Positions 1 through 64,000 of a stretch of DNA of 64,000 bases are shown here, in pieces. Within the stretch, counting starts at the first letter, position 1. Each line of letters starts with the position of its first letter. Source of the DNA: a virus (taxonomy: Duplodnaviria > Heunggongvirae > Uroviricota > Caudoviricetes); the IMG/VR virus record IMGVR_UViG_3300037466_002980, positions 234,811 through 298,810 of that record; one strand, 5' to 3'. The position numbers and the translations under genes are program-made. The notes beneath the pieces are model-generated. The model searched no databases, was not told where the DNA came from, and worked only from the letters and a program-made list of their open reading frames with translations.

Positions 1-2
1 CT

Positions 3-299
3 CAATATCTTTCCGGAGATGTTGCTTATGCATTAGCAATTAAGATTCTCGGATATGAAAACGAATGTCTTGGAGATTTAAACGAAATTCCTACATTTGT
101 TCATATGAAATCATTCCTTCAGAATGTTAAAGAAGAATTAATTACAGAGGATTGGACCAAACATTTTCCAACATATTTTAGCAATGATGGAACATTTAAA
201 ATCGGAAACTATCAACAATATTTTCCTTTTCATTATCAGGTGAAAAATTGGCTAACAGATGAAATGATTGATATTTTAGAAAAGAGAATTCATCTATGA
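3..299 (+). CDS. 5'-truncated glycosyltransferase-like protein (C-terminal part)
   Basis: Frame is open from base 3 (QYLSGDVAYALAIKILG...HMK...PFHYQVKNW); FHY..K.W ending seen in phage sugar-transferase-like proteins; lies in the sugar cluster. Confidence 0.5.
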   Translation, partial: QYLSGDVAYALAIKILGYENECLGDLNEIPTFVHMKSFLQNVKEELITEDWTKHFPTYFSNDGTFKIGNYQQYFPFHYQVKNWLTDEMIDILEKRIHL

Positions 300-892
300 A
301 ATCGTTAATAATGATGTATGTGTATTTTGATTCCAATGGAGATATTAAGGCTATCACACCCGATGTAAACCTAACATTAGAATCAAAATTTTCCGTAACA
401 ATTCTTCCTTCGACCGATCTTGAAAAGTTTATTCTGGGAAAAGCAAATCCTTTCAATTATACGGTAAGGAAAAGCAATACACCAATGGGTGTAAGTTATA
501 GAATAGTTTCAAAGAATTTTGTTGTCAATCAAGTAAGAACAGATAATTCCTTCTTAACTAAAGTAGAAGAAAATACACCAGATAGAGTAGTTTCTATTTT
601 AATTATTAATGATACTAATACTAAAAAAGTGACAGTCGAAGCTACAGATTTCTTTATGAGATTATTTGACAACGATGAAGATATTAATAATGAATCTATT
701 CAAGATAGAATGATTAGATTCTATTTGACCAAATATAATAATCCGTATTATCTATTACAAAAATTTGAAGTAAACACATCGGAACTTTATCAGAAAGAAA
801 AGTTGTATTTTCCTTATGAAGAATATTATACTAACACCAGTGTTTATACCAAAAAAATAATAAACGGATATAAATTTCGAGAAATTAAATGA
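296..892 (+). CDS. hypothetical protein
   Basis: 198 aa ORF, ATGA-coupled to both neighbours. Confidence 0.8.
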   Translation: MKSLIMMYVYFDSNGDIKAITPDVNLTLESKFSVTILPSTDLEKFILGKANPFNYTVRKSNTPMGVSYRIVSKNFVVNQVRTDNSFLTKVEENTPDRVVSILIINDTNTKKVTVEATDFFMRLFDNDEDINNESIQDRMIRFYLTKYNNPYYLLQKFEVNTSELYQKEKLYFPYEEYYTNTSVYTKKIINGYKFREIK

Positions 893-1893
893 CCTATAGA
901 TATATTAATGAACTTGATGTTATTTTTATTAGTTATGATGAAGATAACTGTGAAGAAAATTGGCAAGATCTGCAAAATAAAGTTCCGTGGGCAAAACGTG
1001 TTCATGGAGTAAAAGGTTCCGATGCTGCGCATAAAGCAGCGGCTGAATTATCCGAAACAGATATGTTTATTTCTATCGACGCCGATAATATTGTGGATAC
1101 TTCCTTCTTTGATTTAGAAATAGAATTTGATCATCCTAAACTCAAAAATAAAGCTATAAGTTGGGCAGCACAGAATTTTATCAATAATCTAGAATATGGC
1201 AATGGTGGATTGAAATGCTGGCCAAAAGAATATGTCTTGAATATGAGGACACATGAAAATGCCGAAGAAGGCGATGTAAGAAATCAAGTAGATTTCTGTT
1301 GGGAAGATTCATATGTTCAAATGACAAATCAGTATAGTGTTACCTATCCAAATGGAAGTCCACGACAGGCATTTCGTGCTGGATTTCGAGAAGGCGTAAA
1401 AATGAGTCTTAGCCAAGGCGGAAAGGTAGATTCAACTAATTTCAAGAAAAGTATTTGGTGGGGAAATTATAAAAGGTTAATAACGTGGTGTAGTGTTGGC
1501 GCCGATGTTGAAAACGGTCTATGGGCAATGTATGGTGCTAGACTTGGTTGCTTCATGACAAATCTTACAAATTGGGACTTTATTAATGTAAGAAATTTCG
1601 ATTATCTAAATAATTTATTCCTGATCGAAAAAGAAAAATTTCAGGCACGACCTGGTAAAATAAGTCCATCAATTAAGAAATGTTATAAGAGTAATTATAT
1701 CTGGGATGAAGAAGTTTTATGGTTAGCAATTAAATCTTTAGGTGAGCAATTAAGAAAAGGACTAGGACTTGAACTAGCAGAACTTGATAGCATTCAGAGC
1801 AAATTCTATAAGGCATCCTATATAAATGTACCAAGAATGAATAAACTTTTTACCGAAGAAGAATTAAACGAATTAAGAAGAATAAACAAATGA
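889..1893 (+). CDS. conserved phage glycosyltransferase-like protein (GT-A type DxD)
   Basis: VIFISYDE...WAKRVHGVKGSDAAHKAAA...SIDADN motif. Confidence 0.6.
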   Translation: MTYRYINELDVIFISYDEDNCEENWQDLQNKVPWAKRVHGVKGSDAAHKAAAELSETDMFISIDADNIVDTSFFDLEIEFDHPKLKNKAISWAAQNFINNLEYGNGGLKCWPKEYVLNMRTHENAEEGDVRNQVDFCWEDSYVQMTNQYSVTYPNGSPRQAFRAGFREGVKMSLSQGGKVDSTNFKKSIWWGNYKRLITWCSVGADVENGLWAMYGARLGCFMTNLTNWDFINVRNFDYLNNLFLIEKEKFQARPGKISPSIKKCYKSNYIWDEEVLWLAIKSLGEQLRKGLGLELAELDSIQSKFYKASYINVPRMNKLFTEEELNELRRINK

Positions 1894-2480
1894 TTGATTC
1901 TGAGTTTATTATTCAATACACCAATGCCCTTTATTCTACTCCAATGGAATATGCTCCACGATATGATGAATTTAGAGATATGTTCAGTTCGGGACAAATT
2001 CGAAGTAAGGAATGGTTAATTGAAAAGATGTCACAGTATTTGGATATCCATGAACATGAAATATTGATTGCGGGTGCATGGTATGGAACATTAGGGATGA
2101 TGTTACATAAAAAATTTCCATATGCATATATCAATATGTTAGATATCGATCCAAGGTGTGAAAAGTTTGTCGATAATATTATCTATGAAACACCAGATAT
2201 AAAATATATAACCGAAGATATGTTCTTTTATGAATATTCAGAAGATATTATTATTAATACATCATGCGAACATATTAATTTAATAGATTGGTTGAAACTA
2301 ATTCCAAAAGGAAAAACAGTTGTACTTCAGTCTAATAATTACAAAGAAGGAAATGGACATATAAATTGCGTAAATTCGGCACAGGATTTCTATAATAGCA
2401 TCGATCTTAATAGAGTGTTCTATTGCGATGAACTCCAAATGCCGATGTACACTAGATATATGATTATAGGTGAAGTTTAA
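1890..2480 (+). CDS. class I SAM-dependent methyltransferase
   Basis: ILIAGAWYG glycine loop, LDID acidic strand, IINTSCEH, VLQSNN. Confidence 0.75.
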   Translation: MIDSEFIIQYTNALYSTPMEYAPRYDEFRDMFSSGQIRSKEWLIEKMSQYLDIHEHEILIAGAWYGTLGMMLHKKFPYAYINMLDIDPRCEKFVDNIIYETPDIKYITEDMFFYEYSEDIIINTSCEHINLIDWLKLIPKGKTVVLQSNNYKEGNGHINCVNSAQDFYNSIDLNRVFYCDELQMPMYTRYMIIGEV

Positions 2481-3907
2481 TGTCAGAAAAATCAAGTTAT
2501 AATATCAGAGTAATACGTGCAAAAGAAAAGAATGCAGAAATTTCACCCACCTTCTGTTTGGCAAAATGGAAGAATGTTTCGATGAACTTAACATCTGGAT
2601 TTACTCATAGTTGTTATCATCCTCCGGAACATAAAATTCCTTTAGACGAATTAGAAAACAATTATACAGCACTTCATAATACTACTGAAAAGAAAGAAGA
2701 AAGAAGAAAAATGATTGTTGGAGAAAGACCAGAAGGATGTTCGTATTGTTGGAAAATTGAAGATTCGCCGGGTAATCATGTTTCCGATAGACAATATAGA
2801 ACAGCCGATGTTATGGAAGAAACCAGTCATGCTGATATTATTCAAAATCCCGATCCGGCCAATTTTAATGTTGTCCCCTCATATGTAGAAGTTAATTTTA
2901 GTAGTGTTTGTAATTTCAAATGTTCTTATTGTTCTCCGCATCTTTCTAGTTCATGGAGAGAAGAAATCGACAGATATGGACCATATCCTACAACTGTCCC
3001 ACATAACTCCAATGATTATTTCAAACAGATAGGAATTATGCCTATTCCAAATAGAGAACATAATCCATATGTTGAAGCCTTCTGGAAATGGTGGCCAGAA
3101 TTATATCCACAACTAAAATATTTCAGAATGACCGGCGGAGAACCGTTAATGGATGTGAATACATATAGGGTTCTCGATTATATTGTTGAAAATCCGAAAC
3201 CCGATCTTAATTTAGCAATAACATCTAATTTCTGTGCAGATAAGAAACTTATAAACAAGTTCAATAATACAATTAAGAAAATTAAAGATAATAATTCATT
3301 ATTCCATTTTATGCTGTTTATTTCGTGTGATGCTTATGGAAAGAAAGCAGAATATATTCGTAATGGAATGGATTTTGATTATTTAAGGGAAAATATTCAC
3401 GAATTCTTATCAACAAATTCTACCAATTCTGGAATAACATATATTATGACAATGAATTTAATGAGCATCACTAGTCTCAGGCAATTCATCGATGAATTTG
3501 TAATTGGTATGCAAGAAAAATATGTAACCGATAGACAAATGATTTGGTTTGATACTCCTATATTGCATTCTCCTGCTTGGCAATCTGTTCAAATATTACC
3601 TCCAAGATATCGTGAAATTTTGCGTGATGATATTGAATATTTCAAATCTAAAGTTATAAATGATGATCCAACGGCTAGAAATAATGCTTATGTTGGTATT
3701 AAAGATTTTCAAATTGAAAGATTAGAAAGATTATTAACTTGGATGGAACAAGGAGACAATCTTCCAAAAGAAAAGATTAAGAGGGATAGAGCTGACTTTT
3801 ATAGATTTTTCGATGAACACGATTTAAGAAGAGGAACCAATTTCTTAGAAACATTCCCCGAAATGGAAGATTTCTGGTTGCTTTGTCAGGAGGCAAATGA
3901 TTCCTAA
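2480..3907 (+). CDS. radical SAM protein with N-terminal twitch/SPASM-like Cys cluster
   Basis: CNFKCSYC (CxxxCxxC), TGGEPL, N-terminal CLAKW...SCYH...CSYCW. Confidence 0.9.
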   Translation: MSEKSSYNIRVIRAKEKNAEISPTFCLAKWKNVSMNLTSGFTHSCYHPPEHKIPLDELENNYTALHNTTEKKEERRKMIVGERPEGCSYCWKIEDSPGNHVSDRQYRTADVMEETSHADIIQNPDPANFNVVPSYVEVNFSSVCNFKCSYCSPHLSSSWREEIDRYGPYPTTVPHNSNDYFKQIGIMPIPNREHNPYVEAFWKWWPELYPQLKYFRMTGGEPLMDVNTYRVLDYIVENPKPDLNLAITSNFCADKKLINKFNNTIKKIKDNNSLFHFMLFISCDAYGKKAEYIRNGMDFDYLRENIHEFLSTNSTNSGITYIMTMNLMSITSLRQFIDEFVIGMQEKYVTDRQMIWFDTPILHSPAWQSVQILPPRYREILRDDIEYFKSKVINDDPTARNNAYVGIKDFQIERLERLLTWMEQGDNLPKEKIKRDRADFYRFFDEHDLRRGTNFLETFPEMEDFWLLCQEANDS

Positions 3908-5102
3908 ACAATATCATGCAAAGCATCCGGAAGCGATGCATAAAACATTTGCTAATACTGATTTTCAGAGTGTTATTTCTGCCGACATATATTCAATGGC
4001 ATTTACTTTTTTTCCAGAATTAAGAAAAATACCATTTCTAAATATTTACGCTGGATTAGTACAGGGACCGACTGGTAAACATATCTTAAATATCGAAGAT
4101 GATATTATACCTACTTATATCAAGAAACATTATCGATTCGGAATGAATATTCTTTTCGATAATACGTGGGAAGGTAATGTAGATGTGATGGTAAACAAAA
4201 TTCATAAAATTGCAGAACAGACAGAAATAGATCCATCAAAATTTTATTATCTTTGTGCGGCCGCTGATATTAATAAGCAATATGAAGATTTTTGTATTCG
4301 AAGTAATATAGAAGGAAGAATAAATCTTCTTAATGCTAATTCATGGGAATTTGCAGTAAAGAAAAATTTTAACTTAACTCCAACATATTCTGTCAAAGAA
4401 AAATCTAAGATTTTTCTATGTTTTAATAGGGTAATAAGAAATCATAGAATTGGTCTAATGTCTTTACTTTCCGAGGCAGATCTTATTGATAAATCTTTCT
4501 TTTCTTTCTTTCCTGAAGCCCAGCACGGTTCAGGTATAGAAAATCAGATAGAAAAATCCTTTGAAGGTTTTCCTCTATTTCTATCTGAGCATACAATCGA
4601 AAGAATCAAAAATGGATATAAGAAACAAGAAAAGAATCTACCATTAAAATTAAATATCGATTGGACCTTTAATAAAACAGGCCTTGATTACGACGATGTA
4701 CCATATTTCGAAGAGAGTTATTTTTCCTTAGTTACAGAAACTTTTTTCTTTGAATGGTTCTGGGAACCAAATGTTTTAGATCACCGTGCAATTTTCTTTT
4801 CAGAAAAGACATTTAAACCGATAGCAATGAAGCATCCATTTATTCTAGCAGCGCGTCCTTATTCGTTGAAGTCTCTTAGAGAAATGGGATACAAAACATT
4901 TCATCCCTATATTGACGAAACATACGATACCATAGAAAATAATGAAGCAAGATTGTTGGCAATTACCAATGAAGTTAAAAGACTTAGTTCATTGAAATCT
5001 AATGAATGGTTAGAATGGCAAGAAATAATGTCACCAATAGTCGAGCATAACTTTGATATTTTTACAAATAGAAAAGATTATACCTTTAGAGGACAAAAAT
5101 AA
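3897..5102 (+). CDS. glycosyltransferase-like protein
   Basis: FLCFNR...HR, SYFSLVTET...FSEKTFKPI..KHPFI motifs; gene context. Confidence 0.55.
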   Translation: MIPKQYHAKHPEAMHKTFANTDFQSVISADIYSMAFTFFPELRKIPFLNIYAGLVQGPTGKHILNIEDDIIPTYIKKHYRFGMNILFDNTWEGNVDVMVNKIHKIAEQTEIDPSKFYYLCAAADINKQYEDFCIRSNIEGRINLLNANSWEFAVKKNFNLTPTYSVKEKSKIFLCFNRVIRNHRIGLMSLLSEADLIDKSFFSFFPEAQHGSGIENQIEKSFEGFPLFLSEHTIERIKNGYKKQEKNLPLKLNIDWTFNKTGLDYDDVPYFEESYFSLVTETFFFEWFWEPNVLDHRAIFFSEKTFKPIAMKHPFILAARPYSLKSLREMGYKTFHPYIDETYDTIENNEARLLAITNEVKRLSSLKSNEWLEWQEIMSPIVEHNFDIFTNRKDYTFRGQK

Positions 5103-5731
5103 TGTATAAGATAAACACAGATATTCCGGGATGGAATGCAAGACCTATATTGGAAATTTTAGCTGGTTATGCATCAGAAATATCATCTAATGGTAAAATT
5201 TTAGAATTGGGCGCATTATTTGGTAGAACAACATATGCATTAGGTTTCAATAAGAAGGAAGATGTAGAACTCTATGTAATTGATATATGGCCCGATCTAC
5301 TTCACAAATATCACAGAACTACTCATTATCATGATAATCGATGTGGAGCCAAAGAACTTCAAATGGTCAAGGATAGTGTTAGTAAAGACATAGATGGAAT
5401 AAAAGGAGATGATTTCTTTAATTTATGGAAAACTTTTACCGATGGAATAATTAATAAGAAATCTTTTAGAAATTATACTTCACTCGATAATACCGATTTT
5501 CCAATGTTTGATCTTATAGTTCACGATGCAGGACACGAATTCGATGATGTATATAATGATTTAACACATTGGTTTCCAAAACTGAAACCTGAAGGAAAAT
5601 TAGTTGTTGATGACTATGATTCGAAAAATTTTCCAGGTGTGATAAAAGCTGTAGATAAGTTTGTAGAGGAGAATAATCTCTCAGTAGAAATATTACCAAC
5701 TAATCGAAATGTATTGATAAAAAGGAAATAA
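5102..5731 (+). CDS. class I SAM methyltransferase (Methyltransf_24-like)
   Basis: ILELGALFGRTT, FDLIVHDAGH, LKPEGKLVVDDY. Confidence 0.8.
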   Translation: MYKINTDIPGWNARPILEILAGYASEISSNGKILELGALFGRTTYALGFNKKEDVELYVIDIWPDLLHKYHRTTHYHDNRCGAKELQMVKDSVSKDIDGIKGDDFFNLWKTFTDGIINKKSFRNYTSLDNTDFPMFDLIVHDAGHEFDDVYNDLTHWFPKLKPEGKLVVDDYDSKNFPGVIKAVDKFVEENNLSVEILPTNRNVLIKRK

Positions 5732-5733
5732 AA

Positions 5734-6963
5734 ATGTCAAAAATAGGATTTATAGGCGTAGGAAAACTAGGACAAGATTGTGCTGAAGTTATTGCCGATA
5801 AAGGACATTTTGTTGAAGGATATGATGTTGTTAAAAGGAATCCAAGAAACTTTAAAATGGTGGATTCAATTAGTAGCTTAGTTGAAGGTAAGGATATTAT
5901 TTTTATAGCTGTGCCAACAAGCCATCACAAGATGTATGGAGGAGAAGCACCTACAACACAGTTAGCACCATCAAACTTTGATTATGAAACAGTTAAATCA
6001 ATATTGATAGAAGTTAATAAATTTGTCAATAAACGCCAACTTGTTGTATTAATTAGTACCGTCTTGCCAGGTACAACTCGTCATGAATTTATTAATCTAA
6101 TTCCTAATGCCAAGTTTCTATATAATCCATATTTAATTGCGATGGGTAGTGTGGCATGGGATATGGTAAATCCCGAAATGATCATAATTGGTACAAAAGA
6201 TGGAACTACCACAGGCGACGCGAAAACATTAGTTGATTTCTATAATACAATTATGGAAAATAATCCACGCATCGAAATAGGCACCTGGGAAGAAGCCGAA
6301 TCAATTAAGATCTTCTATAATACCTTCATCTCGGTTAAAATCGGTCTAGTAAACATGGTGCAAGACGTTGCTGAAAAACTTGGTAATATGAATGTTGATG
6401 TTGTTACCAATGCATTGGCACAATCAACACAGAGAATAACTGGACCTAAATATATGATAGCCGGCGGACCCGATGCAGGTGCATGTCATCCGCGTGATAA
6501 TATTGCTCTACGTTGGTTAGCACAAGATTTAAATCTTGGATATGATTTATTTGAAGCAATTATGGAAGCAAGAGAAATACAAACTAGGAATATAGCCGAA
6601 AAGGCAATTGCACTTGCTGAAGGTAAACCAATTGTTATTGTTGGAAAGGCATATAAGCCCGGTGTACCATATCTTGATGGATCTGGTAGTTTATTAGTTT
6701 CTCATTATCTAGAAATTACAGCAGAGCAATTTTATTTCTTAGATCGATATACAAACGATATGCCACCCGAAGAAATATTATCTCAACCTTGTTTGTATCT
6801 ATTGATGCATGATGCAGAAATTACTTATTGTGACTCACCATTAAAGACACAGGTTAAGAAACAAGAAATCAGTCCAGCTGAAGGTTCTGTAATCTTAGAT
6901 ATCTGGCGTAAACAGAAGGCTATTCCGGGTTGCAAGGTAATTCATTACGGAAATACAAGATAA
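5734..6963 (+). CDS. UDP-glucose/GDP-mannose dehydrogenase family protein
   Basis: IGFIGVGKLG Rossmann fold, IAVPT, ISTVLPGTT, ESIKIFYNTF, catalytic GGPDAGACHPRD. Confidence 0.9.
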   Translation: MSKIGFIGVGKLGQDCAEVIADKGHFVEGYDVVKRNPRNFKMVDSISSLVEGKDIIFIAVPTSHHKMYGGEAPTTQLAPSNFDYETVKSILIEVNKFVNKRQLVVLISTVLPGTTRHEFINLIPNAKFLYNPYLIAMGSVAWDMVNPEMIIIGTKDGTTTGDAKTLVDFYNTIMENNPRIEIGTWEEAESIKIFYNTFISVKIGLVNMVQDVAEKLGNMNVDVVTNALAQSTQRITGPKYMIAGGPDAGACHPRDNIALRWLAQDLNLGYDLFEAIMEAREIQTRNIAEKAIALAEGKPIVIVGKAYKPGVPYLDGSGSLLVSHYLEITAEQFYFLDRYTNDMPPEEILSQPCLYLLMHDAEITYCDSPLKTQVKKQEISPAEGSVILDIWRKQKAIPGCKVIHYGNTR

Positions 6964-7389
6964 TTAACGTCTCATCTTAGAGATGTCTTCGGCTTCTTTA
7001 TCGCTGAATACCGGAACCATGTTACTCTTGTGCATTGTAGCGATCCCAACAATCTTATCGCCAGTGTAGACTGGTGTTTCCTTTTTAGTACATGCATCCA
7101 GCGACATAGATGTAACAAGAGATTTAGCGTTATTCGTAACTTGTCGTGGATTAGTATTATTTAAGACTAATTTCTCTCTAACCAATTTATTCGAATCCTT
7201 CTTACCGCGACCGTACACCCAATCTAAATATTGCTCATAGGTTTCCTTCGGAAGACCTAATCCTTTGAGCATATTATTACGTGCTTTCCAACCTCGTTCC
7301 AATTCTTCTTGTTGGAACTTAGTAAGTTTAATTTTTCTTTTCTTTGTGGAGGTCGTAGTTAGGGCTGGCTTTTCGAGATGCATCGACAT
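6964..7389 (-). CDS. conserved T4-like phage hypothetical protein
   Basis: C-terminal YTGDKIVGIATMHKSNMVPVF...ISKMRR motif. Confidence 0.7.
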   Translation of the reverse strand: MSMHLEKPALTTTSTKKRKIKLTKFQQEELERGWKARNNMLKGLGLPKETYEQYLDWVYGRGKKDSNKLVREKLVLNNTNPRQVTNNAKSLVTSMSLDACTKKETPVYTGDKIVGIATMHKSNMVPVFSDKEAEDISKMRR

Positions 7390-7446
7390 TTATACAATAT
7401 CCTATAAAGCAATATTATACAATGAATATCCAACTATGTCAATTAA

Positions 7447-7725
7447 TTATGCACCGTTGCCGATATTCTTCTTATAATTTTCTAATGTTTCTATTACATT
7501 ATTAAGAATAGGCCAATCTTCTTCGGGACCACCTGGTATTTTATTTTCTATTCTTCTGATACATTCATCAACAATAAGTTCGAAGAATGGCATTCGTGAG
7601 AATTCAGTATTAGCAAAGGCATCCTCATCAAATCCGGCCTTTCTGGCTAATTCATCAACTGCATTCCATTTATTTGTTTGAAAAGTTTGTTCCGGTGATG
7701 GTTGATAAGGTCTAATTTTTGGCAT
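7447..7725 (-). CDS. hypothetical protein
   Basis: 92 aa ORF in a dense - strand run. Confidence 0.7.
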   Translation of the reverse strand: MPKIRPYQPSPEQTFQTNKWNAVDELARKAGFDEDAFANTEFSRMPFFELIVDECIRRIENKIPGGPEEDWPILNNVIETLENYKKNIGNGA

Positions 7726-7728
7726 TAT

Positions 7729-8079
7729 TTAATTATTCGTATTCGAAATATCAAGTGCCTCTATATTAGCGTTTGCTAAGATACAAGCTGTGAAAATTAA
7801 ACTATATACATCTTCCGGATTCTTTGAACTTTGTCTTCCAACAGTAGCTGATAAAATTATTGCTTTTTTGACAAGGTCAGGTAAAGGGCTATTCTTTTGA
7901 ATATCACTTATAATATTATTAAATTCATCATCGGTCATTCCTCTTGATTTATCTATAGATACCCCATACCCTACTTCTGCTAGTTTACGACAACCCATAA
8001 CTTGAAGTTCAGATACATCGTCTGCAATCGCGACAGGAATTATACCTGCTAATAATAGTCCTAGTAATAATTTTTTCAT
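7729..8079 (-). CDS. exported hypothetical protein
   Basis: Signal peptide MKKLLLGLLLAGIIPVAIA. Confidence 0.75.
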   Translation of the reverse strand: MKKLLLGLLLAGIIPVAIADDVSELQVMGCRKLAEVGYGVSIDKSRGMTDDEFNNIISDIQKNSPLPDLVKKAIILSATVGRQSSKNPEDVYSLIFTACILANANIEALDISNTNN

Positions 8080-8081
8080 CT

Positions 8082-8672
8082 TTATCCTTGAATATTTGAA
8101 ATTCTAAATAGAACATTGTTTTCTATTCTAACATTGTCATCAACTCTTAAATCTCCTATTGCCCATACATCATAATATTGTACGACACCAGATTCGGTAC
8201 GAACTGTAATTCTATATACCTTATCTGTGTCTCTTTCTATAATCATTGCTCCTGCAACACCTGCAGGATGACATGGATTCGATTTATTGCATCCACGATA
8301 AGAAAAGAAAGTTTCAATTCCAATTACTTTACCATAATGTATATTAGAAGAAACACGAATATCTAGACTAAAGTCTTCTACCGGAACTTCTATTTGTCTA
8401 CCATCTTCATCTACAACAACTACTGTTTCGTCTTCTTTATTGGCTATCCAGCAAGCACTATGTTTCTGACCGTGATCAGAAATCAAAGCAGATTTAATCT
8501 CTGGACGAAGTTTTGGATCCACTTGAGCCATTATGGTTTTATTAGTGCATGGTGTTTCAGAAATAAAAACCGATCCACCCGGAAATCCTGCACTAAATAC
8601 CTGACCAGCGGCAAATGCGGATGTGGAAATTAATAGCACCGAAATTAATGGCACTATATGTTTAATGTGCAT
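8082..8672 (-). CDS. exported protein with SlyB/glycine-zipper-lipoprotein-like C-terminal domain
   Basis: Signal peptide ending SAFA; C-terminal YRITVRTESG...DLRVDDNVRIEN. Confidence 0.5.
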   Translation of the reverse strand: MHIKHIVPLISVLLISTSAFAAGQVFSAGFPGGSVFISETPCTNKTIMAQVDPKLRPEIKSALISDHGQKHSACWIANKEDETVVVVDEDGRQIEVPVEDFSLDIRVSSNIHYGKVIGIETFFSYRGCNKSNPCHPAGVAGAMIIERDTDKVYRITVRTESGVVQYYDVWAIGDLRVDDNVRIENNVLFRISNIQG

Positions 8673-9189
8673 TCTTTTTCCCTTTCATAATATCAAACAT
8701 CTTTAATAATGCTTCGGCATTGCCTTTTGCATCATCAACAGGATGATGAGTATGTTTAGTTTCTCTTAAATGTTTAAATGTTGAAAACAGATCGCCTGTT
8801 ATTCCTTTATACAAAGATCCCATGTTCGCAGACGACCAACCAAATGGGTTTCTACCTAGCTGTTGCCAGAAATAATAATTCATAAAGGCAAAGTCATATC
8901 CGTTATTATCCGACCAGAAGATAGGACGTTTACCCGGAATATTCTTTTGTAACCAAATTTCAAAATTCTGCATTGCATCTCTTGGATCTGGAAATTTAAG
9001 TACATCTTCTCTACTAAAACCACTGATTGCTAGTGCTTCTGGTACGTAGATTTCAGATATTGGTTTAAGTTGTGCGTAGAATGTTCTTTGAAATCCTGGT
9101 TCAACAATTACTGCACCAAAGCAGATCATTGAATGCATTCCAGGACAAGGACCATCAGATTCAACATCAACCATTACATTTTGTGACAT
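8662..9189 (-). CDS. DEDDh 3'-5' exo(ribo)nuclease, Rv2179c-like
   Basis: MVDVESDG, NNGYDFAF, HHPVDDAKGNA. Confidence 0.85.
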   Translation of the reverse strand: MSQNVMVDVESDGPCPGMHSMICFGAVIVEPGFQRTFYAQLKPISEIYVPEALAISGFSREDVLKFPDPRDAMQNFEIWLQKNIPGKRPIFWSDNNGYDFAFMNYYFWQQLGRNPFGWSSANMGSLYKGITGDLFSTFKHLRETKHTHHPVDDAKGNAEALLKMFDIMKGKKNAH

Positions 9190-9202
9190 AATTTACTTTC
9201 TA

Positions 9203-9580
9203 TTACATATCTCCGGTAAGAAGGAAAGCATTTTCTTTCCATTCGTGTTCTCTATTATTAGTCCAAGGCCATTCTACCGCTATTTGTTGATTTATGGCCT
9301 TATCTATAATCTGTGAAGCTGCCAAGGAGTGTGGCGCAACATTAGTTGGTAAAGAAATTGTTTTCTTTGATTTAGGTGTATTGGGAAATGATTTAGTTGC
9401 TAGTTCCGCTTGTTTTTGTGTATCTCTGGCTGCTTCTAGATGTTGACTTTGAAACTGATAAAGATTTGAATCAAGTGACGGATAATCGTATTCCCAAATT
9501 CCGAAATGCCATCCATTAAAATAATTATCAGCATCTACTGCTGAATAATGTGGATTTATCGGATGTATATAAAATCTCAT
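9203..9580 (-). CDS. hypothetical protein
   Basis: 125 aa ORF. Confidence 0.7.
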   Translation of the reverse strand: MRFYIHPINPHYSAVDADNYFNGWHFGIWEYDYPSLDSNLYQFQSQHLEAARDTQKQAELATKSFPNTPKSKKTISLPTNVAPHSLAASQIIDKAINQQIAVEWPWTNNREHEWKENAFLLTGDM

Positions 9581-9621
9581 AATAACACATGATATATTAT
9601 TACTAATTGTTAGTCAAGATA

Positions 9622-9984
9622 TTATGGAGTAACCGAACCTTGTGGTTGTGAAACGATGGGAAGCTTTGGAAGAATTAAATGTTGTAGTTCAATTTCGCTC
9701 TTTGGAAATTGTTGAAACAATACTTGTTGAATTACAGTTGCCGCTCCATATCTAACCATGAAGCTTTGTAATCCTAAATTGGTAGACTTATCAAAAACAG
9801 TATAGATGATATTTCCCAACCCGTTATTCATAGTTTGAAAATAATAGACATTCGGTCCACCATAGTCACCGTATGGTATAATTGTCTTGGCGTTTATTGC
9901 ATTTACAACTGCCTGGACATTTGCAACAAGAGAAATAAATCCTTCTGATGTGGCTACATTAAGATTTGGGTATGGATATAGCAT
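9622..9984 (-). CDS. hypothetical protein
   Basis: 120 aa ORF; TAAATA (T4-late-like) lies just upstream of the ATG. Confidence 0.7.
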   Translation of the reverse strand: MLYPYPNLNVATSEGFISLVANVQAVVNAINAKTIIPYGDYGGPNVYYFQTMNNGLGNIIYTVFDKSTNLGLQSFMVRYGAATVIQQVLFQQFPKSEIELQHLILPKLPIVSQPQGSVTP

Positions 9985-9993
9985 ATCATATAT

Positions 9994-10275
9994 TTACCAA
10001 CTGTCCATCAGAGTATTTTGTTCATCTCGATGTTTTCCATATTTTATATAACCATCGATTGTTTCAACATAATGATTTATCATTATTTTCTTATATTGTT
10101 CAGCGGTAGTATTACCATAACATTCAAATGGACCTAGTTCTTCTTTATCAAGTACAATTTCCTTACCATCGGAAAATTGAACTACAACCTTTGCAATAAG
10201 AGAAGGAATTCTATAAGGTTCAGAAACTTTCATAGAGGCTTTTCTAGCCTTAGTTGCTCGTTTCTTAGTTGTCAT
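9994..10275 (-). CDS. hypothetical protein
   Basis: 93 aa ORF. Confidence 0.7.
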   Translation of the reverse strand: MTTKKRATKARKASMKVSEPYRIPSLIAKVVVQFSDGKEIVLDKEELGPFECYGNTTAEQYKKIMINHYVETIDGYIKYGKHRDEQNTLMDSW

Positions 10276-10537
10276 TTTTTAATAAATCCTTATCAATATA
10301 TTTCCAAGTGTCTCTTAAACCAGTACCTATAATTGCTAGTATTCCAAGAACAGGTGCAGCAAGAAAAACAAATAACATACTTTGAATTGACATCGAAAGG
10401 AGAAATAATATAACTCCAAACAAATCAATTAATTTCTCACCTTTATACGCAGCACCGCGATAAACAGTTAATTCCTCACGGTTCATCTTCTTCAATTTAT
10501 CTAAAAGTTCTTGATTCATTTCCAACTCCATTGACAT
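10265..10537 (-). CDS. small membrane protein (2 TM)
   Basis: Two hydrophobic segments. Confidence 0.7.
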   Translation of the reverse strand: MSMELEMNQELLDKLKKMNREELTVYRGAAYKGEKLIDLFGVILFLLSMSIQSMLFVFLAAPVLGILAIIGTGLRDTWKYIDKDLLKNDN

Positions 10538-10742
10538 GTAGGTTTCTGATCTTTAAGTTTCTTTTTATATTCTTCTACCAATTCTGGTGGTACTAAAAAA
10601 TGTCCCACTCGAACACGTTGCTCCGGAACATTATAATGTTTACTAGGAAAACAATCTCGATATTTTTGTGCCCACATAAATTATTTCTCCAGGGTGGCCA
10701 GGTTAGAGGAGCCGAAGGCGCCGCGCCGAAAAGCCTTCGATT

Positions 10743-11045
10743 TCAATCATTATCTGCGTCTTTAAATTCATCTTCTATTGCTTTTAAATCTTTAGAATAT
10801 CCTTTGCGCCAAGTATTATAATCTACATCAATTACATTCGGATTAAGTGGATATTTTAGATTAAAAAATGATTCCCTTTCTTCATTTTCAAAAACAACAC
10901 ACATTCCATAAAATCTTTTAACGTTATCATCACCAGCTAAATTAAAATACTTAAATTTATATCCATCTTCCATAATATCATTTGTCCAAGAAGAATTTTG
11001 TCTTAAAGTATAAAAATTAAAGAAAAATAGTGGAACTATTTTCAT
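10743..11045 (-). CDS. array A small protein
   Basis: FENEERESFFNLKY. Confidence 0.7.
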   Translation of the reverse strand: MKIVPLFFFNFYTLRQNSSWTNDIMEDGYKFKYFNLAGDDNVKRFYGMCVVFENEERESFFNLKYPLNPNVIDVDYNTWRKGYSKDLKAIEDEFKDADND

Positions 11046-11344
11046 GGTATTAATTCTACTGGCTTATTATTTCTAATTCTTTCTAATTCTTTGTAATCCC
11101 AGCGCAGTTTAAACATTAATGCTTCTTCTTCAGATTCAAATGTAAGTAAATTTTCATTTCTTCTAAATTTTATATCGGGGTAGAGTTTAGAAAAGATGTT
11201 TATAAGTGTATTATATTTTGTATTCTTAATAAAATTTCTAAACTCAATCAACTGAGCCGATATTACATAATCATCATCTAATTCGTATAAGGTAATAGTA
11301 TATTCATTATTAGGCATTATACACCAGCTCTTCCATTCTTCCAT
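11042..11344 (-). CDS. array A small protein
   Basis: FESEEEALMFKLRW. Confidence 0.75.
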   Translation of the reverse strand: MEEWKSWCIMPNNEYTITLYELDDDYVISAQLIEFRNFIKNTKYNTLINIFSKLYPDIKFRRNENLLTFESEEEALMFKLRWDYKELERIRNNKPVELIP

Positions 11345-11544
11345 AATAATTTAAACATTAACATATCCTCCGGAGAATCAAACATAGCATAGTTTCTTAC
11401 AAATATAAATTCAATATGTGGATACTCTTCTCTAAAATCATTTACAAATTTATTATACAAAACTTTTATTCGATAATTATACGTATATTCTGTATCAAAG
11501 TTCTTATATTCGAATAACTTCAGTTGGTACTTTAATTCTTCCAT
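11317..11544 (-). CDS. array A small protein
   Basis: FDSPEDMLMFKLLW. Confidence 0.75.
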   Translation of the reverse strand: MEELKYQLKLFEYKNFDTEYTYNYRIKVLYNKFVNDFREEYPHIEFIFVRNYAMFDSPEDMLMFKLLWKNGRAGV

Positions 11545-11753
11545 AATAGTTTAAACAACAACATATCCTCTTGTGTTTCAAATGTGATATAACTATCTTT
11601 ATACCACATGTATTTAACATTTGGATACTGTTTTGTAAACTCTTCTATCAATGCAGAATATCTATTAGATAACTTATAATATCTCTCCACATCTAGCCAA
11701 ATCTCAATACGTCCATAATCAAATAATTTTATTTTGTATTGTATGTCTTCCAT
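11532..11753 (-). CDS. array A small protein
   Basis: FETQEDMLLFKLLW. Confidence 0.75.
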   Translation of the reverse strand: MEDIQYKIKLFDYGRIEIWLDVERYYKLSNRYSALIEEFTKQYPNVKYMWYKDSYITFETQEDMLLFKLLWKN

Positions 11754-11962
11754 ATTAGCATAAACATTAATCTATCTTCTTCAGTTTCGAACTCTACCAC
11801 ATTATCAGCAATACGAGTAAAACGTATATCTGAATTCTTACTTTTAAGTAATCCAATGAATAAATTAGCATGAATAAGATTAAATGAATTAGCCAACTCA
11901 TGCCATGGATCTTTGTTTGTCGGTTGTATTTCGTAAAGTGTGAATTGTATTCCATGATTCAT
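11729..11962 (-). CDS. array A small protein
   Basis: FETEEDRLMFMLIW. Confidence 0.75.
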   Translation of the reverse strand: MNHGIQFTLYEIQPTNKDPWHELANSFNLIHANLFIGLLKSKNSDIRFTRIADNVVEFETEEDRLMFMLIWKTYNTK

Positions 11963-11965
11963 ATT

Positions 11966-12181
11966 TTAAACTCGCATCGGCTGAACATTGAACTTAAGAC
12001 AAAATACCAAAATGTCATCTTTAGAATTGAAAATTACAGAATTGACCGTAGGATAATAACCTATCTTATTTTCTTTAAAATATGTCATTACTTCAATTGT
12101 TATATCAACAGTGTACCAATCTGTATATTCAGCTAAATTTCTTTCTTTATTCCAAACTAAAAATCTACAACTTGATTTCAT
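11966..12181 (-). CDS. array A small protein
   Basis: FNSKDDILVFCLKF. Confidence 0.7.
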   Translation of the reverse strand: MKSSCRFLVWNKERNLAEYTDWYTVDITIEVMTYFKENKIGYYPTVNSVIFNSKDDILVFCLKFNVQPMRV

Positions 12182-12480
12182 TCTTCAAAGTATTCTGAAT
12201 ATAAACGTTGAATTGCTATATCAAATAAATGTAAATTTACCATATCTAATGTTTCGATTAATTTACTTGACTGTGTAATAAAAGTTAGCTTGAAGATAAA
12301 CTCATCTGCTTCGTCTTTAAAGATAATTCCATCTGCTATAAACTTAAATCTATTATTTTTATCAGACGGCATATTAGTTAATAACCATTTTCTTATTTCT
12401 TTGCGCATTGAGTTATCAAACGATACTAGATTAGTTATTGCTATTTTCCTAGACATTTGATTACCAATTTTCTGTTTCAT
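12178..12480 (-). CDS. array A small protein
   Basis: FKDEADEFIFKLTF; real start probably 12456. Confidence 0.7.
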   Translation of the reverse strand: MKQKIGNQMSRKIAITNLVSFDNSMRKEIRKWLLTNMPSDKNNRFKFIADGIIFKDEADEFIFKLTFITQSSKLIETLDMVNLHLFDIAIQRLYSEYFEE

Positions 12481-12766
12481 CTATGTAATATTCTATATTA
12501 TGCTTTGCAAGATACGTTTGATAATTGTTCCAAGAGTAAACTTTTGATTTGAATGTTTTGAACTTTAATTTAAATAGCATTTCATCTTCTTTATATAAGA
12601 AGGCAAAACCATCCCATACAGCTATGTATCTAGTTTCATTATCAGAAACAATGTTTTCTTGTATCCACTTTGATGCACGCCAGAAGTCACTAATTGAAAC
12701 TGCTATCAATTGTCCATAGATTCTTCTACTGCTTATACTCATAGTTAGTAGTGTACTAGATTTCAC
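12461..12766 (-). CDS. array A small protein
   Basis: FLYKEDEMLFKLKF; real start probably 12742. Confidence 0.7.
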   Translation of the reverse strand: MKSSTLLTMSISSRRIYGQLIAVSISDFWRASKWIQENIVSDNETRYIAVWDGFAFLYKEDEMLFKLKFKTFKSKVYSWNNYQTYLAKHNIEYYIDETENW

Positions 12767-12950
12767 CGATTTAGGTCAAAATTGTACCACAATATATGAA
12801 CTTGACCAAAGACCATATACCGATTGTTTTACATAGTGGGAAATGGAGGGACCTATAGGTTTGCCCGAAAATTTCTAGTTGCGGCTTGCCGAAGCCCTCT
12901 CGGATTCACCTTCTTGAAAATTTACATGACTGACTGGATTTTGCGAGAAA

Positions 12951-13112
12951 TTACTTTTTCTTCGTCTTCGTTCCTTTCTCGATGTTCTTTTGATCTTCCA
13001 GCGAGAGGAAACCCATGTTGCTGGTAAGGGGATTGGTCACCAAGTAGCCACCTTGTTTGGCTTGCTTGTCCTGCGCACCCTTGTGGTGCTTATGCTTCTC
13101 TTTGTGTGCCAT
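12951..13112 (-). CDS. small basic protein (53 aa, MAHKEKHKHHKG...), not in ORF track
   Basis: AGGAG SD and own promoter at 13135-13182. Confidence 0.6.
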   Translation of the reverse strand: MAHKEKHKHHKGAQDKQAKQGGYLVTNPLTSNMGFLSLEDQKNIEKGTKTKKK

Positions 13113-13134
13113 GCTATGCTCCTTTGATGTTTTT

Positions 13135-13182
13135 ATTATAGCACTATTGTTTCAATGCACAAGCGGATTTACATCCTGTTAC
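13135..13182 (-). promoter_or_regulatory. sigma70-like promoter with upstream GTAA-N6-GTAA element (type example of ~17 copies)
   Basis: - strand GTAACAGGATGTAA-N6-TTGTGC-N16-TATAAT with TG extension; first-repeat positions on + coordinates 13169, 13657, 14397, 15000, 15490, 16350, 17074, 18354, 20770, 21726, 22415, 23632, 25492, 26125, 29514, 31393 and (+ strand) 29698. Confidence 0.85.
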
Positions 13183-13266
13183 ATCTTCTCGGAACTCTAA
13201 CTTAAGGTTAGAAGATGTATTGCGAGAAAGAAATGGCCAAAGGAAAGCCATGGCTTTCCTAACTCC

Positions 13267-13596
13267 TTAGAAGAGTGCTTGCTGCACAGGGGTGAGGTCG
13301 AGTTCTTCCACGATGCGCCCGCGATAGTCTCGGCGTACACGCGCTTTGAGTGCTTCGATTTTTTCGTACTTGAATTCGAGCACAGCTTCAACTTGTTTCC
13401 AAACGCGGCCATCTTTCTCGGGTTCGCTTCGTTTGTAAACGATAGCTTGCACGGTGTCGGGTGCAGCTTCCTTACCTTCCGCCCATGCTTGGTTCTCCTT
13501 GGCGCGGTCAAGGCAGAAGCTCTTGAGTTCCACGGAGACCTGCTGCGTGATATCCGCTGTGGCAGGTACGTTGGATTTGAGCTTGGTGGTGTGCAT
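13267..13596 (-). CDS. hypothetical early protein
   Basis: 109 aa, AGGAG SD, own promoter 13623-13670. Confidence 0.8.
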   Translation of the reverse strand: MHTTKLKSNVPATADITQQVSVELKSFCLDRAKENQAWAEGKEAAPDTVQAIVYKRSEPEKDGRVWKQVEAVLEFKYEKIEALKARVRRDYRGRIVEELDLTPVQQALF

Positions 13597-13666
13597 TTGC
13601 TACTCCTGCTGTTGATGTTTTTATTATAGCAGGAAAGTTTCAGCACACAAGCGAAATTACAACTTG

Positions 13667-13873
13667 TTACGTCTTCTTCTTTTCCGCCTCCAGAAACATC
13701 GCGTGAGCTGCTTCGCAATCACGGATGGCAAGTGCGAGATGAATATTGGCGTCCGCCAACTTGTTCCTCATTTCACCCGTCGGGGTGGTACTGATGGCGT
13801 ACTCGAGGCCTTGCTGGATAATTTCCAGTCCGCCGATGGAATTGCGCATGATGTAACCGACGGAGATGGTCAT
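13667..13873 (-). CDS. hypothetical protein
   Basis: Start MTISVGY preceded by GGGAG. Confidence 0.6.
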   Translation of the reverse strand: MTISVGYIMRNSIGGLEIIQQGLEYAISTTPTGEMRNKLADANIHLALAIRDCEAAHAMFLEAEKKKT

Positions 13874-14035
13874 CTCAGGCTCCCGGATAAAGAAGTGTCC
13901 AAGCAAGAAAGAGGGCAATGCCCTGGAAGAAACTGCGTTCGGCAGCCCGGCTGTAGGCACCAGTGAACAGGCCAGCCCAAAGGAAGTTGCTGGATGCCAG
14001 CCCAGCTTCCAGCACAAACAACGTGTGTACGGGGC

Positions 14036-14341
14036 TCATACGTGCTCCTTTGCGCGGCTATCCAGCAACGTATCTACCGCGTTGGGATACCGCATTTCGT
14101 ACGAGTGATCCACTTCCATCAGCTGGTACGTGGTGCCATCCGGTGCACTGACAAACACCTCGCCACCCAAGTCCATGCACACGGAGCCGATTGGGTCAGT
14201 GCAAATCGGATGGCCGTTGTGAAAGGTGGGATGGTCTTCCACGTACCCTGCGATGCACGCTTTCTGGGCATCTGGTGCTGCATACGGAAAGAGTATTCCC
14301 CACGGCATATCTGTCACGTACCAGTTGTGAAGTTTCACCAT
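14036..14341 (-). CDS. conserved phage hypothetical protein
   Basis: MVKLHNW...GYVEDHPTFHNG; SD and promoter 14363-14410. Confidence 0.7.
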   Translation of the reverse strand: MVKLHNWYVTDMPWGILFPYAAPDAQKACIAGYVEDHPTFHNGHPICTDPIGSVCMDLGGEVFVSAPDGTTYQLMEVDHSYEMRYPNAVDTLLDSRAKEHV

Positions 14342-14415
14342 GTTGCTCTCCTTGATGCTCTTAGTATAACACGCTATTCCTTTGGTGCAACCTGTTTTAC
14401 AACTAGTTGCATTCC

Positions 14416-14628
14416 TCAGCCGCGCTGTTCCATAATGAATGCAGGTGTGAGGAAGGTGCCCACCATGGCTACTGCGTCCAGTACCAAGAGGGAAAGCTGG
14501 CCGGCTATGGGCCAGTAATCCATTTGTTTCCCAAAATGGAGGCCGAGGTAACCCAGGAAAATCACAATCGTTATGCACAGGATTTCCACAGCCCACAGGA
14601 TGCTGAGAGTAACAATTTTCTTGTTCAT
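14416..14628 (-). CDS. small membrane protein
   Basis: Two TM segments, AGGAG SD. Confidence 0.7.
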   Translation of the reverse strand: MNKKIVTLSILWAVEILCITIVIFLGYLGLHFGKQMDYWPIAGQLSLLVLDAVAMVGTFLTPAFIMEQRG

Positions 14629-14637
14629 TTTGTTCTC

Positions 14638-14937
14638 CTAGTCATTCAGGATGTGCAGTTCCCACCCCTGGAGTTCGGGATGGGCTTGGAGTGTGCGTTG
14701 AGAAGGCCCGTAAATGAATACGTGCGTCTCGTCGCCGTCACCTTCATTGCGCAGTCTGTTCCAGAGGGTGATGTCCTGCAAGCGGTTGCTTTTGATAGCA
14801 ATGGTAGGTTGCATCTGCACTTGCAACCAGTCCCTAAAGGGCATTAAATCACTGCTAAAGCACACAAGCCACTTCTTATCCTTGTGTACGGAAAATTGTT
14901 CCCCGTTAAATCTTGGAACTGTGACAGGCATTACCAT
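14638..14937 (-). CDS. hypothetical protein
   Basis: AGGAG SD; promoter 14966-15013. Confidence 0.65.
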   Translation of the reverse strand: MVMPVTVPRFNGEQFSVHKDKKWLVCFSSDLMPFRDWLQVQMQPTIAIKSNRLQDITLWNRLRNEGDGDETHVFIYGPSQRTLQAHPELQGWELHILND

Positions 14938-15180
14938 TTGGAAAGCTCCTGCTGTTGATGCTTGAATTATAGCAGAAGCTTTCCAAAGTGCAACCACTGT
15001 TACACCTTGTTACGTCAGGATGCCTCACCGGACATCACTTTGATGCAACGGTGCTCTTGAGGTGATACTCGCAGCGTATAGGCAGCCGTATGGCATGCAA
15101 CACTTGTTGGAAATGTCCCAGCCGCTTCCCAATGCGCGTAGGACAATCCAGTGGTAACCCAAAGGTACAGAATAATCATC

Positions 15181-15435
15181 TTACTCCTCGTGGTGCAGGG
15201 CTCTGTTAAGCAGGTAGCCGAAAGAGATGACAGTCAGTACCTTCAGAAAAAGGTTGACAATTCCGACAGGAACCCATAGCACGAATGCCAGGAACATCTC
15301 CGCCGGCGGAGCACTGGTATCGAATGCTACAGCACGCAATTCAGCTTCCGCACGCGAAATGAAATACATCAGGTATGCGATGAGCCACATTGTGAAAAGT
15401 GTTGCAGCAATGATCAGAAGTCCTTGTAGTAACAT
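15181..15435 (-). CDS. membrane protein, paralog of 49411-49668
   Basis: IAYLMYFI...LAFVLWVP. Confidence 0.75.
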   Translation of the reverse strand: MLLQGLLIIAATLFTMWLIAYLMYFISRAEAELRAVAFDTSAPPAEMFLAFVLWVPVGIVNLFLKVLTVISFGYLLNRALHHEE

Positions 15436-15713
15436 GGTTACATCTCCTTTGTACTATTATAGCATGTCTCGCTTTCAATACAACCTATATTACACTTTGT
15501 TACACAATAGATCTCGGGACAAGACGATCAAGAGCCGAATTACTGCGGCCGAGGTTACATTTGTGCAAATATTTGTGCAAATATTTGTTCGCATATATCT
15601 GGCTCTGACTCTTGATCAAAGCTGCCGAGGCTGTTTGTAATTATGCATTATGCATTATACCACCCTCGGAACAGGTCATGAGGTCAAATTAACCACCATC
15701 CGAGAAGATATGG

Positions 15714-15745
15714 CCAAAAGAAAACCCTGCACGGAGCAGGGCTTC
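15714..15745 (-). terminator. rho-independent terminator
   Basis: CCCTGC-loop-GCAGGG stem followed by TTTTCTTTT on the - strand. Confidence 0.7.
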
Positions 15746-15758
15746 TTATGTGCGTGGA

Positions 15759-16265
15759 TTACGCTGCGGGTTGCTGTTCCGCGGCCTTCTTGGTGTTCCG
15801 GTTGCCCTTGCGCTTCATCTCGGACTTCGTGTCCTGCTTGGGAGCTTCGATGGCAGGCTGCTCTTGCACTTCAGCAGCGGGTGCCTCGAGTTCTTCCACC
15901 TTGGGCTGGAACGTGATTGCCAGGACGTTGCTTTCCAGCACCTCGGAGACAGCCCCTGCATCCTGTTGTTCGGGCTGTTGCGGGGGCACAACAACTTTCT
16001 TCTTGCGCCCGCCCTTCTTGTCCTCGGGGCGGCCCAGTCCTTCCAGCAGCGCAGCCAGTGCGGTGTCCTGTGCGGAAGCCTTGCGCGCTTGGATGAACGC
16101 GTGGTTGTAGTGGGACGAGGCAGCACCCAGCGTGATGCCGTAGTCCGTCATCGCCTGAGACATGACGCCCTTGCGGAACGCAACGTTGCCCTCGGGCGTT
16201 TTCACGCGGGTGGGAAGCGCAGCCATGAAGAGACGGTTGACGCCTTGACGAATGCCCTTATCCAT
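15759..16265 (-). CDS. 'DKGIR/EDKKGGRK' family protein copy 1 (putative helical DNA-binding domain + disordered tail)
   Basis: MDKGIR...AASSHYNHAF...EGLGRPEDKKGGRKKK. Confidence 0.8.
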   Translation of the reverse strand: MDKGIRQGVNRLFMAALPTRVKTPEGNVAFRKGVMSQAMTDYGITLGAASSHYNHAFIQARKASAQDTALAALLEGLGRPEDKKGGRKKKVVVPPQQPEQQDAGAVSEVLESNVLAITFQPKVEELEAPAAEVQEQPAIEAPKQDTKSEMKRKGNRNTKKAAEQQPAA

Positions 16266-16456
16266 ACTATGCACTCCTTCCAGTTTGCGCTTGACGCGCT
16301 GTTGAACATGATTGCAGTATAGCAGTGGTGCGCTATGATGCAAGTGGATTTACATCCTGTTACACATTCATGTTCTCTGTTGTTTCGATCCCACAGTCGG
16401 TGCGAGGAGAAGCGGTTTCTCGGAAAGGTCCCGGTGGATTCTCCGAGAAGAAGGCC

Positions 16457-16699
16457 TCAGCCCTTCCACCCGATGACGTCCTTCTCGGACTGAGAGATCT
16501 TCACCTTGAAACGGAGGCCAAGGGCATCGCCCTCCGCGGGAATCGTGTTCCATTGGCCTTCGTCACCGTTGGCGAAAGCCATCTGGATGGTGTCCGACAA
16601 CACCTTTTGAATTTCGATGGCATCGGCCAACGAATTGATGGTCACTTGAACACGGCCACCAATGAAATTGATGTTGACCGGTTGTTTGGTGGTAATCAT
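16457..16699 (-). CDS. hypothetical protein
   Basis: 80 aa, GGAG SD. Confidence 0.7.
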   Translation of the reverse strand: MITTKQPVNINFIGGRVQVTINSLADAIEIQKVLSDTIQMAFANGDEGQWNTIPAEGDALGLRFKVKISQSEKDVIGWKG

Positions 16700-17019
16700 A
16701 CGAGCTCCAGGAAGGATTCTTTGTAGACAACGAGAAACTCGCCGGTGGTCTTCCTTATGTAAACCTGTTCTTTCACTTCCTCGAAGATGTCATCTCCGGC
16801 GTAACTCATGAAAGCCCAGACACGAGAACTGAATAGGATTGGCTCCACTTCATCCATGGAAAGAGTGGGTCCCTCGTAGCCCTGTTCATTGCCCAAGGCC
16901 CAGTGCCAGAGAATGCCCTCTTCACGAATGTGTTGGAGCCATATCTCGTATTCGGCAGCATCCTCTTTGAACAAATCCTGGAGTGGATGCAACGGAACAA
17001 AACTTACTTTATCAGCCAT
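16696..17019 (-). CDS. hypothetical protein
   Basis: 107 aa, AGGAG SD, promoter 17040-17087. Confidence 0.75.
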   Translation of the reverse strand: MADKVSFVPLHPLQDLFKEDAAEYEIWLQHIREEGILWHWALGNEQGYEGPTLSMDEVEPILFSSRVWAFMSYAGDDIFEEVKEQVYIRKTTGEFLVVYKESFLELV

Positions 17020-17374
17020 GTTGCACTCCTTATGCGTATATTATAGTGCAGAAATGGAATCTCGCAACCAATTTTACATCTAGTTACGCGCCCTAGATTT
17101 GGATTTCAGATTTTAATTTCAGATTTTGGTTGTAGATTCCGAGGTTGGGTTATACACTGTACCTAAGATGACATTTGGGGCAATTTCGCCCTGTTAACCG
17201 TGGAGGAAGTCAGATGTCGCGAATCGTTGCTTTCGCTCACCGCTATGCGTCCCACGTGGGCGTCATTGACGCCAGTGTCACGCTTATCATTACCCAACAC
17301 ATCGGCACGCTTTCCGCGCTCGCTGCTGTGTTGTGTGTGCTGGATGTCATCTTCTACCGTGATGGAGGTGCGTT

Positions 17375-17641
17375 GTGATGGAAGTTCCACTGCTCGAGTT
17401 TTTCGAGGAAATCGCCGCCTGGATTCAACCATTACCAGAATCCGAGATGCGCATCCCCTGCCGTCCCAATGCTGAAGTGGTGCGCGAGGGCATGCACAAG
17501 CACCGTTGCCACAACTGTGGTACAACGTGGAAGCACAGCAACCTCTTGCCCCTGTTGGCAACGCCCAAAGAGAACAAGATTGCTCATTCGTGCCCCAAGT
17601 GCGGCACTGAAGAGTGGTTCAAGTACGGCCTCTTCTGCTGA
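17375..17641 (+). CDS. zinc-ribbon protein
   Basis: HRCHNCG...HSCPKCG. Confidence 0.65.
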   Translation: MMEVPLLEFFEEIAAWIQPLPESEMRIPCRPNAEVVREGMHKHRCHNCGTTWKHSNLLPLLATPKENKIAHSCPKCGTEEWFKYGLFC

Positions 17642-17913
17642 ACCCCAGATGTAACTGAACTCCGAGGCTGATCCCCTCGGAGATATTGCCCTTCAAGTTT
17701 CTCGGGTATTCTGAGGTGTCCAATCCCGAATGCCTTGAGGAAGAAGGCCTCGAAGAAGTTGTAACGCTCCTTCGGCAATTCGAGGTAGATCCGATCTCCT
17801 TCCTCGCGCCACTTGACCTGATAGCGCCTGAGGTCCCCTTTGCGGCCATTGAAAACAGCTCTGGTACCTCTTCGATTTTCAAGGACTAAGAGCATCAGTG
17901 TTTCGACATCCAA
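17584..17913 (-). CDS. hypothetical protein
   Basis: 109 aa ORF coupled to the upstream gene. Confidence 0.55.
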   Translation of the reverse strand: MDVETLMLLVLENRRGTRAVFNGRKGDLRRYQVKWREEGDRIYLELPKERYNFFEAFFLKAFGIGHLRIPEKLEGQYLRGDQPRSSVTSGVQQKRPYLNHSSVPHLGHE

Positions 17914-18296
17914 AGGATGAGTGGAGCGATGTCCCTGTGAACCTTCGCCAGTTCATGAAGCTGGTCATTCTTGAGTTCACGCTTCCAGTATTTGTGTTCC
18001 TGATTGAACCCTTTCACCATGTCATCATCCTCACAGATAGTCAGCAAGGACCCGAAGAGGGAATTGCCCGATTGTTCCATATTCAGCAAAGAATATGTCT
18101 TCTGGCCACCGTAGATGGTGGTGATGTTGATGTTGTCACCGATGACATTCGGGCTACCACCTTGCCCTGCATCGGAGAGAGTGAAATATGCGGCCAGGAG
18201 AGTGAGCTCGTCAGCCTTCAGCTTTCTGTTGGGGCCTTTGAGAACTTCATCATATGCATCATCACATGCCTGCATTTCACGGGTCCTGTCTTTCAT
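17895..18296 (-). CDS. hypothetical protein
   Basis: 133 aa, GGAG SD, promoter 18320-18367. Confidence 0.75.
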   Translation of the reverse strand: MKDRTREMQACDDAYDEVLKGPNRKLKADELTLLAAYFTLSDAGQGGSPNVIGDNINITTIYGGQKTYSLLNMEQSGNSLFGSLLTICEDDDMVKGFNQEHKYWKRELKNDQLHELAKVHRDIAPLILWMSKH

Positions 18297-18398
18297 TTGT
18301 GCCTAACTCCTATACTCAGATTATAATTCCAAATTCCAAATCTGCGACCACTTTTACATCTTGTAACTGGATCTAGGATTTGGAATTGAAACTCATAT

Positions 18399-18827
18399 TT
18401 AGGGTTTGGAGGGCCAAGGCTCGAATTTGCATGTTTTGATATTCGGATCTGTTTCCTTGTAATATTTGCAGAGCCTCCAAAACTCACGTTCCTTCTCACC
18501 ACTTTGCCAGATCACATACCCGAGAACGAATCCGACAACTGGTGCAGCGGTACTAGCACCTGCCAGCATCAGCAAGTTGTTCGTGGCAGCACCCCAGCTG
18601 GTAGCCGAAACGGCATCCGTAATAGGTAGTGCTTCCTCAATTGGAAGCGTTCTGGCATGCTCCACGAGTGCCATACGCAATGGAACTGTTGCAAAACCCA
18701 GCGGGTTCATTTCAACAGCATTGGTTGCAGCACTGGTGGTGATCGCATCCGCTGCAATTGCTTGATACTCGTCAGCGTGTACGTTAAACGAAATAGCAAG
18801 CAACGATGCTAGTAGCGTTGATTTCAT
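18399..18827 (-). CDS. exported/membrane hypothetical protein
   Basis: Signal peptide ending VHA; ADAITT...EMNPL; hydrophobic glycine-rich helices. Confidence 0.7.
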   Translation of the reverse strand: MKSTLLASLLAISFNVHADEYQAIAADAITTSAATNAVEMNPLGFATVPLRMALVEHARTLPIEEALPITDAVSATSWGAATNNLLMLAGASTAAPVVGFVLGYVIWQSGEKEREFWRLCKYYKETDPNIKTCKFEPWPSKP

Positions 18828-18882
18828 ATGCTAATGATAGCACAAAAGCTATCAAATGCAAGGATTTTTTGATGCCCTTGAA

Positions 18883-19167
18883 TCACGGAATACGCTCAAA
18901 TGGCGGATGTGCTACTTCAAGCGGAGCATTCCACATACGATAGAACTTCGGAGTATGTTCGATCTTCTTTTCCGGAACTATCTGTGGTATAGACTCTCGG
19001 ACCTTGTGGCCAACGGCCTTGATCCGCCCGTGCGAGGCCTGTACGAACGCCTTACACGATTTTGAGCAGAACCGTGCCCACCCCCTTGCCCGGTCGGCAA
19101 CCCGTGCTGTAAACAGCTTTTTGCAAGCTGGATTCGCGCAGGTGTACTGGGCAGTTGTAGGCATCAT
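18883..19167 (-). CDS. zinc-finger-like protein
   Basis: CANPACKKLF...RGWARFCSKSC. Confidence 0.65.
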   Translation of the reverse strand: MMPTTAQYTCANPACKKLFTARVADRARGWARFCSKSCKAFVQASHGRIKAVGHKVRESIPQIVPEKKIEHTPKFYRMWNAPLEVAHPPFERIP

Positions 19168-19430
19168 TACCCCTGTTTTTCGATGTGCTTGATGTGACTT
19201 TCCAAGGTGTCCCAGTAACCGCCCGCTTTGGCTGTCAGATCGCTCCAATAGTCACAATGAACACCTGTTGCGACTATCATTCGATGTTTTGTCTCAGGAT
19301 GTTCGTATTCGTAAGAACGAACGAGACCCTTGACTTCTAACGTCTTGGGCTGGAAGCCATGCTTTATCATGATCGGATAGTGCCACTGGGTTTCAACCTT
19401 GTGGACAACCTCATGAACATTTTTGTTCAT
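19167..19430 (-). CDS. hypothetical protein
   Basis: 87 aa ORF. Confidence 0.7.
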   Translation of the reverse strand: MNKNVHEVVHKVETQWHYPIMIKHGFQPKTLEVKGLVRSYEYEHPETKHRMIVATGVHCDYWSDLTAKAGGYWDTLESHIKHIEKQG

Positions 19431-19720
19431 TAGCTCAGCTTTCTGTAGAGGTTGGTGTACTGCTGAAGAATGCTGTTCGGAAAAGGCTTTGAAGTTGTCT
19501 TCAGATTTCCCATTGCTCCGGCAACCAAGAGCTTCAGAATGGACAATTCCTCGGGCCTAAACACCAAGCTGGCAGAGGAAAATTCCCCCACGATGCTCTG
19601 GAGAAGCAGTGGATCGAGGTTGTATTTTTTCGCAACCTCCACAACCTTTTCAATGGGCATGGTGCTCTCCTTACGGACACACGTGATACATGTTTTCGAT
19701 CTGCCTGACTTCCCAGCCAA
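19430..19720 (-). CDS. hypothetical protein
   Basis: ORF; real start probably MPIEK. Confidence 0.6.
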   Translation of the reverse strand: MAGKSGRSKTCITCVRKESTMPIEKVVEVAKKYNLDPLLLQSIVGEFSSASLVFRPEELSILKLLVAGAMGNLKTTSKPFPNSILQQYTNLYRKLS

Positions 19721-19958
19721 GCTCCTCGATAAGCTTCAGCTTTTCAGAATGAGTGGGACCTATGACATTGGCGGCATCGCCATTGCGCTTGAAGTATTCA
19801 TCTTCGAGCATTCGCTCGTGTCCCATGCGCAGCGTGTACCACTTTCCATTGCATTCCCATGAAGTGGAAAGATCCATGGGAACCGGAAAGCGTTTACCTT
19901 TCATCAAGGATGCTTTTTCGAGCTCGCTGCGATTGAACATAATTCTGATGCCCGTCAT
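19671..19958 (-). CDS. hypothetical protein
   Basis: 95 aa, GGAG SD. Confidence 0.65.
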   Translation of the reverse strand: MTGIRIMFNRSELEKASLMKGKRFPVPMDLSTSWECNGKWYTLRMGHERMLEDEYFKRNGDAANVIGPTHSEKLKLIEELGWEVRQIENMYHVCP

Positions 19959-19967
19959 GATATTCTC

Positions 19968-20303
19968 CTAGTACTCTTTCAAGCCGTTATCGAAATTCCA
20001 TCCGCAGAATTTGCACGGACCTTCACTGTCTTCCGACAGTCCGTGTTCCTTGCAGCGATGGCATTGTGTGGGTTCGAGGGCGCCGCAGATGTCGAACAGC
20101 GTCTCGGGCGGGGCGTATCTATCCCCATGAGATTCGTGAAAGGTATGGCCACCCCATCCGCTACATGCGGTACAGTAGTTGGACCATTTCTTCTTCCACT
20201 CGACGTTCTCGGCATCGACTTTCGCCATGTGCTCGGCAGCGATGCCCTCACCGCGTTCCACGTCGTCCCAGTATTGGGATTCCTCTTCAGTCATGTCAGG
20301 CAT
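19968..20303 (-). CDS. Cys-rich zinc-binding protein
   Basis: CTACSGWGG, CHRC, CKFCG. Confidence 0.7.
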   Translation of the reverse strand: MPDMTEEESQYWDDVERGEGIAAEHMAKVDAENVEWKKKWSNYCTACSGWGGHTFHESHGDRYAPPETLFDICGALEPTQCHRCKEHGLSEDSEGPCKFCGWNFDNGLKEY

Positions 20304-20610
20304 CGCATTTCCTCACCTGTTCGTCGACATTGAAGATGTACAGATTTCTGTCTCCATCACAGAAACGAGCTTCAGTGGGAGACATCTTCCGACAAAGATT
20401 GCCAGCGTCGTCCCAGAAGTAATCCTTGATTGCAAGGTCCTTGAAGGGGACCTTGACAGCATCCTTTAAGGTAATCTCAGTCATTAGAAGAGGCTCCTTT
20501 CGGATTTGTCGACTTCGGGTGTCATGTGAACACCGAACGCATTTGGATTGGGAGGAGTATTGCTGATGCTCATGAATGAGGCACCATCCCCACGAACATC
20601 TCTGCACCAA
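20296..20610 (-). CDS. hypothetical protein
   Basis: Real start probably MTEITLK (~20483), GGAG SD. Confidence 0.55.
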   Translation of the reverse strand: MVQRCSWGWCLIHEHQQYSSQSKCVRCSHDTRSRQIRKEPLLMTEITLKDAVKVPFKDLAIKDYFWDDAGNLCRKMSPTEARFCDGDRNLYIFNVDEQVRKCDA

Positions 20611-20747
20611 ACAAAGTGTTCCATGGCCGCGTCCGGTGTTGGGAAGGGACCGATGTATCCATCCACAAAATCCTGCACGTGGAGGTAGTATTCCTCCGTC
20701 TTGGGGATGGGCATGTTGTTGCGCTCCATATTGTTATTATAGCGCAA
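20484..20747 (-). CDS. hypothetical protein
   Basis: ORF downstream of promoter 20736-20783. Confidence 0.65.
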   Translation of the reverse strand: MRYNNNMERNNMPIPKTEEYYLHVQDFVDGYIGPFPTPDAAMEHFVWCRDVRGDGASFMSISNTPPNPNAFGVHMTPEVDKSERSLF

Positions 20748-20793
20748 ATGCTTTCAGCCGCAACCTTTTTTACAATTAGTTACGGCTGAATGG

Positions 20794-21078
20794 TTACCTG
20801 ACAGTTTCCTCGATCAAGTGGAGCCAGTCGAGGTATTCGTTGGGAAGTCCCCAAACCATACTTCCGTTGGCATCCGCCTCACCCGTAGGCTTCGCATGAA
20901 CACGCCAGATTGTCTCTTCCAGCATGTGGAAAGCCTTGCGCGTGATGTGATGAAGCACAATGGACTTCTTCTCGGGCACAGGGCTCGACACTAGAGCCGA
21001 GATCGCAGCAACTGGATGCCAGAAGGCAAACCAACCATTTTGGAAGCCTTCGACGAATGCGATGAGAAGTTTCTTCAT
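20794..21078 (-). CDS. hypothetical protein
   Basis: 94 aa, GGAG SD. Confidence 0.7.
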   Translation of the reverse strand: MKKLLIAFVEGFQNGWFAFWHPVAAISALVSSPVPEKKSIVLHHITRKAFHMLEETIWRVHAKPTGEADANGSMVWGLPNEYLDWLHLIEETVR

Positions 21079-21080
21079 TC

Positions 21081-21278
21081 TTATTTCTCCAGGTCAGCGA
21101 TAATCTGCGAAGAACCATCGCTGTAGGCATGTGTGGACAACGTGAGAAGAGAGCCGTCTTCCATGTGAATTTGAAGACCTTTGTGCTCGTCATACATATC
21201 GAGCAAGAAGAAAACTTCCTTGACCTTCTTCCCTTCGAGGGTTTCCTTCACTATGGTCAAATCATTTTTCGTGGCCAT
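21081..21278 (-). CDS. hypothetical protein
   Basis: 65 aa, AGGAG SD. Confidence 0.7.
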   Translation of the reverse strand: MATKNDLTIVKETLEGKKVKEVFFLLDMYDEHKGLQIHMEDGSLLTLSTHAYSDGSSQIIADLEK

Positions 21279-21292
21279 GACTTTCTCCTAAA

Positions 21293-21410
21293 TGGTCGAG
21301 CACCGGAGGAGTCGAACCCCCAAGAAACGCAGGACTCAGACTCCCTTGTTTCCAAACAACCTAAAGGTCCCCACCCCTCTCTGGAGCGTTGTCGAGTTGC
21401 TCCATCGTGG
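21293..21410 (-). ncRNA. tRNA-like element (canonical T-arm and CCA end, no clean cloverleaf)
   Basis: - strand ...GGGGG TTCGACT CCTCC GGTGCTCG A CCA. Confidence 0.35.
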
Positions 21411-22414
21411 TGGTTGCTAGTGCCGCTTTCTTTCCGACTTTCGCCGAATACTTTCCAACCAGAGTGCTTTCTGCATTGTGCGCTGCACTGAAACAATTCT
21501 GTCCCAGTTCGGTGTGTACCAATGTCGAAAGTAACCCATGTTAATTCTTCTTGTTCAAGACGCGAACACCTTCTCGCTTGTCCTGGCTCATGAAGGGCCA
21601 CGGATATTTCGAAAGGGACTTTGCAACACGCTCCACCTTAGGTTGCGGGTTGGAAGGAACTGAAGTGAAAGCGTTCTTGATCATTCTTATATTGTGCGTG
21701 AATTCATTTCAAAGAGCAAGCAGTTTTACATTCCGTTGCAATTAAAACTTCTCGCTACCGCTTTGACACAACTTTTATAAAACGCGAGAGGAATTTTGGT
21801 CAGGGTTATCCTTATGCGGAATGTCTTTATATTAACACCAATGTTCGTCTTTGTCTATCAACTTTACGGAATATTACATTGTCTCGCAAAAACCTTGTAT
21901 TTTGTAGCCGCGGTGATCGAGGCCATGAAATAACCGCCACACGAACCCTAGTGCAGCTATTATACTATAGGCCTCAATCGAGTGCAATCTGATTGTATAA
22001 TATCTCGGCGAGGCCTTAATCCAGTTGAACTGGGCAGGGCGAGGAGAATGCCTCCATTCTCAAGGCAGGTAGTGAATCAGGAAGAAAACGAAGAGAAGAC
22101 CGATGGCAAGAAGATATTCCTTCTTTCCAAGCAGGACTCCGAATACGAAGCCCACAAGCATGGAAAGAAGGTGACCCGTCATGCCTTCTTCTTCTGGGAG
22201 ATGCGACGCTCCGTGGCAATCTGCTGCTGAAGACGACGAGCGCTGGCGGCCGCGTCTCGAATTTTGTAATTCGGGCGCTGACGGACAGACAGGTGGCGGA
22301 AACCATTCTTGGCTTGTTTGTAGCGGCGACCAGCTGCATTCGGCATGTTCTGTTCCTCTTTGTGTGTCCGTTGAAGTTGTATTATAGTAGGTTCTACTTC
22401 AGATGCAACCTACC

Positions 22415-22636
22415 TTACAAATTGTTACCCTGTTCCTTTTCTTTCTTCTCCATGTCGTCCCATTCCTTCAATGCGTCGATAGCACGACGAGCCAAGTGGC
22501 GTTGGAGCTTGTGTGCGCGGATGACTGCTTCACACTGCTGCACTTCCAGCTGGTTCCTTCTGATTTCGTTTTCGACGATTTCTTCCAGGCTTGGCTTCTT
22601 GAAGGGATTCGAGAAGTTCCTCAAAAACCGGACCAT
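22415..22636 (-). CDS. hypothetical coiled-coil protein
   Basis: 73 aa, GGAG SD. Confidence 0.6.
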   Translation of the reverse strand: MVRFLRNFSNPFKKPSLEEIVENEIRRNQLEVQQCEAVIRAHKLQRHLARRAIDALKEWDDMEKKEKEQGNNL

Positions 22637-22931
22637 GTGGTTTCTCCTTGTTGAGAATTATCGGGAGTTTCTGTTTCACACCCCACTCTCCGATGATGGC
22701 TTGGAGAGTGCTAAGATAGCCAGGGGCGTCGGGGAACATGCGACGGTACCGCTGTTGTACTCGGATCGCTGCACGCACTACAAGGGCTCTATTCACCGTT
22801 ACTCCTGGCTTACTTCACTGTGTGTATGTGTATTATACGGTGCAATTTGCACACGTAAACCGGAATCTGAAATACAAATCCAAGTCGGCCTTCTAGACCA
22901 AGATGGAAATCTTAGATTTGAACTTCAAGAC

Positions 22932-23351
22932 TTAAATCAAGGTCTTCTTGAAGACGTTGTCGAGTGCCCTCTTAGCATCATCGAGTGTGGGATGCGAGAA
23001 GGTAATCTTGGCCCATCCCATCGGAAGGACAACGTAGGAGGTGTTATCCTCACTCATCCAAACGATGTCCCCGGGCGAGGTGGAGCGGCATCCGATGTCC
23101 TTGAACAGCGGCGTGAGTCCTTCGTTGGTCCACCAGTTGTCATCGATGGTATTCGTCAGGCAGTATGCCTTTTCACGATCGTTGCACGCCATGAGAAGTG
23201 CAACCGGATTATAGGTCAGCATGCCAGACGAAATGGCCGCGACGATCTTCTCGGGCTTGGCAAATCCCAGGATGTCGACACGTTCGACACAGGACATCTT
23301 GGAATGATCTGCATGGAAAACGATTGCTGCCATTTTCTTACCTTTCGGCAT
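22932..23351 (-). CDS. hypothetical protein with RSTSxGD motif (YodL-like)
   Basis: CRSTSPGDIVWM...YVVLPMGW. Confidence 0.55.
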   Translation of the reverse strand: MPKGKKMAAIVFHADHSKMSCVERVDILGFAKPEKIVAAISSGMLTYNPVALLMACNDREKAYCLTNTIDDNWWTNEGLTPLFKDIGCRSTSPGDIVWMSEDNTSYVVLPMGWAKITFSHPTLDDAKRALDNVFKKTLI

Positions 23352-23571
23352 TCTTGAAGTAGAAACGATTCTTGTAACCGGAAGAACCGGTACTAACAGC
23401 GAAGCCCTTTTCGTCTCGTTTCACGTTGAAGTTTATACGACCTATTGGATATTCATAATCGATGTATCCCATCACACGTTGCGCGGAAATCTGCGTGATG
23501 ACCGCCACGGTTCCTGTTTTCTTACCGTAACGGTAGACGGGAATTCGAAGTTCGGGTGTTATCTGCAACAT
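23338..23571 (-). CDS. hypothetical protein
   Basis: 77 aa, promoter 23598-23645. Confidence 0.7.
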   Translation of the reverse strand: MLQITPELRIPVYRYGKKTGTVAVITQISAQRVMGYIDYEYPIGRINFNVKRDEKGFAVSTGSSGYKNRFYFKNAER

Positions 23572-23641
23572 CCAACTCTCCTGCTGTTGATGCTATTATT
23601 TTAGCAGAATTATTTCAGATGTCTATTGTTTTTACACCCGC

Positions 23642-23914
23642 TTACACTAGTCGGTCTGGAACCTTAATTCCGAATTTCGTCCAGAAGCTCTTCTTGCTGT
23701 GAATGTTCCCAAGCAAGTCCATTACAACTTCAAAATCTCCAGACATGGATTCCTCGTTGAGGAGAATCCAATCATCCACAATTTGTTTCGCGAGCCTTTT
23801 CTGGAAAACCGGATCGGTCATTAAGGCTCGAAGCTGTTTGGGCGAGATCTCCACATCAGCGTAGTGAAAGAGACACTTAACCATCCTTTGTGTAACATTC
23901 ACTGTGAGTTTCAT
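23642..23914 (-). CDS. hypothetical protein
   Basis: 90 aa, GGAG SD. Confidence 0.7.
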   Translation of the reverse strand: MKLTVNVTQRMVKCLFHYADVEISPKQLRALMTDPVFQKRLAKQIVDDWILLNEESMSGDFEVVMDLLGNIHSKKSFWTKFGIKVPDRLV

Positions 23915-23959
23915 AATTCTCTCCTTGAGATGTCCACAGGCCGACCAGGCAGTACGAGG

Positions 23960-24175
23960 TCAATCGCGCATCAGGCCTTGAAAGGAATTCCGCATGGATT
24001 GAAGTGAAGCATCGAATATGGAGTCGATTTCTTCCTTCATTGCTTCGTTTGCATCATCCGATGGAAGATTGAGTGTTGGTCTCGCATGGACTGTTCGAGC
24101 CTTCTGCCCGATGAGATTACCTTCGTTATCGACAACCGTCATTGAAACGATCACTCTGAAATCTTTGGTAGCCAT
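23960..24175 (-). CDS. hypothetical protein
   Basis: 71 aa. Confidence 0.65.
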   Translation of the reverse strand: MATKDFRVIVSMTVVDNEGNLIGQKARTVHARPTLNLPSDDANEAMKEEIDSIFDASLQSMRNSFQGLMRD

Positions 24176-24817
24176 TTATTTCTCCAGCCAGTGCCAATGG
24201 TCATCGTGAAACTCACCCTTTTCGCAGTGCTCCACTTCATGACCCAAATCAATTGGGAAGCCAACCACGTTACAGGATCCGCCGTGTTCAGGATCCGGAT
24301 CGGCATAGAAACCACCAACTGCGTGCAGCTTTCCAGCGTATAGCACCGCGCTGCCACGTGAAGTGATGTAGATGCCGCCGTTGGGTCCATACAGCTTTTC
24401 TGTGAGCTTGGTGATCGTCAACGGAGAATTGTTTTCGGAAATCACCCAAAAGTTGATGCGGCGAGCACCATCGATGGGCTTTTCGTTGACCACATGCGCA
24501 CCTTTATCCACACATTGTTGCAGGAGGTCACCCATGCGATGAAGGGCCTTTTCCATGCCGACTGTCTTCTGTACAGTCTTTCCATCCACAATCTTTTCGA
24601 CCGTGAATGTTTCCCTCAGGTAGATGTAGCAGGTCCCGTCCCTAAATTCCGAGACAGGGCTGTCGATACGCACCCACTTCACATCCAGTGTGTATGTGGG
24701 CGGCCCGAGTTTCGCATTCAAGACTTCCTGCGAGGGAGAAGGGCCGTCTGGAAACTCCTTTCCCATGGCGGCCATTGCCACTGCTAATGAAAGCAGCGTG
24801 ACAGCAAATTTCTTCAT
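24176..24817 (-). CDS. exported protein with C-terminal HExxH (putative zinc metalloprotease-like)
   Basis: Signal peptide MKKFAVTLLSLAVAMAAMG; DLGHEVEHC. Confidence 0.6.
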   Translation of the reverse strand: MKKFAVTLLSLAVAMAAMGKEFPDGPSPSQEVLNAKLGPPTYTLDVKWVRIDSPVSEFRDGTCYIYLRETFTVEKIVDGKTVQKTVGMEKALHRMGDLLQQCVDKGAHVVNEKPIDGARRINFWVISENNSPLTITKLTEKLYGPNGGIYITSRGSAVLYAGKLHAVGGFYADPDPEHGGSCNVVGFPIDLGHEVEHCEKGEFHDDHWHWLEK

Positions 24818-25428
24818 ACCAGCAGGATGTCTTTCATGGCCTGGATTGCGACCATGTTGTCCAGGGAGATGACGCGCACCACGACATCGTGGAACACGCC
24901 ATTTGTTTTGTTCTCGACGAACATCGGAGGTTCCAGGAGCTTCTTCGCTTCTGCAGGCGTCAGGTGCCCTGCCACGAAGTTCTTGTCCACAAGCTGGTTG
25001 TTGTGGAGATACACACTTTCCGCCCCGTTATACATAGCGAAAAGATAGTGCTGCTCCTGCTTCGTCTTGTGGCGCACCAAACTGAAGCAGTCCTCGAGGT
25101 GCTCGAACCAGTTTTCGCTGGATTCGAATTTCTTGATCTCTGCCGGCGTGTTGATGCCCAACTTCTTGGCGGAACGCTTCACAGCATCTTCGTACACGCT
25201 GTTGAAGTCGTGAATGTGATTGAACAGTTGCACATTCGCAACGGTGATCTTGCGGATGTCGACATCCTTGAATGCCGCAGCCGTCTTCACAGGGGTTACC
25301 TGCGTGATTTGTGCGAAAGTGGTGCCGTGGAGTGCGGCTAGCAGATTCTTCACATCCACGGGAAGCACCCGGGTGGAGTTCTGCTGGGCCTTCAGCGCAA
25401 GCTGGGCTTCGCTAAGTGTGAGTTGCAT
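24814..25428 (-). CDS. conserved phage hypothetical protein
   Basis: 204 aa, GGAGG SD, promoter 25457-25505. Confidence 0.8.
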   Translation of the reverse strand: MQLTLSEAQLALKAQQNSTRVLPVDVKNLLAALHGTTFAQITQVTPVKTAAAFKDVDIRKITVANVQLFNHIHDFNSVYEDAVKRSAKKLGINTPAEIKKFESSENWFEHLEDCFSLVRHKTKQEQHYLFAMYNGAESVYLHNNQLVDKNFVAGHLTPAEAKKLLEPPMFVENKTNGVFHDVVVRVISLDNMVAIQAMKDILLV

Positions 25429-25867
25429 TAAGCACCTCCGTTGTTGTGATGTTGTAACTATAGTATCAACGGAATTGTTTGTCTACCGCTTTTACAACCT
25501 GTTACAACAAGAAAAAGCACCGAAGGTCTCGAACCTTCCTTCTGGGTTACGCCAGAGGCCGCACTCTTCGTTGTACTTCCGACGAGCAATGCTTTTTGCC
25601 TTCCTCTACCAGGGTATCGGCATGCCGCGGTGGTTTACCCGCGACACATTATTCACCCTGTTTCTCAGTATCACTGCGGCCTCTGGAGAAGTTAGCCCCC
25701 TTCGGCGTTTGTGGACTGAGCGAGCTATTGTGGTCGATTGTCGTACCAGACTTTCAACCTTATTGCCCCTAGGCACCCCCAACTTTCGTTGAGTTAAAAG
25801 TACCTGGTACTGCCTATAAAAGAAGTCAAAAAGCACTCTTGCACACAGCAGCTATTATATACGGCCC

Positions 25868-26083
25868 CTATATGCTGTCAACTTGTTTTGGAGGCTTTAT
25901 CCAACATCCTCCCTTGCATTCAGGACATGGAATGATATCACCAAATCCGCTTGCATCATCCAGCCCGGATCCATTACAGTGAGTGCAACGAACAAAGCCC
26001 ATGCGCTTGAATGCTTCTTCATTGGATTTTTCAGCGGCCTTTCGAGCTTCATCTCCAATGATGTCGAGTGTCTTGTCATTCAT
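25868..26083 (-). CDS. small protein with DnaJ-type CxxCxGxG zinc motif
   Basis: CTHCNGSG...CPECKGG. Confidence 0.65.
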   Translation of the reverse strand: MNDKTLDIIGDEARKAAEKSNEEAFKRMGFVRCTHCNGSGLDDASGFGDIIPCPECKGGCWIKPPKQVDSI

Positions 26084-26465
26084 GTGTATATAATAGTACC
26101 AATCCTTTCCAATGTCAACCATTATTACACTTTGTTACACCTACGACGATCTCGGCCGCAAGTGATCAAGGCTCTGACCCTTAATCCCGAGACTAGCACA
26201 GACCTCGTGATATAAGCTGGACCTTACTAGTGATGTTAGAGATGCACCAAAGTTTATGCATACAAAAGTTGTATCAAAATATGAATTTCAAATTTAAATC
26301 TCGGATTTGGAATAAAGATTGTTAGAGAAACCTTTTAACGTAAGATCTAAATTTAAGACTAGCGAGCTTACCTCGGACTTATTTTAAATAACTCGAATAA
26401 AAAGGCGAGATCTTTCCGGCCACAAGAAAAGGAACAACTCCAAAGAATTGTCCCTTTCAGAAGGA

Positions 26466-27341
26466 TTACAGAGGAGGAAGTCCCATACGTGCCCGGACGA
26501 AGGGGTCGGTGTATTGCGGTTGTTTGGCTTCCGTGACGGTTGTGTTCGATTTCACGGCGCCGGTGGTGGTCGATACTCGACGGTAGGCTTCTGCAACGGT
26601 GGCGTTCATCTTGAGAAGCTCACGTGCAGCCATTCGGTCTGCTTCCGTGCCCAAGGCCGTCATGCTGTTCGCGTAATAGCGAAGGTTGCAGTCTTCGTCC
26701 TTGATGGTTGTTCCGAATGAAACACCGAACCCAACCCCTTGTGCACCACCGCTCGAAGAGCCCAGGCAGGTTCCGTTGGTTGCCTGCAAGGCCGGTGCGT
26801 ATGCCGTGTTCACCGGTGCTCGCGGATTGTTGATGTTCACTGCCGTGTCGTTGTTCACAGTGTTGCCGCCACTGTTGGAAGTGGAAGCACCGGTTGTGTT
26901 CGTATTCGTGTTGGTGACAGCACCCGTTGTTGCAGTGGAAGCACCGGTTGTGTTCGTATTCGTGTTGGTGACAGCACCAGTGGATGCTGTTGCGTTTCCG
27001 CCGGTTGAGCTGGAGGTGGAAGACGAATTGCCGCTGCCGTTGATGCTCTGTTGTTGGCCTTGCAATTGTCCTTGCGTATTGCTGTTCGTGTTGTTGCTCG
27101 TGTTGCTGTTCGCATTGGTGATAATGCTGGCAACACTGCCGCCACTGCCGCCGTTTCCACCATTGCCTCCACCACCACCGTTTCCGCCGTTTCCACCGTT
27201 GCCTCCGGCACCGCCGCCGTTGCCGCAGTTATTGGTGCAGCCCGCACCATTGGTACCACCCGAGCCCGGAGGATCTGCATACGCAACCCCGACAGCAAGT
27301 GCCATGATTGCCACACACAGATAGTTCTTCTTGAACTTCAT
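26466..27341 (-). CDS. exported Gly/Asn/Thr-rich protein with Cys-containing C-terminal domain
   Basis: Signal peptide ending AYA, GGNGGNGG tract, TCLGSSSGGAQGVGFGVSFG...DCNLR. Confidence 0.8.
   Translation of the reverse strand: MKFKKNYLCVAIMALAVGVAYADPPGSGGTNGAGCTNNCGNGGGAGGNGGNGGNGGGGGNGGNGGSGGSVASIITNANSNTSNNTNSNTQGQLQGQQQSINGSGNSSSTSSSTGGNATASTGAVTNTNTNTTGASTATTGAVTNTNTNTTGASTSNSGGNTVNNDTAVNINNPRAPVNTAYAPALQATNGTCLGSSSGGAQGVGFGVSFGTTIKDEDCNLRYYANSMTALGTEADRMAARELLKMNATVAEAYRRVSTTTGAVKSNTTVTEAKQPQYTDPFVRARMGLPPL
26880..26978. repeat. 54-bp-period in-frame direct repeat (45 bp identical)
   Basis: agtggaagcaccggttgtgttcgtattcgtgttggtgacagcacc at 26880 and 26934. Confidence 0.9.
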
Positions 27342-27674
27342 TGCTTTCTCCAAAATTGACATCCGGCTACATTATTGTTCAAAGAACAATCCAGCAGATT
27401 GCCGGAAAACATCTACTGGTTCATGTACCATTGTGGTCATTATAATTGTATCGTGACACGTGTCAAGCGATTTTTGAAGATCTTGGAACCATAAGAAAAG
27501 GGCGGTGCCCACCTGGGTCGCCCTTTACCGGGAGTGGCAATTGCGACAGTCCTTACTTCATCGGCGATCTCCTTTAAAGGAAATGAAGCGTTACGGAAGT
27601 GACCGAATCGATGTACACCTGCGCAACGTCTTTATTATTATATATGTTGTGGTTCCTGTCAAGTGACTTTTTGA

Positions 27675-27977
27675 TTATTTCCGGAGAGCCAGAAGCTTTT
27701 GTGTCATCTCGACAGCCATTTGTTTCCCGTTGTGCTTATCGGGATGGCAGAGCATCAACAATTTCTTGATTTCTTCTTCTGTGAATCCGGATACCTTGAT
27801 CCTCTTCTCGATCTTTACCACCCTGGGTGGCTTTCTCATTTCCTTTTCAAGAAGATCCCCCAGGTCATGAAGCCTATGGGAAAGATAGACACTTCTTTCT
27901 TGCAACATGGCATTCTCTCCCATGAGTTTTAGGTTTTCATCGGCGAGGGCATCATACTTTTTCTTTCGCACGAACAT
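27675..27977 (-). CDS. coiled-coil protein with minimal C-terminal J-domain-like HPD motif
   Basis: IKKLLMLCHPDKHNG; AGGAG SD. Confidence 0.6.
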   Translation of the reverse strand: MFVRKKKYDALADENLKLMGENAMLQERSVYLSHRLHDLGDLLEKEMRKPPRVVKIEKRIKVSGFTEEEIKKLLMLCHPDKHNGKQMAVEMTQKLLALRK

Positions 27978-28236
27978 TATGGATCTCCTCAATCTTTTCA
28001 ACCACACGCATTTGTTTCTCGGCCACGCGGAATGCTTCGCAGACGAGAATTTCCGCGGCACTGTCTGGAGACTCTTTCAACCTTCGTCGAAGATCTTTTG
28101 CCCAGGCTTTGTGCTTTTCGGGAAGATTGTCTTCGTATTCTCGGATCTGTCTTTCCAGGCGGATGACGATGAGCCGTTGTTCGATTCTGGCTCGAATCCG
28201 ATGTTGAAAGTAATTCAGCTTGTGTATTAATCCCAT
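27952..28236 (-). CDS. hypothetical protein
   Basis: Start MGLIHK. Confidence 0.55.
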   Translation of the reverse strand: MGLIHKLNYFQHRIRARIEQRLIVIRLERQIREYEDNLPEKHKAWAKDLRRRLKESPDSAAEILVCEAFRVAEKQMRVVEKIEEIHNVRAKEKV

Positions 28237-28285
28237 GCACACATTATAACATCTGTGCATGGGACCACAAGCACTGAAAGGATTG

Positions 28286-28750
28286 TCAGGCACCCCAGTG
28301 AACGCCGGGTCTGCCGAATTGTGAAGGCATCGGAGCCACCGTGAGTGCATTGGGACACGGTGTTGCGAGAACGACTTCCCTGGGTGGCTCCACAAGGGTA
28401 ATGGTACAGCGGTCCTCGAGCTTCTCGAAGGTTGTCTGGGAGACAGGTCCGGAGAACGGTCGTCCTCCGATTTTCCGCATCCGCTTCACAGTGGTTCTCG
28501 GTGCGGCAATTCCAACAATGACTTCCTCGATAGGAGACCATTGTGTCTTGAAAGTATAACAGGTGCTGCTTCTGTTATCCTTCATACTTATTGCCTGTTC
28601 AATATCGGATGTTGTTGCACCCCAGAAATCCCCGTTCCAGAAGGAATAATGGGCCTGCTCTTCTCCTGGCCAGAAACGACCATATAGCTGGTCGAAATGT
28701 CTTATCTTGTAAACACCCGCTTGGATGGGAAAACCATCATTCCATTGCAT
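28286..28750 (-). CDS. hypothetical protein (N-terminal P..GVY module shared with 57247-57816)
   Basis: MQWNDGFPIQAGVYKIR; GGAG SD. Confidence 0.65.
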   Translation of the reverse strand: MQWNDGFPIQAGVYKIRHFDQLYGRFWPGEEQAHYSFWNGDFWGATTSDIEQAISMKDNRSSTCYTFKTQWSPIEEVIVGIAAPRTTVKRMRKIGGRPFSGPVSQTTFEKLEDRCTITLVEPPREVVLATPCPNALTVAPMPSQFGRPGVHWGA

Positions 28751-28760
28751 GTTTCGCTCC

Positions 28761-29066
28761 TTAGAAGTCCTTGACAATGATGTTGTTGTTGGAATCCCGT
28801 TTGTAGGAACGCACAAGGCGACCTTGGCGAGCATCGATGACGAGTGCCTGTGCGTACTCGCCCGAATTGAGCTCTGACCTGGCACAGTGTGAAGCACAAT
28901 GCCCGTATGCACGTTCCAGGCTATCCGTGCTGCCACTGGTGTCCTGTTTGGTGAAGTCCCCCACGATGTGGTAGTAATACATGCGGTAACGCTTGGTAGC
29001 GTTCCTGTTGCGTTTCACAGTGGGGACACCACGTAGTTGAAACTTGCGAATTGCCGCTGTCGCCAT
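28761..29066 (-). CDS. hypothetical protein
   Basis: 101 aa, SD present. Confidence 0.7.
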   Translation of the reverse strand: MATAAIRKFQLRGVPTVKRNRNATKRYRMYYYHIVGDFTKQDTSGSTDSLERAYGHCASHCARSELNSGEYAQALVIDARQGRLVRSYKRDSNNNIIVKDF

Positions 29067-29246
29067 TTCCTCTAGCTCCTTAGTATTTCCGCCAACCCGA
29101 TATCGGCGAATAAATCTTCAAGGGAGTATCGCCATGATAAACGATACATTCGAATCCGACTGTCACAGCAGCACGCTCCGCCGCTTGAAGCGTGTCGAAT
29201 GCGTCCTGTGTGAAATATTGGAAGTTGATAAGGTAGATACGGTATT

Positions 29247-29480
29247 TCACGATTCCACCTTCTCCACAAGGATAGTGATCTTCGCAGTGGCAATGCTTTT
29301 GTCTGACCACCAATCCATTTCCGCAATGATGCTCTTGGAAACGGTGTTCATCACTGCATCCAGCATTGTTTCTTTGTCTGACACCCTGAAGTTCTCTTCA
29401 GGATCGTTTTCGTTTATCACGTTAGCTGTTGCGAGCCATGGCATATATAATATTCCTATCACTATCGCATTACCATACAT
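29247..29480 (-). CDS. hypothetical protein
   Basis: ORF downstream of promoter 29479-29527. Confidence 0.55.
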   Translation of the reverse strand: MYGNAIVIGILYMPWLATANVINENDPEENFRVSDKETMLDAVMNTVSKSIIAEMDWWSDKSIATAKITILVEKVES

Positions 29481-29697
29481 AGTATGTTAGAATTACTTCA
29501 ACGTCAACTATTGTTACACTCTCTTACATCCAATTCCAACTCATATTCATCTCGGGTCCATGTTTTGGCATTCGGCTTTATATAAACACCCGAGGCGAAT
29601 ACCTATTCTACATATTCTTACAAATCCTAGAATACTGTATGAAAATCTTCCGCCTCGTAGTTACAGTAAGGCTGAGTTGATTCGAAGGAACGAAATT

Positions 29698-29746
29698 GTA
29701 ACAGGTTGTAAAAACTGATTGACACGCATACCCACCCTATATATAG
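29698..29746 (+). promoter_or_regulatory. sigma70-like promoter with GTAA-N6-GTAA element
   Basis: GTAACAGGTTGTAA-N7-TTGACA-N17-TATAGT. Confidence 0.8.
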
Positions 29747-29783
29747 TAGAGCTACTCGCAACCCACTTAAGAAAGGAAACGCG

Positions 29784-30503
29784 ATGGACAAGGGTATTCG
29801 CCCGGCGATGAACGCCAAATTCCTGGAACTGCTCCCGAAACGAGCATCCGGGGAACTCACCAACACGAAGTTCCGTGCAGAAGTCATGGGCTTCGGGCAG
29901 AAGGAATACGGCATTTCGGTGGCCAGCGCGGCAACGCACTACAACCATGCTTTCAAGGAAGCACGGAAGGCGGCAGCCGCAGGTGACGAAACGCTGCAGA
30001 AGCAACTGGAAGGCCTGGGCCGTCCGGAAGACAAGAAAGGCGGGCGCAAGAAGAAGGCCGCTGCTCCTGCGACTCCGAATGCTGCAACGACCATCCAGGC
30101 AAATCCGGCTGCTGCATCCGGCACCGACACGGCGGCCAACGATGCGCAGGGTGCGGTGACCACCACTGCAGAAGCCGGCGGCGAAACTGCTGCGGGCACT
30201 GCGCAGGAAGGCCAGACCATCAACACCGAAGAAGTCGGCAAGGTGGATGTGGTGCTTGGCGATCAACCCGAGCAAGCAGCGAACGAAACGGTGGCAACCG
30301 ACGTGGTCCAGGAAGTCAGCATCGACGAACAGTCGGTGTGGGCCGTGAAGAAGCCGGGACCGATGGGCATCGGGGAAGGCAAGATCATCGCAGAAAAGCT
30401 CACGAAAGCTGCTGCGCTCGAACTGATCGACCGCGCCGCCAAGAGCAAGAAGGGCAAGCTGGAACTGGTGGCCCCGAAGCAGGAACCTGCTGAAGCTGCC
30501 TAA
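29784..30503 (+). CDS. 'DKGIR/EDKKGGRK' family protein copy 2
   Basis: MDKGIR...SAATHYNHAF...EGLGRPEDKKGGRKKK, Ala/Thr-rich linker; GC-rich codons. Confidence 0.85.
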   Translation: MDKGIRPAMNAKFLELLPKRASGELTNTKFRAEVMGFGQKEYGISVASAATHYNHAFKEARKAAAAGDETLQKQLEGLGRPEDKKGGRKKKAAAPATPNAATTIQANPAAASGTDTAANDAQGAVTTTAEAGGETAAGTAQEGQTINTEEVGKVDVVLGDQPEQAANETVATDVVQEVSIDEQSVWAVKKPGPMGIGEGKIIAEKLTKAAALELIDRAAKSKKGKLELVAPKQEPAEAA

Positions 30504-30525
30504 TCCGGGGCATTCACAAGGAAGT

Positions 30526-30547
30526 GGGGCCAAGTGCCCCTTTTCTT
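30526..30547 (+). terminator. rho-independent terminator
   Basis: GGGGC-CAAGT-GCCCC followed by TTTTCTT. Confidence 0.75.
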
Positions 30548-31054
30548 ATGGCCAGATGGTTCTCGGACGATCAGAAGTGGCAGGCCCGAGACAATAGAAT
30601 CCCGTACATACTACAGCTATATTCTCTACTGAATATACATAGCCCTACGACGGTTTTACAGCCCCTACAAGCGTTTTATTTCTAGGGGGTAAGGGTCGAG
30701 CAGCTGGCAGGTATTCTAGGGGCCTCGATCTTCATAAAAGAATAGGTAATACCTTCTCATTAAGGTTACTGCACAGTATTTTATTCCCACGCGAGGAGAA
30801 ACCCTACATTCTCTCGGAATACTCTACGGCACCTCGCCGAGGCCGGGTTTCAACCAAGACCTCGCCCCGAGAACGAATCCCTCAAATACCTTTTCGATGA
30901 AACCCACAATTTCGATTTTCTGTATTCAGTTTTCAAGACTTTCACCTTTCGGATTTCTCAAGTTTCGAGTTTCGGTTATCGTGAATTTCACCTTTCACTA
31001 TACCGGATTTCAATCTCGCATTTGATTGTGGCTAAGCCCGAGCCTATTACGAGA

Positions 31055-31294
31055 TCACTTGAGTTTGGATTTGACTAGGACTTCTCTGATACAAGTTGGG
31101 CACGTGACGATTTTCTCTTTATACATAGCCCATCCGGCCGCTTCCGGAATCTTCCCACAGAAAGCAGCCACGTTTGAATACTCGTTCTTCTGCAGATGCT
31201 CCATATCGGGCACTGCATGAACAACTAATCCGCGTGTATTAGGATGGCTACTTCCCAATGTAGCGGAAACCCATTCAACGTTGCTCTCAGACAT
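31055..31294 (-). CDS. hypothetical protein (Cys/His motif)
   Basis: VVHAV...AFCG...VTCPTC. Confidence 0.65.
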   Translation of the reverse strand: MSESNVEWVSATLGSSHPNTRGLVVHAVPDMEHLQKNEYSNVAAFCGKIPEAAGWAMYKEKIVTCPTCIREVLVKSKLK

Positions 31295-31558
31295 TCGAGA
31301 TTTACAGAAAGTTGCATTACTAATGGTTATTAGGGTGTTCTACCCACCATATCCAGTATTATTACACAGATTATCGAAAATGTCAATACTTAATACGTTT
31401 GTTTACATTTTTAATCTCAACTTGAAATCCTGCCTATAGACAGGAATCCTAGACCAAAACCTAACCTAAAATCCAAATCTAGAATTTTGATTTAAGATTC
31501 CTATTTAAAATTCCTATATAGAATTATGAATCAAGGTCAGAAAATTTAGCACAATGAT

Positions 31559-31756
31559 TTAGAAAGGTAAGCCAAGCCACAGATGAAGTGCTCCGTATAA
31601 AGCGAAACATATACATGGTAAAGCATATAGCAAGAATACTATAGTAGTCTTCTTGAATGACCATTTATTCTTATGTGAATACTTTCCTTGTATCTTTGAA
31701 AGAACAATCATAACAAGAAGACAAACGATATAAATTACAAATCCAATCATATACAC
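31559..31756 (-). CDS. small membrane protein
   Basis: Two TM segments. Confidence 0.7.
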   Translation of the reverse strand: MYMIGFVIYIVCLLVMIVLSKIQGKYSHKNKWSFKKTTIVFLLYALPCICFALYGALHLWLGLPF

Positions 31757-31759
31757 TCC

Positions 31760-32041
31760 TTATATAGGACCCATATTACAACTATGCGTTAAGCCAAACA
31801 TTATGCCAAGAAAGACAACCGCACTAAGACTGTATCCAGAATATGTTATTATTGAGGTATAGGTGGAACCACCTTCCTTTTCATATATACGATCAAATAT
31901 CCTAGGCTTGAATCCTATCACTATACCAAATTCATCACACGAATACCATATCTTACATCCCACTGGAGAAATCCAATGGTTTTCCCTTTTCTCGTATGTA
32001 TAGTAGAGTTTCTTGTTCTTGAAGTATAGTTTCTTCTTCAT
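31760..32041 (-). CDS. array B protein
   Basis: Motif match. Confidence 0.7.
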   Translation of the reverse strand: MKKKLYFKNKKLYYTYEKRENHWISPVGCKIWYSCDEFGIVIGFKPRIFDRIYEKEGGSTYTSIITYSGYSLSAVVFLGIMFGLTHSCNMGPI

Positions 32042-32331
32042 AGTAGTTCATCATTATAGTAATAGAATTTCCCAACGAATATGCCTAGAAATACATATCC
32101 ACGAACAGTATGAGCTTCATTAGAAGCACCCGATAGATAATCTTTTAATTCAGTTGTATCACTGAAATGTTTGTATAGAAAAGGTAAGAATCCTATAGTA
32201 AGTCCAAATTCAACTAGAGCTACACATATCTTACATTCGGAGAATCTAGAAATCCACCCAGTCCACTTTCTAAATAGAATAACATATAGCTTTCCATCTT
32301 TAAATTGTATTCTAGGGTTTTCTTTTATCAT
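32038..32331 (-). CDS. array B protein
   Basis: Motif match. Confidence 0.7.
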   Translation of the reverse strand: MIKENPRIQFKDGKLYVILFRKWTGWISRFSECKICVALVEFGLTIGFLPFLYKHFSDTTELKDYLSGASNEAHTVRGYVFLGIFVGKFYYYNDELL

Positions 32332-32591
32332 ACAAGTGGTTTGGATCTAAATAGAAAAGTGAATATGATTGATAATCTAAAAATAGTAATTCCAAGATAT
32401 TGAGGAGCATTTATTATTGAAACAGATTTATTAGAATATATAGATGTATCCCAATAAAGTAGAATTGTTTTTAGACGTAAACCATGAGCTACCGTGCAAT
32501 TCTTATCCTTATAAATGAAATATTCATTTTTCCACCAATAGGTAATATATATCCTACTAGGCATTGTATTGATAAATCTCGATGATATCAT
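32328..32591 (-). CDS. array B protein
   Basis: Motif match. Confidence 0.7.
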   Translation of the reverse strand: MISSRFINTMPSRIYITYWWKNEYFIYKDKNCTVAHGLRLKTILLYWDTSIYSNKSVSIINAPQYLGITIFRLSIIFTFLFRSKPLV

Positions 32592-32836
32592 AGTGGTTCA
32601 GCTTTCTCAGCAATAGTTCCAAATGCAAGAACGAAATTAAATAAAAGGAATCCTTTGAGTGAATTGTTTATTACTCCAAACAGTAATCCATGGTGTCTAT
32701 AGAATCCTATTAGAACACTTCTATGGGCAGGTTGATAGTAAATCTTACATTCATCAATGGGATGAATATAATATTCTCCTTTCGTAGACCAAAGAGAAAT
32801 ATAGACTCTTTTATCAATTTTGTAGAGAATCTTCAT
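32588..32836 (-). CDS. array B protein
   Basis: Motif match. Confidence 0.7.
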   Translation of the reverse strand: MKILYKIDKRVYISLWSTKGEYYIHPIDECKIYYQPAHRSVLIGFYRHHGLLFGVINNSLKGFLLFNFVLAFGTIAEKAEPL

Positions 32837-32842
32837 AGTCTT

Positions 32843-33124
32843 CTATTCAACTGGATTCCACGTTGCTATTCTACTAATTCCAATCATTACTCCGAGAATA
32901 ATAATTCCGCGAATATAACATCTACCACGATAGAAACTATAATCTATATTGTAGTATTCATAGCTACTGATTATCTTAGGTTCGAATCCCAATACAAAGG
33001 AATACTTTTCAAAGAACGACCATACTCTGCATTCTTCGTAGTTGTTAATTTCATACCTGCAATATTCGGTTGTATCTATATAGAGTTTACCGTTGTTGGT
33101 GTATGTTTTAGGAAAGAATTTCAT
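32843..33124 (-). CDS. array B protein
   Basis: Motif match. Confidence 0.7.
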   Translation of the reverse strand: MKFFPKTYTNNGKLYIDTTEYCRYEINNYEECRVWSFFEKYSFVLGFEPKIISSYEYYNIDYSFYRGRCYIRGIIILGVMIGISRIATWNPVE

Positions 33125-33127
33125 AGT

Positions 33128-33358
33128 CTAAACTTCCCTTCCCCTAGCTATTTTTCTGAGAGAAATTAGATATCCGAATATAAGAATTGTATCAGTAGAA
33201 TGAAGTTCATAGTCTGTCTTTTCAATTGAAATTGTATATTCTCTTAAATTCTCAAATATCATACAGTCATATTCTTTTCTTATTTTATAGGTTCTTCGCC
33301 AGAAATAGGTGAAATAATGTGTATATCCAAAGCGACGATAGAATCTTGGTTTGATCAT
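33128..33358 (-). CDS. array B protein
   Basis: Motif match. Confidence 0.7.
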   Translation of the reverse strand: MIKPRFYRRFGYTHYFTYFWRRTYKIRKEYDCMIFENLREYTISIEKTDYELHSTDTILIFGYLISLRKIARGREV

Positions 33359-33600
33359 AGTTTGCCAGCGTGCCCACGATAAGTGAATCCAATGTCAAGT
33401 CCGAATACATTGATTCCCTTAAAGGAACCTTGTTTTCTAAGTCTAAGGTTCTTTTTCTTAAATTTATAGACTCCAATTACGAATTGTCTTTTATAAGTGG
33501 TGAACCAAATTTCACAATTTTGATTTGCAGAAATCCAATAGTGCGTTCTCCACCACAGAGTGATGTAGAGTGTTTTGTAACCGAATTCAATTATTTTCAT
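33355..33600 (-). CDS. array B protein
   Basis: Motif match. Confidence 0.7.
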   Translation of the reverse strand: MKIIEFGYKTLYITLWWRTHYWISANQNCEIWFTTYKRQFVIGVYKFKKKNLRLRKQGSFKGINVFGLDIGFTYRGHAGKL

Positions 33601-33842
33601 ATTGGATCGGCAGCGTAGGCGCGAGATATTCTAAAGAATCCAAAGAGTTTTTTTGTTGAATACAATTCTCTTGCACTTGGAGTATCTTCTTTTCTAAAAT
33701 CTCCTATTCTAAGATAGAACCTTTCTTCGACCTTGTAAATTCTACAATAAGATCTACTATTTCCGATATGATGTGAATATCTTTTTAAGAAAAGAATGTA
33801 GAGAGAATTGTATTGAATTATGAAGATGTCTTTGAATTTCAT
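33597..33842 (-). CDS. array B protein
   Basis: Motif match; start MKFKD. Confidence 0.7.
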   Translation of the reverse strand: MKFKDIFIIQYNSLYILFLKRYSHHIGNSRSYCRIYKVEERFYLRIGDFRKEDTPSARELYSTKKLFGFFRISRAYAADPI

Positions 33843-34102
33843 ACTGGATCGGATCTCCAAGACCAAAGCAATCCTACTATGATTCCGAAGAAGGTGAAGG
33901 AAATGACGTCATTTTCTCCATAGGAGATATCTTCTATTCCTTTGAATAGGTCTTTGTCAAATCCAATGAAGAAGGCCTGCTCATCAAGTTCGGTCCAAAC
34001 TGTGAAATCCTTGAATTCGTTGATCCAATACATTCTGCTTCTTTGGAAGGTGAAATAGATCTTCTTTCTATAGAAGTAGATGATTGGGGATTCTTTAATC
34101 AT
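33839..34102 (-). CDS. array B protein
   Basis: Motif match. Confidence 0.7.
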   Translation of the reverse strand: MIKESPIIYFYRKKIYFTFQRSRMYWINEFKDFTVWTELDEQAFFIGFDKDLFKGIEDISYGENDVISFTFFGIIVGLLWSWRSDPV

Positions 34103-34305
34103 CGGATTGAGACTGATTGAACTTTGTTATTTTGGAGGTGAATATCGAGATGATCTTCGAAGATCCAAAACATCTTTGATTTTTGATTAATTCCGTCTAC
34201 GGAGGCAATTCTATATTTGATTCCTTTGAGTTGGCACCAAGTTTCTAATTCTTCTATGGTCATTCCTAGGAATTGAGTTAGATCTTCGTTTTCTAGGTCA
34301 ATCAT
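34099..34305 (-). CDS. small protein, possibly I78/I13 peptidase-inhibitor-like fold
   Basis: FLGMTIEE...GIKYRIASVDG...LDIHLQNNKV pattern. Confidence 0.4.
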   Translation of the reverse strand: MIDLENEDLTQFLGMTIEELETWCQLKGIKYRIASVDGINQKSKMFWIFEDHLDIHLQNNKVQSVSIR

Positions 34306-34499
34306 TGTTGGGGGATTCCTTTTTTAGACCTTCTTGACGTCGAGAGAGATCCATGCGTTTTCTTCGGTTTTAGGTTCGTCCACGAAATGGTAATTATCTA
34401 AACATTCTATCCATTAGTATTCTAAGTAGATACAATACAACGAATATAGCTAGTATTTTCAGTATCATATTTGAATAAGTTTTAAGATTTCCCTGTAAT

Positions 34500-34688
34500 T
34501 CATTTGTTTTTCTTGAAACTATTCACTGTGATATGCCCGATGAACAGCAACAGGAAGCAGGGTAAGAACACGATAGTTTTCCATGGTTTCCAGTGAGTAT
34601 TCGTAGGCGACCTATACACATAGTAACCAGTATATATAGTTCCTAAAATGATGTAAAGTGATAATATAGCCAGGATGGTGAAAAACAT
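34500..34688 (-). CDS. small membrane protein
   Basis: Two TM segments. Confidence 0.65.
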   Translation of the reverse strand: MFFTILAILSLYIILGTIYTGYYVYRSPTNTHWKPWKTIVFLPCFLLLFIGHITVNSFKKNK

Positions 34689-34697
34689 GATTTTCCT

Positions 34698-34832
34698 TTA
34701 ACGATGATAGAGTAAGAAGAAAAGGAGTAGGTCATTGTCATTGTTGTTTTTGGTGGGTTGGTCTTGGTTGGATTGACCTTGTGTGCAACCAAGAGTGAAC
34801 AGTAGCAACAGTAGGATTATTGGCTTATTCAT
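34698..34832 (-). CDS. 44 aa putative lipoprotein (not in ORF track)
   Basis: MNKPIILLLLLFTLGC lipobox-like; start coupled to the last array C gene. Confidence 0.55.
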   Translation of the reverse strand: MNKPIILLLLLFTLGCTQGQSNQDQPTKNNNDNDLLLFFLLYHR

Positions 34833-35160
34833 ATATTTCTTCTGCAAGTTCTAACCAATTGATAAAAAGTTGTTTCCATTCTTTTATGTTTTTTGAGTTT
34901 TTCACTGCATCAATAAAAGAATAACCTGCCATTTCAATATTAGAATTTCTATTACTGATATGTTTCAGATAAGTTCTTTCAGTGCTGTACCAATCTTTAT
35001 CAGAGAATTCTGGCCGCATTGAAGTGTAATCCACCATGAAATTTCTGTAGGCAAATTCATATGCTTCATCGAAGGTGCCGCCAGCATGATAAGTTGGAAA
35101 TTCTCTTAGGTCAATTCCGTATTTTAATTTCCATTTAAGGATACTATATTCTTCATTCAT
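34825..35160 (-). CDS. array C member 18 (KWKLKYG subtype)
   Basis: Motif match. Confidence 0.85.
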   Translation of the reverse strand: MNEEYSILKWKLKYGIDLREFPTYHAGGTFDEAYEFAYRNFMVDYTSMRPEFSDKDWYSTERTYLKHISNRNSNIEMAGYSFIDAVKNSKNIKEWKQLFINWLELAEEIYE

Positions 35161-35443
35161 ATATTTCCTCTGTTATTTTAATCCAATGGTTAAAATGATA
35201 GCGCAGTTCCTTAATGGATAATGCATGTTTATTCTTAAGCCAAATAACTTCTTCATCCAAGTCATCTTCAGTTTCAAACATACATTCGGTATCGTGGTCT
35301 GCACTTTCAACTACTGGAAAGTCGTGGTAATAAAGATCCCACAAGAAGTTGTAGGAAATGAATTTTATATATTCATCTAGAAATGAATTTGATAAGCAAT
35401 CTGGAAATCTTCCATATTTGAGTACAAAATAGGTATTATTCAT
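35153..35443 (-). CDS. array C member 17
   Basis: Motif match. Confidence 0.85.
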   Translation of the reverse strand: MNNTYFVLKYGRFPDCLSNSFLDEYIKFISYNFLWDLYYHDFPVVESADHDTECMFETEDDLDEEVIWLKNKHALSIKELRYHFNHWIKITEEIYE

Positions 35444-35744
35444 ATATGTTTTCTGCGATGTCTAACCAGTAGAAAAATTGATCTTTAATATCTTCGAGGG
35501 ATATCTTAAAGATTTCTTATGAAAGGCCTAGTTCTTCCAGAACAATTTCCCTGTCATTGAATAGATTCTCTGTATCATTATTGGTATATTTAATTGCATA
35601 GCCACCCGGATAGATATCGTCGAAATATATGTAATTCAATTCCCAATAGAGATTATAGATTGTGAAGTTTAGAATTTCACTCTTGGTTTCGTTGATACAG
35701 TCGGGAAAGTCTCCGTATTTTAATTTGAATATTACTTTATTCAT
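35436..35744 (-). pseudogene. array C member 16 with in-frame TAA at 35517-35519
   Basis: Frame continues after the stop as EIFKISLEDIKDQFFYWLDIAENIYE*. Confidence 0.8.
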
Positions 35745-36084
35745 ACATTTCCTTTGCAATGTCTAACCACATATTGAAATGTTCTTCAATTATTTCAATT
35801 GGTGCCTGGAAAATATCATTGCATTCTTTGAGTTCTCCTAGAATACCTTCGCGATGTTCGAAATGTTCATGGGTATCCTCTTCGGTATATTGGATGTGTC
35901 TGGAATTTATTTTATCAGCACGGGTATAATGATAACCATTACGATAATAATCTATTCTTGTGAAATAGAAATAGTTTAAATCCCAATAGAAATTATAGAT
36001 AGCGAAATTTAATATTTCGTTATCTTTCCTTTCTATGCATTCAGGAAAGTTTCCGTATTTGAGTTTGAATATTACCTTATTCAT
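35737..36084 (-). CDS. array C member 15
   Basis: Motif match. Confidence 0.85.
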   Translation of the reverse strand: MNKVIFKLKYGNFPECIERKDNEILNFAIYNFYWDLNYFYFTRIDYYRNGYHYTRADKINSRHIQYTEEDTHEHFEHREGILGELKECNDIFQAPIEIIEEHFNMWLDIAKEMYE

Positions 36085-36388
36085 ATATGCTTTCTGTAAT
36101 GTCAATCCAGGCGAAGAATTCTTCTTTTACTTCTTCAAAATTTTCTGCATAATCATATGGGAGTCCTACTCCAATGCTGGAATTAAGGTATTTAAAAATA
36201 TATTCTTCATTGGATCGATATACGGATTCGAAACCCCACAACACACTTAGGAAATTAGCAATAGTGAATTTAATTTTTTCGTCACATTCATTTCTAAGAA
36301 GATTTCTAATACTAACACCAAAATTATCGTACGTAGAAAAATCTAGATTGTATTTCAATATAAGAATAATTTCGTTCTCTTTATTCAT
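36077..36388 (-). CDS. array C member 14 (LKY.LDF subtype)
   Basis: Motif match. Confidence 0.85.
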   Translation of the reverse strand: MNKENEIILILKYNLDFSTYDNFGVSIRNLLRNECDEKIKFTIANFLSVLWGFESVYRSNEEYIFKYLNSSIGVGLPYDYAENFEEVKEEFFAWIDITESIYE

Positions 36389-36695
36389 ACATTTCTTCTG
36401 CAAACTCTAACCAATATTCAAAATGTTCTTTAACATTTTCTTTAGAAGTTTTGAAGATATCTTCACAGCCACGAATATCTACTAAAATATTATTTCGTGA
36501 CGCCATTCCTTCTTCTGTTTCCTCCGTCGCAAGAGAAAGTCTATATTCGGTAAAAGGATTGCAGTAGTATTGATAATTCAAATCCCACATGAAATTGTAG
36601 ATAGCGAAATTTAGAGTTTCATTTCTAGTTTCTAATAGACATTCAGGATATGTTCCGTATTTTAATCTGAATGCCAATTCGTCCACGTTATTCAT
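36381..36695 (-). CDS. array C member 13
   Basis: Motif match. Confidence 0.85.
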   Translation of the reverse strand: MNNVDELAFRLKYGTYPECLLETRNETLNFAIYNFMWDLNYQYYCNPFTEYRLSLATEETEEGMASRNNILVDIRGCEDIFKTSKENVKEHFEYWLEFAEEMYE

Positions 36696-36993
36696 ATATT
36701 TCCTCTGCTATCTTAACCCATGTGAAGAAATCCTCTTCAACATCCTCTATTGTGGTTTTAGAAACTTTGGCAAAATCTATGAATTCACTTCTGTCGAATC
36801 CTATGGTACAGAAACGCGCGGCATGTGTGTCGGGAGTCTCTGTATCTGATTTTTGTTCATGATATGCATAATCCCAGAGAAAATTATAAATTATGAATTG
36901 CAATTTTTCGTCTGTTCTAATTTTATCTTCGGGGAAAGCTTCTTGCAAACTCTTATATTTCAATTTGAAAATTAATTTTAATTCTTTATCCAT
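36688..36993 (-). CDS. array C member 12
   Basis: Motif match. Confidence 0.85.
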   Translation of the reverse strand: MDKELKLIFKLKYKSLQEAFPEDKIRTDEKLQFIIYNFLWDYAYHEQKSDTETPDTHAARFCTIGFDRSEFIDFAKVSKTTIEDVEEDFFTWVKIAEEIYE

Positions 36994-37285
36994 ACATTTC
37001 CTCTGATATAATAATCCATTTATAGAATAATTGTTCAGCCTTCTTAAGAGAAATATTAGCCTCATCGATAAGATATCTAACTTCTTTTTCTAACATACTC
37101 ACATTATTCATGAAGAATGCTACATCCGGATCAATATATTCTGGTAAATGCTCATAAACGGTATGATGATGAGAAATTATATCCCATAAGAAATTATATA
37201 TAGCGAACTGTAACACTTCATCTTTTCCGTTGACTATGCAATCTGGAAAATTTCCATATTTCAATCTGAAGAAAAGTTTATTCAT
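36986..37285 (-). CDS. array C member 11
   Basis: Motif match. Confidence 0.85.
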   Translation of the reverse strand: MNKLFFRLKYGNFPDCIVNGKDEVLQFAIYNFLWDIISHHHTVYEHLPEYIDPDVAFFMNNVSMLEKEVRYLIDEANISLKKAEQLFYKWIIISEEMYG

Positions 37286-37598
37286 TGTAAATTTTTCCAG
37301 CAATTTCTACCCATCTATAGAAATCTTCTTCCATAATTTCAAACGGTATTCCATGACCTGAAAAAGGTCCGGAAAATATTCCCACTGTATCTTCGAAACT
37401 ATCTGTAGAATATACAACAACTTGACCATCAGAAAGGCTTATTGAATTTTCGGTATCAATATCATTGAATGATGTGTAATATAGAAATAACATATCCCAT
37501 GTGAAATTATAGGAAATGAAGTTTAATTCCTCATTTTCTGCATTCTTAGTCACGTATGGAAACTTTCCATATTTCAAATTAAAAAGAAATTTATGCAT
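37278..37598 (-). CDS. array C member 10
   Basis: Motif match. Confidence 0.85.
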   Translation of the reverse strand: MHKFLFNLKYGKFPYVTKNAENEELNFISYNFTWDMLFLYYTSFNDIDTENSISLSDGQVVVYSTDSFEDTVGIFSGPFSGHGIPFEIMEEDFYRWVEIAGKIYNE

Positions 37599-37953
37599 GG
37601 ATTTCTTCTGATATCAATAACCATTGTATGAATAGCTGTTTCCAATATTCTATTTTATCCTCATTATAATCATCTGGACGGATCATGTGATGATTCTTAT
37701 CAGCCGACATCCTATTGTTAGAGTGAATTTCCCATGCACGACCAGATCTATACCACTCGTTTTCATAAGAATACGTAGGAAGTTTAAGTGTATTCAGCGT
37801 TGATAGAAATGAACGATAATCTATCATGAAATTTCTATAAGCAAATTCATATATGTCATCTACACTTCCACCACCGTTATAGATTGGGAATGTATTGAAA
37901 TCAAGACCGTATTTCAATTTCCATTTAAGAAATTCTTGTCCCTTATTATTCAT
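37591..37953 (-). CDS. array C member 9 (KWKLKYG subtype)
   Basis: Motif match; closest to member 18. Confidence 0.85.
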   Translation of the reverse strand: MNNKGQEFLKWKLKYGLDFNTFPIYNGGGSVDDIYEFAYRNFMIDYRSFLSTLNTLKLPTYSYENEWYRSGRAWEIHSNNRMSADKNHHMIRPDDYNEDKIEYWKQLFIQWLLISEEIHA

Positions 37954-38266
37954 TGTATATCGTCTCGGTTATTCTAACCCATTCATAAAATATCTTTCTA
38001 AGATTTTCAGTGTTATCGGCGTGATGCGCCCATGAAAGTTCAACAATCAAGCCTTGTTTAATGCGACTGAAAATAAATGCTTCATTACTTCTAGTATGTC
38101 CTTCAAACCACCATGTTTCGGTTAGAAAATTAGCAAGTAAGAATTTCTTCTTTTCATCAAAATCCTCACTGTGGACAATATCTCCAATACTTTCATTTAT
38201 TGTTCTATAGGATGAGAAATTCATATCATATTTCAACATGAATATTAATTCGTCCATTTTATTCAT
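37946..38266 (-). CDS. array C member 8
   Basis: Motif match; closest to member 14. Confidence 0.85.
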   Translation of the reverse strand: MNKMDELIFMLKYDMNFSSYRTINESIGDIVHSEDFDEKKKFLLANFLTETWWFEGHTRSNEAFIFSRIKQGLIVELSWAHHADNTENLRKIFYEWVRITETIYNE

Positions 38267-38604
38267 AGCATTTCTTCTGTAATACTAATCCAATAGTTTA
38301 AATATTCTTCACAATCCTTAATCGGTAAATTAAGTCTTTCCTTGATTACATTCATATTGCGTTCAGCGGAATGTGCAGGATCCTTCGAATCCACGATATA
38401 TTCAATTGCCCTAGATGCTAATGTAACAGACTGAAAACTTAAGGCAGAAAATGTATCAAGATGAGTATTTTCAATTTTTGAATAATAAAGCCGTAACATA
38501 TCCCACATGAAATTGTACAGAATGAAATTCCAATGTTCGTCCTCATTGAAATGAAGACAACTTGGAAAATTTCCATATTTTAATTTATAGAATAGTTTAT
38601 TCAT
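38263..38604 (-). CDS. array C member 7
   Basis: Motif match. Confidence 0.85.
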   Translation of the reverse strand: MNKLFYKLKYGNFPSCLHFNEDEHWNFILYNFMWDMLRLYYSKIENTHLDTFSALSFQSVTLASRAIEYIVDSKDPAHSAERNMNVIKERLNLPIKDCEEYLNYWISITEEML

Positions 38605-38938
38605 ATATTTCTTTTGCTATATCTAACCATTCAAAAAAACATTCTTCTGCATCTTCCTTTGTGTAGATCTTTTCTTTAATATTGTGTATCATATCTTCAT
38701 AGAAATCGTCATTGGTTATATTTTCTAATATTGTTAAGGTCGAAGATTCGTTAGCTATTACCACTCCACCGTTCCAGGTGCTGCCAACCAACTGCAAATA
38801 TTGAATTAATTGAATTTCCCAATCAAAATTTAGAAAAGCAAACTTCAATAAATCATCCTCGTGATATTTCATTATTCGCAAGCATTCTGGAAAGGATCCA
38901 TATTTTAATATGAATGCTAGTTTATCTTGTTTATTCAT
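38597..38938 (-). CDS. array C member 6
   Basis: Motif match. Confidence 0.85.
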   Translation of the reverse strand: MNKQDKLAFILKYGSFPECLRIMKYHEDDLLKFAFLNFDWEIQLIQYLQLVGSTWNGGVVIANESSTLTILENITNDDFYEDMIHNIKEKIYTKEDAEECFFEWLDIAKEIYE

Positions 38939-39257
38939 TATAAATGCTTTCTGCTATCTGTACCCATTTAATAAAGTGATCACGATATTCTTCGCGAGAA
39001 TATGTTGGTACCTCATGAATAGTGCTTGGTGCCTTGGACATAGATAGAAATCTACTTAGATTTTCTGAAAATCTCCATTTCTGTTCTTCAGAATAATCAT
39101 CATGCCACCACATTGTGGTATCGAAAATATCCACATGGTAATTGGTAAATGCAAAAAAGAATATATCACTGTCTCCCCAGGCTTTCGTATATCTAGGAAA
39201 GATATCCATATCCCAGGTATATTTTAGTTTCATTGCTAATAGATCTTCTTTATTCAT
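38931..39257 (-). CDS. array C member 5
   Basis: Motif match. Confidence 0.85.
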   Translation of the reverse strand: MNKEDLLAMKLKYTWDMDIFPRYTKAWGDSDIFFFAFTNYHVDIFDTTMWWHDDYSEEQKWRFSENLSRFLSMSKAPSTIHEVPTYSREEYRDHFIKWVQIAESIYNE

Positions 39258-39585
39258 ATATTTCTTCTGCAATTTCAAACCAATAAAAGAAATGTTCTTC
39301 TAGTTCTTTCTTGGTTGTTACACCAAATTCAACAAATGTCTTAAAATCCTCTGAAAAATTCTGTATCCAATTATTATTAAAAGAAAATCTTCCATTCGCA
39401 TATCTATCAAGATCTCCCGGTCCCCTATAATCGATAGACATCAAGGGATTTTCGTTGATAATCTTATCTTCGAATCTCCGCCTAGAATCCCAGTAGGTAT
39501 TGTAGGCCGCGAAAATTATCTTATCATCGGAATGTACAAAATCGGGAAAATTTCCATATTTGAGTTTGAATATTAATCTATTCAT
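39250..39585 (-). CDS. array C member 4
   Basis: Motif match. Confidence 0.85.
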   Translation of the reverse strand: MNRLIFKLKYGNFPDFVHSDDKIIFAAYNTYWDSRRRFEDKIINENPLMSIDYRGPGDLDRYANGRFSFNNNWIQNFSEDFKTFVEFGVTTKKELEEHFFYWFEIAEEIYE

Positions 39586-39764
39586 AGAAGTCCAATTCCA
39601 ACTACAATCATAGGCGTGAATAGCGCAACCACAACTAAGAAAAGTATAATACCAACAATCAAGGACAGTACCTTATCACGAACATCCGTTGCAATGGATA
39701 TCGCAAGTCTAATAAGAACACCGACTCCAAACAGAATAAACAAGATTCCCCAAACTATATTCAT
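39582..39764 (-). CDS. unrelated 2-TM membrane protein inserted in array C
   Basis: Hydrophobic 60 aa, no array motif. Confidence 0.75.
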   Translation of the reverse strand: MNIVWGILFILFGVGVLIRLAISIATDVRDKVLSLIVGIILFLVVVALFTPMIVVGIGLL

Positions 39765-39773
39765 TTTTATTCC

Positions 39774-40130
39774 TTATTCATACATTTCTTCTGCAATCTC
39801 CATCCAAATATAGAAATGTTCTTCTAATTCTTTAATTGAAAAAATTTTTTGAGCATAAACCAGTATTCCCGCAATACAGGCTTTTCGTGACTCTTCGTAT
39901 TGTTCTAGAACCGTTATGAGGTTTATTGCATACGAATTTGCCATTTCGGGTAATTCTTCGGTCGACAATTGAATATAAGCTGAATCCATTAATATATCAT
40001 GATAATGGACGTCAAAGAAAAGGTTATATATTGAAAATAGTAATTCTTCAGGATATTCGCCTTTAATCAACATACAGTCAGGAAAATTTCCATGTTTCAA
40101 AACAAATGAAAGTTTGCTATAATTATCCAT
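39774..40130 (-). CDS. array C member 3
   Basis: Motif match. Confidence 0.85.
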   Translation of the reverse strand: MDNYSKLSFVLKHGNFPDCMLIKGEYPEELLFSIYNLFFDVHYHDILMDSAYIQLSTEELPEMANSYAINLITVLEQYEESRKACIAGILVYAQKIFSIKELEEHFYIWMEIAEEMYE

Positions 40131-40455
40131 ATATTTCTTCTGCTATTTCTGCCCATGTAAAAAATAGCTCTTCAGCATCCTTAACAGTAGCATCTACCGT
40201 TTCAGCAAAATTTATCCATTCTTGTCCTAGAAATAATCCATATTCGGAATATCGAGTTCCGTGATTAAAAGCTGCTTCATAAAGATTAAAATCAGTTCCT
40301 TGTGGATAGAAATTAAAATATGTAATCGCATAATCATACATAAAATTGAAAAGAATGAATTTTAATTTTTCGTTCTTTTTAACATTTTCTCTAAGAACAC
40401 AGTTTGGAAATTCACCATATTTGAGTGTGAACATTAATTTATTTTCTTTATTCAT
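40123..40455 (-). CDS. array C member 2
   Basis: Motif match. Confidence 0.85.
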   Translation of the reverse strand: MNKENKLMFTLKYGEFPNCVLRENVKKNEKLKFILFNFMYDYAITYFNFYPQGTDFNLYEAAFNHGTRYSEYGLFLGQEWINFAETVDATVKDAEELFFTWAEIAEEIYG

Positions 40456-40786
40456 AAATTCCTTCAGCAATCAATGCCCAACGATAGAAATGTTTTTTAA
40501 TTTTCTTAAGGTTCTTGAAACTGAGTGTCCTATTAACAGTATCTATGTCTTCTAAAAGTTTTCTGGTAGAGGAATTGTTATTGAAGTAATAGTAAATTGC
40601 CTTATCGGCTTCTTGTATAGGAAATTGAATGTTATAGAAGTCAAGAATTGTCCAATATGAATATATCAGATCCCACATGAAATTTGTTAGGATGAAATCC
40701 ATTTTATCATTTTTATGCCATTCTAGGCCACCTGGAAATTCACCATATCTTAGTTTCATCACTAATTCTAATTCTGATACTTTCAT
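40448..40786 (-). CDS. array C member 1
   Basis: Motif match. Confidence 0.85.
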   Translation of the reverse strand: MKVSELELVMKLRYGEFPGGLEWHKNDKMDFILTNFMWDLIYSYWTILDFYNIQFPIQEADKAIYYYFNNNSSTRKLLEDIDTVNRTLSFKNLKKIKKHFYRWALIAEGIYE

Positions 40787-40866
40787 ATTTGAAGATCGAG
40801 TATGCGTGTTTAATTTGTGTATGTATGAGCCTTAGCCCACCGAATATTATTACTAAATTCGCGGTT

Positions 40867-41139
40867 TTATCCTTGCTCTGTGAGCTTAAATTCAACGACT
40901 TCGAACTCGTCCTCGTGACATTCAAGAAAGGTGTGTCCCTTTGGCTTCAATTGTATTGAAAATGTGACTCGTTCTTTCTTTTCACCAGTCATATGATCCC
41001 TGAATAATTCACTCACACTAGCATATTCTTTATTCTCGACCAAGGAGGTAGCATCAAGATCGATACTAAGACTATAATCCGCCCACATCCATTGTCCAGT
41101 TGGTTTGTGTCGGAGAGCATAGAGAAGTTGTTCAACCAT
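40867..41139 (-). CDS. hypothetical protein
   Basis: 90 aa ORF. Confidence 0.7.
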   Translation of the reverse strand: MVEQLLYALRHKPTGQWMWADYSLSIDLDATSLVENKEYASVSELFRDHMTGEKKERVTFSIQLKPKGHTFLECHEDEFEVVEFKLTEQG

Positions 41140-41540
41140 GATTATTCTCGATTCAATTTCTTAATTGCGTAATAGGTGAAGATAGCCATTATTCCTGATA
41201 GAATGGCACCTCCGAATGCACCTGCGATAAGGCACCCGATTGAAAGTATTGCAAAGATAAGAATAAGTAGTTTCATATTGTATCAATCATCATTGCCCAG
41301 ACTATTACACCATCTTCATCAGTTGAAAAGAGTATTCTGTCATGAATACCTCTTAATTTAACCAATACAGCGGCTTCGTCGTGAGTCATTCCGACGTATT
41401 CGAGCTCAGGATATTCGCCGATTGTAACTTCTTGCATACTGTGATTTTAATATATATCACAGTTGAAGCACAATCTACCGATCAGTTCCTATGCATAGGA
41501 AGATCAATAGAAACGGCAGGGATTTTCGTTCAGGAAACGA

Positions 41541-42206
41541 TCAGATTTCTGTGATACAATCGTTCACAGAATTCAGAATTTCAGTCTTCTGTCCATTCAA
41601 TGATTCGATATATTCATTGAATATATTTTCTTCTTGTGTGAACGGTAACGGAAGTGGACTTGGTAACTTGTACGAATTTCCATACAGAAGATGGAAATCG
41701 AATGTCCACTTCTTATAATTACGAATGGTATCGTCCTTTCCAGTTATCTTATTGCGTATTCTTCTAGCCAGATAGTCCACTCTGTGGTTATTGACCACAC
41801 GTGAATGTGAACGTACTTTTATGAAACGTGAATGTTCGACATAATAGTAGACCTGATTGATAATGTCTTCATCGTATCGATGTTTCAGCAGTGTCTCTAT
41901 CCTTCGTTTGAATGTGTAGAACGAAGAACGATTTTGTCCTGTTCCTGCATTCCATTGATGGTTGGCACCTACTGTCAATTCATCATCCGTGTAAAACGAC
42001 GCTTGGTCGGCGGTAATTTGGTATGGTTGGATGAATTTTACCGCTTCAATTAGGGCAATTAATTCGTGGCATCCGGGAGCCCTAATTTCAAATGCATCGG
42101 CATGTTCGAGGATTTCGCCTTGATGATTTACGTGGATACCGAAAGAGGTAATGCTATTATGACTACCTGAAATTGTTGTTTCGGATCCGTCGTAATAGAT
42201 TATCAT
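41541..42206 (-). CDS. RNase H type I-like nuclease
   Basis: Catalytic D-E-D-D order: YYDGS, HELIAL, YTDDE, KVRSHS...NHRVDYLAR. Confidence 0.75.
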   Translation of the reverse strand: MIIYYDGSETTISGSHNSITSFGIHVNHQGEILEHADAFEIRAPGCHELIALIEAVKFIQPYQITADQASFYTDDELTVGANHQWNAGTGQNRSSFYTFKRRIETLLKHRYDEDIINQVYYYVEHSRFIKVRSHSRVVNNHRVDYLARRIRNKITGKDDTIRNYKKWTFDFHLLYGNSYKLPSPLPLPFTQEENIFNEYIESLNGQKTEILNSVNDCITEI

Positions 42207-42359
42207 TCTAGGAACTTTTCTTAGCCCTTACTTTCTTCCAAGCAATGTATCTATTCAGAAAAACTCGAGCATCTTCGGGAAAGAATAGTGATAAGAACCA
42301 CCACATAAAAAGAAAGGCCCAAAGAAGCATATCAGGACTGAACCAAGAAAAGTGAGCAT

Positions 42360-42563
42360 TTAATTCACCTTATAATTTTTCACGACAAGATAATGGGCAA
42401 ATAGCCCGAGTGCCATGAAATAAGCGCGTCCACAGAATGTAACGAAATCAACCGGTGTCCACCAACTGATTCCCAAGAAGTAGAATGCTACACATCCTAA
42501 TGCCATCCCGCCAACACAGAATCCCCATGCTGCCACATAAGTCCAAACGGGAAGAGATTTCAT
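42360..42563 (-). CDS. small membrane protein
   Basis: Two TM segments. Confidence 0.65.
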   Translation of the reverse strand: MKSLPVWTYVAAWGFCVGGMALGCVAFYFLGISWWTPVDFVTFCGRAYFMALGLFAHYLVVKNYKVN

Positions 42564-42651
42564 TTTATTTCTCCTGAAGTATTAGGAATTTCCTGTATTA
42601 TTCTTAGTATAAGTGATTTCCTAACATAAGGTCTAGAAAGCTTCTTTGGTT

Positions 42652-42927
42652 TTATTTGAAAACTATTTCACCAGCAAGATGACCATACTCAGCCCGTTTT
42701 CCGACCTCTTCTGTTGCATACCCGGTAGTGATACTAAGATAGTCTGGAAATCGAAGAAGAAGCATAGTAGCACATTCCTCATCTTGAATATCATATCCAA
42801 GCGAAGAAAGAAAAGTTCTTTTCGGTATTGTGTATGCGATTTTCTGCTCTTTTAGGTATCTTTCAAATTGAAGAGAAAGCCACGAAGCAATCGGAAATCC
42901 GGGTCGAAGATTAATATATATTTTCAT
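42652..42927 (-). CDS. small protein with array-A-like motif
   Basis: IQDEECATMLLLRF. Confidence 0.65.
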   Translation of the reverse strand: MKIYINLRPGFPIASWLSLQFERYLKEQKIAYTIPKRTFLSSLGYDIQDEECATMLLLRFPDYLSITTGYATEEVGKRAEYGHLAGEIVFK

Positions 42928-43223
42928 TGAAATACACTCTTGTAAACTTCGGTTGAATTAACCTTTTCGGGTTCATTTTCTATTAACCATTTTAGACGTT
43001 CTCTGACCTCCGAATAGAATTGCGACATATTAGTCGAATCCCGGATCTTGATGTGTTTTAGAAAATCCTCGTATGTATCAATTGCGATAACAGTGGAAGA
43101 ACATGATCTTCTCTGAGCAACCTTCCAAGCCTCTTCTACTGAAGTGGCATCGAATCCATAGGTATTCATGTATAGATATTTTCCCGGCGATTCCGGAAAA
43201 TACAAGTATGCATTCCATTTCAT
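42924..43223 (-). CDS. hypothetical protein
   Basis: Start MKWNAY. Confidence 0.6.
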   Translation of the reverse strand: MKWNAYLYFPESPGKYLYMNTYGFDATSVEEAWKVAQRRSCSSTVIAIDTYEDFLKHIKIRDSTNMSQFYSEVRERLKWLIENEPEKVNSTEVYKSVFQ

Positions 43224-43257
43224 TGAAGACCTAATAGATAAATTTTTTTGAAAAAGG

Positions 43258-43566
43258 TTAATGAACCTTCCTGCTTGGCCAATCCTTGTCCGAAAGGTAG
43301 ATCTGTTGACATGCACTCCTCAAAGTGGAACGCACATCAATATAGATTTCCACATGATTATCACGAAGGAGCTTCGTGAGTTTTGTTTGCGCACTATCCA
43401 GTGTAGGATAAGTGAAATGATCCAGAAAGTCCAGGAAGGTGCTTTCATCAGAAACCAATGCTTCCGGATGCCCCAACATTTCCAGCAGTTTCTTGATTTG
43501 CTTTTCAAATTCGTCTGGAATCGGATTGAAAACAACCGTCATCTTTTTCTTATCAAAGGGACGCAT
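43258..43566 (-). CDS. hypothetical protein
   Basis: 102 aa ORF. Confidence 0.7.
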   Translation of the reverse strand: MRPFDKKKMTVVFNPIPDEFEKQIKKLLEMLGHPEALVSDESTFLDFLDHFTYPTLDSAQTKLTKLLRDNHVEIYIDVRSTLRSACQQIYLSDKDWPSRKVH

Positions 43567-43632
43567 TTTTGATTCCTTAGATATTCAACCAACCTATTGT
43601 ACCACTACAAATGGTCTTGGTTGATTGAATGC

Positions 43633-43911
43633 TTAATGAATAACCAATGGAATTTGCGCCAACTGGCAGTAGCCGGACAGCTTTTCTTCCACTTCTTCTT
43701 GAGTGGGAACATTCAGCTGCCATGCATTGATTTGCCGTTGAAAGGCATCGGCCCAGGATCCGTCGAGGTAAACCTCTTTGTTCGTGGCCTTATCCACAAT
43801 TTCGAATCCATGGCGTGGACGCGGAGAGAGAAATGTTCTTTCCTCTTCCGGCACTTCGTTAGCATCCATGTGGACGACAACGAACGTATCCGAGTCATAC
43901 AGCATCTGCAT
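43633..43911 (-). CDS. DUF3567 / BTH_I0359-family protein (betaproteobacterial host-like)
   Basis: MQMLYDSDTFVVVH...GFEIVDK...EVYLDGSWA...PTQEEVE...PLVIH; AGGAG SD. Confidence 0.7.
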   Translation of the reverse strand: MQMLYDSDTFVVVHMDANEVPEEERTFLSPRPRHGFEIVDKATNKEVYLDGSWADAFQRQINAWQLNVPTQEEVEEKLSGYCQLAQIPLVIH

Positions 43912-44221
43912 CTTGATCTCCTTCTTGCCTATTCTTGTATTCGCCGTACAGCCTTCCGATAGTGGGGACAACCTTCTCGAAAATGCGTACAGGAAAGTCT
44001 CCGAAGAGGACGGCAAGGGTGCTAACCCAATCATCGTCACCATCTTCGAAGATTGCCCATTTCACCGAGGAGGCATATTCCACTTCCTGGGGTTCATGTG
44101 TGTCGATTCTGCCCTGAACAGAGACACCATCTTCGGTTACCTGGAACCTGAAGATACCGTCGCGGCCGTAATCCTCTGTGAAGAAATACGGTTCGAATTT
44201 GGGCGTCTTTTGCTCATCCAT
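43895..44221 (-). CDS. hypothetical acidic protein
   Basis: Start MDEQK. Confidence 0.6.
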   Translation of the reverse strand: MDEQKTPKFEPYFFTEDYGRDGIFRFQVTEDGVSVQGRIDTHEPQEVEYASSVKWAIFEDGDDDWVSTLAVLFGDFPVRIFEKVVPTIGRLYGEYKNRQEGDQDADAV

Positions 44222-44333
44222 AGTGCTATTGTAGCACGTCGATTCCTGGAGAGCAACAGGTTCATGAAGTTGATTTGCCGGTTCCTGCTCCTTGCTGTAG
44301 AAACGTTGATGATAGCCGTCGAAGCCCATTGTT

Positions 44334-44567
44334 TCACGACGCTCGCGCGCCCTCACATTCGAGGGAACCATTCTGAGAAAACCCATTTCCGTTTTCCTTT
44401 TCTTTTGGAGGTTGGATGGTTAATGAATAACCAGCAGTCGTGTTTTTATATTTCGACCACCAGTCGTTGCAATGAAGCTCACACATATTCGTTTCAGTTT
44501 TCTTTCCGTCCACAGGCCACGTGAATAGCGCGTGAGCCGGAGAATCACAAATTTCGCACTGGATCAT
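44334..44567 (-). CDS. small Cys/His protein
   Basis: CEICD...MCELHC. Confidence 0.6.
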   Translation of the reverse strand: MIQCEICDSPAHALFTWPVDGKKTETNMCELHCNDWWSKYKNTTAGYSLTIQPPKEKENGNGFSQNGSLECEGARAS

Positions 44568-44785
44568 TTCTTATCTTGTGCAGTGGAAGGTGCATCCGGA
44601 CAACGCATTTCGAGTTCCTCGTGAATTGCTTCACCGCAAACCGTTTTCGCGTGCTCTGCCCCACAGTTCTTGCACTTTCGAATCGATCCGAAACGCGGAG
44701 TTCCTGAAATCGAAACAATGGAACTTTCCCATTCTCCCATTTCATGGGTAGGATGGATGTTAGAAACGTTAAAGGAGATACTCAC
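44564..44785 (-). CDS. small Cys-rich protein
   Basis: HEMGEW...CKNCG...C. Confidence 0.6.
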   Translation of the reverse strand: MSISFNVSNIHPTHEMGEWESSIVSISGTPRFGSIRKCKNCGAEHAKTVCGEAIHEELEMRCPDAPSTAQDKK

Positions 44786-44794
44786 GATATATCC

Positions 44795-45136
44795 TTATGT
44801 AAGTTCGTATCCAAGTGCGACCAACATTCCGTCACACCATTTTCGTGCGTCTTCATCGAAAGCATTACTGCTTAGGTCACGATTTGAACACCAGTCCAGG
44901 TGTTCTGCCCAACAGCGTTCGCCACCGTTCCAGCTATCGCAACCAAGAGAGTATTCTCGTATGCGAACACGTGGTGTTTTCTCAATGAAGGCGATTCTAT
45001 CGGCAATGTTATCTACGTTGCCGCCTTCGATAATTCGTGTGGCACAATAACCATCCACGATAATCCAAGGACTGACTTTCTTTCCCATTTTTAATTTCTT
45101 TGTGTGGATTGATTCGAATAAGGAACGTAGTACCAT
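44795..45136 (-). CDS. hypothetical protein
   Basis: ORF, real start probably MGKKV. Confidence 0.65.
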   Translation of the reverse strand: MVLRSLFESIHTKKLKMGKKVSPWIIVDGYCATRIIEGGNVDNIADRIAFIEKTPRVRIREYSLGCDSWNGGERCWAEHLDWCSNRDLSSNAFDEDARKWCDGMLVALGYELT

Positions 45137-45327
45137 TTGCTCCAGTTATATTCTTCACAAAGTGAAGTAGGAGCTAGAATGAAAACCTTCAGAACATCCA
45201 GTCCAGCTTCTTGAGCCCAAAAAAGAGCATCAAGCAATCGACTCAATTCGTCGAAGGAATGTGTGGGAGCCGGACCATCATTGCAACCGCATGGTTTGCC
45301 AGAGATTGGCTTTTCAATGCGTTTCAT
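45091..45327 (-). CDS. hypothetical protein
   Basis: 78 aa ORF. Confidence 0.6.
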   Translation of the reverse strand: MKRIEKPISGKPCGCNDGPAPTHSFDELSRLLDALFWAQEAGLDVLKVFILAPTSLCEEYNWSKWYYVPYSNQSTQRN

Positions 45328-45328
45328 T

Positions 45329-45556
45329 TCAGTACGGAATTGAAATGATGTTGGTAAGGTCGAAAGGATCTCCAGTGGTGCTATCCCACATGGCAGACTC
45401 CATCAACACCGAATCCACTGCTAATTGCAGTGTATTGGAATGCTTGACATATTCGTCGATGTTATCGAGACAGATCTTCTTCTTATATCTTTTCTTTGCT
45501 TCCCGAATCACATCGTCACGGGTGAATGTTTTCATTTCATCCTTTTTTGGTTTCAT
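45329..45556 (-). CDS. hypothetical protein
   Basis: 75 aa ORF. Confidence 0.6.
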   Translation of the reverse strand: MKPKKDEMKTFTRDDVIREAKKRYKKKICLDNIDEYVKHSNTLQLAVDSVLMESAMWDSTTGDPFDLTNIISIPY

Positions 45557-45600
45557 GTTATTATTTTAATGGCGATTTTGGATCTGGTCAATGTTTTATT

Positions 45601-45858
45601 TCACTTTTTGGTGGCGTAAATAACCCATGAAATGAGAATATAACACGCCGAAAAGACAGTGAGAAGTCCGTACCAGAATCCAGGCCTTGGATCAAAAGTA
45701 ATGATTCCAGTTGTGGAAGTCATTACTGATATTCCAACAGTAAGTGTGCAGATAAACACAATCATTGCTGGAATGAAAAGGATAAAACGCACCAAACGGT
45801 GGGCATCTTTCTTGTTCATAGAATTATCCAATTGTGTAAGTTTCGCCACGCGCCACAT
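45601..45858 (-). CDS. small membrane protein
   Basis: Two TM segments; real start probably MNKKD. Confidence 0.6.
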   Translation of the reverse strand: MWRVAKLTQLDNSMNKKDAHRLVRFILFIPAMIVFICTLTVGISVMTSTTGIITFDPRPGFWYGLLTVFSACYILISWVIYATKK

Positions 45859-46033
45859 TCAATTGGCGCAACATTCGTTGAAGCATTGGATCCGGAATCC
45901 TTGCCGCACCCTTTTCGTCGTAACGAAGATGGACAAAGAATACCTTGGACCGGCCTGTTGCAGTCAGCGTCACTGCTGTCAACTTTGTATGTCCAGCCTG
46001 CTGCTCCGCTTGAATTCGACGTGCATCCGACAT
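45824..46033 (-). CDS. hypothetical protein
   Basis: 69 aa, GGAG SD. Confidence 0.65.
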   Translation of the reverse strand: MSDARRIQAEQQAGHTKLTAVTLTATGRSKVFFVHLRYDEKGAARIPDPMLQRMLRQLNVARGETYTIG

Positions 46034-46040
46034 GATTTCG

Positions 46041-46355
46041 TTACTCCTTGCCCTTGTTTAGGCGTTTTGTGAAAATCATCCTATGTTTAGGACGTCGAGA
46101 AAATCTTACTCGTGGATATTTTTGTTCGTAAATTTCTTTTGCACGTTTTCTTCCAGCATCCGTGAGACGCATTGCCTTTCCACTTCGAATATGTTCTCCG
46201 GAGGCTTTCGTATAAGTCATTAATCCGGTTTTTTCTAATGTTCTTCTGTGTTCCGGATTTCTAATGAATACCACACCTTTATTCATCCCAGAATAGAAGG
46301 TATGACCTATCTCTCCAAGATAGGCGCTAAGAAGCCATTCCCAATCTTCGTTCAT
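46041..46355 (-). CDS. hypothetical, possibly winged-helix-like protein
   Basis: LEKTGLM...MRLTDAGR. Confidence 0.6.
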   Translation of the reverse strand: MNEDWEWLLSAYLGEIGHTFYSGMNKGVVFIRNPEHRRTLEKTGLMTYTKASGEHIRSGKAMRLTDAGRKRAKEIYEQKYPRVRFSRRPKHRMIFTKRLNKGKE

Positions 46356-46548
46356 TCTTGTCTTAGGATATCGAGCTGAAGATTGATTGAAAGAGTTTTC
46401 GCAGCCTCAAGTGAAATGTTGAATTCGTTTTTCAGGCACTGGATTGCAAGTGCTCGATTCCCAACACGGAGATATTCAACAATCTTGTTGAATTGTTCCT
46501 CGAGCATACCCCATCGAGTCCCGTCATAGCATTCGAAAGCAATAATTC

Positions 46549-46779
46549 TCATTTTGGTTTTCCGGTTTCTTTGCAAATCTGAATGTTGAGTTGGAAGGTG
46601 GAATGCAGATCGTGTGGATAGTTTTTCTTCACATGATCTGCAAATTCCTGACTGTAGATTGCGGAGGTCAGGGCAGCATGAACAGAACAATTGGTACCCG
46701 GATCGGAATGTCCTTGTGCGATCATTCGTCCAACTCCGTCTTGAACATAGACGGTGTATCCACCAAAATTCGAGCTCAT
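46549..46779 (-). CDS. hypothetical protein
   Basis: 76 aa ORF. Confidence 0.55.
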   Translation of the reverse strand: MSSNFGGYTVYVQDGVGRMIAQGHSDPGTNCSVHAALTSAIYSQEFADHVKKNYPHDLHSTFQLNIQICKETGKPK

Positions 46780-47657
46780 ATGACGATCTCCGGTAATCCC
46801 GCTTTCTCTCTGTTTGCTTTGAAAGTGGCGCGGGCAAGCTGACGTGAATATCCGTTTACTCGTTGAAGTGCGAAAATAATGTCTTCGTAGGTTTTACCTA
46901 ACGAATGACCTGCCTTCATAATTTTTCGACTGATCTCAGCCTTTGAGTTGCCTTGATAACACTGAGAGGGAACCCATCCGTCCGGCCATTCGGCCGTGGG
47001 ACGCAACGAAGCCTGATGAACACCCGGCACACCCTTCAGTTCACCAGTGCAATCGATAATCGAGCCTTGAGAAACTGGTTGCACATGATGGAGGGCGAGT
47101 GGAGTTTCCAATCTCCGACCATTTAATGCGATGAGGAAGCATGGACTTTGGCGGTTGACGAATCCTAAATCGTTCCCATCACTAATGATACGTAATGCAT
47201 CACCTTGTTGAATTTGTTGGTGTTTCGTATCGGAAAATCTTACCTTATAATTCTCTGTGGTTGCATATTCCCAGGTGTGTCCTTTTCCAAAGATCACCGG
47301 TAATGAATGAGTTGTGTCTCCGTTTCCCCCGAGTGCCAGACAAAGGTTTCGCCATCCATCATCATGTTTGCTTCCCAGCTTCGGATGCATGAAACAGATG
47401 CAATGTGCTACTTCGTGAGGAACAGTGTTGGTTAGGATGAAGTTAAACGTTTCTTCATCCCGTTGGATCATTTCTTTATTGAATCGAAGTCCAAACGGAA
47501 CATCCTCGGGAATATTGTGAGTGGCTATTCCGGTAGAACATCCACGAAGATTGAAATCGACGACAGGTTTGTCGAAATGTAGATCGGGATACAATTGCTT
47601 CGCTATTACGAAACAATTATCCACCGCAGCAATGATTTTTTGGATTCGGTCTTTCAC
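46776..47657 (-). CDS. SprT-like zinc metalloprotease with extra C-terminal helical domain
   Basis: FNLRG..G.A, LRFN, TVPHEVAH, HDDGW...LGG. Confidence 0.85.
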   Translation of the reverse strand: MKDRIQKIIAAVDNCFVIAKQLYPDLHFDKPVVDFNLRGCSTGIATHNIPEDVPFGLRFNKEMIQRDEETFNFILTNTVPHEVAHCICFMHPKLGSKHDDGWRNLCLALGGNGDTTHSLPVIFGKGHTWEYATTENYKVRFSDTKHQQIQQGDALRIISDGNDLGFVNRQSPCFLIALNGRRLETPLALHHVQPVSQGSIIDCTGELKGVPGVHQASLRPTAEWPDGWVPSQCYQGNSKAEISRKIMKAGHSLGKTYEDIIFALQRVNGYSRQLARATFKANREKAGLPEIVI

Positions 47658-47718
47658 AGCTTCTCTGCTGTCTTATCAATAATGTAATATAGCAGGAACC
47701 GGTTCCTGTGTCGACCGG

Positions 47719-48051
47719 TTAAAGATTGTCTCGAATAAATTTTTCTAATTCTTGAAACTGTGTATAATGTGCAGTGAAGAGTTCGTTTCCTTTGAAGTCT
47801 GTTACCGTTGCATATTCACGACTGCGTCCGTTATGATGAACGTAACATTTCAATTTTCCATCGAGGTGAACAACTGTTCTTCCGACCTCCACTTTATGTC
47901 CCTCAGCCATTAATGCCTTCATCAATGAAAGGGCAGGTTGGAAAAAATTGGAGGAACTCCATCCTCCATTTTCTTCATATTCGTTGAGTGATCTTGAAAG
48001 TGCCATGAATATATTTATTTCTTTTCCTTCTTCGACCGTGCTTCCCAACAT
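47719..48051 (-). CDS. hypothetical protein
   Basis: ORF, real start probably MALSR. Confidence 0.65.
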   Translation of the reverse strand: MLGSTVEEGKEINIFMALSRSLNEYEENGGWSSSNFFQPALSLMKALMAEGHKVEVGRTVVHLDGKLKCYVHHNGRSREYATVTDFKGNELFTAHYTQFQELEKFIRDNL

Positions 48052-48467
48052 GGCATATTCATAGAATCATCGGGATGAACCCAATAAGACCAATAAGTTC
48101 CGTTTCGATCCTTATTCAAATTATAAACACCCTGTGGATTCTGGAACCGAAGGACCTTTGAACACCAACCCTTCATTAATCCGTCGTTATCACGGTTAAA
48201 TGGTAGGCGGTTGAAATTCTTGCACGCATTGCAATTCGCATCTATTTCGTCGAATGCTCGTTTGGCATCCTTAAATGCTTCCGTTGCAGTAGGAGAACAG
48301 ACATAGGTGTTGATGGTTTGAGGTATTACCGAACCAAAGAATATTGCTTCGGCTGTGGTAACAAGATGTCCAGTATAATGGCAACGGAAAACTAAATTTC
48401 CAGAGTCATCAACACAGATTGGGAAGTTTCCAATTGGTTTATTGGATTTGAAATGTCGCAGGACCAT
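48015..48467 (-). CDS. Cys-containing hypothetical protein
   Basis: DANCNACKNF...GWC. Confidence 0.7.
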   Translation of the reverse strand: MVLRHFKSNKPIGNFPICVDDSGNLVFRCHYTGHLVTTAEAIFFGSVIPQTINTYVCSPTATEAFKDAKRAFDEIDANCNACKNFNRLPFNRDNDGLMKGWCSKVLRFQNPQGVYNLNKDRNGTYWSYWVHPDDSMNMPCWEARSKKEKK

Positions 48468-48766
48468 TATGGTTTGTTATTCGAAACTACCTTATCGACA
48501 GCTTCATTGAGGCAAGTTTCACGAAGCGGACCAAATCCACCGAAACGGCTTCCATCGTGAATAAGTTGGTCGTAGTTTCCGTCTGTGTCCCTATAGATAA
48601 TTAGAGTAGTGGGAGAAGGAACCAAATGCTTCAGGCAGTATTCAACTACCTCTTCGGCATTGTTGGTGATGCTCATGTGTCCATCGTCCCTATCGATAAG
48701 AACGAGAACTCCACGACGCATGTGGTGATCGAAACTTGCTTTCATCTTAAGCTCCAATTCTACCAA
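48467..48766 (-). CDS. conserved phage hypothetical protein
   Basis: SITNNAEEVV...IIYRDTDGNYD. Confidence 0.7.
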   Translation of the reverse strand: MVELELKMKASFDHHMRRGVLVLIDRDDGHMSITNNAEEVVEYCLKHLVPSPTTLIIYRDTDGNYDQLIHDGSRFGGFGPLRETCLNEAVDKVVSNNKP

Positions 48767-48868
48767 TTAGGAGATTTACATTGTGGACAATGGGCATCCT
48801 TCCTTGGAAGACCGAAACCACATTTCCAGCAACGATACCTGAATGCCATTTCTTCTCCTTTGATTATG

Positions 48869-49411
48869 TTAGTATATATACGCAGGATTGAAGTTGTCAA
48901 GAAATCTTTTAGGTTCGATCTTCTGTTTTTCCCTTCTACCTTGAAATTCAGCTTCAAGGTAGGGTTGTAACCGAATTCTGTGATCACCTTTCTGAAAGGC
49001 GCGTTGTTCGGGAGGCCAGCAGGTGCGACGTTGATATTCGATTAATTCTTTCACCGAAGGAAAGCGATGAATTTCAGTTTCTCTTCCATAATAAAACCAA
49101 TATGGTTCACCTTCCTTCATATGCATGAACAGGATAGGAGTTTTCGAGAATTCACTGAATTGAGTAGCAGTCACATCTAGAATGTGATCTTCCACTTCAA
49201 TAAATACATGAGAACCGGAATAGGTAGCCATGCAGATTTCGTGTTCGATTTGTTTCTCCCAAAGAACACGAGAAAGTAGACCGGATGCAATGGCGCAATA
49301 GCACCTTAGACTGTGGATTTCGGTTTTATGGTTTCTGCAGGCAAGATCTTCAGCCCATGCACGAACAGCACGGGCAGACGAAAGGATAGTTTCCCTACTG
49401 CTGGAATTCAT
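48869..49411 (-). CDS. conserved hypothetical protein (CAIAS...HVF...DVTATQF)
   Basis: Cys-His-Asp order suggests a papain/transglutaminase-like triad. Confidence 0.5.
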   Translation of the reverse strand: MNSSSRETILSSARAVRAWAEDLACRNHKTEIHSLRCYCAIASGLLSRVLWEKQIEHEICMATYSGSHVFIEVEDHILDVTATQFSEFSKTPILFMHMKEGEPYWFYYGRETEIHRFPSVKELIEYQRRTCWPPEQRAFQKGDHRIRLQPYLEAEFQGRREKQKIEPKRFLDNFNPAYIY

Positions 49412-49668
49412 TAACGTTCGTTTCTGTGATACCAGTGAACTCTCCGATACAGGTACACGGTTGCACCCAATGTGGAAAGATCAAGGAGGAGTTTCAAGAC
49501 TGTGAAGGGAATCCAGGCCAGAAAGGCTAGGATTTTCTCTCCAACGGGTTTGTCGCTTTCGAAGACGATCCACGAAAGACTTCTTTGTGCCCAAACAATG
49601 AAATACATTATGTAGGCAATTGCAATCATGCAAAGGATGGTTGTGATAACGATAAGAAGAGGACCCAT
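49411..49668 (-). CDS. membrane protein, paralog of 15181-15435
   Basis: IAYIMYFI...LAFLAWIP. Confidence 0.75.
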   Translation of the reverse strand: MGPLLIVITTILCMIAIAYIMYFIVWAQRSLSWIVFESDKPVGEKILAFLAWIPFTVLKLLLDLSTLGATVYLYRRVHWYHRNER

Positions 49669-49704
49669 TTCTGGTTTCCTTTAAAAACGAGTCCTCTTCC
49701 TGTT

Positions 49705-50016
49705 TCAGTGCCAGAAAGACTCGGCTTGCTGAAGTTTCCCCTGCACACGGGGATCCACTGAATAACCGCAAGCGAGTGCCAGATCGCGAAGCTTGTATGC
49801 ACTCGGAAGCGTGGGGTTCTGCATGCCACCGAAGAGCTGGTTAAGCTCCCGTTGGATAGCGGAACGTTGTTCCCTTTCCTCTTCCACGGACATATGTCCG
49901 ATATTCACGATGTTGATCCTTTCCGTCAGCAAAGCTGCCGTACGGATAAATGCTCTTGATTCCATTTCCTCTAGTCCCTTATGAACTACTATAGTTGACA
50001 TCTTTGATTTAGTCAA
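49705..50016 (-). CDS. hypothetical protein
   Basis: 103 aa ORF. Confidence 0.6.
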   Translation of the reverse strand: MTKSKMSTIVVHKGLEEMESRAFIRTAALLTERINIVNIGHMSVEEEREQRSAIQRELNQLFGGMQNPTLPSAYKLRDLALACGYSVDPRVQGKLQQAESFWH

Positions 50017-50296
50017 CCACCGTTTCTAAAACGCAGAGTCCAGAACTTCTTATTCTGAAATGCACCCGCCAAACCTTTCCAGACCTGGCGCTATTATATC
50101 GCCACGGATTACCGCAGCAACACAATTCTTTATGGCCTATAATCGGTACAACGAACCACATGGTGTTTCGTTGTTTTATCTTTTGAAATCCACGAACTTA
50201 GAACACGCATATCCTTAAAAGGAAGATTTGCGCATTCCTTACGATTGAAATGCTTGCAGGTCATGCACATTCCACCTTTCGGCTGATATTCGTTTT

Positions 50297-50653
50297 TCAT
50301 TCGAATTCTTTAATCAGCGAATCAATCCATGCATGCCGTGTCCGTTGAAGTTTCTGCAGACCTTTCACAGTTTGAAAGACTTCAGGTGAGAGTGATTTCA
50401 CGTGTTCCAATAGCCAGGCACCGAAGAAAACATGTCTTTCAAGTCTGCTTTGAATTATGCGTGTAGCATTTCGTGTATCAACCCACGAACATTCACCAAA
50501 GCTATATGAATAATCAATGGCAAGGCAGATGTATGGACTCTTCCAAACCCCATTCACACAGATTTCTCCACCAAGCCCTATCGCAGTGACTTCTGCAGGT
50601 AGGATGAGATGGCGTTTGGTCGCACGGAATACCTTAGCAAGATTATCCGGCAC
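50297..50653 (-). CDS. hypothetical protein
   Basis: 118 aa ORF. Confidence 0.65.
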   Translation of the reverse strand: MPDNLAKVFRATKRHLILPAEVTAIGLGGEICVNGVWKSPYICLAIDYSYSFGECSWVDTRNATRIIQSRLERHVFFGAWLLEHVKSLSPEVFQTVKGLQKLQRTRHAWIDSLIKEFE

Positions 50654-50857
50654 TTAGAGATCTCTCCACCATTTCGCAATATTCGCACAGATGTCCAACC
50701 ATTCATCGACACATTCGGTACCATCAAGTGGAATAAGTCCCGAAATATACAGAATGCCGCCGAAGATTAAAGAAGCAAAAAACCCGATAAAGATTATTAT
50801 TAAGCAAGGAAACGCTAAGGCAATGGTAATCGGGAGCTTCCAGAGTTTTTTCAGCAT
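50654..50857 (-). CDS. small membrane protein
   Basis: Long hydrophobic stretch. Confidence 0.65.
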   Translation of the reverse strand: MLKKLWKLPITIALAFPCLIIIFIGFFASLIFGGILYISGLIPLDGTECVDEWLDICANIAKWWRDL

Positions 50858-51354
50858 GTCACTTCTTCCGTTACGGGTTCGTGACGTTTGATTTCCTTTT
50901 CATCCGGTTCCAACTTGAATACGTCGCCGTGGTTGGGACCAAGGCCCTGAATAAGCAGCCATGTGCATTCGGGATGGGCTTCTACCTTTTCGTCGAACTT
51001 TTCGCTGGCATCGCCTTGAAGTTCGAAAGATTGGCAACGTCCAACAACCATGTCGCTTCCGTCGTGTTGCACGAGTTCAACTACTGTAAAACACTCGTTA
51101 TCCGGCAGGATTTGCTCGGATTTAGCACGGTTTGGGCTGGTTTTCCGCTGGACCTTGTTGTTGACAGGGCGGCCCAGACCCTCCACAGGGTTGGCCTTCT
51201 TGGCATTGTTGTAATGCGTGGCAGCCGCTGCCAATGAACACCCTGTCTCCTGCATTAGGGTATCCATAACCGTTTTGCGGAACAATCGGCCATCCGTAGA
51301 TGCCAAGCTGATATGTTCCAGATAGAGTTCCACAGCACGGTCTTTTGCATTCAT
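50851..51354 (-). CDS. divergent 'DKGIR/EDKKGGRK' family protein copy 3
   Basis: FRKTVM...SLAAAATHYNNAK...VEGLGRP. Confidence 0.75.
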   Translation of the reverse strand: MNAKDRAVELYLEHISLASTDGRLFRKTVMDTLMQETGCSLAAAATHYNNAKKANPVEGLGRPVNNKVQRKTSPNRAKSEQILPDNECFTVVELVQHDGSDMVVGRCQSFELQGDASEKFDEKVEAHPECTWLLIQGLGPNHGDVFKLEPDEKEIKRHEPVTEEVTC

Positions 51355-51413
51355 CCTCGAGTCCCTTTACATCCTGGGTTGCGAATTTTGTTGTGCTTAT
51401 GTTATGTGTCTTC

Positions 51414-51803
51414 TTAGGCCATGTCAACGGTTCCTTTTGCGGTTATTTTGCCAACGAAGTCCTCAGGATCCGTTTCGGGATATTGAAAGTTAACGACAGG
51501 AAGATTGAGATCTTCGGCAACTGTCCTAAGAATGGGACTTTTTGGTGTATAGAGGGCAGAATATCGTTCTTGAAACTTTAGATGCAACAATTCGTGTGCT
51601 TCAAGAAAATGCAATTCCTCTGCAGTCATCGAATAGATCAAACTATTCGTGATAGATTGAATTGCGAGAGGAGCCGATACCAACTCGTCAAAAAGCAGGA
51701 CGGTGGAATTGGTCTGGGAGATACTTGCGGGCGGAAGAAGGTCGTCTACTTTTCCTGTGCATGCCAACGAAATGGCCGACAGTAAGAAATTCCGACGCTT
51801 CAT
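51414..51803 (-). CDS. Tat-signal-like protein with HExxH
   Basis: MKRRNFLLSA...; FLEAHELLH. Confidence 0.55.
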   Translation of the reverse strand: MKRRNFLLSAISLACTGKVDDLLPPASISQTNSTVLLFDELVSAPLAIQSITNSLIYSMTAEELHFLEAHELLHLKFQERYSALYTPKSPILRTVAEDLNLPVVNFQYPETDPEDFVGKITAKGTVDMA

Positions 51804-51934
51804 GTGTGCTGCCCTTTCTTCTTTGTACGCCGTAGCGCCTAGCACGAGCACTGCAATATATGCGTGGTTTCGTTACAGGTCAACAGCTTTTTGTAAGGTT
51901 GTGAATGTTGTGGCGAGCAACAAACGGCCATAGG

Positions 51935-51959
51935 AAAAGGGCATTCGAATGCCCTTTTT
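51935..51959. terminator. bidirectional terminator
   Basis: AAAAGGGCAT-TCGA-ATGCCCTTTT. Confidence 0.8.
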
Positions 51960-51976
51960 CTTGAAATTAAGTTATT

Positions 51977-52507
51977 CTAATGGTTTAGAATATGGTCCAT
52001 GTATCTGTCACAGAAAGGTTTGAACTCTTTCAATCTTCGATGATTGAGTGGCATATTCTGATCTCTGAGAATAAATCTTACTACTGCCACAGGAAATATG
52101 ATTTCAGCAAATTCGGGTGGCAGGCTACGAAGTGCTTCTTCGTAGGATTTTGAATTTTCAGACGAACTCCAGCAAAGTATCTTGACGACCATTTCTTTTT
52201 CTTCTGTTGTTTTGGCAGGTACCGGAAAGTTGGCATGCATATACGCCAACAATGTATCCGTTCTCAAATGGAAGATATTCATTTGTGGAGTATCCTGTTT
52301 CGCTGCCATTCCGCGATGCCCTTGAAATTCGTATGATTCCAACGGGAATTTCCCTTTGAGTTCTAACGCCAAATCCATGAGCCTGAGACTTTCACGATAC
52401 TTCGCAAATTCATCTACGACTTCCACTTGCGCTATGGAAATACCAGGAACGGCCGCTACCACAGCAACAGCCGCAACACCAAAAAGAAATTCTCTGCGAT
52501 TCATCAT
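51977..52507 (-). CDS. Tat-signal protein
   Basis: MNRREFLFGVAAVAVVAAVPG. Confidence 0.7.
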   Translation of the reverse strand: MMNRREFLFGVAAVAVVAAVPGISIAQVEVVDEFAKYRESLRLMDLALELKGKFPLESYEFQGHRGMAAKQDTPQMNIFHLRTDTLLAYMHANFPVPAKTTEEKEMVVKILCWSSSENSKSYEEALRSLPPEFAEIIFPVAVVRFILRDQNMPLNHRRLKEFKPFCDRYMDHILNH

Positions 52508-52589
52508 TTCAGTATCTCCGGGCCAAAGTTTATAATTCCTTTATTGTATAGTGTTTGGAAGAAATGGACAAATGGTAGGAGAAGAACTC

Positions 52590-52614
52590 AAAGGAAAAGG
52601 GCCACGAAGGCCCT
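52590..52614 (-). terminator. rho-independent terminator
   Basis: AGGGCC-TTCGT-GGCCCT followed by TTTCCTTT on the - strand. Confidence 0.7.
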
Positions 52615-52638
52615 GTTTCCAGTGACAGCAGTTTCGGC

Positions 52639-53037
52639 TTACGCTTCTGCTTCTTCCTCGACGTATTCGTAAGGTTCGCCGATTTCAAGCGGCTTGCCTT
52701 CGTGTTCGCGGAGGTACAGCATTGCACGGCCTTTCGACAGTCCTTCGGCGACCGTTTTCTTGGTGCGCGTGTTGATGACGTCGACAACGGTGAGCGGCTT
52801 CCGTCCGCCCTTCTTGTCCTCGTCGCGCCCCAGGCCTTCGACACGCTTGTCGTTTCGCAGTTTGGCCTGCTGGAGGGCGAAGTTGTATGCCGTCGCTGCG
52901 GAGCCGATGGAAACGTCGAACTGCTTGATGATGTCATTCATCACGTTGCGACGGAATTCCGTGTCGCCGACCTTCTTGCGGCTTCCGAGATGCTTCTCGA
53001 AGCGTTGCACTGCGTAATCCCTGATACCTTTCGTCAT
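52639..53037 (-). CDS. 'DKGIR/EDKKGGRK' family protein copy 4
   Basis: MTKGIR...SAATAYN...EGLGRDEDKKGGRK. Confidence 0.85.
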   Translation of the reverse strand: MTKGIRDYAVQRFEKHLGSRKKVGDTEFRRNVMNDIIKQFDVSIGSAATAYNFALQQAKLRNDKRVEGLGRDEDKKGGRKPLTVVDVINTRTKKTVAEGLSKGRAMLYLREHEGKPLEIGEPYEYVEEEAEA

Positions 53038-53261
53038 GATCTACCTTCCCTTCTGAAACACTGCATTCTGCAGTAAAACAGTGGAGCATCATTGCACCCA
53101 CACCTTAATTATATGTTAGGTTAACAAGCTGTCAAGGAGTTTCTACGAAAAAGAGAGTAAAAATCTGTAGTGTTGAGCTACGTCTTTGCGCTAGAGCAAT
53201 AATGAGCCTATTGCTGTGCATGATCTTCTTATTTACGAAGGTCAGAATAATAAATATTCTT

Positions 53262-53804
53262 ATGAGGTTTTATGTATATGCTTATTTGAGAGAAGATGGT
53301 TCTCCATACTATATCGGAAAGGGATGTGGTGAACGTGCTTATTCAAAACAACACATTGTCTCGCCGCCAAAAGATAAAACTAGAATAGTATTCTTAGAGA
53401 GGATGTTATCGGAAATTGGTGCTCTGGCAATCGAACGAAGATATATTCGCTGGTATGGGAGAATAGATAATGGAACAGGTATTCTTAGAAATATGACGGA
53501 TGGTGGAGAAAGTGTGGTAGGAAGAATAGTCGATAATGAAACTCGAGAAAAGAGTAAAAATTCAAATAGAGAAACATGGTCTAAAGAAGAGACATTGAAA
53601 AATCATTCAAATGCTATGAAAGATGTCTGGAATAACCTAGAACGAAATTTGAAAATCAGTAATGCAATCAAAGGAAAGAATAATCCACGATTTGGAAAAC
53701 CTGCTACAAACAGGGGTATAATTCATTCCGAAGAAACCAAACAAAAAATGAAAGATGCATGGAAACTTCGAAAATTAAGAATGGAAATAGAGAAAAACAC
53801 CTAA
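53262..53804 (+). mobile_element. free-standing GIY-YIG (Seg-like) homing endonuclease with NUMOD3
   Basis: FYVYAYLREDGSPYYIGKG...R, E, ILRNMTDGGE; NPRFGK...HSEETKQKM; AT-rich and antisense to neighbours. Confidence 0.9.
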
Positions 53805-53822
53805 CATTTCTGTTAGGTGTTT
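53795..53822. terminator. perfect 12-bp hairpin between convergent genes
   Basis: AAACACCTAACA-TTTC-TGTTAGGTGTTT. Confidence 0.75.
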
Positions 53823-53873
53823 AATGTCTCGGGACACTACTCCGAGACGGCGCCCACGCTCATCGCAAATGGA

Positions 53874-54119
53874 TTAACTGAACATCTTAAACTGGCCGCC
53901 GGCTGTATCTCTACGAGATACGCTGTATGCGGTACGACCTTCGGTATTCTTGTGTTTGCGAACACGAAGACCTACTTGGCGCATTTCCGACATACGAGCA
54001 CGGAGGTTCTTGATTCCATATGTGGATTCAGCCTGTGCAGACGAAATGCTGCGATCAGTTCCACGGAGATGATTTTCAAGAAATTCCAGTTGTGTTGTTG
54101 AAAGTTGTGTAAAACTCAT
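53874..54119 (-). CDS. winged-HTH DNA-binding protein
   Basis: Q..FL..HL...ISSAQA...YGIKNLRARMSEMR..G..V...AYSV; AGGAG SD. Confidence 0.75.
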   Translation of the reverse strand: MSFTQLSTTQLEFLENHLRGTDRSISSAQAESTYGIKNLRARMSEMRQVGLRVRKHKNTEGRTAYSVSRRDTAGGQFKMFS

Positions 54120-54152
54120 ATTAAGCTCCTTAATTATTCAAATAATTACAAC

Positions 54153-54188
54153 GTTACAAATTGTAACATTCTGAGCATCATATGTCAA
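54153..54188 (-). promoter_or_regulatory. sigma70 promoter with palindromic operator over -10
   Basis: TTGACA-N17-TACAAT; GTTACA-N3-TGTAAC at 54153-54167. Confidence 0.75.
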
Positions 54189-54204
54189 CCGAAACCGCAC
54201 ACCA

Positions 54205-54351
54205 CAAAGACGAAGGCCCGGTGTTGTTCACACACGGGCCCAATGGTTTCTACATTGAAAGGACGGACGGCAATCAATCCTTCTCGTTGTCCCTTAAGTT
54301 CTCCCGAACAGGACAGGCTGAAGTCCACTACGTCTTCGCATTAAGTGGCTA
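54205..54351 (-). ncRNA. candidate small RNA
   Basis: Own TTGACA-N17-TATAGT promoter (54358-54386), several hairpins, terminal GGCCCG/CGGGCC stem, no SD-led ORF. Confidence 0.45.
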
Positions 54352-54390
54352 AGTAATACTATACGTGATTATTCTTTTTGTGTCAACTGG

Positions 54391-54591
54391 TTATTTGGAT
54401 AAATGATGATGTTCTCGAATGAATTCATCTATTGTCCAACCATATTCGTTGAAGAAAGTCTCCTCTTTCTTCATGTAATTTTCTAAATCGGAGTTTGAAT
54501 ATTCTTTGAAGTAAAATTCGTAATACTTATCGTTCATTTCCGACCAAGGGATTCTTTTTAATTTTTTGAATAATTTTTCTTCAGAATCCAC
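54391..54591 (-). CDS. array D small protein
   Basis: MDSEEKLFKKLK..GWT..EF. Confidence 0.7.
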   Translation of the reverse strand: MDSEEKLFKKLKRIPWSEMNDKYYEFYFKEYSNSDLENYMKKEETFFNEYGWTIDEFIREHHHLSK

Positions 54592-54601
54592 GGTATTCTT
54601 C

Positions 54602-54820
54602 TTAAGTCAAACTGGTTATTTTGGTTTCTCGATTTTTCATTTCTACAGAAAATTCTTCAAGAGTCCAGCCATTTTTCTTAAAAAATTCCATCAATAAATC
54701 TACATAATCGTCCATTGTGTAATTTCGATTTTCTCGTAAATCAAAATCAATATATTTTCTCTTCATCTCCTCATAAGAAATCTTTTTCAGTTTTTCAAAA
54801 GTATCATTTTCGGAATTCAT
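54602..54820 (-). CDS. array D small protein
   Basis: MNSENDTFEKLK..GWT..EF. Confidence 0.7.
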   Translation of the reverse strand: MNSENDTFEKLKKISYEEMKRKYIDFDLRENRNYTMDDYVDLLMEFFKKNGWTLEEFSVEMKNRETKITSLT

Positions 54821-54822
54821 TT

Positions 54823-55023
54823 TTAGAACATACCCCTTTCTCTAAGAATATCTTCGATCTTTTGCTGCAACCTTCTATCGGATTCTTTGTTGTATTCATT
54901 CTTGGTCCATCCAAAAACACGAAGTTGTTTTTTCGTGATCAGTGGATTTTCTTTTATTTTCTGTTCAATCTCTTCGAAGGAGATCTTCTTTAACTTTATG
55001 AACAATTCATCTTCGGAATTCAT
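54823..55023 (-). CDS. array D small protein
   Basis: MNSEDELFIKLK..GWT..EY. Confidence 0.7.
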   Translation of the reverse strand: MNSEDELFIKLKKISFEEIEQKIKENPLITKKQLRVFGWTKNEYNKESDRRLQQKIEDILRERGMF

Positions 55024-55355
55024 GTATCCAACTCCCAAAAAGTAGGAACTCCACGCAATTTTCGTTCGAGAATGAAATGGCTCACTCTTTCACGAATCAT
55101 CCAATCAATATCTTCTAATCCATGACATCTCATCCAGTAACACATTTTCATCTGGGTTCCGAATGCATCGATTGGAAACTCTTCACGCACAAATTCTAAG
55201 TATGTATCGACATGCGGTTTTGTTAGGAAATGCGCAGAAAGAATAGCATCTTCTCTATTCTGAAGTATCAAAGCTCTGCCGAAGCTTCCCGGAAATATTC
55301 CAGCCTTGATATACCATTTCAAGGCATGAAGCATTCCTATATCTATATTTTTCAT
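55020..55355 (-). CDS. hypothetical protein
   Basis: 111 aa; YI..GI.PGSF..A.L.N. Confidence 0.7.
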   Translation of the reverse strand: MKNIDIGMLHALKWYIKAGIFPGSFGRALILQNREDAILSAHFLTKPHVDTYLEFVREEFPIDAFGTQMKMCYWMRCHGLEDIDWMIRERVSHFILERKLRGVPTFWELDT

Positions 55356-55561
55356 AGTGCGTATTTCAGCTTGAATGCTAAGGCATCTTCGGAATATTTA
55401 AAGAAGAATGCTGCAGATTGAGTATCTGTATAAAACACTAACGTCCAAAGTCTGTACTCGGATTTTAGAAAAGCTTCGAAGGTGGCAGTATAATATCTTC
55501 TATCATATTCAAGGCGTGCCTTAGCTAGAAAGGTTCTGGGAACAATAACCATTGTTTCCAT
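55352..55561 (-). CDS. small protein ending EDALAFKLKY
   Basis: Paralog of the next gene. Confidence 0.7.
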   Translation of the reverse strand: METMVIVPRTFLAKARLEYDRRYYTATFEAFLKSEYRLWTLVFYTDTQSAAFFFKYSEDALAFKLKYAL

Positions 55562-55565
55562 AATT

Positions 55566-55772
55566 TCACAATGAATATTTTAGTTTGAATGTCAGAGCAT
55601 CCTCGCTGTTATGAAAAACAAATTCTGCTTTACCATCTACACAGTAAACAATCTTCTGAAGATTGTATTTAGAAAGCATGAAATCCGAAAAAGGAATATC
55701 ACGGGAACTTTTTTGATATTCTTCCCATGCTGTGTCGAAAAACAATACAGGAACGATAATTATTGTTTCCAT
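55566..55772 (-). CDS. small protein ending EDALTFKLKY
   Basis: Paralog of the previous gene. Confidence 0.7.
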   Translation of the reverse strand: METIIIVPVLFFDTAWEEYQKSSRDIPFSDFMLSKYNLQKIVYCVDGKAEFVFHNSEDALTFKLKYSL

Positions 55773-56033
55773 AAGAGGGTATCAGATTCGACTACCGTAC
55801 TCTAGGAGAGCCCCAACGGTCGTGATATTCAACGTAACCTTTCAAGGCGTACAATCCACCTTCCTAGGCGCAGCCAAGAATGGTGTCTTGGTCGAATTGG
55901 TCCGTATGAACTGATGTTTCCTCCGCTTGTCGCAGAAAGGCACCAGCTAATCCAACCAAAATCTCGAAAGCGCCAATATTTCTTCATCGAATAATCAGCT
56001 TTTTAAACCTGCGTTAAGAACCATTATGGAAAT

Positions 56034-56243
56034 CTAGTTTTCTAAAATCAACCTTTCAAACGAAACCTTATCCTTCAGACGACGTTCAATTTCTAATTGT
56101 ATTTTTCTTTTTGAGGCACCAAGTGCAATGGTATCTTGGGTGATATGGTGGATGACAACTTCTTCGCCGGAAACCTTCAAAATTAATTCTTGAAGGATAA
56201 CATTCTCCAGATAGGAAGGTGGACGACCAGGATGCTCAATCAT
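56034..56243 (-). CDS. hypothetical protein
   Basis: 69 aa ORF. Confidence 0.6.
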   Translation of the reverse strand: MIEHPGRPPSYLENVILQELILKVSGEEVVIHHITQDTIALGASKRKIQLEIERRLKDKVSFERLILEN

Positions 56244-56523
56244 CTTCAGCGTTCAATAGTTTGAGAATTTCTTCACTTATTCTTATTTGTTCTTCTTTTG
56301 AAGTTTCGGTGGGAAATATATAGAAATGAGTCCATCCACCTGATTTTGCTACGAAACTAACTGAAGGAAATCTACCTTGGAAAGTATGCGAAATTCTACA
56401 AGGTCGCTCTTCAATTTTATTTCTTCCGTTGAAATATAGAACTCCTGGAATTTGTTCAGTCCGGAAGTTCCAATAATCCGTTAGATTATATTTCAATTTA
56501 AGAACAAGTGAATTTTCACTCAT
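56236..56523 (-). CDS. array E small protein
   Basis: MSENSLVLKLKY...YIFP...QIRI. Confidence 0.75.
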   Translation of the reverse strand: MSENSLVLKLKYNLTDYWNFRTEQIPGVLYFNGRNKIEERPCRISHTFQGRFPSVSFVAKSGGWTHFYIFPTETSKEEQIRISEEILKLLNAEDD

Positions 56524-56792
56524 TTCAGAATTTCCAGAAAATCCTTTGCTATTCTTTGTTTTTCAAATTCATGTAATTTATGTGGAAATATATAGCAAAA
56601 TTCCCACACAGAATTCTCATTGAGAAAACTAACTCCAGCTTGTTCTCCTATATCACACATTATGAATTTGTAAACCGGCTTTCGACCTTCGTGTACTCTA
56701 AAATAGAGTACATCTTTCTGGATGTCGACTCTGTCATCAAAGAAATTCTGTGGAGTATATTTTAGTTTTAGAAATAATAAATCTTCACTCAT
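56520..56792 (-). CDS. array E small protein
   Basis: MSEDLLFLKLKY...YIFP...KQRI. Confidence 0.75.
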   Translation of the reverse strand: MSEDLLFLKLKYTPQNFFDDRVDIQKDVLYFRVHEGRKPVYKFIMCDIGEQAGVSFLNENSVWEFCYIFPHKLHEFEKQRIAKDFLEILK

Positions 56793-57118
56793 TTCAATAT
56801 TCGAAGAAACTCTTCCGCTATTCTTATTCTTTCAATTGCCATTGTACCTTTGGGAAATATATAGAGGTATTTCCATCCTTCAGATGAGGACTGTGTAACT
56901 CCCGGTTTTGCGGAGAAGAAAACAAAGTCCAAACCATTGATAATATCTCCGTGTCCGGAGATCACAGAAAATCCATAATATGAAATTTTTGAATATGGAT
57001 CTGCATTAATTTCGCTTCTGTTTCGATAAACAACATCGAAAGTCTTTGAACCCATTGGTACGTCGTCCCAATCAACGGGTTTATATTTCAGTTTGCGAAA
57101 AAGAATGTTTTCACTCAT
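56789..57118 (-). CDS. array E small protein
   Basis: MSENILFRKLKY...YIFP...RIRI. Confidence 0.75.
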   Translation of the reverse strand: MSENILFRKLKYKPVDWDDVPMGSKTFDVVYRNRSEINADPYSKISYYGFSVISGHGDIINGLDFVFFSAKPGVTQSSSEGWKYLYIFPKGTMAIERIRIAEEFLRILK

Positions 57119-57246
57119 TTCTTATTTGCAACCGGATTGTGCTCTGACAATCTGGACTTGATTTTCTTCATGAAGCTCCCATCCCGTGCAGGAACATACA
57201 CCGAGAATGAGTGCAACCTGAACTATTGCTTGCGGCCACTTCATAA

Positions 57247-57816
57247 TCATTCCTTTTCAAGTGTAAATTTCTTAAGAAGCTCGTTTGCTTCTTTTGCCTT
57301 GAGTTCTTTAACTAATCTTTTGAAACGATTTTCATCCCTGTGAAAATTATAGAAAAGATCTTCACGGTTCTGATAATCATTGATATTCAATCCGCGCCAG
57401 TCGTATCTATTATTCTTTCTTTGAAAGGCATAAGGATTTGTATCAAGAATGCCGTCCCTAGAATGGACAGATGCTTGATATGGTGAAATTGCAGGTTCAT
57501 ACCATCGAACATTGGGTTCATGGTATTCGGCAAACATAGGCCTTGGAGAATCAGGAATTCTTACCTGATACACGCCACTATTCTTAGGTTCCATTGTTCC
57601 CGGAAACCAATCGGTTACGAATCCAAATCGTTCAAGTAATGATAGGATTCCAGCAGGATCCTTCATTATGAGGTGCTTCGGACATCTGCCACTTCTTACA
57701 TAGAAACCTTCAAGGTGAAGCAACCCATATTGAATAAGTTCATTGGCCATTTTCCGAACGTGATCCGGACTTGGTAGGCTACTTAAATATGAATTAAGTG
57801 AATCTTCGAGACTCAT
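57247..57816 (-). CDS. hypothetical protein
   Basis: 189 aa; WFPGTMEPKNSGVYQVR module. Confidence 0.75.
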   Translation of the reverse strand: MSLEDSLNSYLSSLPSPDHVRKMANELIQYGLLHLEGFYVRSGRCPKHLIMKDPAGILSLLERFGFVTDWFPGTMEPKNSGVYQVRIPDSPRPMFAEYHEPNVRWYEPAISPYQASVHSRDGILDTNPYAFQRKNNRYDWRGLNINDYQNREDLFYNFHRDENRFKRLVKELKAKEANELLKKFTLEKE

Positions 57817-57912
57817 ATTCTAAAAAATGGTGCGACGGCCTGGAGCTACGATTTTAAGTAGTGCTTTTCGGCATGACAATTTGCATATAAGAGAAGACAT
57901 TTCGTTTAGAAA

Positions 57913-57988
57913 TGGTCGGACCGCTGGGACTCGAACCCAGACCGTAAGAATTATGAGTTCTCGGCACTACCAATTATGCTACAGTCCG
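57913..57988 (-). tRNA. tRNA with CAT anticodon (elongator Met or Ile2)
   Basis: 76 nt cloverleaf: CGGACTG/CGGTCCG acceptor, GAGAA-CTCATAA-TTCTT anticodon arm, CTGGG-TTCGAGT-CCCAG T arm, encoded ACCA. Confidence 0.95.
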
Positions 57989-58013
57989 TTAATTGAGCTA
58001 TCGTCGCGAATTC

Positions 58014-58289
58014 TTAATTACCTTTCGCAAGGGAGGAAAGATAGTAATAAATTGCATTCAATGCTATCAACGTATTGAAGCACGGAATGAAACATTCTTG
58101 AAAATACCAAATCCAACTATAATATTTTTCTGTTAATTCTCTGTGATGAACTGCCCAGGATACATTAGTGAGTGCATGTACCAATGTAGAAATAGCGTAG
58201 ATGGCAAGGATGACCTTCCACGAGGTAAGGATCCAGATAATCGACATACCGATTATCACCAATGCAAGGGGAACGAATAAAAAGGCCAT
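58014..58289 (-). CDS. membrane protein
   Basis: Three hydrophobic segments. Confidence 0.7.
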   Translation of the reverse strand: MAFLFVPLALVIIGMSIIWILTSWKVILAIYAISTLVHALTNVSWAVHHRELTEKYYSWIWYFQECFIPCFNTLIALNAIYYYLSSLAKGN

Positions 58290-58360
58290 GTCGTTATTTT
58301 ATAGTGCCTTGCTTGAAATGGTCAAGAGAAAGTTATTCTTCTTTTCTAAATTCAACGTAA

Positions 58361-58678
58361 TTAATAGATACAACCGTGGTATTCGTCGACCACGTTGTGT
58401 CCATTCTTCTTGACAAATTCGAGAGCATCCTTGACACTGCCGAAGTGGTCACCAGGACACTGAAGTGCCCGGTCGTTTTCGTAGGATCCAATTGTGATTT
58501 CGATGGTTTTGGAACCTACCTTGTGTGTTGAAATCACAGTAGCAGGAATCTTTTCTTTTACCGCACCACGAGAAAATCTCGGAGCAGGACCGGTAATCCA
58601 GGATTGAGCTGCCGCTTCGGCCAAGATTACGTCCGTATCTCCTTGGCCATTGAGGATGATGAGGTACTTATCAGCCAT
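58361..58678 (-). CDS. hypothetical protein
   Basis: Start MADKY. Confidence 0.7.
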   Translation of the reverse strand: MADKYLIILNGQGDTDVILAEAAAQSWITGPAPRFSRGAVKEKIPATVISTHKVGSKTIEITIGSYENDRALQCPGDHFGSVKDALEFVKKNGHNVVDEYHGCIY

Positions 58679-58679
58679 T

Positions 58680-58868
58680 TCAGCGATCCTTTTCAGAATT
58701 CTGTGCCATTTGAATGATCGTAACGAATATCGCAATCATCCACCATCCCCAACCTGCCTTAAAGTGAATTAAAACGGCAATAAGGATGCCTGTGGAAAAC
58801 ACAGGCATCAATGTGAAAAGATAGAGGAGAACGGAAAGAAAGATTGAAAGAACGGAATTGTGTTTCAT
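58680..58868 (-). CDS. small membrane protein
   Basis: Hydrophobic. Confidence 0.65.
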   Translation of the reverse strand: MKHNSVLSIFLSVLLYLFTLMPVFSTGILIAVLIHFKAGWGWWMIAIFVTIIQMAQNSEKDR

Positions 58869-58957
58869 CTTTCATCCCAATATGCAGGTTGTCCCGGTCC
58901 CCGTAGAACGGAAATGAAAAGAACGAATCCTAGAAAAAGCAAGAATCCGATCATGGC

Positions 58958-59386
58958 CTACTTGATATAGAAATCTAAGTCGATTGCCAAGCCATAGAAA
59001 GCCACTTCAGCAATCAAATCCGGTTCCAAACAGATTCCCGGATAACCACTGTCAACGATACTGGCCGCACATTCCATGTATCGATCTTCGGCCAGTTTCA
59101 CAACTTCGGCAAATCCAGCCTTGTTGACTTCCATTTGCACCAAAACATCACGAATGTGATCTTCGAGTGTCACAGTTTCGTCAAATCGATCGAAACGGGA
59201 TTTAAGGACCCAATGACTGAATTTGCGAACGTTGGAGTGTACTCGCTCTCCGGTGTCGGGAAACGTATCACCAATCTTCCAGGAATCGGTGGGTGTAATG
59301 CCCACTATCCGTGTGATTTCTGCTGGATCGAAGGTTCCATTAATACAGAAATAGGCATAGCGCCAATCAGATTCTGGTTGGTTCAT
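58958..59386 (-). CDS. DUF4279-like protein
   Basis: YAYFCING.FDP.EIT..VGITPT.SW..GD...W.L...LE.HI. Confidence 0.7.
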   Translation of the reverse strand: MNQPESDWRYAYFCINGTFDPAEITRIVGITPTDSWKIGDTFPDTGERVHSNVRKFSHWVLKSRFDRFDETVTLEDHIRDVLVQMEVNKAGFAEVVKLAEDRYMECAASIVDSGYPGICLEPDLIAEVAFYGLAIDLDFYIK

Positions 59387-59397
59387 GAAATTTCTTC

Positions 59398-59571
59398 TTA
59401 TTCTTCGGCTACGATAAAGAATTCCTTTGAAGAAAACGTATCATTTCCATGATTGTAGTCGTCGGTTTCTTCAACAGGAGAGGTTGGATAGATTGAACCA
59501 TCCAACCTAATTAATAGTTCAGCATCCGGATTTGCTGTTTGGAGAAGATCCTTGAGTTCTTTAACTTTCAT
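59398..59571 (-). CDS. hypothetical protein
   Basis: MKVKELKDLL..ANPDAE. Confidence 0.6.
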   Translation of the reverse strand: MKVKELKDLLQTANPDAELLIRLDGSIYPTSPVEETDDYNHGNDTFSSKEFFIVAEE

Positions 59572-59578
59572 TTTCCGA

Positions 59579-60721
59579 TTACTCCTCGGCGAGCACCACA
59601 CCGCGTGCTTCAGCTTCCTTGCGACGCTCCAGCAGTTGCTTGAAGCGTGCTTCACGTTGCAGACACGTGGCAGTCGCCAATTCATGCCAGCCAACAGGAT
59701 CAGCCTTCATCAAGTCGGCAATTTTCTTGGCCATCCGAAGCGATACTTCACGAATATGATCCGTGTTGTCCTTGATGAAGTTGAAAATGATTTCTTCCTC
59801 TTCATGCTCGAACTCGTATTCCGCCAACATCCCGTCGTCAATCATCTGGCGAATACGCAGGAGCCTGTCCCGCAAGGAACTCATCTCCAGGTCCAGATAA
59901 TGGCAACGTGACATGATTGCCGAAAGATGATCTCCGATTCGTGAACCCTTGGCGATCGTCCTTTCGAAGTCGATGTTCGTCAGGAAGATAATGCTTCCTT
60001 GATATTCGAATTCGTTGTCGATCCCCGCATCCTCGAGGATACGTGATTCCTTGTGCCAGGCAATCTTGCGTTTGTCACTCGCATTCATTGCGGGCTTGAA
60101 GAGCGTCAGACACTCCTCGTCAAAGAAGATGCCGTCGCAGTCGTCGAACACCAAGACATTCTTGGGCATCCTACTGTGGTAGAGCAATTGGTAAAGACCA
60201 ATCGCTGAAACACCGCCGGAAACAATTTCATAGGGCTTGCCCTTTCCACTCAGCACCCGCATCATGGTGTTGTAGGAAAGGCGATTTTCCACGTTGTGGG
60301 ATTTGCCGATGCCCGGGGGACCCGAAACAATGACACCTTTCATCGTGCCAAGGGAGGCAGCGTCCACCACCCTATCCACCAACGAAAATGTTTTACGAAT
60401 ACGCTCAATTGCTTGAGGATCCGTTTCAGTTTCGGTGAACTCGCGTTCGTAGTTGGTTTTGACGTGAACACCGGGCGACCCGGCTATCGTCTCTAGCTCT
60501 ATGTGGCTAGCGAGCTCGTTTCCCGCCGCGTCTAGCAGCGTAAAACCGCCTGGCTCCACGTGAATTCGTTGTGCATTGGGCGTGCCCAGCTTAGGCGTAG
60601 GATTGTAGATTGTGATGAATCCACCCCTTGCACCTTCTTGATAAGGCCTAACCAATCGAAAAATGCCTTCGACTGGCATTCCACGATAGCTGCCCTTGAT
60701 AATCTTGACTTGAGCTGACAC
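59579..60721 (-). CDS. AAA+ ATPase (T4-like phage type)
   Basis: Walker A GPPGIGKS, Walker B LVFDDCD, IIFLTN, SRCHYLDL. Confidence 0.9.
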   Translation of the reverse strand: MSAQVKIIKGSYRGMPVEGIFRLVRPYQEGARGGFITIYNPTPKLGTPNAQRIHVEPGGFTLLDAAGNELASHIELETIAGSPGVHVKTNYEREFTETETDPQAIERIRKTFSLVDRVVDAASLGTMKGVIVSGPPGIGKSHNVENRLSYNTMMRVLSGKGKPYEIVSGGVSAIGLYQLLYHSRMPKNVLVFDDCDGIFFDEECLTLFKPAMNASDKRKIAWHKESRILEDAGIDNEFEYQGSIIFLTNIDFERTIAKGSRIGDHLSAIMSRCHYLDLEMSSLRDRLLRIRQMIDDGMLAEYEFEHEEEEIIFNFIKDNTDHIREVSLRMAKKIADLMKADPVGWHELATATCLQREARFKQLLERRKEAEARGVVLAEE

Positions 60722-61034
60722 TTCGTTGAGCCTTTCTTATAACTGCAAGATTACATTATGCGCGTGACGCATAATGGTAGTCAACTGGTATAACAGCATT
60801 TTTTCTTTCGACCAAATGTGTCATAGTTTGAGTATATGGTCGGATCTGGATTTGGTCGACCGTATATTGAATAGCAGACGAATCCTACTATTCACACATA
60901 TGGGCATTTTCTTTTGAAAATGTGTTCGTAGGCCTCTTCAACTGAATAGCCGTATTCTTTTAGGATGAGGGCAGCACATCCATAAAGATGGATGCTGATG
61001 AGAAAATTGACTTCACGCATGAAAAGAATTTTCA

Positions 61035-61229
61035 TTATTCACGCTCCACAATTCTAACGGATATGATTTTTCCGTCTTCGCCGAATTGGTATTCGATTAT
61101 CTGACCGCCATACCAGCTGGCTATCAGATCTTCCTTGCTTTCGTACAGCGGTGATGGATAGCTACCTGGAATGGAATCCACAATTCCGTAGAGTTTGGTA
61201 GTGTTCATTTTTCGATCTCCTTTGACCAA
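61035..61229 (-). CDS. hypothetical protein
   Basis: Real start probably MNTTK. Confidence 0.6.
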   Translation of the reverse strand: MVKGDRKMNTTKLYGIVDSIPGSYPSPLYESKEDLIASWYGGQIIEYQFGEDGKIISVRIVERE

Positions 61230-61441
61230 TCTTCTGGATGTTCTCCGATTTTATAATTCTGTAGGTGTTTCGGAAGAAGCTCACCGCGTGCATGAATTTC
61301 GGAATTGAGTTTCTTTTCCAGAGCAACAACCTTCTCCATGGATTCTTTGTCACCCTTTTCGAGATAGCCGAATAACTCGCTACCCTTCATGACATGAGTT
61401 CCGTTTCGAAAAATTGATTTCATGGTTATACACCTCGGCAC
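61205..61441 (-). CDS. hypothetical protein
   Basis: ORF. Confidence 0.6.
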   Translation of the reverse strand: MPRCITMKSIFRNGTHVMKGSELFGYLEKGDKESMEKVVALEKKLNSEIHARGELLPKHLQNYKIGEHPEDWSKEIEK

Positions 61442-61693
61442 TGGAGCCGACTGCAGAGCATGAGGTTGCTCGATTTAATTGGAACCGATGTTCATGAGGT
61501 CGGGATGATTCCGAACTCGCTGAAGTCCATGATTACACCAGGAACCGTAGAAATCACCGAAAACGGTGGATTCATGGATATTCAAGCTGCTCCACATTGC
61601 AATCACGAATGCAACGTAGGCTTCCTCAGTCTTCAGGGTATGCTCCGGCATGGTGTCGTCCTCTTCAGTGGTTGTCCCGCATGTATATTATAG

Positions 61694-62290
61694 CTAAAAA
61701 CTAAAAGGATCCGTAAAAACCAGTTGGGGTCCGCGTTTCATAATGTTGCGGCCGTGCAAATCGAAATCGTGTTGAGTTCCGTTCCAGTAGCTGGATTCTT
61801 TTAGAATATCGAAAGCAAAGTTCCTATCCTGATTGCTTGTTCTTCTATTTTCTTTAAGGTAGGATTCAATTTCCGAAAGATACGCAAGGAGCCGATGGTG
61901 ATAAACCGGATGAAAAGGTCCAATAGGAACGTGTTCAAGTTTCTCAGTGACGGTAATCAGAATATCATCATGAGTGAATCCGGGCTTCTGCCATCCCGAA
62001 TACAATCTATCTGGACGTCGAAAATGAACAGCAGAATGGATCTTTGGAAGATACCTATTCCATTTTTTATCCGCCATTGCAGTTAGATAACTGTAATATC
62101 CAAGATCTCCACCTGTGGATAATCTCACCACATAATCCACAGATGGATGCGAATAGGCAAGAGCATAGGCACCCGCACCAATAAGGCACAGTTTTGGATG
62201 TTCTTTCGTTTCGAAAAGATAGATGCTTTGCGCGTGTGTTCGAAGGCAAGGCACATCTTCGCCTAGAATAATGGTATCAAACCTGAACAT
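61694..62290 (-). CDS. Ser/Thr protein kinase, T7 gp0.7-like
   Basis: IGAGAYALAY glycine loop, D.GY..Y, LPKIH, EKL, DLHGRNIM, VFTDPFSF. Confidence 0.8.
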   Translation of the reverse strand: MFRFDTIILGEDVPCLRTHAQSIYLFETKEHPKLCLIGAGAYALAYSHPSVDYVVRLSTGGDLGYYSYLTAMADKKWNRYLPKIHSAVHFRRPDRLYSGWQKPGFTHDDILITVTEKLEHVPIGPFHPVYHHRLLAYLSEIESYLKENRRTSNQDRNFAFDILKESSYWNGTQHDFDLHGRNIMKRGPQLVFTDPFSF

Positions 62291-62301
62291 TCTTATTTTT
62301 C

Positions 62302-62487
62302 TTATTTCAGAAATTTAGTGGAGAACCAAACTCCACCAGACAGAATTGCGAAAGTAAGAATTAGACCAACAAATAATGAAAAATTCCAGTTGAAATCGAA
62401 TTGTTCGATAAGGCCTATCACACACCAAGCGGGCAGATACAGTGCGATTACCAAAGTGATAAGGTATCCGATTAGGAATTTGACCAT
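62302..62487 (-). CDS. small membrane protein
   Basis: Two TM segments. Confidence 0.65.
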   Translation of the reverse strand: MVKFLIGYLITLVIALYLPAWCVIGLIEQFDFNWNFSLFVGLILTFAILSGGVWFSTKFLK

Positions 62488-62488
62488 A

Positions 62489-62683
62489 TTATTTCCTATC
62501 GTTTAGTTCTTCGCGAATGTAGCGTTCAGCCTCTTCTTGGGTTTGGCCACGTACCGGAGTGACACGACAAGAAATCCCATGATGGATGGAGGTCTGCCTT
62601 TCTGCACTTTTCTGGTCTTCAGCGCATATCCGACCAATTACATTTAGGCGTCCATCAAAAACATAGAAATCTTGCATTGGCAT
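62489..62683 (-). CDS. hypothetical protein
   Basis: 64 aa ORF. Confidence 0.6.
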   Translation of the reverse strand: MPMQDFYVFDGRLNVIGRICAEDQKSAERQTSIHHGISCRVTPVRGQTQEEAERYIREELNDRK

Positions 62684-62904
62684 TACTCCTCAAACCACTT
62701 GGTAACGAAGAGAAAAACCAAACCATATCCGATAAGGATTCCCATATCAAATATGGTTACTGTAACAAGTACCGTGAAACGCAATGGTATATTGTAATAT
62801 GAATCCACCAACGTAGAAAACCATATTGTTCCCAATATGATTACGGTAGCGATACATACAGCAAGGAAAACACCAAGATGAAAATGTTTATCTTTTTTGG
62901 ACAT
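62683..62904 (-). CDS. small membrane protein
   Basis: Two TM segments. Confidence 0.65.
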   Translation of the reverse strand: MSKKDKHFHLGVFLAVCIATVIILGTIWFSTLVDSYYNIPLRFTVLVTVTIFDMGILIGYGLVFLFVTKWFEE

Positions 62905-63091
62905 TTCGTGACCAATTCAAATAGCAAACTGAACAGGAGATCCCACCAATCAACCAAAGGATGACGATGAAGGAGGAGAAAATTGGATTATATCCAATTG
63001 TGTGTTTTAGAAGCGTCAGACACAGAACACCCCAGGTGGAGATTATTCCGAAAATCGTGACACAATCAAAGATATTCCGAAGGGTTTTCAT
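62888..63091 (-). CDS. small membrane protein
   Basis: Two TM segments. Confidence 0.6.
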   Translation of the reverse strand: MKTLRNIFDCVTIFGIISTWGVLCLTLLKHTIGYNPIFSSFIVILWLIGGISCSVCYLNWSRNVQKR

Positions 63092-63285
63092 GATCTCCAG
63101 ACCTTTGCAGTTTGGAGAATTGCATCAACCAAATTCACTGTAAACGCAAGCGCGCAAAAGATGAGTTGGAGGAAGGTGTCTCTCTGAAAAAGATACGCTG
63201 TAAGGACACTAACAAGACAGGCGCAAATCAACGCTACCATCCAAATAATGGATGTACGATATACCTTGTCAAGGAAGTTGTCCAA
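63088..63285 (-). CDS. small membrane protein
   Basis: Two TM segments. Confidence 0.6.
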   Translation of the reverse strand: MDNFLDKVYRTSIIWMVALICACLVSVLTAYLFQRDTFLQLIFCALAFTVNLVDAILQTAKVWRS

Positions 63286-63350
63286 GTTTCCGTCCCGCGT
63301 TCAGCGTGTGTGCGGCAACTATATGACCAGTTTCAGTATTGTGCAACAGG

Positions 63351-63557
63351 TTAAAGAATAATGTGTGCTGCTTCTGAACACCAGCGAACACACTCTTTAT
63401 CGAGTGCTGATGCCTGCTTATATAGTGCGTCAGCATCCTTTCTTTTCGTATAGAAAATCTTATCAGCTTCTTTCCTGAGTTTGGCTGCTTTCGTTGCAGC
63501 ATCCCTTGCCATAATTCTGGCGTGTTCGCGGACAATCCAAGGATCATTCGAAACCAT
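63351..63557 (-). CDS. hypothetical helical protein
   Basis: 68 aa, AGGA SD. Confidence 0.6.
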   Translation of the reverse strand: MVSNDPWIVREHARIMARDAATKAAKLRKEADKIFYTKRKDADALYKQASALDKECVRWCSEAAHIIL

Positions 63558-63617
63558 TTTTTCATCCTTCCTATAGTACGCATATTATAATGCACATCGA
63601 TGAAAATCACAAGAGCT

Positions 63618-63643
63618 AAAAAGAAGCCCACCGAAGTGGGCTT
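63618..63643 (-). terminator. rho-independent terminator
   Basis: AAGCCCAC-TTCG-GTGGGCTT followed by CTTTTT on the - strand. Confidence 0.8.
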
Positions 63644-64000
63644 AAGGAGGGGACTAGAGGATTCACCCTTGCGGATGAGTCCTTATTATATGCTCTTCTT
63701 TCGTGAGTTTCGAAGCATTAATTGTAAAAGAGCGTATAGGATGGATGAGGTAAAATGTTCGCCTCGCATTTGAATTAAATTAATAGCTCGACCTCACCGA
63801 GAGCACATTAATTTTTGTATCGGCGTGCGAGGCCAAGCTCCTCTTCTTTTGAATATCGTCCAGATTGAAATTCAGATCCAACTATATGTTATAAAAATGT
63901 CGTTGATCGTGCCAAATACCTGATCGGTGGTATGAGAAAGATAGTGAAGATCGATAGGCGACCGAACCGGTCGATCGCCCTACCTAGTGTGACTATACTA

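Follow-up and report, generated by a model that had tools for sequence, protein, structure and literature searches.

A conserved two-half-site box upstream of the promoters of a GC-rich small-gene island in a jumbo phage, and its probable link to a host regulator

The boxed promoters and their island

A short box recurs just upstream of seventeen promoters in the genome of an uncultured jumbo myophage from soil and rhizosphere (362,810 bp; backbone of approximately 33% GC), raising the question of which protein, if any, reads it. The window is the whole stretch of 64,000 nucleotides of this genome that was analysed, and coordinates are counted from its first letter. The box reads GTAAC-N4-TGTAA on the - strand, and all seventeen sites listed in the original prediction are present, sixteen on the - strand and one (29698) on the + strand. 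They are confined to an island (12800..31500) of 49-52% GC, with a sharp step of 17 points in GC at both edges, which encodes approximately 45 small ORFan proteins in approximately 16 short operons, almost entirely on the - strand. The original prediction made no mention of this compositional island (49-52% versus approximately 33% GC). No recognisable DNA-binding domain was found in any island protein. Judged from sequence, we regard the sites as real, if predicted, sigma70-type promoters of a hypervariable, GC-rich small-gene island, whose genes may plausibly be early.

The first two - strand promoters are located at 13135..13182 (box 13169-13182, -35 TTGTGC at 13157-13162, -10 TATAAT at 13135-13140) and 13623..13670 (box 13657-13670, -35 TTGTGT, -10 TATAAT), and the TAA of the second box doubles as the stop codon of the upstream gene. 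Next to these are 14363..14410 (box 14397-14410, a GCAAC variant, -35 TTGCAC, -10 TATACT) and 14966..15013 (box 15000-15013, -35 TTGCAC, -10 TATAAT), with an 11-nt inverted repeat in the latter through which the spacer can pair with the ribosome-binding-site region. Five further promoters occur at 15456..15503 (box 15490-15503, -35 TTGTAT, -10 TATAAT), 16316..16363 (box 16350-16363, -35 TTGCAT, -10 TATACT), 17040..17087 (box 17074-17087, -35 TTGCGA, -10 TATAAT), 18320..18367 (box 18354-18367, a GTTAC variant, -35 TCGCAG, -10 TATAAT) and 20736..20783 (box 20770-20783, -35 TTGCGG, -10 TATAAT). The promoter at 21691..21739 has a weak core (box 21726-21739, a GCAAC variant, -35 TTGCTC, -10 CACAAT), and is followed by 22381..22428 (box 22415-22428, -35 TTGCAT, -10 TATAAT) and by 23598..23645 (box 23632-23645, a GTAAG variant, -35 TAGACA, -10 TAAAAT), where the TAA of the box is again the stop of the upstream gene. 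A terminator hairpin (25522-25538) precedes the promoter at 25457..25505 (box 25492-25505, -35 TAGACA, -10 TATAGT), beyond which lie 26090..26138 (box 26125-26138, -35 TTGACA, -10 TATTAT) and 29481..29527 (box 29514-29527, a GTAAG variant, -35 TTGACG, -10 CATACT). The latter is divergent from the only + strand boxed promoter, at 29698..29747 (box 29698-29711, -35 TTGACA at 29719, -10 TATAGT), the predicted target of which is a gene coding for a 239-aa protein (29784-30503). The last of the proposed members, at 31358..31406 on the upstream edge of the island (- strand; box 31393-31406, -35 TTGACA, -10 AATAAT), does exist, but as a weak variant whose degenerate box carries three mismatches.

The box and the -35 element are separated by 6 bp in sixteen sites, the exception being the + strand site, where a 7-bp gap is combined with a 17-bp spacer; spacers of 16 bp predominate among the 16 - strand sites (eleven), the others being of 17 bp (four) or 15 bp (one). 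The predicted distance of 28 nt from the box to the -10 hexamer follows from this 6-bp gap and the mostly 16-bp spacer. A TG-extended -10, expected to be usual, is indeed found, but only in eight of 16 sites. The -10 elements are near consensus (mean of 5.4 of 6 matches) and the -35 elements are weak (mean of 3.75 of 6, with three or fewer matches in 11 of 16). Three consensus promoters inside the island are boxless (-35 at 25881, 27466 and 27662), and all have a perfect TTGACA; the difference between 3.75/6 and 6/6 fits the predicted dependence of the boxed promoters on an activator. Among 141 sigma70-like hits outside the island, not one is accompanied by a box at any tested offset when up to one mismatch is allowed, in line with the original claim for the promoters checked there.

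Conservation, position and recurrence of the box

Exact matches to GTAACNNNNTGTAA number eleven in the whole genome (363 kb), and the genome-wide scan places every one of them in the island, within 16.5 kb of the window (13169-29711). When up to one mismatch is allowed, 21 copies occur in the window versus 2.87 +/- 1.62 in shuffled sequence, and none of 100 shuffles reached 21. The spacing from GTAAC to GTAA on the - strand has its sole peak at 10 bp, with 12 pairs versus approximately one at other spacings. In the consensus, tGTAACA-N3-TGTAAaA, the information content of box positions 1-5 and 10-14 exceeds that of the -35 and -10 elements, making the half-sites the most conserved part of the whole promoter, while the three to four bases that separate them and the 6-bp linker are variable. 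This combination of conserved half-sites and variable intervening bases is the pattern of a protein site rather than of a recently copied cassette. Across the sites, G1, C5 and G11 show little or no variation, both halves retain their A (positions 3 and 13), and the second half-site is GTAAA in ten of the 17.

The box lies at approximately -54 to -41, with its centre near -47 to -48 if transcription is assumed to start approximately 7 nt after the -10 element. The arrangement had been described as that of a class II activator, the site of which should overlap or replace the -35 element (centre near -41.5). This assignment is not supported, because the box, separated by its 6-bp gap, does not overlap the -35 element and the TTG of the latter is retained.

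Viral contigs from several unrelated uncultured lineages also carry this box ahead of sigma70-like promoters, in both orientations, and the full 16-mer is near-invariant in many of them. The carriers include T5-like phages, jumbo relatives of this phage and podovirus-like contigs of 55-60% GC; no DNA-binding protein common to these lineages and this phage was found. Among 233 distinct boxes, those oriented as in the window stand 6 bp (24 cases) or 15-18 bp (12 cases) from the promoter, while inverted boxes stand at 10-11 bp (37 counted; 34 distinct promoters listed) or 20-21 bp (21 counted; 18 listed). The one-turn steps and the orientation-linked offset of 4-5 bp indicate an asymmetric protein on one face of the helix and, together with the retention of A3 and A13, point to an asymmetric, tandem (head-to-tail) site. 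In the T5-like contigs, the operon headed by the boxed promoter includes a homolog of dmp, which in T5 is a first-step-transfer gene. First-step-transfer genes of T5 are transcribed before most of the phage DNA enters the cell, and on its gene content the boxed operon looks pre-early. An excess of boxes was not observed in six cultured relatives (PA5oct, Atu_ph07, RsoM2USA, CBB, Vibrio phage 234P1 and T5), several of whose hosts we expect to encode OmpR, and the box is likewise absent from three podovirus relatives, which weighs against an OmpR-type reader.

Candidate readers of the box

We give about even chances to the proposal that the boxed promoters are activator-dependent and are read by a host response regulator of the OmpR/CpxR type. 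Each promoter would present one sequence-specific site, whose two TGTAAC(A) half-sites, spaced at 10 bp, are occupied head-to-tail, and the bound protein would offset the poor -35 element by contacting RNA polymerase, which would make these promoters dependent on an activator. The state of host signalling, such as envelope stress upon infection, could thereby turn the island on without a phage protein, and in this way the box probably links the small-gene island to a host regulator. Because phage lineages without relation to one another share this box, reading by a host regulator requires fewer assumptions, and of the two activators originally envisaged the host regulator is the one favoured here, while a phage activator with the logic of T4 MotA is not supported.

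The original prediction had also noted a resemblance to OmpR-family sites, which holds at the level of both sequence and period. The CpxR box of E. coli, GTAAA-N5-GTAAA, shares the 10-bp period and the GTAAA that forms the second half-site in ten of the 17 sites; the first half-site is, however, GTAAC here, and both half-sites are GTAAC in the other phages. The promoters resemble those of ompF (F1-F3) and ompC (C1-C3) in their TGTAACA half-site, head-to-tail 10-bp repeats and weak adjoining -35 element that the site does not overlap, but have one dimer site instead of three, and the island sites are far nearer the consensus than chromosomal OmpR sites. In the inverted class of other phages, GTTACA half-sites begin 15 and 25 bp ahead of the -35 element, which are also the distances of the promoter-proximal half-sites of E. 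coli ompF, given the F1-F3 positions and a 110-nt leader. In the window, by contrast, the half-sites begin 10 and 20 bp ahead of the -35 element, with GTAACA on the coding strand; these promoters are thus in the opposite orientation and 5 bp closer, and therefore do not share the ompF geometry. CtrA, a regulator of the OmpR/PhoB superfamily, has the motif TTAA-N7-TTAA with an 11-bp period, and some phages with CtrA binding sites reportedly encode their own CtrA, unlike this phage, which encodes no response-regulator output domain. TGTAACA falls within the ChIP-derived OmpR motif TGTWACAW (PMC3586657), and its 10-bp period matches that of the 20-bp OmpR sites with their two 10-bp sub-elements (PMC3050692). 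The OmpR box at tetH of Acidithiobacillus caldus, GTAACAAGTTGTAACAGGTG, is identical over its first 14 bases to the box at 13657 (PMC9861516). Precedent for CtrA-controlled phage gene expression comes from CtrA binding sites in phages of Alphaproteobacteria (PMC9437464).

More tentatively, TGTAAC-N4-TGTAAC may represent an undescribed promoter-upstream element by which several unrelated uncultured phage lineages of soil and freshwater connect their first genes to a single conserved response regulator of the host, again of OmpR/CpxR type. If this is the case, the orientation-specific, helically phased positions could give rise to different promoter strengths or logic, the envelope perturbation of phage infection could itself be the trigger, and co-infecting phages would be able to swap early-gene cassettes through the shared element.

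It is unlikely, although it deserves some weight, that a phage-encoded or virion-injected protein reads the box in a delayed-early or middle regulon like that of T4 MotA or phi29 p4. The near-invariance of the 16-mer across many viral contigs is stricter than that of known OmpR sites and would fit a dedicated, phage-carried protein. When two box-plus-promoter patterns were compared with 596 Gb of bacterial genomes, independent hits occurred at chance level only and no host regulon with the box was seen. As in the middle promoters controlled by T4 MotA and AsiA, an extra box is combined with a sigma70 -10 in a phage regulon; the MotA box, however, replaces the -35 element at approximately -30, whereas the island box lies upstream of a kept TTG, at approximately -54 to -41, and domains of the Trans_reg_C (OmpR-type), MotA (PF09114) and AsiA (PF09010) families are not encoded by the phage. 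In the T5-like carriers, the boxed operon includes genes for two paralogous, D5-like DNA-binding proteins, but the D5-like family has no match in the present genome, the operon looks pre-early, and the convergence of unrelated phage proteins on one 15-mer is unlikely.

The candidate named for such a phage reader, an 81-aa HTH_39 winged-helix protein (gene 53874..54200, protein 53874-54119, - strand), has a promoter in which a palindrome related to the box, GTTACAATTTGTAAC, covers the -10 element. Only three such palindromes occur genome-wide, which is close to expectation. The ortholog in the relative G003 has an identical GIKNLRARM, which we take to be the recognition helix, and a different palindrome in its own promoter, yet the island boxes of G003 are unchanged; the protein was found in G000 and G003 only and in none of the other box-carrying records. 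The suggestion that it reads the box is therefore judged unlikely.

An improbable alternative is that the box is a site of negative control or a roadblock, of the stoperator or early shut-off type, which silences the island or stops read-through between cassettes. The sites are asymmetric, share a single orientation with respect to transcription, mark every cassette junction and in many cases reach the stop codon of the preceding gene, as would suit such a role. A roadblock would not, however, have to stand at a constant distance from the promoter that follows, and the fixed place just upstream of the -35 element, the one-turn phasing and the weak -35 of boxed versus the perfect -35 of boxless promoters are hallmarks of activation.

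Promoter cassettes and strain variation

It is decidedly improbable that no dedicated factor is involved and that the box is either an UP-like contact of the alpha C-terminal domain or a conserved part of a spreading promoter cassette, as in PeSLs. The region from -54 to -41 is where UP elements are located, strain indels terminate within the promoters, and the remainder of the cassette is also similar between copies, with TGAAA after the -35 element and a leader common to several of them. E. coli UP elements consist of A/T tracts between -40 and -60 in which no G or C is specified, whereas G1, C5 and G11 are near-invariant here. The conservation of the box is, moreover, far above that of the rest of the cassette, and unrelated phages carry it at promoters that otherwise have nothing in common, in either orientation and at phased distances that differ between the two. 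PeSLs are mobile promoter cassettes of T4-type phages with a stem-loop and an A/T-rich upstream region (PMC2839356, PMC4122927). The island is PeSL-like in its repeated sigma70-type promoter and ribosome-binding site, its hyperplastic ORFan region and the indels between close relatives that end in cassettes. It differs in the specific two-half-site box that forms the upstream part and in the stem-loop, which most copies do not have; a stem-loop terminator directly upstream of a boxed promoter was found only at 25492 and perhaps at 13169.

Next to no probability attaches to the island being an assembly chimera, and the regulon that of another genome, since against the sharp GC jump at both edges stand a contig of 23,038 bp, assembled in a separate run and study (X4), that covers the entire island and both junctions, the presence of 48-71% of its words in other soil and rhizosphere runs, and GC-rich blocks with boxed promoters in G003.

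In addition to its proposed regulation by a host response regulator, the repeated promoter may also serve as a recombination substrate through which gene cassettes are gained and lost. Strain variants contain indels with ends inside boxed promoters. A 603-bp deletion in runs X3 and X4 extends from 14384 to 14988, between the -35 regions of the boxed promoters 14397 and 15000, and its breakpoints coincide with an 8-mer shared by both -35 regions, GTGCAACC. Further strain indels are found at 21737, which starts in the promoter 21691..21739, and at 25516.

Boxed promoters of the GC-rich island

The phage is a jumbo myovirus encoding a family-B polymerase, a T4-type terminase with an intein-like insert and a ClpB-like ATPase, and its sheath protein shares 43-45% identity with those of Pseudomonas phage PA5oct, Agrobacterium phage Atu_ph07 and Pectobacterium phage CBB. 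The source record, of which the window spans positions 234,811-298,810, is 362,810 bp long with terminal repeats, and metagenomes of soil and rhizosphere in eight studies contain DNA of the phage, no RNA run being among those listed for the island. GC content reaches 49-52% at 12.8-31.5 kb of the window, more than in any other block of the record, versus ~33% for the remaining genome. This island comprises ~45 small genes in ~16 short operons on the minus strand, and profile comparison assigned none of these genes convincingly to a Pfam or named PHROG family.

The original prediction that a regulon of some 17 island promoters shares a tandem box is borne out. Read on the minus strand, the promoters, here named by box start (13169 to 31393), consist of GTAAC-N4-TGTAA, a 6-bp linker, a TTG-type -35, a spacer of 15-17 bp (mostly 16 bp) and a near-consensus -10, with a ribosome-binding site and ATG following 14-30 nt further on in most cases. 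The copy at 29698 faces in the reverse direction to the others and drives a plus-strand gene. All 11 exact matches to the box in the entire 362,810-bp genome fall within 13169-29711 of the window, which holds 21 copies at one mismatch versus 2.87 +/- 1.62 in shuffled sequences, while 12 minus-strand pairs of GTAAC and GTAA are spaced at exactly 10 bp versus approximately one pair at each other spacing. In a box-anchored alignment, the information content of each of positions 1-5 and 10-14 is 1.1-1.8 bits, exceeding both the -35, where TTG alone is conserved, and the -10; the bases separating the half-sites and the 6-bp linker are variable. The mean -35 match of the boxed promoters is 3.75/6, and the three boxless consensus promoters inside the island (-35 at 25881, 27466 and 27662) each have a perfect TTGACA. 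None of the 141 sigma70-like promoter hits beyond the island carries the box, as had been claimed for the promoters originally checked. Other details require amendment: site 31393 bears a weak variant of the box only, the TG-extended -10 described as usual is present in only half of the promoters, and the arrangement is not that of class II activation.

At 13667-13670 and 23642-23645 the TAA of the first GTAAC half-site also terminates translation of the upstream gene, and in other phages a TAA frequently lies 2-3 nt ahead of the box, reflecting tight packing of the cassettes. In five cassettes, inverted repeats join a stretch overlapping or just upstream of the -10 to the region of the cassette's ribosome-binding site, over 11 nt at the 15000 promoter (14940-14990) and 6-7 nt at four others (20715-20745, 13600-13630, 25430-25475 and 22350-22400). 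As the 5' arm lies outside the transcript of the cassette's own promoter, the ribosome-binding site would be hidden solely in read-through RNA from upstream, as is known for T4 lysozyme and soc.

Distribution of the box in other phages

A scan of viral contigs for the box plus a promoter returned 30 loci, while the 16-mer TGTAACAGTTTGTAAC alone occurs in at least 120 stretches, partly by chance in A/T-rich DNA. The box therefore extends beyond this phage, and its carriers fall into different lineages. T5-like carriers encode a large terminase 50% identical to that of Vibrio T5-like phages, while the jumbo relatives comprise the L011 group and G003, whose core genes are ~70-75% identical at the nucleotide level and whose truncated end bears three boxed promoters. 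A third group consists of contigs of 55-60% GC with a terminase like those of podoviruses that infect Ralstonia and a lake gammaproteobacterium. The box is not in excess in six cultured relatives (PA5oct, Atu_ph07, RsoM2USA, CBB, Vibrio 234P1 and T5) or in three podovirus relatives, and for PA5oct plain TTGAC and TATAATA promoters are reported, but not an upstream box (PMC7318152). Cultured phages contain no Megablast match to the island or to two box-carrying contigs, Blastn retrieved nothing of relevance for either a TGTAAC array or a T5-like boxed promoter, and no description of the box was found in the searchable literature.

Of 233 distinct boxes in the retrieved loci, those in the orientation of the window are followed by a good sigma70-like promoter at 6 bp in 24 cases and at 15-18 bp in 12. 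For inverted boxes, which read GTTAC-N5-GTTAC on the coding strand, such promoters follow at gaps of 10-11 bp in 37 cases and 20-21 bp in 21, corresponding to 34 and 18 distinct listed promoters, respectively. Such one-helical-turn steps, combined with a 4-5-bp offset linked to orientation, are the pattern expected of an asymmetric protein that binds the DNA and contacts RNA polymerase from a single face. Seven T5-like contigs (L024, L032, L056, L082, L094, L096 and L158) contain up to five copies per locus of a promoter module, ordered as inverted box, 10 bp, TTGACG/A, conserved spacer, TATAAT, TTTGGCGC and a hairpin, which apparently drives very short structured transcripts.

Candidate readers of the box

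Among phage-encoded candidates, the winged-helix protein HTH_39 (53874-54119, minus strand), originally suggested as the reader, has a palindromic relative of the box across its own -10, one of three palindromes of this type in the genome. Its ortholog in G003, the sole relative found in a search for further ones, is 70% identical and retains GIKNLRARM, which is guessed to be the recognition helix. The promoter palindrome nevertheless differs in G003 while the island boxes are the same as in the window, and HTH_39 was judged an unlikely box reader on these grounds and because it was found in these two phages only. An ORF at 53202-53804 (plus strand), lying tail-to-tail with the HTH_39 gene, resembles, by eye, a GIY-YIG homing endonuclease. 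In the T5-like carriers the boxed operon encodes D5-like DNA-binding paralogs, but neither a D5-like HMM nor phrog_1725 matches the genome of this phage. The phrog_323 model gave two sub-threshold matches in the genome, and matches all 14 control genomes. Guilt by association over ~7,500 ORFs of box-carrying loci retrieved lineage-specific families only, the single family more widely common to this phage and the carriers being a 121-aa protein with no obvious DNA-binding features by eye. No island protein shows a DNA-binding domain, and no OmpR-type output domain was found in the genome. The proposed T4 MotA-like logic is not supported: the boxed promoters are not of the MotA type and neither MotA nor AsiA was found in the genome. 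No candidate for a phage-encoded reader held up.

One gene in the boxed operon of the T5-like carriers is homologous to dmp of T5 (36% identity, E = 3e-15), which lies on the first-step-transfer DNA. Transcription of such T5 genes precedes entry of most of the phage genome, when host factors alone would be available. Given this early-entry position and the failure of the phage candidates, the economical reading is that the box is read by a host factor. The half-site and period of the box match published OmpR sites, including the TGTWACAW motif derived from Salmonella ChIP-seq (PMC3586657), the 20-bp Yersinia sites built of two 10-bp sub-elements (PMC3050692) and an Acidithiobacillus OmpR box whose first 14 bases are identical to the box at 13657 (PMC9861516). 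The motifs of IHF, Fis, CRP, CtrA, PhoB, ArcA and WalR were set aside because they have the wrong period or bases. When the E. coli ompF sequence is aligned by the F1-F3 positions and the 110-nt leader, its half-site hexamers begin 15, 25, 35 ... bp ahead of the -35. The inverted class of the other phages is an exact likeness (15 and 25, or 25 and 35 bp), whereas the half-sites in the window lie at 10 and 20 bp in the opposite orientation. The window promoters fit OmpR in motif and period without equalling the ompF geometry, and their arrangement would work in the manner of promoters activated by OmpR-type regulators. CtrA-controlled expression in alphaproteobacterial phages provides a precedent for control of phage genes by a host-type response regulator (PMC9437464).

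In 596 Gb of bacterial genomes, the forward box with a -35 yielded four hits, as many as chance would give and lacking proper -10 boxes. The inverted box with a -35 yielded 48, of which 45 are copies of one insertion-sequence end, leaving about four independent hits, again at chance level. These copies (L174-L221) occur in five Acidobacteriota MAGs, three of them labelled Vicinamibacterales, and present the inverted box, 10 bp and an outward-facing TTGACA ~21 nt from the element tip; GTAAC-N5-GTAAC is not in excess in these MAGs. The element may be a mobile half-promoter with the same box, or a chance resemblance, and points no more than weakly to a soil host.

Lytic phages are commonly regarded as having plain strong sigma70 promoters for their early genes. 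If early-gene blocks of several phage lineages need a host two-component regulator, infection success would be tied to the host signalling state, and the box could serve as a cheap sequence marker for early-gene islands in uncultured phages, for grouping phages with a common host type and for constructing regulator-controlled phage promoters.

Strain variation and gene content of the island

A 23-kb contig from an independent run covers the island and both junctions at ~98% identity, which rules out an assembly artefact. Relative to the window, indels in this strain terminate in boxed promoters. A 603-bp deletion from 14384 to 14988 takes out a two-gene operon and has both ends inside the 8-mer GTGCAACC common to the -35 regions of the 14397 and 15000 promoters, an 8-nt microhomology, while other indels start at 21737 and 25516. 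Across independent soil and rhizosphere assemblies, indels or replacements occur at 14384-14988, 21079-21284, 21737-21909, 25516-25522, 27785-27945 and ~13112-13123, several ending within or adjoining boxed promoters and illustrating the turnover of ORFan islands in jumbo phages. The boxed promoters here behave like the PeSL promoter cassettes that mediate shuffling in ORFan regions of T4-type phages (PMC2839356, PMC4122927), although the PeSL stem-loop is missing from most copies.

Between the boxless promoter with its -35 at 25881 and a terminator (hairpin/T-run at 25522-25538), ~330 nt at 25510-25850 (minus strand) lack a convincing ORF. The fold energy of this stretch (z = -4.1 versus shuffles) makes it a candidate structured non-coding RNA; it matches no Rfam family, GIR1 alone appearing at E = 0.57. 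A single tRNA is the sole Rfam match in the window, and three carrier loci gave none. A 291-aa island protein (26466-27341, minus strand; phrog_20531) starts with a signal-peptide-like sequence and contains a long low-complexity stretch of Gly/Asn/Ser/Thr, within whose repeats metagenome contigs end. Further GC-rich blocks occur at 42000-54000 and 58000-62000 (43-46% GC), and a paralog family of ~130-240 aa, with a homolog in G003, spans the island and the first of these (15759-16343, 29784-30503, 50851-51354 and 52639-53037). A 204-aa island gene (24814-25428, minus strand) has a 41%-identical homolog at 987-1598 of L057, where it adjoins a TGTAAC array in a 123-kb viral contig of 39% GC, hinting at gene exchange among box-using phage lineages.

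Follow-up and report, generated by a model that had tools for sequence, protein, structure and literature searches.

Jumbo phages devote a large share of their genomes to arrays of tiny proteins with unknown function, and the locus described here raises the question of what such an array consists of, how it changes and what it might do for the phage. Array C belongs to a 362,810-bp metagenomic jumbo phage from soil or rhizosphere, which has direct terminal repeats and falls in the T4-related terminase group. Within the 64,000-nucleotide stretch of DNA that was analysed (the window), the ORF listing gives 18 consecutive ORFs of 96-120 aa at 34825-40786 on the minus strand. A family HMM recovers all of them (18/18, E 5e-34 to 7e-18), which bears out the 18 tandem paralogs over 6 kb reported by the first-pass annotation, and on the phage's own genome it adds three distant paralogs located elsewhere. 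No contiguous array of the 363-kb phage is longer, and only one of its paralog families is larger. The surrounding region is a long arm made up of small genes on one strand, well away from the structural module, which occupies ~100-230 kb of the genome. The proteins have a mean pI of 4.9 and an aromatic content of 15-22%; five of the genes begin at an internal ATG, as opposed to the upstream TTG or ATG reported by the ORF lister. The series of 18 ORFs of 100-120 codons in 32%-GC DNA, together with a between-strain dN/dS of 0.29, excludes a chance pattern. We conclude that the genes of array C make up a multigene family specific to this lineage of uncultured soil jumbo phage, and that they encode small, acidic, aromatic-rich cytoplasmic proteins.

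Read along the minus strand, the array begins with gene 1 (112 aa; 40448..40786), identified like the others by ORFs and family HMM, followed by gene 2 (110 aa, ATG start; 40123..40455), which overlaps gene 1 by 8 nt, and by gene 3 (118 aa; 39774..40130). In the junction after gene 3, the sequence holds a four-codon stub on the same strand, MNKE* (ATG-AAT-AAG-GAA-TAA; 39767..39781), that is apparently a remnant of the start of an array gene. Genes 3 and 4 are separated by a minus-strand passenger ORF encoding a 60-aa transmembrane mini-protein (39582..39764), unrelated to the family, with its own AAGGA ribosome-binding site and a TGA stop overlapping the start of gene 4 (ATGA). The series continues with genes 4 (111 aa; 39250..39585), 5 (108 aa; 38931..39257), 6 (113 aa; 38597..38938) and 7 (113 aa; 38263..38604), the latter ending in EML* and overlapping by 4 nt (ATGA) with gene 8 (106 aa; 37946..38266), then with genes 9 (120 aa; 37591..37953), 10 (106 aa; 37278..37598), 11 (99 aa; 36986..37285), 12 (101 aa counted from MDKELK; 36688..36993), 13 (104 aa; 36381..36695), 14 (103 aa; 36077..36388) and 15 (115 aa; 35737..36084). 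In gene 16 (35436..35744), an in-frame TAA at 35517-35519 breaks the coding sequence, so that its N-terminal product would be 75 aa long, and the C-terminal remnant stays in frame to 35436. Gene 17 (96 aa; 35153..35443) and gene 18 (111 aa; 34825..35160), the final copy, complete the array. Beyond it on the same strand, a 44-aa passenger ORF visible in the sequence (34698..34832), MNKPIILLLLLFTLGC..., starts at the array's ATGAATAA junction and has a signal-peptide-like, weakly lipobox-like N-terminus. The junction thus launches unrelated passenger ORFs too, here and at 39582..39764.

Among the 17 array junctions, 15 are 8-nt stop/start overlaps of the form ATG-N-AT-RA, mostly ATGAATAA, and the remaining two are ATGA overlaps; a purine-rich GAAGAAAT or GAGGAAAT lies directly upstream of the overlaps. 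The 8-nt overlap sets the protein ends of both neighbours, with YE* closing the upstream gene and MNK opening the downstream one. Within the array, neither promoter-like sites (49 vs 43.8 +/- 6.9) nor terminator-like sites (5 vs 3.4 +/- 2.0) exceed shuffled sequence. Overlapping stop and start codons, either ATGA or 8 nt long, bring about translational coupling in phage operons, and both types of overlap are used here. Since the copies lie on one strand and nearly all are joined by 8-nt overlaps, they are most likely translated as a single coupled operon. Unlike in other coupled phage operons, the overlap in array C is also the recombination joint and fixes the protein ends on both sides.

How similar the copies are to each other was examined at the level of motifs, subtypes and overall identity. 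LKYG.FP.C, F..YNF.WD and F..W..IAEE.YE had been described as kept by all copies, but the strict forms are found in 7/18, 7/18 and 4/18 copies respectively (the third as W..I[AT]EE.YE), and universal conservation (18/18) is limited to degenerate cores, namely L[KR][YH], F...N and [FL]..W..[ILF][ATS]. The Lys and Tyr of LKY and the Asn of F...N are the invariant polar residues. The codons of LKY vary synonymously (CTC, CTA, TTA and TTG for Leu, TAT and TAC for Tyr), which indicates selection at the protein level. The L[KR][YH]/KLKY helix also recurs at the N- or C-terminus of ~40 other mini-proteins of the phage. As described earlier, the middle of the proteins varies in length and sequence, to the point that it is essentially unalignable. 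The recurring subtypes are likewise recovered, with identities of 45% for genes 9/18, 42% for 8/14, 46% for 13/15 and 55% for 15/16, and the tree contains only two well-supported clades (8+14 and 9+18) on branches of ~1 substitution per site. Amino acid identity between paralogs ranges from 20 to 55% (median 32%), and DNA repeats in the array are 60-77% identical, none of them nearly identical. Judging from this divergence, all duplications of array C are old.

Structure prediction was applied to two paralogs. AlphaFold2 models of gene 11 (pLDDT 89.7, pTM 0.82) and gene 15 (pLDDT 86.0, pTM 0.79) show six helices in the same order, with a confidence that stems from an alignment of paralogs only; for gene 11, the ESM Atlas offers a poor single-sequence model (pLDDT 0.45). 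Array C proteins are accordingly predicted to be six-helix bundles. Three helices (N-terminal, third and C-terminal) would make up the constant frame, and the differences from copy to copy would be located in helices 4-5, in a loop and at the end of helix 3. The constant helical scaffold that had been proposed is shared by the two models, including the conserved N- and C-terminal helices, but the variable segments are modelled mainly as two helices and one loop, and not purely as surface loops. Structural comparison gave no convincing fold match for either model: gene 11 aligned with death folds (Z 4.0-4.7) and XRE proteins (Z 3.7-4.5), and gene 15 with no death fold and a best Z of 5.0, all below the noise level of the tool for helical models.

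The suggestion that no known family fits these proteins was supported by searches of Pfam-A (no match; best E 0.0065, below cut-off), PHROGs v4 (no match; best E 0.06), PADLOC-DB 2 and NCBIfam 20 (stray single-member matches only) and PDB sequences (0 matches at E<=10). A profile search of 1.84e9 representative proteins, which answers how the family is distributed, returned 18 matches, all of them the phage's own array genes or strain variants, and tblastn against 50,697 phage records returned zero. The family is absent from three complete relatives (364-385 kb, ~80% terminase identity), with a positive control that worked on the phage's own genome. Among the genomes and databases searched, the family thus appears as an orphan confined to one phage lineage.

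Array C is not invariant across isolates. A second haplotype (L002), with ~96% nucleotide identity, lacks 34825..36380 through one 1,556-bp deletion that removes exactly genes 14-18 and leaves gene 13 as the final copy, with its crossover in TATGAATAA of the junction repeat. The same deletion joint was found in contigs of two more runs from different studies (X2, X3), and the 18-gene form is represented by fragments in X3, X4 and X5 and by one 49.7-kb contig with all 18 genes, so that 18-gene and 13-gene forms co-circulate. Nucleotide differences between the two haplotypes amount to 5.2% of sites in genes 4, 5, 8 and 9 taken together (7.7% in gene 4) vs 0.75% in the rest of the array (chi-square p ~1e-20), and dS is raised there as well (0.126 vs 0.019), which fits recombination. 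These two-gene blocks would fit an exchange with a more diverged lineage. The haplotype sequences indicate that array C changes via recombination at its conserved gene junctions, with support for an exchange of cassettes at a defined joint of 9-23 bp.

Between strains, the array has a dN/dS of 0.29, compared with 0.18 in the flanking genes; within array genes it amounts to 0.24 for the ends and 0.35 for the middle, which are not significantly different. These ratios indicate that every copy, variable middle included, is under purifying selection, and no positive selection was detected between the two haplotypes. The picture of hypervariable, antibody-like middles is consequently not supported, as they evolve under constraint much like the ends. 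A DGR-like hypervariable locus finds no support either, given the lack of near-identical repeats and the middle omega of 0.35. The nonsense codon of gene 16 and the loss of five copies in a co-circulating haplotype imply that the array, a genuine family of accessory genes, is partly dispensable.

Several known systems resemble array C in part. Bacillus phage G carries a ~35-copy zinc-ribbon family that arose by lineage-specific expansion, and such expansions in jumbo phages were read as related to host-virus conflict or regulation (Iyer et al. 2021, PMC7824862). In both cases one small domain has diverged into tens of copies within one lineage of jumbo phages, but array C encodes a predicted acidic six-helix bundle, unrelated in sequence, in a contiguous coupled operon. 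In the hyperplastic regions of T4-type phages, unrelated ORFans are flanked by PeSLs, intergenic cassettes in which an early promoter is combined with a stem-loop terminator (Arbiol et al. 2010, PMC2839356). Similarly to PeSL shuffling, array C involves small nonessential genes with a short flanking repeat, in which the endpoints of indels or replacements between near-identical phages are located, as seen for the deletion crossover in TATGAATAA. On the contrary, its repeat is made of the coding stop/start overlap and the conserved last codons of paralogs. A cassette of sigma-70 early promoter and stem-loop terminator was rejected, the junction being a coding overlap with promoter- and terminator-like sites not above shuffled sequence.

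Genomic accordions are known from poxvirus K3L (Elde et al. 2012, cited in PMC13359090) and from phages, with the counter-defence amplification of T4 (bioRxiv 10.1101/2022.04.14.488369) and SegB-driven amplification (PMC13096335). As in these cases, the tandem copy number of accessory genes varies between close relatives (18 vs 13 at ~96% nucleotide identity). However, accordions are recent, near-identical amplifications that later collapse, whereas array C copies share 20-55% identity and deletion is the sole change seen. Of the accordion-style expansion and contraction proposed by the first-pass annotation, the contraction is documented by the five-gene deletion, and a recent expansion is not borne out by copies of at most 55% amino acid identity without near-identical repeats. 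Recent, near-identical duplicates of the accordion kind are not supported by the same values (maximum 55%, median 32%, DNA repeats 60-77% identical).

What array C might do is approached here by analogy. Its small, acidic, dispensable and lineage-specific products, encoded in a long same-strand arm, broadly resemble those of accessory and anti-defence genes in phages. They may plausibly constitute a set of binders or inhibitors and, as proposed by the first-pass annotation, may inhibit diverse host defence proteins. Our main reading, to which we give a rough probability of 0.45, is a standing repertoire of co-expressed accessory proteins, in which each copy would use its variable face to bind a target of its own, either a competitor protein or a defence or housekeeping protein of the host. 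The variable helices may form the free surface of the bundle, and the repertoire would be kept by birth-and-death evolution, as opposed to a rapidly amplifying accordion. Two observations weigh on the other side: an arms race might show some positive selection between haplotypes, where none was seen, and the invariant Lys, Tyr and Asn could mark one common ligand or partner in place of many targets.

The last point leads to an adaptor, in which all paralogs would dock through their constant N- and C-terminal helices on one common partner, from the phage or the host, and would recruit different cargo with the variable helices. A core with a purely structural role would not usually keep K, Y and N invariant, and L[KR][YH], present in 18/18 copies, recurs genome-wide at the ends of many otherwise unrelated small ORFs, for which the KLKY helix would be a common docking element. 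However, this helix is modelled within the bundle (pLDDT ~87), and we consider an adaptor unlikely. A specific version, with the KLKY frame docked on one hub (protease, chaperone or packaging factor) and 18 faces recruiting host proteins in an F-box-like manner, is the least probable of all the readings discussed.

A poly-immunity function is decidedly unlikely as well; it would consist of antitoxin-like proteins, each neutralising another toxin domain from host abortive-infection effectors or competitors' polymorphic toxins. Small, helical, acidic and diverged tandem paralogs under purifying selection would suit it, and a study on the SUKH superfamily describes tandem arrays of immunity paralogs and their recruitment by viruses (PMC3113570). 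Yet no toxin gene adjoins the array, Pfam and NCBIfam immunity families show no similarity to its proteins, and such a function is a special case of the binder repertoire, inseparable from it in silico.

An expansion without benefit to the phage, in which the junction repeat promotes duplication and provides a coupled translation signal, would account for the pseudogene copy, for five copies being dispensable in nature and for the passenger ORFs launched by the junction. It is improbable in view of the dN/dS (0.29 overall, 0.35 in the variable middle), the 17 intact frames kept despite ~1 substitution per site and the synonymous variation at conserved residues. Lastly, internal proteins packaged in the virion and ejected with the DNA are very doubtful, being the weakest of these four alternatives: T4 internal proteins, encoded by plastic-region genes, combine a conserved N-terminal targeting peptide with variable bodies, a layout that array C would share in a phage of the T4-related terminase group, but alignments show no L/I-x-E cleavage motif after the N-terminal helix, both models place this putative capsid-targeting helix within the fold, and the array is far from the structural module.

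Array C currently adds another uncharacterised family to a phenomenon known in the literature. With no relatives elsewhere, one predicted scaffold for 17 intact and distinct variable faces, one broken copy and a natural five-gene deletion, it also constitutes a natural experiment. Should its products be proven to bind or inhibit host proteins, they would represent many new small protein modulators, and the array would illustrate the maintenance of a standing repertoire in a phage, in contrast to a transient accordion.

Array C, at window 34825-40786, consists of 18 successive minus-strand ORFs, numbered here from gene 1 (40786 end) to gene 18 (34825 end). A family HMM recovers 18/18 of them (E-values of 5e-34 to 7e-18), which confirms the 18 tandem paralogs claimed by the first-pass annotation, a model's reading of the sequence alone. 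When the start is placed at the ATG matching the family N-terminus, the products measure 96-120 aa; they are acidic (mean pI 4.9, net charge 0 to -14) and aromatic-rich, with no signal peptide or membrane-spanning segment evident in their sequences. Gene 16 is otherwise a full-length copy but harbors an in-frame stop at 35517-35519 (...LEELGLS-TAA-EIFKISLEDIKDQFFYWLDIAENIYE), and a 60-aa transmembrane ORF separates gene 3 from gene 4. The three motifs said to be kept by all copies are consensus strings and not universal, since the degenerate cores L[KR][YH], F...N and [FL]..W..[ILF][ATS] are found in 18/18 copies, whereas the strict forms occur in only 7/18, 7/18 and 4/18, respectively. Subtypes do recur as described, with identities of 45% (genes 9 and 18), 42% (8 and 14), 46% (13 and 15) and 55% (15 and 16).

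The phage record (362,810 bp, 36.4% GC), of which the window covers positions 234,811-298,810, presents direct terminal repeats and an estimated completeness of 100%, and encodes a large terminase of the T4 type. Among cultured phages, the best matches come from PA5oct-like Pseudomonas phages, Atu_ph07 and the RaK2/121Q group, with nucleotide identities of only ~64-67% across one quarter of the query. Several further paralog families are present in this genome, one of them with 28 members. A region of ~50% GC within this 36% GC genome (window 13000-31000), described separately as a promoter-rich island in the first-pass annotation, has few long ORFs but numerous short ones that overlap, on either strand, and the plus strand at window 2480-6963 encodes a radical-SAM-like ORF of 475 aa, under the Pfam cut-off, as well as a UDP-glucose/GDP-mannose dehydrogenase whose DNA is ~67% identical to marine cyanophage and pelagiphage counterparts. 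The terminase gene itself (genome 108149-110713, outside the window; L001:799-3363, minus strand) encodes 854 aa, with a LAGLIDADG_3 domain at aa 288-344 upstream of Terminase_6N. As ~60 relatives (~80% identity) span query residues 1-854 within just ~1,572 nt, an intein-like or homing-endonuclease insert of ~330 aa appears to be present in the phage terminase.

In agreement with the claim that no known family fits, the curated libraries searched (Pfam, PHROGs, NCBIfam, PADLOC and PDB sequences) gave no match to the array C family. In an exhaustive HMMER search, the family profile matched 18 of 1.84 billion cluster representatives, all of them array genes or strain variants, and a homologous-protein search with the family alignment retrieved only the phage's own genes or strain variants. 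No match was found by tblastn of gene 13 and a distant paralog against 50,697 phage records, nor by megablast of the array against phage records, and searches for a related locus yielded nothing in viral contigs (with genes 13, 18 and the RNase H-like flank) or in metagenome contigs (with that flank). Three of the ~60 IMG/VR contigs with a terminase ~80% identical to that of the phage are complete genomes (364-385 kb); the family is absent from all three, whereas its model detects 21 copies in the genome of the phage itself. The RNase H-like flank was not found in these three genomes either. Taken together, these searches limit the family to one phage lineage, within the sensitivity of HMMER. 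The three copies outside the array are distant and lie at genome 13,145-14,683, adjoining replication genes (outside the window). They encode 121, 121 and 125 aa, with a 145-aa Cys-rich ORF between the second and the third; no homologs were found elsewhere, same as for the array, and a homologous-protein search with one of them returned only itself.

Every array copy ends in ...W..(I/L)(A/T/S)E(E)(I/M)Y(E/G/NE)-stop. At 15 of the 17 junctions, successive genes overlap by 8 nt, from the ATG of the next gene to the last base of the preceding stop, usually as ATGAATAA, so that the same bases encode YE* in the first gene and MNK in the second; the two other junctions are ATGA overlaps. GAAGAAAT or GAGGAAAT precedes the junction ATG, and promoter-like and terminator-like sites are not commoner in the array than in shuffled sequence. 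Such a layout is classical for translational coupling in one operon, and the array genes are probably coupled in this way. The same junction also starts genes outside the family: a 44-aa signal-peptide-like ORF (MNKPIILLLLLFTLGC...) begins at the junction ending gene 18, and the one ending gene 3 leads into a four-codon stub (MNKE*) and then the 60-aa transmembrane ORF, which has an AAGGA site of its own. Three tiny ORFs of membrane or secreted type follow the array at window 34380-34832, namely the 44-aa ORF started by the array junction (signal-peptide or lipobox-like), a 62-aa ORF (two hydrophobic segments, AAGGA site), and possibly a 24-aa hydrophobic peptide. Just downstream, a second tandem array (window 31760-34102) comprises about nine ORFs (76-97 aa) that encode a hydrophobic C-terminus and mostly have ATGA overlaps between them; in several of these ORFs, the two haplotypes described below differ by no non-synonymous change.

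The KLKY helix of the array proteins is also present at one end, N- or C-terminal, of ~40 other mini-proteins whose bodies differ. Its motif, (E/D)(E/D)x-hydrophobic-x-F-K-L-K-Y/W, occupies the extreme N- or C-terminus of these small ORFs of otherwise unrelated families (e.g., window 55352-55772, 56236-56792 and 10743-11344; genome 335-338 kb and 343-345 kb), and the helix therefore always adjoins a gene junction. A Pfam scan of eight of these other mini-proteins gave nothing. At conserved residues of the array genes, synonymous codons vary (CTC, CTA, TTA and TTG for Leu; TAT and TAC for Tyr), indicating that the N-terminal motif is selected as protein and not as DNA; a DNA-level role of the LKY-coding stretch is ruled out by this free variation.

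Judging from their sequences, the array paralogs are old: their median identity is 32%, their DNA repeats are 60-77% identical, and the branches of the paralog tree measure about one substitution per site, with 8+14 and 9+18 as the only resolved pairs. Copy number nevertheless varies, as shown by a second haplotype lacking genes 14-18. The corresponding contig (L002; JGI 3300037471, 41.9 kb) is ~96% identical and collinear, its single structural difference in the array being the absence of window 34825-36380. The crossover falls inside TATGAATAA, and the ATG-TAT of gene 13 is kept and followed directly by the sequence that follows gene 18, so that gene 13 remains intact and coupled to an MNKP... 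ORF. Since none of genes 14-18 is a recent duplicate, the event is a deletion. Given the age of the copies and this deletion, the accordion-style expansion initially proposed is not supported. The same joint is found in contigs of two further sequencing runs from different studies (X2 and X3). The 18-gene form is represented by fragments in X3 and two other runs (X4 and X5), and by a 49.7-kb contig from another run that spans the full set of 18, gene 16 being truncated there as well. Suspected truncations of genes 7, 10 and 13 in L002 were withdrawn, as they reflect start choices of the gene caller in intact sequences. The array-holding runs are soil and rhizosphere metagenomes, and none of those listed as holding array C or its genes 9-13 is an RNA run.

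Divergence between the haplotypes is patchy, reaching 5.2% of sites in genes 4, 5, 8 and 9 versus 0.75% in the remainder (chi-square p ~1e-20). As dS is also higher in these four genes (0.126 vs 0.019), the pattern suggests that two-gene blocks were exchanged with a more distant lineage, and not that these genes were under selection. Upstream of the array, dS is high as well in the RNase H-like gene (0.20; window 41541-42206), and window 43000-43250 presents 80 mismatches in 250 bp in an alignment with L002 that is otherwise 96-98% identical, suggesting a local allelic replacement. The dN/dS ratio is 0.29 over all array copies and 0.18 in flanking genes. Within the array, the conserved ends (0.24) and the variable middle (0.35) do not differ significantly, and the middles, read as hypervariable at first, are constrained at the population level.

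AlphaFold2 models built on paralog-only alignments (gene 11, pLDDT 89.7, pTM 0.82; gene 15, pLDDT 86.0, pTM 0.79) display six helices in identical order: a short N-terminal helix ((F/L)KLKY), a one-turn helix at FP.C, a long helix 3 (F..YNF.WD), helices 4 and 5, and a long C-terminal helix (F..W..IAEE.Y). The copies are thus predicted to share a common six-helix scaffold. The variable segments include one loop (pLDDT ~63 in gene 15), as the loop hypothesis expected, but also the end of helix 3 and helices 4-5. Unlike these models, the single-sequence model of ESM Atlas was poor. None of the fold searches rose over the helical background: Foldseek against PDB and BFVD gave nothing at E<=0.001, ESM Atlas reached a TM of 0.50 at most by shape and no usable match by feature, and the best rows of the VIA wide search were Z 7.2 for gene 11 (2kzc, of unknown function) and Z 5.0 for gene 15. 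The repeated VIA rows (2kzc, ATPase zeta subunit 7vkv, pSK41 Cop 8dtq and KIX) all fall inside that background. Death-fold and XRE-HTH leads were dropped, being non-recurring, and the array proteins being acidic.

The observation made in the first-pass annotation is confirmed and its interpretation partly supported. The simplest reading is still the one it proposed, i.e., that the array would provide a standing set of binders directed at different proteins of the host or of competitors, the copies being presumably co-expressed and selection probably preserving each specific middle. This set would be kept up by birth-and-death rather than by an accordion. Alternatively, the constant face may act as an adaptor or hub, the array may confer poly-immunity, or its products may be packaged internal proteins. 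Selfish persistence is disfavoured, as the selection data count against it. Published parallels include lineage-specific expansions in jumbo phages (PMC7824862), PeSL-mediated shuffling in the hyperplastic regions of T4-type phages (PMC2839356) and accordion dynamics in large viruses (PMC13359090). Array C is a real, orphan and partly dispensable multigene family that recombines at its junctions, and represents a new family inside a known kind of phage feature.
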